Source of the DNA: Styela clava
Taxonomy: Eukaryota
Direction: 5' to 3'
NCBI RefSeq assembly: GCF_964204865.1
Contig: NC_135257.1
Span: 13,950,001 to 14,014,000 of the forward strand
Length of the DNA: 64,000 nt
In this document: positions 1-64,000 of the stretch, one piece after another
How positions within the stretch are numbered: position 1 is the first letter of the stretch
How the letters are laid out: the number at the start of each line of letters is the position of its first letter
Notes under the pieces: model-generated
Database searches by the model: none
Seen by the model: the letters and a program-made list of their open reading frames with translations, nothing else
Told to the model about the DNA's origin: nothing
Position numbers and translations under genes: made by a program

Positions 1-730
1 AAAAATGATTATGACATCTCAAATTTATCTCCTGTGGCGTTTAATTCAAAAGAATATCACTAACTGTATCTAGAAGGACACTTGAAGTAATCACTTAATT
101 GAAGTAACAAGATTGCCGATTATGAAAATCGACAATGATGAATTCAGAATAAGTTTTAGGTCGAAATACATCGGGTTTTGATAAAATAATAAAATGTCCG
201 AACCAGCACAGCGATCATGAAACTACCTCGATTCGTGAATAATTTCGAGCGATACAGAAATAAAATCACGCGAAAAACTATGGAACCATTGCGACGTAAC
301 AAGCATAAATTACAAATTATTGCGTGAAACGTTACGCTGCGGTTAACCGGTTAATTTTACCCGGTCTACGGTTAAAGTGTTTACCTTGAAATTCCCAGCC
401 CTACTCTCCACGTTTTCATCCACATATTTCGCTTGTGAATATCTGCTATCAGTTATGAACTTTATAAAGTCTCGTAATAGTAGCCCGAAAGATGGAATCG
501 GTAGTTCGTGCATTTCTTCAAAAGTTACAAAATATAAACCCAATGTAAAATCTCTATCAGCGCTAATGCAGCAGCAGAAGTTTCACTCATATAGAATAAG
601 AAAAGTAATCAAATACATATTTGTCGAAGTCGTATTTTCCCGAATAGTGAATCTGTCTGCACATGTTTAAAAGGTTTGTTATCGTGTATCTTTGCTTTGA
701 AAGTAGCAAAGAATTGTTTTTAATTTAATT

Positions 731-807
731 GGCACGCGGAAGAATCTTGTTGCTAAATTTAGCCGATTCTGGCATGCACGCGAGCCAAAAAAGGTTGCCC
801 ACCGCTG
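731..807. mobile_element. Terminus of a hAT-type non-autonomous element
   Basis: ggcacgcg...gcacgcgagccaaaaaaggttgcccaccgctg resembles hAT (Buster/Charlie) MITE ends and is followed by cactagga (nnnTAnnn target). The other end was not found. Confidence 0.5.
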
Positions 808-2804
808 CACTAGGACGTCGTGTATGATTCCCTATGTTGGTACAACATCATTGTTATGACACGTGAGAATAAGTTTGGACTGATATTGCGATTACATACA
901 TTATAAGTGTTTTGTGCAAAAAGCAAGTATGTGGTTGAGTGGGATGCGGATAAACAATTTCTGGCATCGATGTTGGGTTATGGACCTTTACCCGAGCATC
1001 GACTTCCTTGTTTACTTTGTGACATTTGCCAATCAGCAAGATGCAAAAAGTGACGTAGTTTTGCATCCGCTTAGGCACCTTCCTCGCTCAGACAGATTTT
1101 CAAGCGTGGTCATAAACATTACCTAGTTTTCGCGTTTTTGAAATCTATTCGTTAGTTTTCAGTTGTGTTTCGGATATTTAAATATATATCAAATAATTCA
1201 ATGACTACTTTTTACCTTAGGAGTTTCAGTTTAATTGCAGTCATCAAAAAATAGTGTACATAGCTGTGATAGACTAGAGGCTAAAATTCTTTACTGGTCG
1301 TTTTAAAAAACAGATGTTTGAGCTCTATGAATAGGAATAATGGATTAAAACAAATACCCCATTTTACAGACGCCAACTCCCGAAACCACTCTTAAAATAA
1401 GCACCGAAAATTTTGCAATGGTAAAGTATAGGAAGAATTTTACGGGGGCCAAAGTTCGGGGAAAGGTCTGTTGGACACGAAATGGACCTATAGATCGTTT
1501 GTGTATTATGTTGTTGTTGGAATTTTTTTTTATTGTTGTTATGTAAATATGAACACTACAGGACACAACATCCCTGTAATTTTGAATAAACAATGAAGAC
1601 TACAAAAGCTGCCCGAATTTACATGTGTTTCCATGCAACAGGAAAAATCATTCTATACTTGACCACTGCAAAAGTTTTAATATTTATTTTAGGAGTGTTT
1701 TTGCGAGTTGGCGTAAAATGAGTTACTTGTGCATATAATCATCATATTGATTCAAAATATTCAACCCCCTGTCATGGAATGCATCGATGGCATTGTCATT
1801 TGAGAATCGTAATGGAATCTTTTGTACAAATCAGCACCAAAAAACACCTCCGCCAACGGTCAAAATAGAAAAAATAGTAATTATCCAGTAAGGATTGGAA
1901 TCCAGATCGCGCTGGAAACTTGAATTTTTATATCATTACTAACTCCAACTGAATAATTATTAGTTTGGTATTTAAAAACGTGGTGCATGGAGATGTTTTT
2001 TTTCTTCGAATCTCGCATTTTTGCATTAGTGAGGGCTTCCTACAAAAAAGCCGCGTAAAGATTGAAGGCGATTGATAAAATTGATAAAAGAAAATTGCCG
2101 ATGCGGATGTGAAAAAGTGTGAATATTCTTCACGATACAGACGCAAAGTCGTGCATTAATTGAGCTGAGTAGCCTATACCAAGGAATTCTACAAATCTGG
2201 TAGGCTACTTCCAACTAATTGGTAATGGATACCAAACGAACAAAAAACTTCGTAGTCCGAAGATAATGTCTGGAAGTATGGCCGGTGACAAAGCTATTGA
2301 TGTTTTGGAATAGAGCAATGACCGCCCATTCGGCGGCGCAGGTGCCCAGCTTGCTAACTACGATTGTGATTTCCGAAAGCAGTTTATTATATTTCAATAT
2401 AGCATCTCTGGTAGGCTGATCAACTTCAATATTATTTTGACTACTACGACACTGTTGGGAATCACTGGACGATGTTTCATTAGAATTATGTCATCATTAC
2501 GCTGAAGCGCCCGTGCTTCAGTTTGATAATCGGACGAGCAAATGCTCTCAATTACAGCAAAAACATTGACTTACTTATCTAAATAGCCTACCGATTGTAA
2601 TTTAATTCCGATTGCATAGATACATCGTTCACAAAACTCCGGAGACGTGCAAACAATCATCTGAGATCCTTCTCTTGCCTGCTCACGTACAGAAAGATTA
2701 ATAAGATATTAACCGAAATTTACAGTCCATAAACATTTTTTTTATTTGAAAGAGACAAGTTGGGTAAGAACAGAAAGTAAATAAAAAAATCCGTGTCCAT
2801 CGTA

Positions 2805-3866
2805 TTAACGGGAATGTGTGGCATGGGCATCCAGTCTATTAGGTTCGGACATTTCTGTTTTAAAAATACAACATGGAAATAACCGGTTTTTCCAATCAGC
2901 AAACGAAAAGCAGATACCAAACATGTTTACAAGAAGATTTATGTCATAGAAGATATTTGAGATTAAAATAGTTGATGTTGCCATGGTGACTAGTGCAGCA
3001 ATAACATCAGATATAACGCAAACAAGAGTAACCAGAAAAACTCGATTGATGAGAGGTTTCACCGTATCCGTCATTTGATAGGGTTGCTGCGCGGTTTTCA
3101 TCATTTTGCGATGACGCACGATAGGATATAAGAATAAGGCCAAGAGCAAAGTTTGAAAAATTACTGTTGTGCCAATTAATATCAGCCAAGGTATAAACTT
3201 AGCAATTGATGTTTTCTTGAGTGCGCATCCAAAATCTGACTTTGTATACGATCTTGTAGTTAGGAACAAAACTGCTGTTGCTATAAACCCATTAATCATT
3301 GTGAAAATAATAAACCAACTTGCAAATTGAGTTCTCGTGGAACTGAAAAGACGCATCGCTGGATGCATATACATTATCCTTTGACGCGCCCAAAGAAATG
3401 CGTATATAGTTGCTATTGGCAATGAGTACAGCACAATGTGAACTTTTAAGATAACAGTGCAAAGAAAGTCAGATTTTCCTCCAAAAAACAATTGTAGTTG
3501 TTCTGATGCAATCCTCAAAGTTGTAAACACAGCTCCTGCAATGCACATTCTTTCTAAAATTGCCAGATGTTTTTTTGCATCGACTTTTAAATCATTTGGT
3601 CGTACTGACGATGAATTGCCAAATCCTGGACGATTGTTCCGTATATTTTCTTGTTTTTCCAATTGTTGTTTTTTGTCATTAGTTAATAAGAAGCTGTGAA
3701 TCACGAGTGCGATAGATATATAAAGACTCACAAACAGTGATGAAATATTTACGATGATGACAATAATCCATGTGCTTGTGACTTTAAAACCTTGGGTGTA
3801 TGGTTCCGTAGTATCAAATTCGGACACTGTCGTATTAAATGAAATCCCGAACTTTGGAGTAGTCAT
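2805..3866 (-). CDS. Intronless 7-transmembrane GPCR-like receptor, 353 aa, atypical class A-like orphan
   Basis: Single 353-aa ATG-to-stop ORF with seven hydrophobic segments. It has an N-terminal sequon (NTT), Cys at the top of TM3 (DFLC) and in ECL2 (DFGC) for the conserved disulfide, YAFLWARQR at the DRY position, LFLYP in TM5, YDINLLVN in TM7, and a helix-8-like FADWKNRLFPCC with palmitoylatable Cys. Confidence 0.88.
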   Translation of the reverse strand: MTTPKFGISFNTTVSEFDTTEPYTQGFKVTSTWIIVIIVNISSLFVSLYISIALVIHSFLLTNDKKQQLEKQENIRNNRPGFGNSSSVRPNDLKVDAKKHLAILERMCIAGAVFTTLRIASEQLQLFFGGKSDFLCTVILKVHIVLYSLPIATIYAFLWARQRIMYMHPAMRLFSSTRTQFASWFIIFTMINGFIATAVLFLTTRSYTKSDFGCALKKTSIAKFIPWLILIGTTVIFQTLLLALFLYPIVRHRKMMKTAQQPYQMTDTVKPLINRVFLVTLVCVISDVIAALVTMATSTILISNIFYDINLLVNMFGICFSFADWKNRLFPCCIFKTEMSEPNRLDAHATHSR

Positions 3867-6029
3867 TTAAAAATTTTCAAATTTTAAACACTTGAAGTAA
3901 ATCAGTAGTTACTCTGAATTCAAGTTTTTTTTACTGAGAATAACAAAAATTGATTGCGTCAAACTTTTTTCTGGCGACTCCACTTTCCGTATCTCAAATG
4001 TCATGAAGCAGCAAGCTTCAATATTCGTACGGCAAGTGATGCAATATATTGGAAGCAATGATAACATGGCAGCCATCTCGTACCAAATTCCCATAAAGTT
4101 TTAATTCGTCAATTAGTCTACAATCGAAATTAACAAGCTCTAAACACTGACGCTCCCTCATTTTATCAATCGCGAATTCCTTTCGATGCTTTGTTTTACT
4201 TGAAACATAGGCTTGCTCCTATGTAAACACTTTTTTGAGTCTTAGACAAAATTTTGCTATATATATGCTAGCTTTTTGTTAAAGCGTCCAAAATTGCAGG
4301 GTATAGAAAATGAAGCAAAGAACATATTAAATTTTATCATTTACTGGTCATATTTTCCAATTCTAACGAGGGCTAGAAAAATGTCACATCGTATATTTAC
4401 AATTTTATTTTTGCTTACTATATTTGGAATAACATACTTGTTTCGCACGACATAGCAATCATTTTAATAATCATTTTAACATCATTTTAAACCAATATGC
4501 GTCGGTAAGCCATACGCTGGAGTACTGGGCACGTTTCAATAATACTCTTTTTATGATTATTCGCACGCTACAGGAGGTCAAGAGCCAGACAAATTGACCT
4601 GAAAAGACAATCACGTTCATAAAGCTCCCAAAGGGAAACAATAAGATTCTAATGACAAACCGTCCAATCGTATGACTCTTTCTAAATGTTATTTTTACCA
4701 ACACTCGCTTGGATGGTATGCTTTCAAAAGCGATAGAGGTTTATATATATATGCAAATTTCTATCAACAATATTATTGTATAAATTAGTAAAATATTGTA
4801 TAAATTAATATATGAAACATTAATTGTGATCATTTTCATTGCTAATTCCGATGATGTCATGTTTTGAGAAATACATCATCTGTTTGTACTGTACATTTTA
4901 TAATTTTCTTATGCATAATTCCATGATGGATATATTTTTTTGAAATAATATCCTGTACTTTTGCCGGTCGTACAATCAATGTGAAATTCTAGAGTTTCAA
5001 TGTGAGACTCTTCCATGAATCGATATGAGTATTGTATCATATTGTTTGCGTGTCTATAGGTGGATTTATGTTTACTGGACAATTTCGACAACTATTATGG
5101 TATATATATAACAACCATACATACGATATGCATTGTTTGCGTTAATTTTCAATTTACTCTTATTACGAAAATTTCGAAAAGACACTAGTGAAGTACGTAA
5201 TTAGAGTCAACATTTTTAATAAAAAAATTCTATACGAGTCCTCTTAAACTGCCGTTGATAGTCCATGGCGTTTTTCTTGGGTCTACCTTAAAAAATGTTT
5301 GTATTTCATTACGTAAGCTATTAACATTACACGCTTTACGTCTAATACATAACTTTCAAAACGCAAAATATATTGTAAGGCCGTCAGCTGCAGTGCATAT
5401 TACTTAATTTCTGCGGTCCTCTAACGTTGAAAACGAAAATCAAGAACGGGTTTGTTGATCAACACGACTTCCCAAGGACAGGTTCGCATGTTCCCAGTGC
5501 ACCATGCAACGTGAGTAAGTCTCGGGCTATATGGTTAGTTTTCAGAATAATATTTTTCAGATATACACTCCTTTGTTACTATAGTTTTCACTACTAAACA
5601 CGGAATTTCGAACTCGACAAACTCGCACATCTGTAACATTGGGCGAATAAGTTAATTAAAATTATTGATTATAATAAGAAAGTAACGTTCGAGTATATCG
5701 ACACGAAATGTTAAAACAGTGTTTCCATGAATTCAAAATGAAAGAGTAAAATTGGGCTAAATATTGACTCTCGTGAATCTCATGAAATTTTAAAAAATAA
5801 ATAAAGTTAATAGATTTCTTCCATTTTCAAATGTTGAAAATTTGAAATCGGTTGGCACTACAGTTGAGAAATGAGCGTTTTTTCACTGAAACAGCCCGAA
5901 GCATTTCAACATGACCGAAAAGAACAACTTAGCGTTTCGTGTCCAGAAATTTCTGGTAAGCAAGACGAATACGCGCTTAAGTACGTATAATTTCAATAAT
6001 TGCATAAACAGTCAACTTCAATCGACTCT

Positions 6030-6443
6030 TTAACATTCTTTTACAGTAGTAATGTTCCACAGGTCATCACTTTGATCTGAGTCGTATTCTAGATTTGAAA
6101 ATGAAAACGCATTCGTTTTTTCTGTCTGACTTCTTCTGTCCTGTTCCCACTCGAGGTTAAAATTCATTCCAACTGAGGACGAATTATTGAACTGAGTGCT
6201 GGAATAAATCCCGCCAGACCCAAGATCGAGGTCGTCGGGACTTTCAGTAGGTGGGTCGTATGGCGGGGGTTTTCTTTTCTCGGGTTTTACCACTCCACTG
6301 AGTTCCTCCGAGGAAGTATCATCCGAAGATACGCTGCTGCTGCTCACCATCGACCCTCCTTTATGTCTGTCAACAACCTGGCCAGTGGATCCATAAACCG
6401 GGGCATCTTGACGGTAGGTTCTGGTAGTGAGACCGATGTCATC
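6030..6443 (-). CDS. LRR receptor exon 6 (Ser/acidic cytoplasmic tail with PPPY)
   Basis: tttaattaag|DDIGLTTRTYRQDAPVYGSTGQVVDRHKGGS runs in frame into ORF 6030-6350 (...KPPPYDPP...TTVKEC*). Confidence 0.8.
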   Translation of the reverse strand, partial: DDIGLTTRTYRQDAPVYGSTGQVVDRHKGGSMVSSSSVSSDDTSSEELSGVVKPEKRKPPPYDPPTESPDDLDLGSGGIYSSTQFNNSSSVGMNFNLEWEQDRRSQTEKTNAFSFSNLEYDSDQSDDLWNITTVKEC

Positions 6444-9400
6444 CTTAATTAAATTAAATACGTATTGTTACTAAAACCCATTTATATTGTGAGATAAATT
6501 GAGCAAAGACACATTCATATTAAATGTTTACAAAACTGTGCTGGCACTCCACTAAAAAATGCTAAAATTGTTCTATTTGCCGAAATTGTGCATATATTCA
6601 ATATGGGACCACCAGGCAGTTTCGAAAAATATTTTATTTTGTAATTTATTTCTGTTTTGTCATAAAATCAAATTACTGTATTCAATGAATACTTACGTCA
6701 CTATCTCCACCTCTTGAATTGGGAAGATTATTGACAAACTCAGCAAATGCTTTTCCGTGTTGTCTGATGTGATATTTATGAACAACAATTGTCGTCAATA
6801 TTACGACAATAACTACAACTGCTAATAGTATGAGCACGATGTGAGCGTCTGTGAGGTGATTGAAAAAGTTTCCGCCACTTGGTGAAATTTCGAATCTTAA
6901 TCCCGAAGTTTCGTTTACAGTGTTCATGTCGTTTACTGTCTCGCTGTTGACTGTCTGTGAAGCTGTGAAATAAGTTGCTCATGAATGTATAAATTCACTG
7001 ATTATAGGGCGATGACGAAATGGTTTCAAAACTGTTTGCGTTGGATGCCATTACATTTACACAAAGCGATCAGTGAATTATTTTATTTAAGAGGTAGTGA
7101 GATATGTCTGGGTAATTTGAACAACTGATTTTATTTGAAACATTATTTTGAATTACTACACTTACCAATTGTTGGGGAAACTACCGTGGTTGCGCTAAGA
7201 ATACTTTCGACTGCCATTTCGGAATTCGAAGCGTCGTCATTTTGATTGTCGCAAGATGTCGCTTTTAGACCATCTTCTGTAATATCTCCAATGCTATGAT
7301 TTTTGTATTTTTCTGGCCAACTGCATACAATATTATACTCATTTCTCGAGTTTAAATCATTTGGGAGAGCTTTGACAAACTGTCTATAATTTATCGCTTT
7401 TTCGCCGCAACATCTCCACGGATTTTCCGAGAAGTCTGGTTCGCTGATAATCAGTTCTCCATTGTTTACTACGAGTATTTCAAACCATCCTTTATTTGGT
7501 GCAGTGAGTTGATTATTATACAGATCTAGACGCTTAAGTCGATCTTGGTATGAGAATGCATCTTCCGCAATTTTTGTAATCTAAACAAAATATATTCGAA
7601 CGAAATTGTCAATGATGTTACATTTTTTCCCAAGTTTCCAAACCTTTAGGAACAGTCACTGTCAGATACAGAACAAAGATTTTAATTGAAAGCTTCTTCC
7701 TAAAACATGAGTGGTCTGCATATTCGCTAATTAGATATAGCTTCACCATTAGAATTCGCTTGTGTGTAAATAGGTAGTCTCACCTTGTTTGAAGCAATCA
7801 ATAAACTTTCCAAATTCGTTAACGATGAAAACTGATCTGTGATTTCTGTCAGCATGTTTTTATCCAGGTCAAGATAAACCAGTGAAGGCGTATATACAAA
7901 CACTGCGGGTGATATTTCAAAAATAAATGATTTTGAAAGAAAAAGTGTTTCCAGTTCCGCTAATCCAAAAAATGTTTGATCGTTGAGACCTGTGTGAAAA
8001 TTTTTCACAATTTTTATTATACCATATAAATTATTTTTTCCGAGTTGGGGAGTGTATTTAAAAGCAGAATTGTGAGTTTTATCTACGATGCTATAGTGTA
8101 CGTTGTTCGATGCCTGTTTAACGTTTCATCGATTTCAATAATGTTAAATAAGCAAAGTTGCCTTTCATTTGAGGTCATACTCGACTATGCCAGATTGTCC
8201 TCTAGTCTAGAACTTCTTAGATAGGTTTCTCTTTTCACTCAACTGTTATAAATGAGACCTATTACTTTTAAGCATCTAGGCCCAAAGTGCTACTAGCTAG
8301 GGATAATGAAAATGGGTAATATGCTGAACAAAAGTTTAACACCCTGAAATAATAAACTTCCTGGTTTTAGAACATCCCCGTAGTGTATCTCGCTCATTGG
8401 CGATGTGGAGCATACTGATTTAGTAGTGATGTCAATGACTATTGCCCAGGTCTTTTATCGCAACACGCCAATCATAAAGTCATTACATTTGCCATAATTA
8501 ATACACATTTAGCTTCGAATGAAATTTTTTACATCCAATAAATGTGATGTTATTGTGTACAACCATTCAAAATGACTACAACGATGATGTTCTAATAAAT
8601 TGCTTACTAATCGCCAAATATTGATTTTATAAATTGCCTCAAAATGTTATTAAACATGCAATCCTTTTTAATTTTCGATAAAAAAAACAAATACAGCCAT
8701 GCCATGAAATATTTTCGAGTTAAATTTTCGAAAAAATTACGTATTGCTTTACGTTAAATTTTATTTCCGATACCATTGATTGTCATATTCTCTTTCTATT
8801 GATTACGTTGCGATGGTATATATATTTTACTAAAATGCACGATTGCGATTGAAATATAATTTGCAAAAGAGTTCACTAGGATCACTATAAACCGTCGCAA
8901 CTGTGCGCGGGCCTGTACAACACCAAAGTGACTATAGTCAGATAGTCATTTATAGTGAGATAGTCACTTTGTACAACACACGATCCGCAAGCAGCATGTG
9001 GCCTGCAAAATCTTAATGTATGCGACCGCCAGAAAGTATATAAAGTTTTACTTATGCATACAAAAATATGAGCGATCGGTGCTGAAGAACAATCATATGT
9101 TAATTCTAGATAAATCCGTTCAAATATTTAAATGACCAACTCGAATAACTTGTCCGATTACTTTCGCGTCCGACGTATCAGTATTTATTTTATCGCCATA
9201 AAGAAAATACACTTGATGCGGACAATAGAAAGAAAAGACAAGAATATGGCATGTCAGGGTTAGAAGTGGCGCGTATGATTTTGGGACTATGAATCTCTGT
9301 TACATCATAATATTTCTGGCACTGTTTGGGACAAATGTATGAGAATGCACAAAATTGTTACGTTTGGATCCAGCATTTTTCCACAAAACAGCAATGACCA

Positions 9401-10218
9401 GAAAATAAGATTGAAAACTGACAAATGAATAAAACAAACAATTAAATGAATATTTATGAGAATCTTTTGCCGGCAAAGATGCAACATATCTCATTAAAGA
9501 TTGATTGTGCTGTGTGGAATTGATCACATATTACACTGTTTATAGGCTGTATTACGAAAATAGATGTTATATCGAGACTAATGATAACTAGTGGCTCACG
9601 AACAATTATTTTTGTTTGTTGCGGTCCTTTCGTTCATTTGAGTTTTGCAGGCCTAGTCACTGTATAGTAAGAATAATTGCAACTATTTCGACTAACATAC
9701 TTCTGAAATTGTTGTTACTCAGATCCAACTTTCTTAAACTGCCTAGATTCATGAATGCACGATCCTCAATTGCCAGTAATCCAGCGTCGTTTAGGTAGAG
9801 TTGGGTCAATGTTAGATTATTCAGATTGTCCATCTATTAATAAAAAAATCATGAGTTGAATTCTTATAGTTATTTTGAGATACAGAAAAGAATTTAAGAC
9901 GGTTTATTTATATGGCTATCAGATCTAACCTCATTGAAACGCCAAACAATTCAACTTTTTAAATTTTTATCACCTATATTGGCATACCTTATCTCCAAGT
10001 AGAACAGAACCTATTGTGCTCCCACCTAAATCCAAAATGCCAGTTTCCTCGGGAAGGTTATTCGGTATATTAGATACTCCAACACATTTCACGTATCCGC
10101 CTGCTTCATTGAGATTTTGGCAATCACAATCTTCATTCGGCTCAGGGCAAGATACTATACCTTCACAACTATGCAACAAGCATATAATCAGTGCAGATGT
10201 AAAACTGTACGCCAGCAT
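6030..10218 (-). CDS. Leucine-rich-repeat type I transmembrane protein, 6 exons, 554 aa, no TIR domain
   Basis: Exons 10218-9988, 9833-9701, 7989-7784, 7580-7166, 6962-6697 and 6443-6030. All introns are GT-AG and the phases join in frame (1665 nt). The protein has a signal peptide MLAYSFTSALIICLLHSCEG, LRRNT CPEPNEDCDC...VKC, LxxLxLxxNxL repeats (e.g. LRKLDLSNNNF, LVYLDLDKNML, LKRLDLYNNQL), LRRCT ENPWRCC...C.WP...C, and TM IVLILLAVVVIVVILTTIVV. Confidence 0.88.
6697..6962 (-). CDS. LRR receptor exon 5 (stalk, TM helix, juxtamembrane)
   Basis: ttatttcacag|...HIVLILLAVVVIVVILTTIVVHKYHIRQHGK...GGDSD|gtaagt. Confidence 0.85.
7166..7580 (-). CDS. LRR receptor exon 4 (last LRR, LRRCT, start of stalk)
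   Basis: ttttgtttag|ITKIAEDAFSYQDRLKRLDLYNNQL...ENPWRCC...VCSWPEKY...TSC...VSPTI+G|gtaagt; open for 415 nt. Confidence 0.88.
7784..7989 (-). CDS. LRR receptor exon 3 (LRRs)
   Basis: ttttcacacag|(S)LNDQTFFGLAELETLFLS...LESLLIASNK|gtgaga; the phase-1 join gives NNNFRSLNDQTF. Confidence 0.85.
8908..9030. mobile_element. Decayed hAT-like MITE end (host of the 48-bp insertion)
   Basis: With the insert removed, it reads cgggcctgtacaacacacgatccgcaagcagcatgtggcctgc...gcgaccgcc, resembling hAT MITE subtermini (cggcccgcgggccgcatgcggccc). Confidence 0.4.
8924..8971. mobile_element. 48-bp minimal TIR element with 8-bp TSD, nested in a decayed MITE in LRR-gene intron 2
   Basis: Perfect 12-bp TIR caaagtgactat/atagtcactttg, flanked by a perfect direct repeat tacaacac (8916-8923 and 8972-8979). 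Confidence 0.8.
9701..9833 (-). CDS. LRR receptor exon 2 (LRRs)
   Basis: ttaatag|MDNLNNLTLTQLYLNDAGLLAIEDRAFMNLGSLRKLDLSNNNFR+A|gtatgt. Not in the ORF track. Confidence 0.88.
9988..10218 (-). CDS. LRR receptor exon 1 (signal peptide, LRRNT, first LRR)
   Basis: ATG at 10218 with an in-frame TAA shortly upstream; donor AAG|gtatgc, phase 0. Confidence 0.85.
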
Positions 10219-12420
10219 GATGCTGTATCTATACAATTAATGAAAATGATTTGTTTCAGTCAAATTTATATTTTTTGTATAACAAACATACTATCTGAAT
10301 AGTCAGGCTTACACAGTAGAAGTATAAAATAAGGAGAATAGGGTGTAAAATTCTTTAAAACCCGAGATACTATACTATACCTATGACGATATCTTCGATC
10401 GCTTTCAATGGTGAAACCATGATGCGCAGCAAATGACGTTCAACTCATATTAATCATATTTCGTTGAGGTACGTTATTATAAATAATAAAACGAAGTTGG
10501 TGCGTAATCTACCTACTTATATTATTTCATGTTAAGAATATATCACCGCCTCTTAGTCATTGCTAACTCCTATTGGTTATCAATGCATGCAGACTAAGCT
10601 CACTACAACTGGTGAAATACAATGCAATTGATCCTACATTCTATCCTACAGTTTCTGTTGCGAAACGAAAACTTGAAAACCTGTATCGTTGATAATAATT
10701 AGTAAAAGGTGGCCATAAAACAGAACCCATATCCCTCGGAACATATTCTCGGAAGAACATAACCGCGCAAAGCTTCTCAGATTACTGGAACTGTTAGATG
10801 CAATCATACACAAATAAAAGTTCAAATATTAAATAAATTTTGTTTTATTTTTGTCATCATTTTTTATTGTACACTCTTCGATCGAATACCAATAGATAGT
10901 AGCAACCGTATAACCAAGTGATCACAATCAAAATTTGTGCTATTCAAATAAAATAAAAGCAAAGACAAACGTTGTGCAAATTTTTTGATTGGCGATATTC
11001 TACTAAAACTATGTAAATTAAAAGTAAATTGAAAAAGTCTCAACGTGTTCCCATCTACGATATTAGATCGGTTTTATTCACGGCATGTTAAAATAAAACT
11101 GTGACTGCTGAATCTAGCACTAACTTGTGGAACATGTTCAATACATTTCCGTTTTTTAATGCTGATTGAACTAAAGAATAAGCTATATACATAGTATATT
11201 TTATCGACAATAAACATTCTGATGACATTGCTTCTGTTACTTCTGAAAAAGTGCTCACGTATTGTCGGTGTACAAAGTTACCCTAACAATTCAATCTACA
11301 CTTCTAATGATTTGTTCTAAAGTATCTAAGGTACTTTATCATTTAATATTAATCATGCTTTCAGATAAGCTTTCTATATAGCGAGGTATAGTCTGTTGTT
11401 CTTGATTTTAAAGTCGATTGTTCAAATGCGTCAAAAATCGTTTTATGCCAACTGTCATCGCGTCATACTTTCATTCTATTTAAAATTGTATCATGATAGC
11501 AAAATGAATTCATGTTTTCCATATTACGTTTTATAGTAAAACCTGACTGAAAATTTCTAATTACTACTTAGTTTACTGCTTTATTAAGAACTAAGTCTGC
11601 GCAATAAGTTACAAAGTTGCTATTTCTATAAAAGGATTGTGCTTCTTATCAACTATCCGTACTTTGTTGAATATAATTTGACCAACAATTTCTATCACAC
11701 TTTTTAGTCATGATAAGTCTATATATTTGCTCAAGAAAATGTTCCAATGAATCACGACGTTTCCAAATTTACATTTGCATTGAATAGTAGTTGTAAGCGA
11801 CGCACGCGCATCAGGAAATGATGTTTTAGATGCGTCGTATTGTATTTTATAAGCAATGTAACCTGTGACGTAACTTCTAGGTAGCCTATACATGCAAAAT
11901 GTATACAAATAAAGACCAAATTTAGTGCGATTTCAAAAAGTATACAGTGTTACAAGTATACTAAAAGCAGCAAGCCATCTGTAGTACTAATCAAACAGTA
12001 AAATGCACACGAATAATGATTATATGACAAAATAAGAACAAGCATAAAATTTATGATTCAATAAACCGGTGTAAAACCAAAAAATCTATGAACAATATAC
12101 AGTCTTAAACAAGATTAAATATTTGTAAATTCACTGAACGATATATTGAACTGTAAATTGAGAAATTGTAGATTTTACAGCAATGGCAAACAAAGTCTCT
12201 CCGAATTGAAAGTCGATATCGATTCATCGATAAGATTTATAAATATAATCAATTTTTTTGGTAAATATCTACACATTACAGTATTTCCAATTCGATATAT
12301 ACAATGTTTATCCTTTACAATAGTGCGTTGGCACGCTGTTCTATACGAATTTTGTATATATTCATATACATTCATGGCTTTTATTATATTCAAAACATAT
12401 ATATAGTATATTGCTTTCTT

Positions 12421-12492
12421 TCAATCTCTTGGTGGAATGGTTGGAACGATTTCAGTAGAATATGCTGAATCTGCACTTCCTATCATCGATGT
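12421..12492 (-). CDS. Adaptor-like gene exon 7 (terminal)
   Basis: tgattcag|TSMIGSADSAYSTEIVPTIPPRD*TGA. Confidence 0.78.
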   Translation of the reverse strand, partial: TSMIGSADSAYSTEIVPTIPPRD

Positions 12493-15400
12493 CTGAATCA
12501 TAATAATGACGAAGATAAAAAAGGGGGAACAAACACCCAAAATAATGAATGAATTCAACTCATGAATACACTATAAATTGACTCAACTATATATACTGGT
12601 AAAAATCATTCAAATATAAGGACACTAAGGTCAAATGACGAATGCGTCCTCCGTAATGACAACCAAATGTTAAAAGAATCTTAACAAATGCTATATAAAG
12701 GTATACGCATTGTCAAATGTAGGGAATCTGGCATTAGTTGCAAAAAAAAACGATTTTTCATAACCTTGACAACAAAAATTCGATCGATCGATCGAGGAAC
12801 GATCCCTAGGTCCAAGAATAAGCTTGACCAACCGATTGATAACATTGAAATGCCTAATTACTCGGTAATACGTAATTACGGATATTACAAATCTTGTGGT
12901 CTAATACTCTAATATATATGTTTATAAATCTGCGTCAAAACATACATTATATTTGTAACATTAATATTGACGGTTTAGAGGAGGTAGTAGCATTTAGTGA
13001 CTTTTCCACAGTTCTTTCACAAACAGTTTTTAATGTACTTCTATAATCTTACCTCATACATTCCAGTATTAGGTGGACTGAGATATTGATTGCGTATTGC
13101 TGGACTCGACGTATTTCCAACTTGAGCCTTAAAAATGTTTTAAAAGTTATGAATATTGATATATGTTTGATTAAAGTAGCGCCCCTCCTGCGGCCCCTGT
13201 TACGCTCGATATGTGTGCAACAATGCACCGACTGCAAGGATACTCTAGTGAAGTCAAAACGGCTATATCGAGTGGCTAAAATGGAGAGTGACCGCCAAAA
13301 AAAAATGATCTGGGTTCTGTGTTTTTGGGTCACTCTATACCCTGCATTATATATTCACAAGCAGATACTGCTGATTTGAGAGAATCCTATGTCAGATAAA
13401 AAGGTACAGAATAAAATCTGTGAAAGTTTGATGCAAGATATCTGAACTACTTCATTTTGGATAACCGTCAGAAAATGTTTTTAAAACTATTAAATTCTAT
13501 TACGATTATTACTAATTAGGACACAATCACTTTCAGATACTTGAAAAGATTTGGCTTTTATTATTGTCTTTGCAACAACGACACATAAATAAACATACAT
13601 TACGATTTCGATATCGCTGACTTTTCTTTCTCTCCATGGCTTTAATTTGTGATGGTCTAATTCTGTGGATCTCATGATTTCCAATGTCATCATACTCGTT
13701 TTCATCACTAAATTCATCGTCTTCGTCAATCTCCTGAATTGTCTGATCTAATTGTTCCGCTGCGTGATGTTGAGCTAATACATGAGCAGGTATGTCTTCT
13801 GAAATATGAAATAACAAGCTGCAATATTGAGTACTTGCAAAATCTGTTTACGATAAAATCAATCATCGTCGATGACGTGAGTTTGGTGACACTATAAAAT
13901 ATTTAATTACGAGTTTTTTCGAGGACTAACATCTTTGCACAATCTCGTGATATCAAGATATCCTCCGCCATTTGAGTTCGAAAATTTTGAAGTGAATGGA
14001 AAACAGCTACAATAAAATTATGAGTTCTATTCCTACATACGTCCCGTAATAAAATTAATTTCTTGTAAATTCTTTTATTTTCTTACAAGAGAGTGATTTC
14101 ACGAATTTAGTATTTTTCGTCTTTTTTCTTATCTAAAATCGTTCTCAAATTGAAACGTTGAAACGTGTTTGACATGATCTTGCTTTAAATTAATAATAAT
14201 ATTTTGTAATGTTTAGCTATAGAAATAATATCGTGGACAATAAAACAATTGCATGACATGGAGCTAAAATTATACTTTACTTTACCATATGCCTGATTGT
14301 CCGCACCATCGTTCATATGTACATCATGATGTGCCTGGGCCATCCATTGTGGTACGCCAGTATCTCCGTTTGCTCTTGGTACCATATTTACTCTCGGAAA
14401 TTGTAGTGTTGATGTCTTCTTGTTCAATGTTTTTCGGAGTTTATTACCAATTGGGTCACCAAACGCACCAACTTGGTCACAAATCCACCCAATGAAAGCA
14501 GCTAACATTGCAAGAAACAGGACCCCGGTTATGGTTGATGCAAAAACTAAAATAAAACAAAATACATCTATCGATGGATAGTTAACGCCCAATGGAATGA
14601 TAAACCAATTTTTAGATTGCTGACAATTAATATGTGATATTCGTTTTGGGAAAGTTGATAAATTTAAAACCTGTTTTATTATTTTCATCGTCAATTATGG
14701 TTCTCAGAAATTTCTTTTATTAGACATCTGTATTCTCAATCAAGGATCAAGAAAACAGCCAAGGAATAAAAAGTTTTGGTAACTATATTTTTTGAAAAAC
14801 ATCTCTTTGATTAGATAGAGCCCAATATATGATCCATTGTGCGGTAATAGGAGTGGGTCCAAATTTATCAACAAGCGATACGTATCTGTAACATACCAAC
14901 ATGTATAAGACAAATTCAGTAACATGAAAAAAAAAATGAAAAATATTTTTAATAATAATTTGTTACATCAATTAACCAATGACACAGAGATCATAAACTG
15001 CAAATCATTAATAAACTTAAAAATACAATCCTTCAAAGTTAAATGAATTTTATTTTCGGATACAACAGTAATCGGTGTTGTCCAAAGATACTGAGAAGAC
15101 AGAATACTCACTGATCAAATCTTCTGTGTTTCCGATAATTGGCATTGGTATCATATTATCTGAAGGTTAAAATAAGGTATTTTCAAAAAAGTTCATCTTT
15201 CTATAGAGCTACTCACTAGATATGTGAACCAAATAGCATACTTGTGTATATATGTTCTTTCTAACAAATGAATATAGAAAAAGAAACTGATGAAATCAGC
15301 GCTTATTCGATTTATTCACGTGTTCTTATCATTATCTGTATATCTATTTTACCATAACTTAAGTAAGTAAGTATAAAACGTAAGTCTAAAAGTAAGTCTT

Positions 15401-16228
15401 CATGCAATATCCAAATATTCAAGCAATTTGCAATATAAAGAGTCGAATAATGCAACGTTGATCTTCATTGTGCCCTTGTTTTTCTATTTTTGCGTGTATT
15501 TTCAATGAAACATATTCCTAGAGATAGACTTTGAAGCAACTCGTATTCCATGTGAGTATTCAAATGCAGTTACTACAACATGAAAACAATAATAGATAAC
15601 GTTGATAATCAAATTGTTACCTGTTGTTGGAGCTGTGGAAGTTTCTATGCTTATTGTAGTGTCTGTGAAGTAGTTGGTAACTGTTGAAAAATTTTTTTTT
15701 TTTTTTTAAATTTCAAAATTACCCGATCTAATAATCAATATATGGACAAATCTAAATAGGATCTGGATATGATATAGATTTAAATTATTATTCATTTGAA
15801 TTGATCGAATGCTATGCCAGTATCCTATTTTTCTTGGAGTATATATAGGAAGTGTCTGATATAAGTGAGAAGGCTGTCGTGTCCTCTGTCGTTTAAAATA
15901 TTAAATTATCCTTCATGAAAGTAAAGTACTAGTTTCGTGTAGGTGATCACTATAGTATCTACATACGTATCTCTCTTGTAGATTTATGCATATTTTTACT
16001 TCATTCAAGCACAAAAAAACGAAAAGTATATATACAATTCCCCCTAAAATTAACTAAAAACTTGAATACCAGTACTAAAACTCTACCTTCCCCAAATTCA
16101 AATTAAACGAAAAAAAATGATTGACATTGGTAATTACCGTCTGTGTAATTTACAGTCCAAGTCGTTGTATTACCGATTGTTCCATTCCATGTTGATGCAA
16201 AGGATACGCTGGCAGTAGTTAAAGACAT
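12421..16228 (-). CDS. Uncharacterised single-pass (type III) membrane protein, 7 exons, 268 aa, transmembrane-adaptor-like
   Basis: Exons 16228-16138, 15680-15621, 15159-15112, 14546-14286, 13798-13599, 13127-13053 and 12492-12421. All introns are GT-AG with phases 1,1,1,1,0,0, joining to 807 nt. The N-terminus is Thr-rich with NGT/NTT/NYT sequons, the TM is IIFASTITGVLFLAMLAAFIGWIC, and the acidic tail is Tyr-motif-rich and ends PTIPPRD*. Confidence 0.82.
13053..13127 (-). CDS. Adaptor-like gene exon 6
   Basis: catttttaag|AQVGNTSSPAIRNQYLSPPNTGMYE|gtaaga; phase 0-0. Confidence 0.78.
13599..13798 (-). CDS. Adaptor-like gene exon 5 (acidic, YDDI)
   Basis: atatttcag|(E)DIPAHVLAQ...DEDDEFSDENEYDDIG...RYRNRN|gtatgt. 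Confidence 0.82.
14286..14546 (-). CDS. Adaptor-like gene exon 4 (TM helix and juxtamembrane)
   Basis: ttttatttttag-type acceptor|(I)FASTITGVLFLAMLAAFIGWICDQ...DNQAY+G|gtaaag; lies within ORF 14185-14694. Confidence 0.85.
15112..15159 (-). CDS. Adaptor-like gene exon 3 (48 nt)
   Basis: ttaaccttcag|(D)NMIPMPIIGNTEDLI+A|gtgagt; symmetric phase 1. Confidence 0.75.
15621..15680 (-). CDS. Adaptor-like gene exon 2 (60 nt, Thr-rich)
   Basis: ttttcaacag|(V)TNYFTDTTISIETSTAPTT+G|gtaaca; symmetric phase 1. Confidence 0.75.
16138..16228 (-). CDS. Adaptor-like gene exon 1
   Basis: MSLTTASVSFASTWNGTIGNTTTWTVNYTD+G|gtaatt; in-frame TGA 15 nt upstream of the ATG. Confidence 0.72.
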
Positions 16229-19200
16229 ATTACTTCTTTTTCAGCTTTTATTTTCCTCAACATAAACCTTAATTCTGGATATAAATGTTCTGCTACTTTG
16301 GCGACGGACACTAAATGTATTCTTCGTTTTGTAACATCTGTTTCACTTTGAAAATTAAAAGTAATATACTATTGTATAAGTATGGGCAATATAAAATTGA
16401 GTCTATAATGACCGATTTATACGTGTACCATGCTTGGCAATTTGGCGTACTAGATACATTTATGGCGCACATAGATTCCAATAAACCTCAACAGGCAAAT
16501 ATTGACACAACTAACATGCAGGTCGAAGAACTTTGAAATTAAGCAGGTCGAGTAATCTCATTCAAAGCTTATAGATGTTTTCTTAACATGATAACAAATT
16601 GATTAAAATTAAATAAAAATAAAGCAATCGAAACCGTATTACGAATTGATCATTATAAAGAAAATGAGCTTGCTGAATATCCAAAGATTAAGTACTGTGT
16701 AACAAACCAGAATTTTTCAATATTCGTGTATCAGATACATTGTCTTTGAAACATTTCTTATGCCCATACAAGATTTTAAATAAAGCATAATATGCCGTGA
16801 GAAAAGAAGTCAGTTAAAATTGGGCTTGAACGAAATATACTCATATACAAAGTAGGGTCCAACCACCTCAGTTTTTCGAACACAACATGGTGTAATATGC
16901 AGGGGATATTATCTATCTTACTAGTAAACGGCTCATTCTGGATCCAGTGTGTTGCAACAGCATCGAAATGGAAACAAAAAAAAATAAAGAAAGTCCTTAG
17001 TATGCCTTACGAAATAAAATATTAGGAAAGTTTAAAACTAATACGCAGATTATTTTTCAACACAATACGGCAGCTTTGCACTACAGCATAATGTACATAT
17101 AGGATTGATTTTGAGAACAATTCCTTTGGGGGTTGTATATACAAATTTAAACGAATCTTAGACGGTTCACAAAGCATTTTCAATTATTACCTGATCGAAT
17201 TGATTCGCATTAAAATTTACTTAACTACTGCGACACCGCCACGAACTATCACAGGATGCAATTAGTATTCTATTAAGTTCGATCACAAGATGTCGCTACT
17301 GAGCTACAATTAGAACACTCTGATTAATATTATTACTACAGCAGGGACGATTTATCAACATACAATAGACGTATGTTTTGTTTTACAAGATTGTTGTTGT
17401 TGGGGGAGTTGCTCATGTTGTTGTTGAACTACAAAACATTTTTGCGGGATAGACTCATGATAAAGTGTATCACTTCAACTAACTGTTCCAGCAAATATAT
17501 GAATTTTACATTATGATGAACATATTTTTAGTTAAAAGGACTGCCCAAATTTTTGCAACAATCATCTTTTTTCCATAAAAATTGGTTATGAAGATACGGA
17601 GATCTCTACGAAGCCAGAAGCCAGCTCAAAAATGCCCATGCAGCAGTAAAAGTCGACCAGTAGCACAGAATAGAAACTGAGAAGTTTTGAGAGCTGGCGG
17701 ACACCGAAAACATCCTATTTCTCCCAGCCATATGTGGACAAGTTTTATTATTTTGTATCTACAATTTATCATAAAAACATGATTTATTCTTTAACTGATA
17801 CTAATTATCTTAATAAAATATTTTATTTAAATTCTACTTTTTCAGTAATACATGTTTTTGTATAAAACGGTCATAAACACGCAAAAAATACTGAAACATA
17901 CTTAAAATATAATATGGATTAATATTAATAATTGCTCATTTATATAGATTTAAATCGATATCACTGGTTGAACTCGATAGCATGTAGCCCAATCTACAAT
18001 GTCAACTAGTAAAACTTGGGAAAGTGATACAAAAGCAGGTTGCATAAGCATATGCAACAGTAAGGTTACAAAGATCTGGGTATCGATTTGTGCAACAAAG
18101 ACAAATTTGTGTCGAATTTGGCGTCGGATAAATTTTAAACGATTCCTAAAAGTGGAGATCCCTCAAAGTCAAAACATAATAATTTCTTATCTGTTTGATT
18201 AATTTTTAGTGTGCAAAATTGTTATATAAATCATCTGTTTGGAATGTATCCTTGATCTCCGTAATCGATTTTCTGCATATCAAATATATAAGCAAACTCA
18301 TCAAGTAGTTATTGATAAACAAATTGTAAGATTAAATTTTGTTTAGGTTTCGGAATCGGTTTGTTTATGTTTGATAATATTTATTTAATGGATAATTTAA
18401 ATTCCCGAGAATGTTGTTGTGATATCAGCAATCTCTGCATCAAACATATTTGCAATATCATGTCTTGAATCTTCAATTAAATCATATTATTTTTTCATAA
18501 TATATTACGTAAAATAGCACTTTGAAGTACTCAGTCATCTATTCTCAATTATATTTATCAGTTCTACTGAAAGCTCCACCTTTCTATTCTCCACGAAATT
18601 CTTGTGTTAAATCTTGTATCCTATACTTTTGCTTTTCTTAAATCAATAGTTATATATTTTAATTGGTTCCAATTTTTCGGCATAAAGTTTGTAATTTCTT
18701 CGTTTTATTATTTTGTCATAATTAAAAACATTTGAAAGCGCAGAAGCAACAAATGCATATTCATTTTTTTATTATTTAATTTTTTAATAAAATCGGTGAT
18801 CGCAATTGAGTATCAAATTTTAAACTAACTTTTTTTTTTCACGAGTTTATTTCAAGTTCATGTTTATTATTAAAAAATATTTACGTTAAATCTGGGCGAG
18901 CCAATTTGACAGAACTTTACTTGTTTCAATTTTATTTGTTTTGGTTATTGATTGTAAACAATAAATAAAAATTACATCATTCAAATAAATATATCGTAAA
19001 GATGTTTTCATTTATCTAAAGAGCAATCTTTGTAGTACATAGATAGTAAGTAGCCTGTTGGTTTATATTAGCCGTGTTGTGAACTTCAAAATATCTTGAA
19101 AATATTTTTGTTACATTCATGCATTTTGACATGATTGACAAATTGAAAAGAAAATCGGAAAAATCAATCTAAATTCCGTATTAGGTAACCATTTGCTTGA

Positions 19201-22200
19201 TAACAAAAACTTTCCATTAAGAGACAATTAAAAAAAAATGCATCAATGTTGCAATGAATGCAGATGTAAAAATGATTCAATGAATGATTATAATTATTAC
19301 AAATTAAATCACTGCTGTGTGTGTTTGGTTTTCGTGAATTGAACATCAACTGGGTATAAAACAATAGAGTAATATGATGGTAATTTTTTGATTGGGAGAC
19401 ACACATAAAACGACACCATGACAGAAACAGTATTTTTACTATTGTAACAAAGTAATCGTATTATATCGATAGTTCAAAATAGCTTATTTGTAGAATTATT
19501 CACAAAAACTGATAGTAGATTTTAATGCCGAAATAAAATCAGTTGAAATGAATTCGATTAAACGGACAAAAACTGATATAAAAGTATCACGTTATAATCT
19601 TTTAATTCTTTCCTCCGTCTTTATTGAACATTAATCGATGACTGTGATCTTAGAAATGAGAAACGAGGTGTAATATAATTTTGCAGGTTTATAGTCTAGT
19701 TTTTTTCTAAACCTTTTAGTGAATAATTACAACTTCAAAACGAAAATTTTATTATGCTTGATAGTTCTGATTATTGTATATCAAAAAAAAATTATTTTTA
19801 CTGGGGGTAATCTATTCTAGGCATTTTTGGATATTGCCAAATGTCCGATCAAATTTGTTTCAGGGTTTTAATACTTGATTGTCATTTGATTTGACATAAA
19901 GAATATCAAAATCACGGTTTAGTAAACATTTAATACGGATTAAGATGGTTATGCCCATCTAGCCGTATAAAAACGTCAAATAAAAAAAAGGTGATATAGT
20001 ATATGTAAAATAATGTAAAATTTAATGTTATATTAATAAATGTTTTTAGTAGGCAGAAAGACATACTAAATATAGATGGCATACTAATTAAAAATGCATG
20101 CTTCAAAAAAATTTTATTATCGGTTTGTCAAAACGCAAAAATATATCCGGGGATTAAAGAATTGACTTGTGAGGCGGTACATTTATTTCGTCTTTAATTC
20201 TGACATAAATCTGCCAGATTTTTTCATTTTACATTCAGTTTAAGCTACCATTCAACCATATAGTTTCTGTTGTACAATTATCAAATCGGCATAAAATACC
20301 CCAAAAAAGTGTTTCACACAATTGATACACGTTGTAAAGTCGAATGTACTCATTCAACTACATATCTGATTGCAACCACTGAGTTTGACAAAAATAATTT
20401 TTTTGTTTTCAAAATAACGTCTTGAATTAAAGAGCTAAGGTCAGATTAATGCCATTATGTAAAAACTTTCAGTCGTTTAATTGAAACAAACACCAGGTGG
20501 AGACAAAGTGTTGGTATCAATGTACATTTCAAGCGCGCCTTCGATAGTGAAACTTGTCCGGCCGCTCGGAAAAATATTTTCTTGAAAAGAATGCTTTTAA
20601 AACTTTTCTCTAACATTATCTGAATTGTATAATATTATGCTTTATCGATATTGACCAACATGCCAACTATATTTACCTATAATCAAATGGAAAAAAAGTT
20701 TTTATTTTTGTACAATAAACAACCAGATCATAGCCTAACTTTAAAATATTTTTCAATAAAATTATCTTATTTAATTGTATTAAAACTAGCCATTGTTATA
20801 ACATCTTAATAGTTTCACAGGAATTCATTCCGAATATTGAAAATGAATTAAAGTTCACTAAAAATCCCAATAAACATTAAACAAATTTGCACACAAAAGC
20901 AAATTCTGTGATCTGATTTGAAAATAAAGCTCATTTTGTGCAAATACAATTTAATTTATTCGAGCAAAACTTTTGGAAACCAATCAGAAAAAACATCAAG
21001 CATGTAAAATTCAAATTCCGTTTGACCAACAGCTTTATTGATGACCTCTTATTTATTCTTTACGACGATTTAACCCATCAACTAGACTTAGAACCATAAG
21101 CATCGGATTTCAAAGACTCTCAATCAAAGTAGACTCGAGTGAGTCGCAAATACTATTCATTGTTTTATTTTCGAAAACACAATGGAATGCAGAGGATTGC
21201 AACCGGGATTGAATTACAGTTTTGTGACGTTGTTGAATAAACTAGAATTGAAAGTCTAGATTGTTCATCTTTGTCATCAAAGATTTTTGCCATCGATTAA
21301 AGAATGATTCTGTGGGCTTGAATTTATCCGCGTTCAAAAACTTGAACAATTCTCTTCTAAACAAATTTTGCTTTAAAAAAACGAAGCATTTGTCGGTGTA
21401 GTTCCCGTTAATACACTCTACCGTACATGAGACATTGAAGATCTATGTTTTGACTTCTCGTGGTAAACTGATAATGAAGGGATGGATACATGTGTTCAAC
21501 TAAAATCACAGTTTAATTTGGGTTGTTTTATTTTGGATTCTTTATCAGTGTTCTACATGGAACTCTTGTCGTCGCCGCATTGTCGTATCGTCACTTGACC
21601 CCTGTGGCTTACTTCTGTACTATAACACTGTGGGAATTTTGCGTCCCATACTTTCACCCAAATAAGGGCAGATTAGGCGTCCATGATTGTGTTTCAAGTG
21701 TTTGTGTTGGCATGTCAACGTGGCGACAAATTCTGCACTTTTGATGAACCGTGAAATCCTAGGTTGCCAAGCCGATCGAAAAATATACCTAGCGACTTTC
21801 CGGCCGTCTGAGAATTGTAACAGTATATGGCACTAAAGGAAATGGGGTCTTTTGGTAGATCGTTATTACACTACAGAACTTTTTGATTACGTCGACGGAA
21901 ATTTTGTTCCATATTTTCTTTTATGCAGAACAACATTACAACAAAAATTTACAAGTTTCGTTTAAGCTAAATAGTTATCGAGTTATTTAATAAATATTCG
22001 GAGATTGAGAGTTAGGGTTTCAAAATGTCTAAAATTTGAATTTTTGATAATCATTAAATTGAACATTTCCTAGTAATTTAGTGTTCCATCATAGCCAACT
22101 GAATGTTGTCAATGACACAAATGTAACATTAGCACATTAGCAATATTGACGTATTAGAGCCGAAAAATAGTTATTTCATCACGTAGGTGCAATCTGAAGA

Positions 22201-23329
22201 TGACGTAATTGGCGCCATGATTTCACCAATACATAATTTGTTATGACATTTCGAAGGTTTTTAGTCCATTTTTTTTTTACATTTGTGACTGATTGGAAGT
22301 GGAATTTTAACATTGAACAACTGAAACAACCGTGAAATCGCGATGTGGAATTTTTGATGAAAAAGGGGGTAACAACATTTGGCCACCCACGCATTGTTAC
22401 AAATGAGATTAGGAAATGTACCGCATTTACATGTTGAAATATAATGGAGCATAGAATTAGAGGTAAAATAAATCATATTATCTTTTGGCTTTGTCGTCGG
22501 TATTGCAATGGATTTTCATTTTGAGACGTTCGCTCATATATTATGAGCATACTCAAAATATATGAGATTAGTATTCACTATACAAGTGAAGCCATCTTAT
22601 ATATAATAATTTGACTTCGCAAGGAAAAATATTAAGACCGAATCTTTGGGGCCATACTTCTCTTGTGTTAAGGAAATTACCAAATATCTTAAAACGATGG
22701 TTAATATTTTCGTGAAATCTTGTATAAAATATAAAAATAAACCAGCGAATTAGATTATATTTTAAACTTCTTTTTGGATTTGAATTCACGCAATGGTAAA
22801 TTTCTATGTTAATTTTCGTGATACTAGCGCGTATATGATAACTTAAGGCTTATTTGAAATAATTTTGAATAAGCATGATAGATTAATCATAACAAAACAA
22901 CCCAATTAGAATGTTTGACAATTCACTGAAAAAGTTTGAGGTGGCAGTCCTGCATCTTTTGAGCTATAAGAATTCTTCTTTAATTTTGGAGCAGTTAGAT
23001 CACCCATAAGCACCGTGAAAAACTGCCAATCGAGACTGGATTAAAAGCAAAATTTTTCTTTGAAATTTATCAATTATGAGTCTCGATATAGTCATATCAT
23101 TCCGATTTTTTACAGCGTACTGAACTCAATTCGACTGGCACGTGGCGATAATTTTGTCATAATGAGCAATGTTTAGTTGACATTTCAAACGATATAGCGG
23201 GGGTGTTTTTTCTGTAATTACTTTCGTTCTTAGTTGTTTTTACACTCAGTGGAATGTGGGTAATCCTTACCCACTAATATCGGGGCGACAACATTTTCGA
23301 ATAAAGCGACTGAGGTAATTCCTGAAAAT

Positions 23330-23935
23330 ATCCCTAAAATAACACGCGAATCATACGACAGCACGAAAAACGGATTTGCTTCAGGATTGTCGAAGCCGTG
23401 ACCATACCGGTGACGGATCGTGGTATTAAAGTGCTTTGCAGAGAGGACGAAAGACAGTAAGGCCACTTAATTATTGTTGGTTTTTCTTCCCCTTGATTAC
23501 GTTTCGAGGCCCCATTATCTGTCCGGATTAGACGCGTCAACCCGACAAAATTCGAAACTGTCTTTTTTACGATGGCCCTTGCATTATCATATCTCGATCA
23601 ATAATTTCGTTGGTTTATGCATAATGAAGTATAGTACAGCAACGGGCCACCTCACTTAGATTTCGGATTATCCTCGGTCTAAGTTTGATGAACTCATTAG
23701 TTTGGGATAACTATATTTTATCTGAAAAAGTGAAACTGGGGCCCCCCTTGCCTGCAAAGTAATTTTTCAGTCGGATTTATAGTTGTAATAACTTACGAGA
23801 GCACATCCATCCTATTTAGGGGAGACGTTTGTGGCATAAGATAAAAGACATCTAGATCACGAAGCGTGGCGTGGCATATGATTAATGCTTGTTTATGGCT
23901 CTACCCAAGCTCAACTATCAACAATGTGATGGTGA
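23330..23935 (-). promoter_or_regulatory. Duplicated non-coding element, copy 1 (putative enhancer/CNE)
   Basis: Its reverse complement matches 56609-56647 at 35/39, 56651-56667 at 16/17 and 56784-56805 at 22/22, collinearly, with a longer spacer in this copy. The regulatory role is inferred. Confidence 0.55.
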
Positions 23936-26900
23936 GCCTTAAACAAACGGTACACAAAATCATCGCTAATGTACGTTCTCGTCGACCAAAAGGCCATAAT
24001 TTGAGGAATCTTATCAGGTAAGGTTATCGGTGAAATATGATGAAAGCTTGTGGGTATATTTATTATACCTCTTTCTTGTGTGACAAAAATACAGCCTCTT
24101 CAACTGGTATTCTATATTCTATGACGTATATTATGGATTTTAATTGACAATATGGGGTAATATATATACCTTACGATAGGCTTGCGGAGACCCACAACGT
24201 TCCTCATTCAGACACACCTGTCAAAACATTTCATTTTTTTTTATAAGCAGAGTGAAATTGAATTAAAATCATAACATATAACATTAGGTTTCTTGAATTT
24301 GCATACCCTGTAATAAAGTTTATCCCTCTTTGTGTATGTTTTATCAAAATTAAAGTGAAAGAGTATTTAACACACGGGGCGAATAAATATAAATCAATTA
24401 AATGAAGTGCTCTAAGCAGTTTTGCAATTTTTCTTTCGAAAAAAATCAATTAATGCTTATTTTCAATTTGAGGGAAAATTTAAATTAATCAAATTATTTT
24501 TCAACTCTTTGTAATGAATGCAGATAAATGGGCGTTATATAGTAAGATATTTGATATATAGTCAGTCATTAAAATCCATACCTATGACTTGCAGGGGGTG
24601 ATATGGCATTTTTGTAATTTTTCAAGGATGCTCAAAAAAGCCATTCAATTGGATGTCACAATTGTTTTAACATTGTATTTAAAAATTGAGTTTTTAAATG
24701 TATTGAGTACTACTGCTTAACATGCCGGTGTATAGAATTGTGCTTGCGTCAGACAATTTATCTCAATATTACACCGACCCTCTGCATTATGCTTATTTAT
24801 CATTGTAAATCTGGGTGATAAATAAGCATATGTGCGTTAAAACGAAGTTCATCTGATAAACCAAAGCAAATCGGTAAAAGTCACTTCTTGTATTGGATGT
24901 TAATGTGATAGTTTTTTCAACTATTTTTTCCCCCGGATCAGTTATGAATGACTGATACATGACGCCTCGAGAGGGCGGGCTTTCTCTATTGATCAAGCGT
25001 ATTCGTAGATAAAATTTCACATAATTTGTTGGAAAAAAATCACAAAACTGTCACCGCAACGAGTGTATTGTTGACAAACAAACAAATCATTTTTATTAGT
25101 TCATGTTTTGACAAACTGATCAAGCTGTTGCAGCACCACCAGGTACAATCTGATAAAGTGTTTAATATGGGGTGTGTTAGTTTCGTACACAGTGTATATT
25201 TATGCAATATTAAAATTGATAACAATAATCAGGTTGTTTATGACTTTAGTTTTATACTGTTTATTCGGCTATTATCACTTACTCTTAAGAAAAATTGTTA
25301 TTTTTCTGCAATGCTTTTTTTGTAACTTTAAAACTATTTCGCTGAAAATTATATTTGTCTCCACATGCTACGATTCAGTTGGTAGGGATCCAAGGTATAA
25401 TATTGCGTTAAAATCTGGAAAATGATTATTATTTTCTCAACCTATGTTCTGTCTCAAAATGCCCCACAACGATTCTATTTAAAATCAGTCCAGTTGTTTT
25501 TACTCCCGAATACTAAATTTGATTCAATGTTTATAATTCTGTATCAAATAACATGATGTAGTCAATAATGCAAACAAGCAAAAATTCCTTCTATTGCACA
25601 AAACTTGTCTATTTTATTATAATGACACAATCAGTTCATTACGTCGTAGATTTTAATTGTATTTTCTATTAGTATGTTGGTCATGTTTATAATATTGAAC
25701 CACATCTATTGTTTCGTCCAACTTTATTTGCCATACTGTTAAAGTGTAAACTGTATTGAAATATTGCAAAAGACGACACCATCTGTCAGGCAATTTTATT
25801 ACTCTCGATTAAAATGAAACTCTATCTTCTGTTTGTCTTCATTTTCGTAACGTAGAGTAAATATTATATAAAAATGACTCACAAAAACTAGACGGTGAAT
25901 CCATGTCTAATTTATTCCAAATTTTGTAATATACTTATCATTTGCTCCCGACGTAAGGTCCCCAAGGGAGGTAATCGAGACTGGACGACGCCGCGGGAAA
26001 CGTTGAGGTTTAGCGAATTACGCATTTATAAATAGTTGTCGCCAACGGAATTAACCATATTGATCTCATCATGTCTTCAGTAAGACGAACAACTTTGAAG
26101 TGTCAACCAAGGGCGGATTGATCTCAAATCAAGGATTCTTGACGCATAGAATTTTAATTAAGAATGTTTGATATAGGAGAACCATCCCACGTTCAAAAGG
26201 TCTCCGGCACATTTTTTCACGTTGTCCTCAAAGGTTGGCATGAGATCCTGGATTGCAACAGTTACTGATGGCGTGTGCATGAAAAATACCATCGGTATAA
26301 AATTATACGTTTTGTAATACCAACATCGATAAAGCAGATTCAATACTTTTAAAAATTACCCAAAGCATAGCTAGAACAGAAAATAAAAGTATAAATGACC
26401 AGATTACACTACGAAAGTAAACATCGTACTAAATTTTGTTTAAATTAAATAAATGTAACCAAGTTTTTCCTAACATTGTTGCCAATTGTATTTTTGACTA
26501 TACGATAAAAATATAGCTCTTATCAATTATAAACATAACACTTGTTCAAACCATTTGCTACAAAACGAAAATACAAAATGTTGTTAAACACGGAAGATAT
26601 TTTATCAGTAATTTTCTTAACAAATTGTAAAATATGTTGACTGGGTGCTGTCCAAAAGAGATGGTACAAGAATACAGCATACCGACAAACCGGTAACATT
26701 GAATCAAATGTAATCACAGACCGGGAATTACGTATTGAAATGAATGGAATAGAGAATAAAAACCTACATATGAGTTTGGCACAGTCTATGCATCTAAAAC
26801 AAAAAGGATACAGATACAGTTTGATGGGGTTTCGGCAGAAGCAAAAGATCTGAAAAACGCATGTATTTCGTTAAGGTTATTTTCTCCCTAATTATGATTC

Positions 26901-29088
26901 TGGAATGACTATACAACTAGAAAATGTGCAGAAACTGCACTATCTTGCTCTGTAAGAAAACTTATAGGATTGATAGTTTACTACACTACATTCTCGTAGA
27001 CGAGTGACGAACTCAACTGTCCCATTGTGGTTTTGGAACTATAATATATAAAAGACAAGTTGAAACGCTGTTATCTGCAGCTGCATTGCAATTTTCGATT
27101 ATGTCATAGATTCTTAATCTGACAACTTTTTCTCGGACCAGCAGAAAACTACGCGTACTGATAAATAGAAACACTATTTAGTGGGTTTGAGTGGTTGAAT
27201 TGTACTCAAATTAAAATTATTGAGCAGTAAAATATACTTGAGTATTTGATTATTTGTTTTATTTTTATGTTTTATAACAACGGTCAATTTCACCAGTGTC
27301 AATGTTTTACCGTATTGTACTTAAGCTTTATAAAGTATATTCAAAAATTTTGTTTTGAAATACCTGGCCTCAAAATCACAACTGTGACTAAGCGGTGGCA
27401 GAAACCAAAATAAATGGAAACCAAAGTAAGCGTGAAATTTACAAAATATCCTTATATCTTTTCACTTTTGTGGATAAACAAATACGTCAAAAGGTAGAAA
27501 ACACTTCCGGTTGACGTGGATATTTTGCTGGTTGTTTTGTTGCTCTAATTATATAGGCATCGGAAGCTGAGATTTTTCTTTTATTCAATTGCAAGATTTT
27601 TATAATAGTCATTTCAATATTTCATTCGCAAGCGGGAGACGCAAGTGAGCTTCGTGTTGAATTTTTTTTTACCTCCCCCCTCCCCACACATTTTTGCCTC
27701 TTGCCACTAGCCTTCAGTTACGTTGCCTCTTTTCTTATGTGTTGTTTTTGAAAAACATGTGTTTGATATTCCCAAAAGTAAAATTGCTAATCGCCTTTAC
27801 TGCGACGTTCTTGTGTCACCATTAGGTTATATCTGTTAATTAAATATATTTTGCTTTTTCCTAGCTATAAAAACAGTATGATATATTTAGAACGTTTTGT
27901 TATTAGGGTCACGTACTACTGAATAATATTGATGACTTAATCGCTTGAGGTCAATTCTGGGTGAGGATCAAGCAATTAATCGGGTCACGATAAAGGTAAC
28001 TGCTAGGTTAATGTTATTGACGTAAGGCGGACGCGAGCGACACGCGACGAAACAACTCAAATGTTGCGTGTCGCACTTCACCAAGACCATTGCTTACAAT
28101 GTGAACAATAGAAATGGTTACAACAACACGTGGCATTTTCATTTATCACACACGAAAACCAGACCACAGATATTCAGATTGTCATTTCCAACATCGATGA
28201 CTCTTATTATTAGTCTTGTGATGAAATTCATCTTCTGAACACTGTAAGCAGTTTTCATTCAACAAAATTCAATAAATTCTCAATAACTCAAAACGTGGCA
28301 AGCGCAATTTGAGGTACTTAAAAAATGTGGGGTAGGTGTTTTCTCCGATCTGACATTTTTGCATTTGTCGCGGGGTCTTTCTACAAAAGATCCTAATGTT
28401 TTATATAAAAATTGTCTCTAAACAAAATGTATTATATAATTTTTATTTTTACTCTAATTTTTGGTTTCGTATCATTCTTCGTGCACTACTCATTTTTGTC
28501 ATGTTGACGAAACGTCAAAATTAAAAACTCTCGTTTAATTCAACTTCAGCTTCATCTCGTCAAAAATTGCAAAGTTGTTATCACGCTCAAAACAACAAAT
28601 ATAAATTTAATTATTCATTATTCTTAAGTTCTCCAATAGTTTTACCAAACTAATATACAATAAACATAATGAAGTAGAATACTGCAAATGCAAGCATTAA
28701 AGAGAGAGGAGTTTGCTATATTTCAAGTCTATTATGTCAACTTAGTTGGTTTTAAACTTCATATAAGAACACCTAATCAGCTTGTCTAAGTAATTAGGAA
28801 GCTTAAACAATTGATAGGATAAAAGTTTGCCCTACTTGAATTTATGCAAATTATTTTAATTGAAAATAGGGGCAAATGAATTATACATGTGTGAGTTGTG
28901 TCAAAAAACGTGTGAAACAACAACACAATTAATATCTCGAAGTCATCTAAGTGTCAACTATAAATATTAAAACGTTGTCAAGTACAACACCGTGTAGAAG
29001 CAAATAATGAGAAAAAAGAAACGAACTTGCATGACATACACCTCAATAAAAATTAAAAAAAAAACTAGCGTAATAGGTCAAATTATTT

Positions 29089-29303
29089 GGTACTCCCGGA
29101 GTGTGTGTACCAGGTTAGGGTCAGGCCTTAATTTTATTCGATTTTACTTATTTTAGTTCTGTTACGAGTTCGGGGACTGTCTGTGTTAGCCAAGTGAATA
29201 TACCCCCTGCCCATATAAGTTTCAGTTCTTTTACATAACTTGATGTAAATGCGGCGAACAAAATTAGTTAACTCCATATTGGTACACACACTTCTGGAGC
29301 GCC
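29089..29303. mobile_element. 215-bp MITE with 24-bp imperfect TIRs and perfect 8-bp TSD
   Basis: The left end ggtactcccggagtgtgtgtacca matches the reverse complement of the right end, ggcgctccagaagtgtgtgtacca, at 20/24. TSD aattattt at 29081-29088 and 29304-29311; internal ggttagggtcagg. Confidence 0.88.
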
Positions 29304-29944
29304 AATTATTTCACATGTTTTTTGTTCTCGATATGAGCTAAAGTAAAGTGAAATCAATTGCATGCATATGATTTAAATCTATATGAAAGTTGAAAGTAGA
29401 TCTTGACGGAGATTTTTATGATTCAAAAGTTAGACGAAATCGTGAATATAAATAAATTAGTAACATTACCTCAATATTTGTTGATAAAAATTTAGATAAA
29501 TTTATATTGATATTATATATATGAATATATAGGAATGACAATTTCACAATAAAACTGAAAAATCTATTGTTTTCTGAATGCAATATTTTTTACACACAAA
29601 AATCGGGTTGTGAAGAGCAGTCGTTATTTTATCGCTATCAATTTTATTTGATGTTTGGTGTTAAAAGTATTTATAAAAATTACTTACTAAATAAGCAATC
29701 ATATAAATCAAAATAATTAAAAATCTATTTAGACAAAAAAGGTTGCAATTGAAATTTTTGTTTCGTGGTATTGATAATTGAAGCTCGGTCCACCATATTA
29801 GGAAAGATTTATTGCACTTAGGTATATTATAATTGTTATTGGTAAAAACAAAGTATAGGACGGTTTAGCAGCCAGATAAGCTAATGGCTCATTCTGTCAA
29901 ACAATAATTAATTAGTAATAATTAATTCTGTTAAACAATAATTT

Positions 29945-30172
29945 GTGAAGAAAATGAAATAAAAAAAATAGGTTATTGAAAAATGAAAATGAACAGAATT
30001 ATAAACAGAAAAAATGAATCAAATTTATTTAAGAATAAAAACAAGACAAAAGTAGGAAAGAAGTTGGATAAAATAAGAGACAATTGAGCACTAAGTAAGA
30101 GAAGAGAGGAATGGAGGCATGGAAGAAGAAGATGAGAAATACAGTAAAGAACAACTAAGAAAATAGGAGTAA
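29945..30172 (+). repeat. Purine (A/G)-rich low-complexity tract
   Basis: Strong A/G skew on the plus strand, which explains the F/L-rich spurious ORF 29973-30197. Confidence 0.55.
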
Positions 30173-33100
30173 GATTTTTGAACGTGTCAAGATGCATTAA
30201 TAAGTAGTAGACTAAGTTTAAAATTTTCTTATTCCAATTGTTGTTTGAGAATCAAATTTTCTGTATGCACTTTCTTCTGAGTGCATATATATGTCGCGAT
30301 AATAATCGTCGTGTGTTTATATCTTGAGGCATTGTGGTAAAATAAATCTATTTATTTGATGATCGAAGGATTAGACGCGAGAACACATAAATATTTAGAG
30401 TTGGATAATTTCATTCAGGCAATCTACCACTTCATTAGGAAATATTTTACTATGATTGTAATCAGCAATACGTGGAATCACGCTATATTTAATATCTGGT
30501 GGTCTTCATTAGTCTTTACAACTGTGATGCATAACTTTCGCTTTCACTTACTCGATAGAATTAAGTTAATATAAGGCATTAAATAAATATAAAGCAAAGA
30601 ATTTGAATAAAAAATTCAAATTTATCAATTAATTGTTCAATTTAGCCTTGAATGGTTTTTTGACATGGAAGTTAATTGCAGACGATAAAAGTACATATCT
30701 GAACATTTTACATATTGGTGTTTCACTGAAGTTTCATCGACCACAGGAGCTTATAGGCTCTATGTTACAGAACTTACTGTTTGTAGTGGTAAATAGTATA
30801 TGACTGTAAATTACTAAATGGTCTCCAATCATTTGCATTCAATCTTTACCAGGTCCCAGGCTGCATGTAGAAGTTCAAGGCGTCCTCCCACGTTTGACGT
30901 GAAATTAAAAGCTCATGATATTCTTTCTATATCTTTGTTTAGAAAAACACTCTCATTGCATTTGCACCAGTGGAAATGTGAAAGAAAGGGAGCTAACTGC
31001 GATGTATTGCGTTTAGTTCCTGAGTATGTATGTCGAAATTTCGTTATCAATTCGTTTTCACTTTGTATTATCTACTTAATAATTTTGAAATACTTAACAA
31101 TGAAGAAGGTAACAGTTGCGTACAGAAGTTTTATTGGAGTATCAAAATGCGAAGGACTGAATGTTAAAATTGAGATATTTGTAATCAGATTAAAAGGCAA
31201 TATCTTCTGAGTATCAATAAACAACACTCAAAACTCCCATGTCAGAGAACCACACGAACATTCTAATCTTTTCCCCATAATAAGTTATTTATTCCTCCAT
31301 TTTGTATGCGGTTGAGTCGTCTACGTCTTTCTGGTACAACCAGGTCGAAACAGCTGAATATTGTGTAGCGATGACACTGCGATATCCCAACTTCTTTTCA
31401 ATAGACAAGTCTATTAAACATTTATAAATATTGCAGACGTCGGGAATTCTTCCTGGTCGCCCGTATGACCCTACCCTGACGCTGTGGATTATTATAAATA
31501 CTTTCCAACACTTGTTTCAGATATATATTTAGACCTCGAGTAACCGGCTCCTTTCTTCAATGAACGACTAGAGTTGTTACTGAGATCTTAGTTTTATACG
31601 CCATCTAGTGATGAACTTTAACCCCGATTATGAGTCTATTTTTCCAAAACCTGTTAACTCCGTTTTGAGTAGAACGAAAACGCACCAAGAAAATAATATT
31701 CAACTAATACTTCGAGAATATGGCATGTCGGATAGCTGATTGGTAGATGACCTACGTTGGTGTGGCTTCTGTGTGCGTAGTAGTAAATGTGCTAATTAGT
31801 TTCAACACGTTCATCAAATTTCATGCTTCACGACAAATCTAAAATTTACAACGCCGACCTCTGTGCCTCATTGATGACTTCAACGCCTGAGAACCAAAGA
31901 TTTCGCACTATGTCTTGACCTGCCATAGAACGTAACCTCGTATTGATTGATGTTTGCGTTCATAAGTGCAAGTCACTCATTAAATTTTCGACCGCAAACC
32001 TCAAATCCCGGGTGTCAAGATTACTCGCGACGTCGCGGAGCCTCCGTGACTTCCCATGGGAAGATTTTAACTAGATGCAAACAGATATTAGCACACAAGT
32101 TTATTAGTAAGATATCGGGAATGCGAATTTTATTATCTGACTTATCGAAGCATGGTACATTATATTGAAACGTACTAATTTAGAAAATACATAAATTTGG
32201 ACCAAAGAATATAATATACAGATTATGTAATTTTTAAATTTTATAAAATCGAATACTTTTTCATGATTACTACTTACAGGCTCTAACTTTACTAACATTA
32301 CTATAGTAGTTAATCAATAATTAATTAATTAATTAATAAAAAATTTGAGTCGCCAAAATATTGCACATTGAAATTATAGTGTATGTCAGCATTAAATGGA
32401 TTGCATCATACCCACTCATTCTTGTCCCTCTGGTATTGTCTTCACAAGTACATATCAAAATATAATTACAAACAAAGTATATAGAACACGGGAGCATGTT
32501 CAAATATATGTACAGCAAGGTAATCCAATTGTTGAACAATTTTACCGAATATCATATGTACCGAATGTCGTCATATGGCGGGTGTCAAAAGTAGTAAAAA
32601 TGCTCTCAATCTTCTACTTTCTGATGAGGTGTTGCGACTTTGCTTTGAGATGAAAAATTGTTCAACACTTATTGCCGCTTATTTTAAGCACGTTTATGTC
32701 ATTACCCATTTGGAAATAAACTTTTTTTCAAGTAATTTTGATTGTTTGTTGATTTCATCAAAGTAAACTGTTTTTAACTTGAAAATATATATTTTTTAAA
32801 TTGAACTTCGCAATTTTATATTTGCGTTATATTTTTATTAAAAAAATGCACTTAAGAAAGTATAATTTTCCTATTAACCAGCATTAGCATATCTAAACTC
32901 AATCGGTTATTAAGTGTAACACTATACTGTTATACGACCTTGCGGCCAATTAACAAAAATTTTCCGACTCATTGCCTCAAAATAACGTTTCTTTATATTT
33001 TCACTTCTTTCATCTTTTCTGTCACATTTAAATTGGCGTATTTTATAACTATTCTTCAGTTCCTAAATTCATGGGTAATCAACTCATTCAATTGCCCTAA

Positions 33101-35848
33101 ATTGACGCTGGTTGTGTCACTTTGTGTGACGTCTCTTTTGTTGCTTCAAATATATCACTAAACTTTTGAAAATGTAGTCAATCCGACTGCTTAATGATAC
33201 TGTTCTGTAAATTTGATTTATTGAAATTGGTAGCCGTGCTAATTGCCAGTTGATGACACGTAGACAAATCACACAACAATATTGTGAGTCGAAAAATAAT
33301 TCTTTATTTCCTGAAATAAATAATTTTCAGCTTCATCTATATTTCTTTTGCCCAAAACAAATCTTTTGAATACTGCTTTCAAGAATCATTATGCCTAAAA
33401 ATATGAGTAGGATGAAGATGGGATTTACTCCCGCCTTTTAATCAGTTCATGATGTTTTTGAATATTCAATTTTTTATAGAATATTTCTATAAATCTGGAA
33501 TTAAAAGCCTACTATGAGTAGACTTCATTCCAACAAAAAAGTATTATTTCCTTCCATACATTACAAACCCCTCAATTCAAAATGTGACTGCTGCTTATCT
33601 GAGCTGAAAAACGTCGAAAATGTATAAATATTCGTTCGTTTTTATTCACGTCTAAATAGTATATTTACTTCAAACGTAAATGTTTACAAACAATGCCATT
33701 GCACAGTGGAAATGATTACTTAGAAAATTTGATATAATCGAATTGATATTTAGGTAAATCAGGCTCGACAAAAAGTATAGAAAGCTTCTTGTTACTATCC
33801 TGTAATTAATAACAGTTTATGCGCCTATATTTACATATATTTAATTTTTAATACGTTTTATTTCATATTTAGACTGTGATGAAATCTAAAATTCAATATC
33901 CTTGTTAAACAATGCGATTTAAACTGGAATTAACAGCTTGGAAGAACACTCAGGGGATTTCTTCAGACTTAGCGACGTCGCCATCGAATTGACTTTGACG
34001 CTGCAAATGTTCGCGCCATTTTTTCAACCCGACCGACCTATGTATTTTCATGATAAGCTTCTTTCAAGCCAGGTTTAACGATAAACCGTGGTTGTTATTT
34101 TAAATTTAAAACTATTACCGAGTATAATTGAGCTTAATTCATAGGAGAAAAATCACACAAATGTCATTTGGACCAGTTGCTAGTGATGATAGAAATTGTA
34201 CGAACTATGATAAATAAATCGGATTAAATGCATTATTGTCTGGAAGTTATTGGCACCGATGCGCTAACAATGTGCCTGCAAACGTGACGTTTCTTCTGCT
34301 TGCTTCGGAGATAATTAAATTAGTGAAGAAAAAATCTTCTCAGATTGAAGCCTATCACTACTGTATATACATATAAGTAAGCCGTTGAATTCTCATTTTT
34401 ATCAAAAATAATCTATTCATAAGCCGAATTTGTCATATTAAAGACAGACTGCCTTCGCTTTTCAGAATGGACTTTTATTGAAGTAGAATCCACGAAACTT
34501 ATATTGAGGCTATTACGCAGATTCAGTCAAAGTTAAATTTTTATTTAACCTTTTATGACACACCAAGATAAAGTAGAAGACCGAGATATTTCATTTTCCA
34601 ATATTTCCTATTTTTACGCTTTGTTATTTTCTTTATTTATACGCATATTTATTACGTTCCAGTAACAAGAGATATTCTCATCCTCCAGTACAAAACAACT
34701 GAAAAATATCATTTTATATATTTTTGTTATATATAAAACTTTGTAATGTTCAATTTTAATGCGGTCCAACCTATGTCAAATAATATGTCAATAAACGGTA
34801 ATCACACATATATGTGAAATATGCGTATATGTGAAATATATCACACCGAACTCATAAACAATTATTTATTCTAGCCAAGACAAATGGGGCAAACGATATA
34901 TTTAGTAAAAAGGCCTACACTTCAATCAAGACTTGATATAAGAATGTTGGCTTGAAATAATAGGAATAAACTGAGCTCTCCGAAACCACAGAAGTCACGA
35001 CTATGCGTGAATGTAAGAAAATCGAAAATACAGACAATGCAAAAAGTCACGCCGTTTGTGGTATGTGTCAAAAAATAAGTAGAAAATGTTAGAGTTCAAA
35101 TATTTTCGAAAACAATGCAGCGTTAACACAAATGTTTCGAGGTTTCATTATTCATCGCTTCAAAATGACTCTCATTTATCGATGCAAATGTTTAACACAC
35201 AACAATTTAGGTTTAGTATTGTAGTTTTCTTATTTTTATAATTTAAATAGGTTACAACTTGTAGGCATTCAATATATTACGGGTGTTTCACAACACAAAC
35301 TCTAATCAAACAATCGAGACCCGAAATCAATTATGCTAAAAACAATTTCATGCGTCTAGGAAGGAAAAAGAAAGCGTTTAGGACGACCGGATTAGACGTA
35401 TCATAACAACATTTTCGCGGCATGGTGTCGCGGGTCACAGAGTAACCTTGACCCTAACCCATTTTCAGCTAGAATTGACAATGACATTCCTTTGTCGTGT
35501 CGTGTTACAACCACTAAATTTTTTAACTAAAATTAACGCTTCTTGAATTTTATTGCCATGAGAAATCGACAAAAGTGTTTTTGAAGTTCATTAAGGTCGT
35601 TTCAAGCAGTTCCACTGACGACAATAGAGGTGAACGAGGTGTAGTGTTTGTTGGCATCTGTATTTAAAAACTGTATTTATTTGGTTTCACTTATAATGTC
35701 AGGTATATCGTTGTCGCGTTTTGAAATAAGCGGGGAGTTGAAAATACGGGATAACGTAAACGTAAGCTACATATGGATGAACAGAATCATTCTTCTGCCA
35801 TCAATTCAACTAAACTAACGTGCAAACGATTAGGTGACATCGCCGACA

Positions 35849-36178
35849 CTGTGCCGGAATTACCGTTGGGTAAAGCAGGCTGAAGCCTAGAGGCCTCGAG
35901 CGCTGGGGGCTTCAACATTCAATTATTTTGAACTATTATAAGCTTTTGGGCTGAAAAGGCTTGCTCCAGAATAAAACCAGTTCAAATTTCCTTCAACCAA
36001 TCAATCGATTTAAGAATCCTTGTTTCAAGTGTTTACCGTTTAAAAACTTAATATGGTCTAATAAATGAACTTAAAAAGCTTTATTAAGAGATCGATATAT
36101 AGGTAAATCTAAGAATTATTATATTTTTCACCACGTCAGACCTTGTTTGCCGTAGGCCCGTCTATAAATCCGTCCCTG
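35849..36178. mobile_element. Degenerate MITE (cagggccggatt-type ends)
   Basis: Left end ctgtgccggaatta versus right-end reverse complement cagggacggattta (10/14), with GC-rich subtermini (gcctagaggcc / cgtaggccc). No TSD is retained. Confidence 0.5.
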
Positions 36179-37524
36179 CCTACATGCTTGCATCATCGCT
36201 AAAAAAATTTGGAGTTTATTGTTATAAATAATTCTTCCAATTGTATGAAAAAGTTTTGGGGTATTCCCAAGGTCTTTTCCACTTGAAATTTCCATATTGA
36301 ATGTCTATGACTTTTATTTAGTAAACCAAGCTAAAACATTCGGCCTCCCTATGTTTAAAGTTCCCCGTGACCAGCCCGTGCCATCTCATAAACCATGAAG
36401 TTTTAATCGATGAAGACGAAGCTGTACGGCGAATCGGCAAATGCGTACGTCCCGTTCAAAACGCTTGAACGCATGTTAACATCATATCCCAAATATAAGC
36501 TAATTGCCGTGATAAGATGATAGAAATGGAGTCATGATACATTACAATTACACAAATTTTAAGAAAGAAATATGGTTTCCATGGAAAAAATTTATTTCTA
36601 TCGATTTTTCTTTTGATATACTGTTCTCGTTTTGATTAGAGATCCTGAAAAGAACCTAAAAGATGACAATTTTTAACCTAACTGGTGTGAACAGTTTTGA
36701 TTAGTTTTAAATCTTGTCCCAATATCTTTAAATCGGAAAAAACGCTATCTTCAATACCACAACGTTTTGAAACCTCATCGTTTTACTAACGTGATTTCCT
36801 ATGCCCTATAGGTTTATGATTTGAAACATCGGTCTGCTGACCAGTCCCTCAACGTACCGGACAACTGATTTCTATCTATCAGGTCGAGAAATTTGAAACC
36901 AGAATTAGCGAATCACCTTTTGCCACTGATGTTAAATTGAAGCGAACATCGGTCTGCTATATCGGCATTACGTTTCTAATAATATCGTTATGTTCTCGTT
37001 AGGAATCCCGTGTTCAATACGTTTTTGTTTATGCAGCTTCTTGTAAGACTGGGCCGAAGATGGACCGTGTTCACAGCCTCACCTTACGTGTAATTTATAA
37101 TGGGTATTTAGCATACGCCGCGTGCTTTTTAATCTGAAATACAATCAAATTCAAAATATTTTTTATAATTTTTGTAAGTGTATGTCGCCATGAAAATATA
37201 CACGCGATATTATCAGTTCTTGTAAATGGAAATTGGCGTTTGAGTTCACGCGATGCAGATGCTGTTTGCTTATATTAAATCAAAGCTTAAGGTGATGAAA
37301 GCATTGTTTTTACTAATTTCACCACAGCTTGTCAGCCTTCGTCTTCGCAAGTCGCAACGAGAATATTCAAGGTCACTGAATTTTTTTATATATGAAGTGG
37401 TTCACTTTTTTGTTAAAATGAAATCTTTGTACAGTCAAGTACACCGAATTTTTAACCCCGAAATGCATTGTTTATTACTTTCTGGGTGTTGTATTGGCCT
37501 CGCGTTGAATAATAGGGATGACTA

Positions 37525-37569
37525 GCCAGATACTCATACTTGGCCAGATACTCATTTAGTCGGATGCTC
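37525..37569 (+). repeat. Short ~18-bp-period tandem repeat
   Basis: gccagatactcat at 37525 and 37543, with a degenerate gtcggatgctc at 37559. Confidence 0.65.
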
Positions 37570-38873
37570 TGGGATCCATTTTACCCATATATTCATCGCC
37601 GCCAAACTATGTCAATAACTTTACATCTCTGGTTCGCAGTCCTAGCTAGAACATACGTCCTATGTCTGGGTAAAATTTGTTACCCAGCAAGCAAAATTAC
37701 CTTAATATGTACTTAAAAAATAGAAAATTCGAAGTTACAAATTTATGAATTCTGTCTGAAAAAAATTGATGCTTTATGATAAAAATAATATCGTTTGTAT
37801 TAAATAGATCATGTTGAATTTTACTTTATGCAAATTTCTGGAGAATCCAATGTTTATTTGAGGTCCAAACTCAGGATTATTTTACAAACCTATGAACAAT
37901 TTTCTTCTCAATTCGTCGTTAACAATATCAGAGAAGTTACCATTTATGATGTAAATATACAATTAGATTTCGAATGAGTTCAGAAATATGTATAGTAACA
38001 ACGTACATTTACGCTAATTCAATTTATATTTTCAGTGCTGCAGTGCAGAAGGTATAGCTTTTATATCATAGATAACCAAAAAGTTGTGAAATTGAGCGGT
38101 ATAACCGGAACACCGTCAAAATTAATCTGCTCATCAATGTATAAATACATTTTCAACTTAAACATTGAATGAAGCTCATGTTTCAGATGCAATCGCAGTA
38201 ATACCTTAAATATTTAAGGTAATTTATAAACGCACGTTGTGTGTTGTGGTTGCTTCTTCGTTTATTTATTTAGCAAGTGACAGATCGTATCTCTTGTTCG
38301 AGAAAGAATTGTCATCTTCAACCGAGTTCATGCGCATTTTCGTATTTATGATTCGGTTTTTGCACTCTTTTTTATATAAATTGTTTAAATCTGCTTTTAG
38401 CAGCGCTTGTCGTCTTATCTGATCATTGTAAAGTTTCAGCCATTAATGGAATTTTTTTTAGCTAGGTTATTACGAACCCGAAACAAATGCATAGCCTACA
38501 AAAAGTTTTTTTTATTACATTTCAAGCTTTGATGAAAATGTGAATTATTAACACTTATTAAGATCAATAGGATCCGTACAGTGAAATATATTTGTTTATA
38601 TTATTTATTTTCCCGTTATATGAGTTCGTTTATATTGCAACCGTCAGTATAATCCGACTTGAAGAAAAATTCAATGCGGAGTTGAGAGGGAAGGTTTTTA
38701 ACATATATATATATATCATATATTCGCGTTCGGTTATCATTTCGAAAAGAAGAAACAGTTTTAAGCTGGTTTAACTTTCCAAACGCTCACCTGATGCAGG
38801 TGGATTATGAATGCATTGACGTGGAATGTTGTGTACGGTTTGTTTAACTCTTCAGTTTATCATACCTTACTAA

Positions 38874-39075
38874 GCTGACCTTGAGTGTTGCCACAAACAC
38901 GCAATTATCATGCCGTGTCACGGTTGGTGGGCATCAGCCTTTCATCTCGAGTGATGAGTGATCTTGCTAATCTCTAAAATCCATTATTTTTCATCAAGTC
39001 GGAGGACTTCCTCGCATCGTGACGGGTCTAAGACTGTGCTGATACCCGGTAATGGGGTATCGCGGTGAAATCTAC
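38874..39075 (+). promoter_or_regulatory. Duplicated non-coding element, copy 2
   Basis: 38874-38925 matches 56609-56660 at 40/52 ungapped. Further collinear blocks are tttcatctcg, tgctaatc, cattatt(t/c)ttcat, atcgtg and taatggggt. Confidence 0.55.
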
Positions 39076-39977
39076 CTTATTTGACAAACTAAAAATGTCT
39101 AAGCAATCATTCGTTTTTTTTGCCAAGAATTTTACTGCATTTGGACGATAATACACAAGGATGTTTTGTCTTCTATAAATAAAGTTTGCATTCAATTATT
39201 TTATAATTGTAGAATTTGCATGCTTTTTCTTGCCAAATTAGTAATGTATAAACAAACAGAAACATAATGCAAAAAATGATATTTTTCAATTCTGAACCAT
39301 GTTTAATACTGCTCAAATGGAATGGAAAAATAGGAATTACTTCACACCCTTTGAATGATTTGTTGGTTGCTTAGTCCTATACCAGTATCAGAGTTTTGTT
39401 AGACCAACTCGTATGAAACAGTCTACCAATAGTATTTCTTAACAGCTCAATATTTGCAACTAACTAAATAAAATAATCTGTATAAACACCGAAAGGCGTC
39501 AGAATCTGGTCTTAAAGTTGTGTGGACAAGTAACCTGTTGCATCTAAATCTCCATTATTTTTGTTTCAATACTTTGTTAACTGGTCGTTCTGGGGTAGAG
39601 TGAGGATAGCACCATGCTTATTTCGATGATTCGCCAGGTCACTGATTGATGCAGAAAACATACTGTCATTTCAGTGATAAAAATTAAGTGAACTACTTCG
39701 TCCAGAAAACAAAATTTCATAAACTTAAATGTATCAGGTATCTTACATAGTGACTATTGATTTATATGAATGCGAATCCGTGTTTTAGCGCATGAATTTC
39801 AAAAAATCGAGTACCAGAAATCGCCTCAGTTCTGATACAAGTGCAAAATGCGTAAAACTCAAAACTATACAATACCAACCAAGAAATATAAGAATCGGGT
39901 AGAATGCAGAACAAGATTGAATATCTATCATGCATTCTTGTTTTCCATAATGAAAATATAATTTTAATCTATTCACT

Positions 39978-39998
39978 AAAAAAGGTTCGCCATCCCTG
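39978..39998. mobile_element. Isolated hAT-type terminus
   Basis: aaaaaaggttcgccatccctg is similar to the terminus at 787-807. Confidence 0.4.
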
Positions 39999-41633
39999 GT
40001 ATGGAACCTGGTATATATAATATAGGGCTTTTGTAGAAAGTCCTGACGACCTAGCCTCCATCAGTGGTTCAACCGACTTTCAACGTTTTTCTTTTTTGAA
40101 TAAACATTCTAGGAGAACATTTGTTGCCGCCACGTTAGCAATTCTATCGAATCTGACAGAGCTAACTTAAATGGGTCACAACATCATGACGGCCCACAAT
40201 TTAATTTCAAACACATTTTATGATCACTGACAAAGTTTTCATTCTCTTTACGCCCCATTACCCCAAATAATTTCAGTCAATATTTTTGAATCATCCCAAG
40301 TAGTGATTAAACTCAGAGAATAAAAATCACTGAAAATATCAAAGCATACGAAACAAGGAAAATCCGGATTAGTTGGAATCGTGTAATAGTCTTCCGGAAA
40401 AGGGTGACGCAATCCTACTTTACCCGACGTGTAAATATTGCTGTGTAGGATATAGATCACATTCAAGCCATTTAGTTTTCTAATCTGAGATAAGAGCCTA
40501 TTATTTTCAAACATGACGAAACACGAAATTTTGGCGCTAAACCAAGTTCAGCAAAAGGTCCAGGTTTAATGTAAATTTCCTAAAAAATGGCTGAGAACAT
40601 TTTTTACAATTCGGCATGGCTAATTATTTTTAAATCTTGAGTTAAGCCACGTTTTGAATAATCTGAATGGGCAGGTATTGAACTCGAAATTTCATACGTA
40701 CAATAAACTACTATGCCTAGGACATCGCATTTAAATCTAACAGACGAAAACATTTCCTCAGATATTTCATATTTTCAGGGAAAAGTTACTTTCTTCCAAG
40801 CATGAAACATATCTAAATTTTTCTTTGCTACATCATTAGGTTATGCTTGGTCGTTTGCAGAAATATTTGATTAGTGCAACCAACCGTGATGTAACGACCA
40901 AATTAATGTGTTACAAAACATGTCGAATACGACGTTTAAATTATTACTGAAAGTCACTTTCGGTATCAACGTTAAAAGATTAAAAATGATGGCCGTCGTT
41001 ATCACTTTTCTGCTCCGATGGAGTGTGACTTGAACGAGCACTTAATGGAATATGACATATAGTTCTTTGTTTGTATTTCAAGTCGAGGCATTCATCAAAG
41101 TGACATTGTCAACTATTACCTTGGCGACCTATTCGGGGGGCGTACTGAGGACAAACGATTTTACGTGCGACACAGATAAATAGTCACAGTCACAGCAGGA
41201 TACATTTATTCAAAATGGTTGTAAATTTTTGTAACATTCAACAATATATAACAGAAATTGTGATCGCTTTTTGAATGTACCTCCTGACGACAAAAAATTG
41301 GCCTTTAAATGTAGACTTTTAGATTCTTGGCAAATCTATGATTATCAATTTAACGCTTGGCGAACTTATCAAGTATGCTTAGTTGGAAGATTTTTTTTTT
41401 CAAAATATTCACAATATATCATGCTGTCAATAAATGAAAATTTTGTCACCCGGGAGTTTTCGAACATCTTGACATGCAATATATACGAAATAAAATGGTT
41501 GTGCCACCATTTTTTGATCCGTGAAGAAGATATGTAACTTCATTCGACTCCCTTAATTAATAATTTTCTTCACGTGTTCTTATTGACAAATGTAGAGATA
41601 GTTATAGAGTAGCAATGCGACAACCAAACCGCG

Positions 41634-41892
41634 GAGAAGTTGCCAGTTTTTAGTAGCACCCTACAAATACGCTCGTTATCAAATAAAATTGACATTTTAC
41701 CCCAAAAAATTTAGGAACATAAAAATGCATCTTTATAATCCGGATTGTGCATTGTGTGAGTTTGGTACTGGAAATTTAGCACATATACCCATGAAAAATA
41801 CGTTTTTTCCATTCAGAAATCAATCATCTCGAAACACAATTAGGTGCAATGATGAGAAAATACCCAAACCTTGCAATTAATTGGCATCCCTG
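41634..41892. mobile_element. Possible decayed MITE (cagggttgcca-type ends)
   Basis: gttgccag at the left and ttggcatccctg at the right. A related lone end, cagggctgccaa, is at 57334. Confidence 0.35.
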
Positions 41893-43943
41893 CTTCGTGT
41901 CACGTACACATTATAATATATTTACGTTAAAAAAATTGCGAATTAAATTTAATCTGAATGACCCGACATGTTTGTTATAGTTAACCTTATATTGCGTTAC
42001 TGAGATTTAATTAAAACCAGGATGTAAATATAGATGAATTACCATTCCTCGTGCTCCATTTTTCAATTTTATTTCACTTCTTTTTTGATCTGCTCCATAC
42101 ATACTCCATACTCTAAAACAATTTTTATTTTTTATTTTTTTTTTCTTCCTCCCCTTTACATCTCGGTTTTTTTAAATATATTTTGTGAATTTTTTTTTTA
42201 TGATAGAAACACACAATTTAAATATCAACTGCCACTCAACGGTTAACTTATAAAAAAAATATGGTTGTCATAATTTTTAAGAAACTATGGATACTTCAAG
42301 ATGTCTTTCATGCGACTCTATATATTGATATAGCTGTACAATAATAAAACAGAACAGTCAAGTACTCGTTGCCGAACATTTGTGTCATCAGACTCCATGT
42401 AATTTGTGAAAATAAACTGCTCCCGCTTTGGACTATTTCTTCATAAATGAGCATCGAAGTTATTATTTCAGCGGGGATGTCGTCCAGACTTCGTTCATGA
42501 GCACCACTTACTTTACCGACTCAAGTGGTGTCCGTTGGTAATACAAACTATTCTGTTGTGCACTTGCCGATTATTCTAATCTCTTATTTTAAGACATATC
42601 TTTGATGTCATTGAAATATATTTAAATTTAAAACGACGTTCAGGAAGTGCTGTCCTGAATTTAAATGAACAAAATAAATGTTAAGGTGGAATGAAATTCT
42701 ATCCGCTGACAATCCGAAACTACAATCCCGAACATATTCAGAATTCAACGAGAAAAAATGTCCCATTCCAAGCGATATCACATGTTATCGTAGTTTTATT
42801 CATTATGACCTCCATTTCCGATCCACCACTACGTTGTATAACGTTATTTTTCTTCAATTTTTTTTAATTCAATTTTTTGTTTTTTTTCGAATTTTTGTTC
42901 ATACCTTTCCCCTCCACTATATAATATTATTTTTAGACATGTCATAGAGCATAATACTCACATATCATACTTGTAAATTGGACGTTTAAATGGTGAGATT
43001 AATTAAAGTTTGAGGTGAACTTGCTGCGCCGGTGCAATGTCAACGAACCGCCCGATATATTTGTGTACTTTGTTACTGTTATGGTAATAAAATGAGTTTC
43101 AACGACTATCGGCTATTTTGATGCTTTCGCCGTATTCGTGATACAACACCACTTGCAATTTACAAGACAACATCATATTGAGTTGGAGGCAAATATATTT
43201 ATATATTACTACATTAATTTTTCCTACAAAAAAAGGCGAACTATTTGCGTTGTTTTGAAATTCGTTCACGTTAATTAACTGTATGTGTTGTGTAATAGTC
43301 AGTGTTGTCATTTTTATGTTGTAGAAAAGCAGGCAAATATACTGCCATGAGCAATATGTCAATTATTTCAATCAAACAAGTATACGTTTAATATATGCAA
43401 AATGTTGCATATGCAAACGTATTTATCTATTCAGTTTATAGTATTACACTTTTCGCCCCTCAAAGTCTTTTTGATGCGGAAGGAATCGCGAAAGAGACGT
43501 TTACTCTCTGACGTCAATAGTTTTCCATGGTGCATACCACCATACTCAATCAAGATGGAGGCCTGATTGTACAATTATTTCTTATCGCGATATGCTAGAT
43601 GGTGGCAATGGCAGACAGCACTTACGATGAATTCGTCACCGCGGTTGAAAGGCAAAGAAAACAAGGAACGATGTTCAGGGACAGCTAATGCAATATTTCA
43701 ATGTTGTGTCAACACAGTCGTCCTCAGTAAATGTACGATGAACATCGAAGAAAAGTGTTATAAATGTATTCCTTTTTTACTTATTGGAATGCATTTATGC
43801 ATTTTGACCTCATAATCTCCTTTGATATGCGTACTTCATTATCATTGAACAATATCACGACAATAAGATTTTATAGTCTGTCTACATCTACATGGTTCAT
43901 TCATTCATTAGGTACCAGGCATATACATAATTATGCTTCAGAT

Positions 43944-44502
43944 CATGGGCCAGCAACCTTTTGTCGCCCGCGGGACAAAATTTAGATTTGCAAGCTTTGG
44001 CGGGCCGCACATATTTTTAAAAATCTAACGTATGTCCGATGAAACATAATATTTTCACACGGATCAGAAATTGAAATTTTAGATTTTAAACAGCGCTCGA
44101 AGACTGCAACAACTCGTGAACTCAACTCAGTAGTCTTACAGGAGGAAACAAATTTACAACTTGAATTTAATGTCACACATGTTGTTGCATCACGACTGAT
44201 AGCTTTTCGACGTCAGACGGCACACTGGATGAATCCAAGATTAGAACATTTTCTAAATGGGCATCCCTAATCCGAGTTCTCAGATTTCCTTCAAGAAGAT
44301 ATTTTTATAATAATCAAGCAGTGATACATCTCTCGAATAGAATATGGATTTTATTACCTCATTGCATTGCATCTCAAGAAGCTCTATTCGAATATTTTCT
44401 GCGCCATTGAACCCTCTGCACTCAGCATCTACTTTTCTGCGTGTTGCCATTTGTCTAATTATAATTAAATTGTAGGCTCGTTAATTGCTATTGAGACCCC
44501 TC
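43944..44502 (-). mobile_element. Internally deleted hAT transposon (Buster/SPIN, GTF2IRD2-like transposase remnant)
   Basis: Ends catgggccagcaacc...gcgggccgca and ttgagacccct, enclosing transposase fragments on the minus strand. Confidence 0.8.
44167..44450 (-). pseudogene. hAT transposase remnant (N-terminus fused to C-terminal dimerisation region)
   Basis: MATRRKVDAECRGFN (compare the KRKVDxECRxF N-terminus of SPIN/GTF2IRD2-like transposases) is joined to ENIRIELLEMQCNEVIKSIF...LLDYYK. After a frameshift comes RTRIRDAHLENVLILDSSSVPSDVEKL...QHV*H* (compare the RxRLTDxHL...PDI...QxSH* C-terminus). Confidence 0.8.
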
Positions 44503-47500
44503 TCTAGGTAAAAATATATGACTATATAGAGTGCCTGGAATTGAAATTGACGTTATAGTGAACTAATTAATTGTGTTTTATTTGTAATTGTTTTCTTTAC
44601 TATTCCCACGTATTACACAATTATGGCAACGATTTATTACAAAAAATTAAAATTGAAATTGCCATATTCAACTTATCAAATGAAACTCTTAAAATAAGTA
44701 TTGAGTGATATGGCAAACACAATCATTATTGATATTTCATAGTATCCGTGTATTAATAATAATTCAAGTTTTGTTGCGATGTTGTACGTAATCTGAAGTT
44801 GTACAAAGTTATTTTAAAAACCGACATAAACCAGATTAAGGAGGAAGGACAGTCGTCAGATCAGCATTATTGTCGTCAAAGTTCCGACAAAGACTGATAT
44901 TTATGAATTCTTTCTTAATTTCCCACCACTCCCCTTGTCATCACATTTAAATTAAATCAAATAGCTGTGTCAGAAGAAAACTTATGTTCGCTGCGAAGAA
45001 TGTAAAAAAATTACTTGCATTCAGCAGTGTTTTTTTTATTTTATTTTAGTGATCCTTTCAAACATACACTCTACTATTTCATATTACGGCAAAAGGCTTC
45101 TTAAAATTGCAATTATTTGAATATTCACGATGTTTGTGACGTAGAAACAAACTGATAAAACCTAACGACTTTAACTGATAAAAATGAGGTAATAAAACCT
45201 CCAGTAGAGATATGAACACTCAATTTAGAATAGCGATCCCGCAATTGTATGTAATTTTCAAGAGCATCCACGCGCTTCGAATACGTCAGTTATTAATTTA
45301 CTTTGCTGAGTGTAATATGCAAACGAACCACATTTATAAAAGCGGTTCTTGGCCATTGACCCACTTCATCCTTGATCTGGGTATTTGTAACATTAAGATA
45401 TCAAAAATGCACTCCATACCTAAAAATTCAAATACTATTCGTATAAATGGTTTTTCATTAACCAATTTACCTAACCACGACTCAAAATTTTCATTTGATA
45501 AATATCACTCGAATACAGTTATAATTGAGATAATTTTGTAGATTTACCAATAACGATTCGTTTGGATTGAATTATGTCATAATATTTGGCATTCACTCAA
45601 TTGTCGCATTAATTTTGTATCGCAGCCGCTAAATTCCGTTCGGGGGGAGTTAAATACTTTGTCTCAGTATGGGGTCTCGTGGGAATAATTCACAACGGCG
45701 GAATGTTTGCGTCTTCTCACACCGGGTCTGAATGACAAGATATTATCACTTTTTGCGGAAGGAATTTCTGAGACATCATCCTCCCAAATTATAGAAATCT
45801 CATGCTGTGAAACTTGATAAACAAACTAATGGACCTATAATCCTATTCAAGGCTCGCCAGCATAATTTTAATAGTAATTTGAAATCGCCGTGAATATATT
45901 CTCGCGACTCGTTAATTCGATTTACGGTTGTGACGGAAGTATTTTTTATCAATACCAACACTACTGGCACAAGACGAAAATTGTAAATTTGATGATGTAT
46001 TTAGAGGTTCACACATAGATGCAAATGGCGAATTAAGAGATATTAATTCAATTTTTTTAGAAGACATTTTTACGGAATTTCTGAAATTATTTAATGATAA
46101 AATCCAATTACTGCGCTACATAAAAATATAAGATTTGACAGTTGCTTTGGAATAAATGAGTGTAAAATATTATTTTTTGAGGATTTCCGGCTGGACAAAA
46201 TCATTTATGGAAATTCACACGATAACGTAATGACGTCATCTACTAAATTTATTTCCGTATTGCAATATACGACGAATTATAGGCCTACCTTTTCAACATG
46301 TTCGCGTTTTCATTGATTACACTAACTTAGTTCGTAATCCATTTCTAGAAAATTGAAAAAAAATCATTAAACAAATAAAAAATTAAAACTAGAAAAATAT
46401 ACTCACCGGAAACATTTAAACATTTGGAGCGATAATAATTTCTACATCATGTGAATGGCATATGTTTTGGCGCCAGGTAGCTTTAATCATAATGTCATAC
46501 AAATTCGCAAGGGGAAATATTATGTTGGTGTTGAAAGATTTCTAAGGGAATATACTGCCAGCGATCGTTTTCTAGTCAGAGATACTATTAATGAACACGA
46601 AGTCCAAAATAATGTCAGAAAACTGTCGTCAACAAGCACCTAAATATCCGGTGACGAGCGTTAAGAAATTAAAATGTTGTCTTATAAGAAATTCGGGACG
46701 AGCACTGCTTAGGTATAACAATGAGTAACGTTAAATGATTGCATGGCCATATTTTGGACATATATTTGTCATAATCACTGTAAACTATAATGAACTACGA
46801 TTGTATGTTTTAAGCTTGGGCCTAACTAAACGCGCAAAAATAGCAATCAATACCCAGTATGTGACCGATGTCATGACACCTAATAAATAGTGAATCCATT
46901 ATAACTTCATCATAACTCATGTCCCACGGGACTCTTCCCTAGACAGACTGTCGTCGATTTCTGCTGATGAAGTTTACAGGAACAACCATTTAACCGATTA
47001 GCCATAGATCATGCACTTCAATAAAATTATTTTTCGTCCGGAATAGATTACTTAAAATGTTCTCCAAAAAAAGTTTGGGATATACACAAATAGAGCCTCA
47101 TAGCCATATTTCAACAACGGCATGATGTTAAGAGGTATTATGTCCCGATGACAAACGCCACAACAATGAAATTAACATCGAAAGCATGTTTAAACGATTA
47201 GGTTCTTGAATTGCATCAGATAAACGTCTTTCGTAAATAACTTTCAAAATGGAGTGTAAGTACGTCACAATGAGTATTTGGCGTAAAAAAAAACCTATTT
47301 TATATATTACATCCTGACAGAGCATTTTCAAATGCGATGTATTCGTCATTCTTTCGGTTCATTCATTGTTCTCTAACCGATGCTTGTTCTTTTTTTTGTA
47401 TAGAGAGTTATATCCGGCTGTCGCAAATAAATGTTTTTTGATTGAGATCTCATCGCGGTTTTTGCCAACAGTCGGTTAGTTGTATTTGGATGTCCCTTCG

Positions 47501-50500
47501 TGTCACATAGTGGTTGCTTATATTAAATCGTTTTGTCTGTAGGGACTTAGGAAAAGGTTATTAGTAGAGTTACTCCGTGGGAAACATTGGAGTTGACGCT
47601 TTTCATCTTTGGTGCCGTGATGCTCCCATTGGACGCATTAGATTGTTGTATACAGGCCAGGGTCACCGACATCGCGGTAATTTAAGACGGTTTGGCAAAA
47701 GATCGCCCAGGATAAGCTGATTCATTAAGTCGCACTGATTCACCAAACATGAATTTCGTACACAATACGCGATATGGGAATAAAGGAATCTGGATTCGAT
47801 TTATCCGGAAATCAACAACAAATTTTTATTACCGATTTCATGAAACATGTTTTGGTATTTAAAATCGACTATCAGATGTAAAAATTTGTAAGTAATTTAG
47901 TGGAATATATCTCATTGATTACATTTGTATCAGACTAGTCTACATTTACTTGTATGGATACAAAATTTTACAACAACATTACTTTCTTTTTTCCCCACGG
48001 CAAACAACATTTAAAAACAGTTTGTTATTCTTGTGGCGGTTGATTTTCGACGAAAACAACGACCCGTTCGGTCTAGGGACAAAACAATCAGATTATTAAC
48101 AATTAAGCTCGCCTCAAAGTCTCTTGCGCTCGAGGTAAATACGAGAGAAAGTGGGTGATTTGTACCGACCCAGTCTCGATGTGGGGCATTTTCAAAGGGA
48201 TTAACTCTGGGTAAGGATTACGTTCCATCACCAGCAAGTGACAAAAGGGTCGTTTCTGCTTGAAGGTAAAAAGCTATCGATAAGAAAATTAAAATTCCAT
48301 TGTCGGGAAGAAAAGCAGACGAACAAACAAAGAAGCATAAACACTGTCGAAAGGTTAAAATGCAATAAAGATTATGACCGAAATGAATGCAGTATATATA
48401 GGCAACAATCTTAAAATAATACTTGTTTTTGTTATGCTACAGATATATTTAAATAATCATTCATTTTATTCAATTATTCATTCGAGTATGAGTCGGGTGT
48501 AGGCCACGCATTCGATTTTTGTGGTATATAAGTATGAGAGGAAAATTTTGATCGAAAAAAACACTCATAAAGTGTTAATTTTTCTACAATATATCCAGCA
48601 TTGTTATCCGTGATAGGAAAGCCTACGAGTTACTTTTATACATAAAAGTGAGGATGTGTTATTTAATTCTTTGAAATAAAAAAATGTTGATTTTTCATGA
48701 AAAAAGTCTCAATAAAAAGATGAGATTTCTCAGACGGGACAAATAGATCGTAGGTGTCAATGTAGATTTTGACAATTGCTCTACAAATAATCTGCTTGTA
48801 TCTAAATATCACATAGTAAATTGATTATAGAGATAACTCGAATAAAAATGAGAAGATGTCATAAAATTGAGGTAAATAATCTCATTATCCAATATTTCGT
48901 ATTAATGCAAATTTTATATTTAAATATAAATTCCAAACATCATTTTTATTCATATACCCAATTTGTGATATTTACAAAAATTTGAAAACAATAAATAAAT
49001 GAAATTAGTATAAAAAATACAAGTAACGGGTAAATATTTTGCTGTAGGTTTGGTTTAAAATTAAAATAATCGAATAATAAGAATTCGACACTCACATGTA
49101 TCTCGTAATTATTGGATTTCATAGTAGCAAGTATAAACCATTAGCGCTGAATTCGGATAAAAAAAAATTGCTTATAATGAATAAGATCACATAAGAGCTT
49201 GTTGGAGCATTGTGATGCAATACATATCTCTCGCAATTGAAATTCTCAAATTGCAACATTCACAGACAAAAATTTGTGTTTCCAAACTGCGTCGCTGTTT
49301 TAACTTCGGAATTGTTTATCCATCTAAAGCTTAAAGCTAGTAATAGGTGCGCTATACGTCAAGCCTCCCTTGTAGTTTATATAAGCCGGTCCCTAATCCC
49401 TCTTGTGTTAAAAGCCTCACGCTGGTATTGGTCAACTGATTTATTCAGTGTATCTAAGGGCAAATGTATATTTGCTAAAACTTTTTAGTTGTTTTATCGA
49501 ATTTAAGGTTTCAAGAATAAAACGATAGATTGATTATCATTTTAAAACAGGGCCAACGATATTATAAAAACTGTGAAATAGAAGTTGTTTTTCTGTTTAC
49601 TTTTACTTCCAGTGAAATAAAATATTCTCCCGAAAACCCGAAAACATACAAAAAAGGTTTTCAATCCAAACTTTTTTCTGACCCAGACAGGCCACAGTTT
49701 ATACCCATAATAACTCGAGTTTACAGATTATCGACTTAGGCGCGAGAAACAAAACGTGACATGGAGGAAGAAGTGCGCGGCCGTCGTCGCTGACGCGTTT
49801 CAGCAGTGACAGTATATTATAATAAAAATAAATGAAAAACTTCTTCCCGAGTTCGAGTGGACAAGTTCTCACTCTGTTTGGAATTTAGATCGAGCAGTAT
49901 ATATGAATAATTTGTCCCAGTTATTCGTTCATGAATAACATCCGGACTTTGGTGACAAAGCATGTCATAATCAAATTTTATATTTTAGTCGTGTGATTAA
50001 AATTTAATCGAAATCTTGGTCAAGATCTGTCTTCGACCAAATGAGGAAAATGGGAAGGAAATAGTACCTGAGCGATTTGCATTTTATTTCAAATTACAGT
50101 CAACTTCTTGTTGTATTTATTTTCATGAAAATTGCGTGAATCAGTGGAGTTCTGTAAGATTTCTTGCACAAAAATGACAAAAAAAATGTATTTATTGTGT
50201 CTACATAGGACTAGATTGAGTAGCAAGACAGACGCCCCGCGTTTTACCAGACAGATTCTCCGTGCGGTCTATATCGTTATAGCGGCGAGAAGAACGCCGT
50301 ATTCTCGGAATCGATTCAAGCGGATATCAGCATGAACCAAAGCGGACATTTTAGAATTTCTTGCAATAAAGGGAAAAGTATAAAAAGAAGGTATTTTAGC
50401 ATAGTATAATGTATAGTAATATTTGGTCAATAATGAATAAAAATATTAAAACACTAGAAGTAACCAAGTTTCATTAAAGACATTTTGGATGATTAATTTT

Positions 50501-53500
50501 GCAAGTATTTGGAATGAGTTGGTATTTATGATACCTATTGCGTTATCTACGTTGTAAAAGTACATTCTGGTTTAGTTGATTGCAAACTTAATCAATCTAT
50601 TGCATTGAAAACCTAAAGATCAATTGCTAAAACAGGCTATTTTACCCTGTGTGCATGGACATTTTGAAACCAGAAACATTATAATTTGAATTAATTTATT
50701 CTCTCGTGTTAATGAAAAAGAATTTAAATTTAAACTTATAAAGTTCTTATATTTCACTTAGAAATTCATGCTGCAAACCAGTAAACTTATTTCAAAATGT
50801 TTACAAGTGATAGTTAAACAGAAAAATATTGTCGTGGTATTTTAGAAGAACAAAAATTGTATTTAAATTATGCATCTTTTCAATTATTTTATATAACAAC
50901 ACAAATACCAAATATTATTTGACGAATCTTTTTCTCAGCGTTTCTAGAACATAATTTAACCCGATTATATTACATAATCTTTCATTGTATAGTATCAGTG
51001 CATTTTTTTATAAACAAAAATTGTTTATACATGTTGCTATATGGGTTCATTTGTGTATATTAGAACGTAGTACAAAATAAATATTTTTTCACATAATTTT
51101 TACATAAACATAGTATTTTAAAAATGTTTTATTTTAATTTTTGTATAAAGTATACCGATGTAAAAGTTGGATACAAATTAATATTTGCTAAGCATTATTG
51201 TGTGGATTTCCGTGTTATCCATACTGCTTAATTTCGAAGGTAATTCGTGTATTGGGTAATAATTTCACAACTAGTAGAACTCAACCAAACGTAATTAAGT
51301 AATCGTATGAAAAGTTGAGATAAATTCATTGCATTGTAACGTTATAACGTCATGTTGGAATTTAAGAAATAACACTCCCGTATTGCAATTTATCTCCAAT
51401 ATATCTTTCTTGTGTTATTTTTCACCCAATGTATTGCGAGAAGTACTAAGAAATGCGCGTAATTTCAAGTAGAAGCGGATATTACGGGACGGTAATCACA
51501 CTTGTTAATTACTTATTAAATAGCCTATCATTGGTATCGTGAATTTATCCAGAGTATTTTTAAAACAGCGAAATCGAAAATGTGGTGCAACACAGTTCAA
51601 GGCACGTTGCCGACGCATTAACTCACTGCAAACGTTGTTATTAAAATGGCGGCCAAATACCGACGCGACTAATTGCATACGCGGATATAATATCGACGAG
51701 GGCAAGCGATTTAACACTGAACGGTAGCATCGAGTTGTATTGCTATGCTGAAATTGCTTAATAATAAAAATAGGAGCATTTGGTCATTGCCGGTATGTAT
51801 CGCCTTATACTCGTTGAAATCTGAAAATTGGAAAAATTTATTAAAAAAATCATGAAATGCGAAATAATGATATATTTTACTCAGTACTGCCTCATTATCA
51901 TAATATTTTTTAGATCGCAATCTTATATCTGGCTATTTAAAAAAGTAATCGTCTCTCTAAGGCGCTTTTTAGCTTCAAATCAATATTGAATATAAAGACC
52001 GCTCATGTTATTTAGAATTCAGTGACATATAACACGAACCAACAAATTACATTTTTCAACAATAAATTGTTAATTATTAATAGTTGAATCCGAGAACACG
52101 TTGACGAAACTGTTTATGGAATTTGACATTTTGTAAATCTGAACTAAATAGTGTGTAGTAATTAATACTAGTATAATTTCACAATCAATTAAATTAATGA
52201 AGATTAGATTCTCTATATCTTTCGCTAGCATATTTTTAATTTGATAACTTGTCTTAGATTGTACTTAAGGGAAGTAAAAAAAGTTTGGCTAAAGAAAGAA
52301 ATATATTGCCACAATTGATATTGTTGTCTTCCAAATAGCACTTTACCTGTAAAGTTACCTTGTTTTTAATATATTACATGTCAGGCTATATTTAAAAAGA
52401 TTTTTTTTGTATATATATTACGCTGAGCTAAGAATTACATTTTTCATCTTTGAATTTTTTTTTGAGAAATATTAGTACTCTATTATTCACTTGCCTTGAA
52501 TGCTCCAAAGACGTAGAAAGTTAAACTTTAAACAATTCTACTATTCTACTATATTTTGTTGTAAACACAAAGTTTTTAAAGCTTGATTTTCAAATTCATG
52601 CCAAAATTATGTCGTGACTTTTATTCAGTTCTATAAACAATTCATCAACGCGACTGTATTACATTCAAATTCGAGTAAAATAAACAATTTATTCAAGTGA
52701 ATTTTCAAAAGTTATGGAAAGATTTCTTCTAATATTCCCTAATAATATTTGACATAAACTAATGAGATTAGCGCCAAGATGAGGCTTAAATCGGACCGAA
52801 CAGAGGGGCGCATTTGCTACAAGGGTGAAAATCCTCATCGACATTTAGGCCTCACTGAATCTAAGACATATAAATCATACAAACAATATTTCAATATGTT
52901 TCTAATGCAGAAAATATCAACCGAGTGTCATAATCAATTTGAAAAAAAAAAAACGAATACAGCTTTTTATATTTACGCTACGTTACCGATGGGAAGTTAT
53001 AGAGGACGATTCGGGAACAAAAAAAAATTCAGAAATTTAAAAATTATTTTTGGTACACTCGTTGGTTGTCTAAAATGCACTTTTATTACACTTTTAATAA
53101 GTTAGTGCACGTAAATTCGCGAATGAAAAACATAACAAAATGATTAGTGAAATCGTCTCGCTCAGGGGCAATTTGTTGTGTGTGAGATGTAGTGTGACTT
53201 TAGCCCGGTCTTTATCATGCCTGCAATGTGCTTTACATATGATTCGATTACACTTCACTTGATTTGTCTAAAACGTGATTAGGTTTTGAATACGGCTTGA
53301 ATTATTTGGTCATATTCAAACATCACAGTTGTGCGTCCATGGAAAATTGAAAATTCAATATTGCAGGACTCTGTCATGTAATACCAAGTAATCATATTAG
53401 ACCCTAACGGATTTGCCTAATGATGAAAAAGCGTTACATTCCAATACACAATTTGGACACGTCGAGGAATAGAAGAAGGGATATAGAGTCGCAAAATTGA

Positions 53501-54663
53501 CGCGTCATGAACAGCACAAATAAACAGTAGACGTGGCCTCATATTTTTGAACTTAGAATTGTGATTTTAGAAGTTGTTATAATCGCGAAAATAAAAATAG
53601 AATTCTACATGGTATGTTTTAGGAGAACACTTCAAAATCCGCGCCATTTACTATTTGAACTGAGGTATTAAGAAAACCAGTCAATTTATATTGAAGCACC
53701 AGAAAAAGCGCGACAATCGTCCCAGCGTACGTGCAAGGCGATGATTTTATCAATAAAAGAATAAATTAAGACGTCCTCTAAAATCAGTGCTAATCGTCGC
53801 AATGCAGATGCCTATGTTTATGTCATGTCGTTGGGTGAAAGATAGATGGTGTTTTCATGGAAATTGACACTTCTGTTGATCACGAAGGGTGATGAAAAAA
53901 TTGCTATGACAAGCTATATCTTTTTTTGATCTAGACTGCCATCTCATGTGCCGCGACTGTTTTCGTTATCTTTCGTGTAACCTCTATTATCGGATGTTAA
54001 TTGTTTGATTGATTTTGGTTTATAAGCTGCAGTTTTGGCCAATTTCTTTCATAAGAACGATTGGATTTAGGTATTTTTTGGACTGACTGCATAAGTAATT
54101 CCATCGCAAAAAGTACTTTAAAATGCAGCAAAATTAACACTTAGTACCTATATTATGACTACGAAAAATTAGTTTTTTTTTCAGTATGCAATTTTTAAAG
54201 CTTCAACGAACAAACTGATTCATCATCTAGTATCAATGATTTGTTAGCCTATTTGGTACAATTTTGATTTAGTATTTTGGCGACAGAGTTTTGTTAATTT
54301 AGGACAAATGTGTGCAGTGGTCTTGGATAAATATAATACAAACAATAAGCAGTTGTAAGTCATAACTGGTTCAATATCTACATTGATTATTACAGGTATG
54401 TTGTCGTTGCGGATTATAAAATTATACATTTGTAATGATGATGTTTGGATCAACCGCTACGTCTTCATAGTAATTAGTTGATCTTATTGATTTTTTAAGA
54501 AGAAACGATTTATGAACCACCTATCCTTCACCAAAAAATAATATTTTTTGACAGACAGTCGTTAATGATTTAGTGTTTGCGCTTGTTATTTTGCTTGGCA
54601 ATTACGCTAATTCTGACAATAATGAAGCGAGATATTGTGATCTTGTCATTAGGCAGGTTTCAG

Positions 54664-54720
54664 TATAAATTAAAATCGCAATTATCGTGCTATAAATTAA
54701 AATCGCAATTATCGTGCTAT
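54664..54720 (+). repeat. Perfect 27-bp tandem duplication
   Basis: tataaattaaaatcgcaattatcgtgc occurs twice, plus tat. Confidence 0.9.
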
Positions 54721-56593
54721 TCAACTATGATTTGCGTTTGATTATGATCAGCTTCAGAACAGGCGCATGCAATAAAAATTATTTTATAAAATGTGCTTAT
54801 AATTTGTATAATATATATTATACTAGCACGTGTAATGGGACGCTATTAGCTTATTTGAAAAAAAATTGGGTGGCATTTTGGGAGGTTATTACATATACAG
54901 TGGTTTCATTATGAAATGCAAAAAATCTCGACATTCAAGGTATTACATAATATTATGCAAGGTAGGCGGCATAGATTAAAATGAATTGACTATAAAAGTC
55001 CGTGGTTTGAATATACTGTGGAATTACTTATATAAAGTAATATGGAAGACTCAAGAATGCATCATGTACCAGCGCCATTCATATCTGTAGTATCGTTACT
55101 CTATCGAGTGAAGCAGTTTAGAGTTCTTTGCTTTGTGCCGTTTTTTTTGGTTCCCCAGAACGAAGAATCTATCAATTTTTGTACCATCTAAATGAAAAAA
55201 ATACTTCAAAACAACTGATTCCATCATGTTTAACTTTTATTTTATTTTAACAGATTCATGTATAATTTTGTTATTTATTATGACTAAATAATGACTGCAT
55301 AAAAGTTCATCAAGCTCGGAGGAGAAGAAGAAACGAATTGGCTGATATCAGAATTATAAAAAGGTATTTGATCAAGTTTAAACTATAGGAAATGAATAAC
55401 TTTATAGTAAAAAAATTTAATTTGCGTACTGACAACTGATATCAAGTTTCCTTATTAGTGATGTTTCGAAAACATAAAACAAAATAGTTCATCAGTCAGT
55501 ATCGAAATATTTTGAAAAATACTCAAAAAGATTTTTGTAAAAAAAAAATTTAAAATATTTTCGCATCAAAAGTTTGCTGACGACATTAGCTCGGGGATAA
55601 TAACAGCACTGAAAATATAATAGATCCGCCATCCTATCCCGTGTTTCGGGGCAAAAAAGTGAAAACGGCGATCGAATTTCAAAAACACTCACAATAACCC
55701 GATTTTATTGATAAGAGAGTTGAAAGCAAATGGGCATATTTGTAATCAAATTTTAATTTTGTCAGAAATCACATCGAAAAAGATGTGAATACTCAATGAT
55801 TTAATAATTTATATAGTTTTATTTTTAAAAATGCCTCTTAGATAAATTTTGAATTTAATGATGATAATGAAAATTTATGAAACTAAATTGCAAAAATCAC
55901 ATAATGTTGAGACCGCACAAGATAACCGAGTTCATTGTATTGAACTGACAGATGCAGCAAAGATAAAGTTCGTTTAACAATTTAGATTGTTAATAAACGC
56001 ATAACCCAAGGCATGTAGAAGTTTATTTATTTATTTCGAATTAGTGGCTACTCAGATCGCTAGTATCAAGATAACTAAGTTCATTAAAAAACGACAGATC
56101 AAGTATTGGAATTTTTTCCGTCGTAAATATTTTCATTCTGAATACATAAGTGATATGGAAATCGAGAATTTGAATTGGAAATCGCAATAATGACATAAAT
56201 TATACAGTAAAATGAAATATTTTAATAAAAATTTATATTGCTATTCAATAATTCCAGAAATTATTATTTAGGACTTGATATTACCTAAAATTATACTTTA
56301 ATCTCTGTTAAATAATGCTTTTAAAATAATTGACGGTGGTGCTAGATTGGTTTATAAAGGACTGCTGTCGTTTGAAAGATATAGTCAACGCTCAACATCC
56401 ATTTTATTTTATTTTTTATGTTGTGTGCCTATAGTGCGAAATTCCTATTTGAATCTCATGTTCTGATAAATCGGTCCGGCATACCGAAAATGACATTTTA
56501 TCTCGAAAATTGAAAAAATTTACGTTAACTCAATTACTGGAAGCCAAAATTTTGCATTAGCGCTAAATCTATGCTTAGTTTGTTCAGAGTGGG

Positions 56594-56990
56594 TCATCAA
56601 TGTTGTCGGTTGAGCTTGAGTTGAGCCATAAACATGCATTTATCATACCGCGCCACGCTTCATGATCACGGTCCGTTTCATCTCGCGCGACGACAGACTT
56701 ACAATGGATGTGTGCTAATCACTTTTCTTTCTTAACAGTCATTATTCTTCATAAAGTAGTGATTCGCCCAGATCGTGGTATGGCTAATCCGGACAGATAA
56801 TGGGGTCTTGAGGGGTAATCACTACAGCACAAAATCAACAGTAATCAACGGTTCTAGGAGTTTGGCTTAGATTTTAAAAGGTTCCCCTAATTCCGTCATC
56901 AGTCATGAGCGTTCACAGTCCGCCAATCTCAAATGATTTCGTTTAGTGAGTTCTTTGTGTTCGTGTGACATTCGTGTTCTTATTTTAGAA
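56594..56990 (+). promoter_or_regulatory. Duplicated non-coding element, copy 3
   Basis: Shares ordered blocks with copies 1 and 2. It contains TGATAAAT (minus strand), TTTATGG (minus strand), TAATCC, CCGGAT (minus strand) and AGATAA. Confidence 0.55.
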
Positions 56991-59900
56991 GATGATCACA
57001 ATGATTACAACATTTATAACATATAACAAGGCAATAGTAACACAAGCAAATAAACAAATATATTACATTCCTCAATTGGATGGTCACAAAATGTCTCCAA
57101 GTTGAAAATATGATAATATTAAATTTGAGACAAAATTTTTTTTTTTAAATTGGGGATCACATATTCACATAAGACTTATATATAATATAAATGGTGTATT
57201 TATAATTTTTTAATGCACAGAAAATATAAATCATATTGTAACTATTTTTGATTCATTGTTTCTATTTTTCTTTTGTAAACTATTTTTTTTTTTAAATTTT
57301 AGTGCTGTGACTATTCAAAGTCAAACTATAAACCAGGGCTGCCAAACGTAAAAAAAAACAACAGTTAATTTTATAAAAAAAAAAAAAATGAAATACCATT
57401 CATTATATATGACTTCATTCAACTTTTTGTTACCACAACGATGAAGTTAATTCGAAAGCATATTAAATTTGTTCCTTTTTGCTCCATTTAAGTTTAATCT
57501 CGGACCCAAAAAATCAGGTTCGACTCACATCTTTGCAGTACAAACAACTTTTAAATCTCCGTCCGGAATTAACATCACATCAATGGACATTCGATATAGC
57601 AAACAACAGAATATTATCTTCTTCTGAAGTCGAAAATGATATCACGACATTGAACCGTAAACAATCGTAAGTCGGTAATCCCTTTCCAGGTGTTATTTCA
57701 TCGATATTTCATCAAATCCGTCGGGGACTTGAAAGATGGCGTTGTTTAAACATTCTTAGAAATCAGAGTAGGTAAACGCATCCCGGGGCTCTTTTAGGGT
57801 CGTTGCATTTCTGTCTTCTTGGAATTTTAATAGTTTAAAATGAAATGAAACGAGGAGATGTCGAAATACACTAACATATGAAATAAAATTAAATGAAGAG
57901 GAATGTTATATTCATATTGACGGTATTTTTGAAACGAATGTATACTCTTTAGCTAAACTGAAAAAATTATGTATATCTATTGAAAAAAGGTCAAGATATT
58001 TCCAATAATTTACAACAAGAAAAAGTGAGTTAAATAACTTTTTCTACTTATGAAATTTAAGGTTAGCTATTGTGATAATAGAGTAATATTAGGAAATAGG
58101 TATTCATTCATTTTGTTTTTCGTCGAGGAAATGAAAAACCTTTCAAATAATACGTCCTAATATATTGAAAAATTCACACACAGCTCTTGCCTGGGCATAA
58201 CATATTGTGTTTGTCGATATGCTGAATCAAGTACGATCGTTCATCATTTTTGCGGGTTGATAATTACATTGCTTTTTGCTACCTTGCTCAATGACAGAAA
58301 ACACTCGTGTGGTGTTACGGCAAATTTTTTCAATCCTTGTTTATTTTTAGTTGCCACGGTGAAATTGGAATCGTTCTTCGGAGCGTTAAATCTTTCCATA
58401 TATAGTTATCAACCACATCTAATTTAGGCTTCCAAAGAACTCACAGCCAAGATAAACGAAAATGTTATTTTTTGTTGGAAACATAAAATTAATTTTAACA
58501 AAGTTGACGGCTGTCCCAAATAATCTATTTTAAGCTAATAGTAATTTATGTAAAATAAAGAAATGACAAAAACTTGATTAATTTTTTAGCATAAATTTTC
58601 CAAAAGCAATTCTTGAAATATTGTTACCATTTTAATAAAATAAAGTTTACATGAATACAAATTGTAGCCTTAATATTATACGATTTCAGTTAATATTTCA
58701 ATAAACATACAAAACTAGTCACTTTAAAGTAGTTAACAATTAAACAACTTGCGCTGAAAACATTGTGATAAAATTGGAATGAGTGTTGCACTTGCTTCTT
58801 CAAGTCAAATACTCTGCAAGACCAAATTAAGTCACAATATGTTCGTTGTAGAATGTAGAATAGTTTACTTTTGTTACTTGCGGTCTGTTATTGAATCACA
58901 ATATTGAACGAACGAATTTTAACACGATTGTACAATTGTATTAATTAATTAATTGAATTAATTAATTATACAATCACAGGTCGGCTTATTCTAATTGTGT
59001 TGTGACAGTTGAAATCTCGAGACCTTGCTTTAGGAAAACTTGTACTATTTATAATTAATTCAGATGTACACTTATAAGGAATCATGTTATTAGTATAAGC
59101 TCTTCAAGTTTCTTTTATATCGGACGCTTTAACTTTTTAGGTCATTTGTCCAACTTTATCAGTATGCACGGTGGAATATGCTAGTGAGATTCCCCTTTTA
59201 CAAAATCAAATCAATATATTAATAATTTCCGAGTCGGTAAATAAAGATTTATTATCAAAATTATCGGTGATAGACCATGAGCGCGAAATTAGTTAGGCCG
59301 ATAGTAGTATCACATCGAGTTAATCCAATTTCGCAATTGCAGTTTTTTGTCTCATATTCGCTTGTATAAATCGTGCGAACAATCATCAAGCTTATTATAC
59401 GCTTTTAAATTTCTCAACACTGAGACTGTAAGCAAATCAAAATTTTAGTAGCTCTGGTTTTTATCCAAATATACTTTTCCAGTCGCACGAAGACAAGTTG
59501 TATAAACTACAATTCCCGATTAATAAATAAATCTTGACAATGCTTTCGACACTTTACGAACTTCAGACTATCTTGCCGCGGGCTGACGCTTGCGACATTG
59601 GCCAGACAGAACAGAAGTAAATTAATTTTTCAAATTTTTTCAAATAATTTATCATTGATATTAACATTATATTAGGTTGAGCGTTTTGCCCGACACAAAC
59701 GTCTTTCTATATTATAGTTTGGTTTTGCTGACAATTTTAAGAGATGGTAAGAAAAGAATAACAAAAACCTTTCTTCATTTTTCTCATCTCGAAGACTCTA
59801 TAATTTATATTGAACAAAGTTTTTGTCGAGCTCAATATTTTCTGTTTAACCTGGCTCTAATTTAAAAGTCTAAACCCCACTTTTTTTAAAGTAACCACGA

Positions 59901-62900
59901 TTTGTAATGTACTTCAAATAATAACAAGAGTATATATGCAATGAAAATAGACTTTGCGAAGGATACCATATACGAAGTTTGTTTTTGATTTTTTAGTTAT
60001 GCAGTGGCGTATTCTTCCGCCCCGTGGAACGTCGATTCTTTTCGAAACCAAATTCGAATCCCATTCGAATACGAATCCAAGCGGGCCTAACATAATAATT
60101 TAAGATCTATAGCCAGGCGCGTTTTCTTCAACGTTTCTATCGCCAGAGTCATGTTGGGTGAAAGTTTAAATTACTAGGAAATCGTAGTAACTTTTCAACA
60201 TTTCGTCTAAACGTCAACAGCAGATTTTATTGCAAGTTTGACAGTCTCGTATAACGAATCTTAATTGATATTGGATGAGCAAAGTTTTGCATAAACATAC
60301 ATGACAACGTTGTTGCCCCATATACATTATTCATTCTACGCCATTTCGTTTTAATTAGGAATAATTCTGTTAAAATAAATTGTCGAGAAAAGTTTCACAC
60401 CCTTCTGTGTCCGTTGGACCTTTGAGACAATCGTCCGATATAACCTTGTCAAATACTGTCATGAATAATTGACGTATGCACAATACATTCATGTTTCCGA
60501 TTAGACAGTAAATTCCAACACACGATGTTATGGATATAGTAATTATTATGTCTCGTGCAAAGTTCTGGACACTTTAAATAAATTTTCTAAAGTGATTAGA
60601 CAACGAGTTCTGAGGTAACATTCTTCGAGTTATTTCACAGCTAAATGGATCCGTGTCCTAAGATAGCATTTTTGAAAAAAAATAGATAAAAACTTGTCTA
60701 ATAAGCAACATAAAGTTTTAGAGCTTTTGTATTTGCAATAAAGCGAACATTATTTAATAACTAGTACAGATTGATTGGTCTCGTCGACTGTAAGGATCTT
60801 TAACATTGGTCTTATTAGAGGTCTTTCATTTATGTTATATTTTCTGTCGATTGATGCCATTTTGTCTCTCAAGCTTTCCATATTCTAAAATCCAAATGAA
60901 TGAAATATACGTGACAATTTACATTTACAAAGTTATTTGTATTTTATTTTTCTGTTTTATTTTGTATTGAGAATGTATTGTACGTAACAATACAAATGAA
61001 CCAAAAATTACTTTATTAAAACCATAAAGCTTATTTGTTTTTATAAAAGTCACTGTCGACATTGTCCAGACTTCAAAACAATTTACCATTCAACAGTCTA
61101 AAATTCCTCAACCCATGATGAAACGTAATCTGTTTATTTTACTTACAAGCATCTGTGACAAATTTCAGATTTTTCAAAGAAATTATTCCTATATCCTTAT
61201 GATTGTATGCAAAACAATTATTTAAATTAATTATAGTTCACTAATGGTCAATTAGATTTACTTTAGCAGTCAACTAAAAAAGCGGTGATTGATAATAGTA
61301 CAGCTAAATTTATTTTTAATTAAAAGAAAACGAAGAATCATCACTTTCTGTAGTTCCGAACCTCATAATATTTTTGAAGAATATTTTGTTACTAATTCTC
61401 CAACTGATGCTTTCGACAAAAATGGCGTAGTGGCAAGTACTGAATATATGATATGAGTTCGAAATGATTAGAGATTGGCATAGATCACACTTTATATTTT
61501 TCAATAAAGTATGGTCGGAAAAGTCAAAACTTAGTCATGTTCAAAACTCAAATACCTGACATCGATTTACTTGTAGAGACAAGTGAATAACTGAATATCT
61601 ACGATTTACGTATCGAGTTTCATGTTGTGAAGCTCTCGCAAATGCTTTTATGAACTTTGACCCCGCAATAATATTATAGGAAGTCTTCTCTGAAGATAAT
61701 TTTTCAATTATTAATAAAATAATTTTATTGTCATGAAATAACACGATTATGTATTAGTATTCCAAAATTTCGCATTTCAAATTCAGTGGCAGTCTCATTA
61801 ATTCTCAGAAAATAGTTTTTGAGTGTTTTCAAGCAAATTACATTAAAATTGCATGGCGTCGTATGTAGTTTCTCATAGTTCGCTTACTAACTATTTCGTC
61901 TGTCGTCGGGATATGTTTTAGATCACATTGCGCAGATGCGTGGTATTTTGTGATGTTTTCGACTTTATTGTCGGCGTCGTGATGAAGATCAGGAGACGAA
62001 AAATATCAAAGGCGACGATGTACAGGTCAAATTATGCATCATTTTGCATTCCTTCTGATCGCAAATTTCGTACGAATGATTGTGATCAAAGAGATTTTAC
62101 GATAGAAATAAAAAAGTTAAATAAAATTGTTCACAATAAACATTACGTATCAAATTTACGTGAAAGAGTAGTTCATGTTCTATTCATTTGTCGCCGCTTT
62201 AGTTTTACATTTATCCATATGGATGCATGTAAATATAACTAAAGAAATACGATACAGCAAGTCCACCGCTAAACAAGCAAAAATTACAAAGGTAAAAAGG
62301 GTAATTTTGAACTCTAGTGCAGTAAAGTACGATTCTATATGTAAATCTATTACAAAATACCGATTGTGCAGTTTTTTTTTTAATTTTCTGAACTGAAAGT
62401 GGATAGAGTACTCCTAGAAAAGTAGGAAGATTTAAGTTTGTCACATTTTCGGCAAAATATTCGAAAGATAGTGGAACTTCAAAGCTCTACAGCTGGGAAA
62501 CATTTGGGTGATTGTGGTATCGGTGCTTACGAATCTCATGAGTTGGGTTGGTGATCTCAACAGCCACTTAACCGGCCCCATCCGTTGGGGGCTATTTGGC
62601 AGTAATGTCATTTATAATATTTCATCGTTTTACACCGTCGCACACGAAAAATTAATACTTGAAAACTTTTATTTTACCTAATCGATATTCGTTGATAAAT
62701 TTATTCAATTTCGAAAATGAAATTTTTGTAATTGGAATGATTTGTTACAAATCTGATGATATTTGAATTATATATTTTTACTTTCGTTTCCTCTTCCCAC
62801 TGCTCGTAACTTTAAAATGACAAAAAATATCTTCACTTAAGTGCAAGACATTACCTTTGATCTAAACGAAATGTCTAATACAAACCATCTATTAATTTCA

Positions 62901-64000
62901 ATATAACAGGAAAAGGTTCACCGCGTCGCTAAAATACTTTGCTATTTTAGGCCAAAGTGATATTTAGTGTTCGATGCCGATCTGACACCGGTTAATGTAC
63001 AAACATACAGTAAAACTAGTTGCATTTTATGGTAATAGAATATAAATCTATATCAGTAATGTTTTCCAGTTACCTATGGGTCTATCTGTGCATAGGTCTT
63101 GTACAATGAAAATAAGATAAACTTCCGGTTAAATTTTATTGCTGAAAAATTCAAGAGATTTTTCGTTATTTTCATTATATTACATATTTAAAAAAAGCGT
63201 GCATATTTTAAATACAATTGAAAGACTGAAAGTATTTATTAATTACAGCATACTTTGACAACCATTAAAGCTGTTTTCACACCATTTAATAGTGTGCGAA
63301 TTATCCGTCTAATCGTCATCTTAACATCCCGTGAGTGTACTACATGGCGAAATAATGAAAGAGCGTTTTCCCGCGAAACCTATAATTTTGTTGAAAGAAA
63401 CAAGAAAAACACAGAATTTTAGCGACCATCCAATTAGTTGAAAGGTGTTAATTTTTGTCACTTTACCAAAATATTGTATAATTTCGAGTTGACTTCGCAG
63501 GAAACTTCCGAATAGCTTAGCGCAATTAAAACATTCTTTCTTTACTCGTGATTACGATAAAATACTAATTTAGGGCATAGGCAGGTGTTAAAATATATTA
63601 AAATGATAATTAAGAATAGACGTTCTATTTTGGGAAAAGTATCGAAAACATGGAATCTGCGAAAAGTAATTTACGCCAAATTTATTCTTTGATGTTAAGT
63701 TAGAAATATTGAAGTTTTGGGTTATTTGCACAAAATGGCGTCTTCGGAGTTCGAGATCTGATGATGTATGTTGCTAAACATTTTAATTCATTTTGATATT
63801 TCCTGTAGCAAAATTTCAGTTAAATTTACTAAAATTCCATTGTAATTCACTCTTGTTATTTGGGAGAATTTGAGAGTTATTGTAGGCAATATAGGTATAA
63901 GCAACACGTTTAAAGAGGCTTTTCAACGCCAAACAATTGACCAACATCTAACCACAGTCAGTTATATTGTTAGTCGTAGATAAAGAGAGGAGAGGAGGAT

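What the first reader, a model, noticed from the sequence alone, without database searches (positions are those of the whole stretch)
23330..56990. Three diverged copies of one non-coding element spaced 15-18 kb apart across a gene-free region (candidate duplicated 'shadow' enhancer family or ncRNA family)
Seen directly: the same ordered blocks occur at 23935-23330 (minus), 38874-39075 (plus) and 56594-56990 (plus). Copy 1 vs copy 3 matches 35/39, 16/17 and an exact 22/22 (ctaatccggacagataatgggg), with weaker collinear blocks downstream. Copy 2 vs copy 3 matches 40/52 ungapped plus five further blocks. The spacers differ by up to ~200 bp while the blocks persist, and I see no TIR, TSD, poly-A tail or shared ORF. 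That pattern suggests constraint rather than neutral TE decay (inference). Established motif matches in the blocks are Pbx-Hox-like TGAT(T/A)AAT, posterior-Hox/Cdx-like TTTATGG, K50-homeodomain (Otx/Pitx) TAATCC, ETS-like CCGGAT and GATA AGATAA; ETS+GATA is the known grammar of the ascidian Otx neural enhancer. Against this, copy 2 has several CpG-to-TpG differences and has lost the TAATCC/GATA block, so it may be decaying.
Basis: partly seen in the sequence, partly recalled or inferred. Interest (0 to 1): 0.75.

Follow-up and report, generated by a model that had tools for sequence, protein, structure and literature searches.

The report
Triplicated non-coding element near basonuclin gene
Three old, diverged copies of one short non-coding DNA segment occur only around the start of a sea-squirt basonuclin-type regulator gene, so they are candidate duplicated gene switches, but nothing yet shows that they work.

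Summary
Three collinear, diverged copies lie at 23300-23971 (minus), 38826-39125 (plus) and 56555-57000 (plus). Pairwise E-values are 1e-7 to 1e-16.

The family is confined to this locus. Three whole-genome pattern scans and a sequence profile find only these three copies in 377 Mb. Two comparable repeat pairs from a control region are dispersed repeats with 555 and 1833 candidates. A SINE or other dispersed TE is refuted.

The region is not anonymous. RNA contigs define a 5'UTR exon at 55252-55363, spliced to 64226. It belongs to Styela clava LOC120346667, a basonuclin-family zinc-finger gene. Copy 3 lies in intron 1; copies 2 and 1 lie 16 and 31 kb upstream.

I found no Rfam hit, tRNA, stable or covarying fold, shared ORF or terminal inverted repeat.

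Best reading, at about 0.45: enhancer paralogues made by local duplication and inversion. Selective constraint is not shown: site-rate tests are non-significant and the exact 22-mer fits uniform divergence. Cross-species comparison was not possible. The kind is known, so interest is modest.

The parts
23300..23971 (-). Copy 1, the longest at about 670 bp. It is inverted relative to copies 2 and 3. It lies 31.3 kb upstream of the basonuclin-family 5' exon and 7.1 kb upstream of the minus-strand gene noted at 12421-16228.
   Evidence: profile hit 23836-23964 at 106.3 bits
38826..39125 (+). Copy 2, compact (about 300 bp) and the most diverged. It lies 16.1-16.4 kb upstream of the 5' exon. It lacks the TAATCC/GATA part of block 5.
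   Evidence: profile hit 38822-38954 at 102.1 bits
56555..57000 (+). Copy 3 (about 445 bp), inside intron 1, starting 1192 bp after the donor of the 5' exon.
   Evidence: profile hit 56564-56690 at 105.7 bits; intron defined
56564..56690 (+). Block 0-2 of copy 3, the part shared by all three copies. It includes GCCAYAAACA (a forkhead-type RYAAAYA core in all three; motif recalled), TGATAAAT/TGATTAAT/TGATAATT on the opposite strand, and CACG.TT. The homologous stretches are 23836-23964 (minus) and 38822-38954 (plus).
56784..56805 (+). Exact 22-mer CTAATCCGGACAGATAATGGGG shared with copy 1.
   Evidence: these are the only two places in the genome at up to 3 mismatches
23510..23531 (-). The same exact 22-mer in copy 1.
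55252..55363 (+). 5'UTR exon of the basonuclin-family gene (NCBI LOC120346667). It is preceded by the acceptor ttttaacag and followed by the donor GTATTT, and is spliced to window-equivalent 64226. This makes 55364-64225 intron 1.
   Evidence: RNA contigs of 4518, 4502 and 4695 nt in 3 of 4 runs; the 30-nt continuation is unique in the genome at C9:14014226; coding exons at 65284-69673
56866..57336 (.). Two short, low-depth, unspliced RNA contigs at 56866-57018 (depth 5.2) and 57083-57336 (depth 2.2), seen in 1 of 4 runs. They overlap only the 3' end of copy 3 and the sequence just after it.
   Evidence: tables 2 and 8; 0.28 of sampled words held by run X1

Best explanation
The three copies are paralogous pieces of regulatory DNA, most likely enhancers of the Styela clava basonuclin-family zinc-finger gene. 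One ancestral module of about 0.3-0.5 kb was copied twice within about 33 kb, once with inversion. The copies now lie at -31 kb (inverted), -16 kb and +1.2 kb (intron 1) from the gene's 5' exon.

Each copy keeps the same order of short blocks with variable spacing. All three keep block 0-2. Only copies 1 and 3 keep the TAATCC-GGA-GATAA block. So copy 2 has either lost inputs or is decaying.

Shown: the paralogy, the restriction to this locus, the non-coding nature and the position relative to the gene.

Inferred: transcription-factor binding, enhancer activity, the target gene, and redundancy of the 'shadow' type.
For: - The paralogy is far beyond chance.
- Only three members exist in 377 Mb. 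The 22-mer at up to 3 mismatches hits 2 places, both here. Two degenerate block-1 patterns hit the three copies at 0 mismatches, plus 3 and 2 mismatched sites that share nothing else. The sequence profile scores the copies at 102-106 bits and the next hit at 20 bits, E 0.14.
- The same DNA search that returns 1 candidate for the element returns 1833 and 555 candidates for two repeat pairs from a control region.
- The flanks share nothing. There is no shared TIR, no tRNA, no Rfam family, no shared ORF and a 2-bp indel in block 1.
- The copies lie in the 5' flank and first intron of a basonuclin-family gene. None of the 11 longest ORFs between 24 and 64 kb has a Pfam domain.
- The copies are GC/CpG-richer than the window: 0.415-0.445 against a mean of 0.327 with sd 0.053.
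- Orientation independence and variable spacing between ordered blocks fit enhancers (established knowledge).
- Duplication as a birth route of redundant enhancers is documented: 18.3% of fly and 33.9% of mouse shadow-enhancer sets (PMC13345019, abstract read).
Against: - There is no functional or cross-species evidence of any kind.
- Within block 1, sites conserved between two copies are no more conserved in the third: Fisher p = 1.0, 0.81 and 0.31.
- An exact 22-mer is expected in 3-35% of simulations under uniform divergence at 68-79% identity.
- JC distances of 0.35-0.56 could be those of neutral DNA that is simply not yet erased.
- If only about 0.5 kb was ever copied, the unlike flanks say nothing about age.
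- Copy 1 is closer to another gene (7 kb) than to the basonuclin-family gene (31 kb).
- A second locus-restricted inverted pair at 50855-51002 / 63089-63219 shows that the region collects small local duplications. That also fits a neutral process.
Confidence: 0.45

Rival explanations
1. Neutral relics. A roughly 0.5-kb segment was copied twice by small local duplications (replication template switching or repair, one copy inverted). The copies are decaying without function and are still young enough to align.
For: - No site-rate heterogeneity in block 1.
- The 22-mer is compatible with uniform divergence.
- Divergence is graded at K 0.35, 0.50 and 0.56.
- Copy 2 shows CpG-to-TpG changes and lacks block 5 motifs.
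- Another locus-restricted inverted pair lies nearby.
Against: - The block order is kept in all three copies while the spacers differ by up to about 230 bp.
- Copy 1's extra 281 bp is single-copy and not an inserted repeat.
- The copies are GC/CpG-rich islands in the control region of a developmental-type gene.
- None of this is decisive.
Confidence: 0.3
2. Transcribed units: enhancer RNAs, lncRNA exons, or alternative promoters or 5' exons.
For: - Run X1 holds 0.28 of the words of 56400-57400.
- It gives unspliced contigs at 56866-57018 and 57083-57336.
- Copies 1 and 3 end in a splice-acceptor-like TTATTTTAG. In copy 1 this is followed by a 63-nt open stretch and GTAAGG.
Against: - The contigs miss blocks 0-5, have depth 2-5, show no joints, and are absent from 3 of 4 runs. 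They could be pre-mRNA of the host intron.
- There is no Rfam hit and no shared stable fold or covariation. The one low z-score, -3.05, is on the antisense strand of copy 2 only.
- The open frame of copy 1 is not shared by copy 3, where indels are not multiples of three.
Confidence: 0.1
3. An old low-copy non-autonomous transposon that moved only locally ('local hopping'), with its ends now eroded.
For: - Three copies of about 0.3-0.7 kb lie within 33 kb in both orientations.
- The flanks are unrelated.
Against: - There are no other copies in 377 Mb by patterns and profile.
- There is no shared TIR, no tRNA head, no poly-A and no ORF.
- The 5' border is fuzzy rather than sharp.
- Real dispersed repeats of this genome are found readily by the same tool.
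Confidence: 0.1

Closest known systems
Redundant ('shadow') enhancers born by duplication of an existing enhancer (fly and mouse survey, PMC13345019; abstract read)
   Same: Several sequence-related non-coding modules lie in the control region of one developmental-type gene. They are orientation-independent, and repeated duplication has enlarged the set.
   Different: Here neither enhancer activity, overlapping expression nor the target gene is shown. The organism is a tunicate, for which I found no such case. That rests on my two searches only, and they did not target the question directly.
Duplicated conserved non-coding elements (dCNEs) of vertebrates (recalled from memory; the term appeared in search listings)
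   Same: Paralogous non-coding blocks are kept near developmental regulators while the surrounding DNA is unalignable.
   Different: As I recall, vertebrate dCNEs mostly sit beside paralogous genes left by whole-genome duplication, and they are defined by deep cross-species conservation. Here all copies flank one gene, and cross-species conservation is untested.
Dispersed short repeats (SINE/MITE) of this genome
   Same: Similar size (0.1-0.6 kb) and similar pairwise identity (65-85%) when two copies fall in one window.
   Different: Those have hundreds to thousands of candidates genome-wide. The element has three copies, all in this locus.
Transposon-derived redundant enhancers (PMC7093719; abstract read)
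   Same: Related sequences serve as several enhancers of one gene.
   Different: That route needs a recognisable transposon family. None is detectable here.

Membership tests
Duplication-born shadow/redundant enhancers | Members share detectable sequence homology | tested here: met
Duplication-born shadow/redundant enhancers | Members lie in the regulatory domain of the same target gene | tested here: inconclusive
   Copy 3 is in intron 1 and copy 2 is 16 kb upstream of the basonuclin-family gene. Copy 1 lies between that gene (31 kb away) and a minus-strand gene (7 kb away). No chromatin-contact data are available.
Duplication-born shadow/redundant enhancers | Each member drives transcription in an overlapping pattern | not testable with these tools
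   Needs reporter assays, ATAC-seq or ChIP.
Conserved non-coding element (CNE) | Conservation at the orthologous locus of other species above the neutral level | not testable with these tools
A metagenome scan gave 2 hits that match only at the searched site.
Dispersed transposable element (SINE/MITE) | Many dispersed genomic copies | tested here: not met
   positive controls
Dispersed transposable element (SINE/MITE) | Terminal inverted repeats, tRNA-derived head or poly-A tail | tested here: not met
   and the sequences. Target-site duplications were not tested rigorously because the borders are fuzzy.
Structured non-coding RNA / microRNA precursor | Stable fold shared by the copies, with compensatory changes | tested here: not met
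   Sense-strand z-scores are -1.67 to +1.86. Consensus folds are -5.7 and -3.8 kcal/mol, with 1 of 21 and 3 of 12 pairs showing a double change.
Structured non-coding RNA / microRNA precursor | Match to a described RNA family | tested here: not met
   (0 matches, also at E up to 1)
Structured non-coding RNA / microRNA precursor | A defined transcript | tested here: inconclusive
   Only low-depth unspliced contigs at the 3' edge of copy 3, in 1 of 4 runs.

The most novel reading that the evidence does not exclude
The triplet is a lineage-specific set of sequence-paralogous enhancers of the single tunicate basonuclin-family gene. It arose by two local duplications, one with inversion, and is now partly subfunctionalised: copies 1 and 3 keep the TAATCC-GGA-GATAA block, which copy 2 has lost. 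Together with the second locus-restricted pair at 50.9 / 63.1 kb, it would show a compact chordate regulatory landscape growing by repeated small duplications. It would also give a small system, testable by electroporation, for how redundant enhancers are born and diverge.
Probability: 0.25. Interest if true: 0.5.

Novelty: new member of a known kind. Interest (0 to 1): 0.3.

Why it matters
If the copies are active, they would be a clean example of redundant enhancers whose common origin is still readable in the sequence. The animal suits the test: each copy is a few hundred bases, and reporter assays by electroporation are routine in ascidians.

They would also give a first handle on the regulation of a tunicate basonuclin gene. 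My search for 'basonuclin' with 'ascidian' found no paper.

If the copies are neutral relics, the finding only records that this genome makes small local duplications.

Tried and rejected
Readings rejected or left unsupported:
- Dispersed TE: rejected by copy number, with controls.
- tRNA-derived SINE: no tRNA.
- Known RNA family: none.
- miRNA-like hairpin around the exact 22-mer: no hairpin. z is -0.48 for copy 3 and +0.66 for copy 1.
- Coding exon: a 2-bp indel in block 1 and no shared frame. A 78-codon open frame in copy 1 is not shared.
- Hox or homeobox cluster context: of 105 homeobox matches genome-wide, the nearest on this contig are 1.3 and 2.2 Mb away.
- Larger segmental duplication: the flanks do not align. 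A candidate collinear block at 25292-25341 / 55503-55551 is A-rich and weak.
- Relics of extra basonuclin gene copies: the protein maps only to 65284-69673, with nothing inside the window.

Things left open:
- Spliced-leader origin of the 9 letters that precede exon 55252 in one contig. The 9-mer plus a donor is not in the window. Genome-wide it is rarer than its control, 74 against 139.
One metagenome scan gave two contigs that match only at the searched site, as expected by chance in so large a collection.
- A genome-wide baseline for locus-restricted pairs.
- I did not open any supplementary files. They may hold S. clava transcription-factor lists (PMC8122590, seen only in a search listing) that name this gene.
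Full report
**1. The observation**

I read the three places and compared them inside the window.
- Default blastn: copy 1 (minus) vs copy 3 gives 72 bp at 83% (E 4e-15) and 38 bp at 87% (E 6e-7). Copy 2 vs copy 3 gives 83 bp at 72% (E 5e-6).
- Relaxed scoring over 13-kb neighbourhoods: 172 bp at 68% (E 2e-16) plus 65 bp at 74% for c1-c3; 83 bp at 72% (E 3e-8) for c2-c3; 125 bp at 66% (E 2e-7) for c1-c2.
- Nothing else is better than E 0.01. The best such hit is an A-rich stretch.
- Multiple alignments show the same order of blocks in all three copies. Copies 1 and 3 also share a weak 3' part ending in TTATTTTAG.
- Spacers differ by up to about 230 bp. Copy 1's extra 281 bp is single-copy in the genome.
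- In a whole-window self-comparison, 3 of the 5 off-diagonal pairs belong to this family.

**2. Copy number**

The window is C9:13950001-14014000 of a 377-Mb assembly.
- The 22-mer at up to 3 mismatches occurs twice, both times here (control 1).
- A degenerate block-1 pattern at up to 2 mismatches hits the three copies at 0 mismatches and three other sites at 2 mismatches (control 5).
- A second pattern hits the three copies plus two sites at 1 mismatch (control 0).
- The five extra sites share nothing further with the element.
- A sequence-only profile of block 0-2 scores the copies at 102-106 bits and the next place at 20 bits, E 0.14. One caveat applies: only 150 of 15,381 first-look candidates were scored.
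- Positive control: I took two arbitrary 60-kb regions, chosen before looking. They contain 115 and 8 off-diagonal pairs. The two distant pairs of the second region that I tested are dispersed repeats, with 1833 and 555 candidates and 40 of 40 scored matches each.
- The same tool returns a single candidate for the element.

**3. What surrounds it**

Earlier notes of this scan name the genome Styela clava. One search confirms this.

RNA-type runs were found and laid on 55001-61000.
- Contigs of 4518, 4502 and 4695 nt, in 3 of 4 runs, begin with 55252/55258/55272-55363.
- They then continue with letters that are absent from the window and unique in the genome at C9:14014226, which is window-equivalent 64226.
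- The exon is bounded by ttttaacag| and |GTATTT.
- The downstream open frames are 100% identical to NCBI 'uncharacterized protein LOC120346667 [Styela clava]' of 1278 aa. Its best named relatives are vertebrate basonuclin-1 and -2 (E about 1e-62 over the zinc-finger pair).
- The protein maps to 65284-66690, 67012-67146 and 67388-69673, and to nothing inside the window.

So 55364-64225 is intron 1. Copy 3 starts 1192 bp into it. Copy 2 lies 16 kb and copy 1 31 kb upstream of the 5' exon. Copy 1 is also 7 kb upstream of the minus-strand gene another reader noted at 12421-16228.

None of the 11 longest ORFs between 24 and 64 kb has a Pfam domain. No homeobox gene lies within 1.3 Mb.

**4. What it is not**

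- There is no Rfam match at gathering score over the window, or at E up to 1 over the three copies.
- There is no tRNA.
- Single-sequence folds of both main blocks on both strands give z-scores between -1.67 and +1.86 on the sense strand. The single low value, -3.05, is on the antisense strand of copy 2 and is not shared.
- Consensus folds are -5.7 and -3.8 kcal/mol, with 1 of 21 and 3 of 12 pairs showing a double change.
- No inverted terminal repeat is shared by the copies.
- A 2-bp indel inside block 1 and frame-breaking indels elsewhere exclude a shared reading frame.

**5. RNA on the element**

Only run X1 holds part of 56400-57400 (0.28 of words). It gives two unspliced contigs at 56866-57018 (depth 5.2) and 57083-57336 (depth 2.2). 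These lie on the 3' edge of copy 3 and just beyond it. There is nothing on blocks 0-5 and nothing in the other three runs.

This could be enhancer RNA, an unannotated transcript, or pre-mRNA of the host intron. X1 also has the deepest mRNA contig.

**6. Is there constraint?**

- Inside block 1, columns where two copies agree are not more often kept in the third: 63/22 vs 24/9, 63/15 vs 31/9 and 63/9 vs 37/9, with Fisher p = 1.0, 0.81 and 0.31.
- An exact run of 22 in 409 aligned sites arises in 2.6%, 7.1% and 35% of simulations at 68%, 72% and 78.7% identity.
- Block-1 JC distances are 0.35 (c1-c3), 0.50 (c1-c2) and 0.56 (c2-c3).
- The argument 'blocks persist while flanks are erased' holds only if more than the element was originally copied. 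That cannot be known here.
- In favour of function remain the kept block order with elastic spacing, the GC/CpG-rich character, and the position in the control region of a developmental-type transcription-factor gene.

**7. Motifs**

Their background rates in the window are 0.2-1.3 per kb.

The only motif-like feature kept in all three copies is a forkhead-type RYAAAYA core (ATAAACA / ACAAACA). The consensus is recalled from memory, and its background is 4 per kb. I treat all motif readings as leads, not evidence.

**8. Comparison with what is known**

- Enhancer duplication inside a locus is an established birth route of redundant enhancers: 18.3% of 420 fly sets and 33.9% of 9,051 mouse sets (PMC13345019, abstract).
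- Transposon exaptation is the other documented route (PMC7093719, abstract).
- Duplicated CNEs of vertebrates are recalled from memory.
- 'basonuclin' with 'ascidian' finds no paper. None of the 10 papers listed for basonuclin/Ciona/tunicate/Styela holds the word basonuclin. That search required only 2 of 4 terms, so it does not prove absence.
- If functional, this is a new member of a known kind.

**9. Verdict**

- TE and structured RNA are rejected.
- The 'gene-free' claim is corrected: this is the 5' flank and first intron of a basonuclin-family gene.
- The enhancer-paralogue reading is the best available, at about 0.45, but it is unproven.
- The neutral-relic reading remains strong, at about 0.3.
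- Interest is 0.3.

Noticed in passing
window 55252-55363 and beyond the window end (equivalent 64226-69673; L006): A basonuclin-family zinc-finger gene (NCBI LOC120346667, 1278 aa, named 'uncharacterized'). It has a non-coding 5' exon, an 8.9-kb first intron and two basonuclin-type zinc-finger pairs. It is expressed as a roughly 4.5-kb mRNA in 3 of 4 RNA runs.
   Followed up: yes
window 55243-55252: In one RNA contig, nine letters (GTTGTATTA) that are not in the genome at that place precede the exon exactly at its AG acceptor. They do not end in the AAG that earlier notes give for the spliced leader. No donor-flanked match exists in the window, and there is no genome-wide excess (74 against 139 for the control). 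The upstream partner of this acceptor is unknown.
   Followed up: partly
window 50855-51002 (minus) and 63089-63219 (plus): A second locus-restricted inverted pair of non-coding segments: 65% over 151 bp, E 3e-5, AT-rich. One member lies 4.3 kb upstream of the 5' exon and the other in intron 1. A 20-letter pattern from it hits only these two places at 0 mismatches genome-wide.
   Followed up: partly
window 38653-38670 and 38986-39003: An 18-nt inverted repeat (17 of 18 complementary). It pairs block 4 of copy 2 with a site 315 bp upstream, as if a scrap of the element were copied again in reverse.
   Followed up: no
window 2808-3866 (minus), with relatives just before the window start (equivalent -3822..-2764 and -14509..-13277): A tandem duplication of about 6.6 kb carrying a 353-aa open frame (92% identical copies), plus a third relative at 40% identity. 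None has a Pfam match.
   Followed up: partly
window 23230-23466 (minus): A 78-codon open frame runs through the 3' part of copy 1. It includes a 63-nt stretch (23333-23271) bounded by TTATTTTAG and GTAAGG that encodes a hydrophobic peptide. The frame is not open in copy 3, so it is probably fortuitous.
   Followed up: partly
window 25900-51800: About 20 further GC- and CpG-rich islands of roughly 200 bp (GC at least 0.41 against a mean of 0.33) are scattered through the intergenic region. They are possible further regulatory elements or small exons, and none is repeated in the window.
   Followed up: no
window 1310-1772: A roughly 460-bp imperfect palindrome (60% self-complementary, E 3e-20) inside the duplicated unit at the left end of the window.
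   Followed up: no
L044:1400-1600 and L045:5360-5510 (control regions on C13): Two short dispersed repeat families of about 110-120 bp. One has copies at 87-92% identity and the other at 95-100% identity, which suggests recent activity. They have 1833 and 555 first-look candidates.
   Followed up: partly
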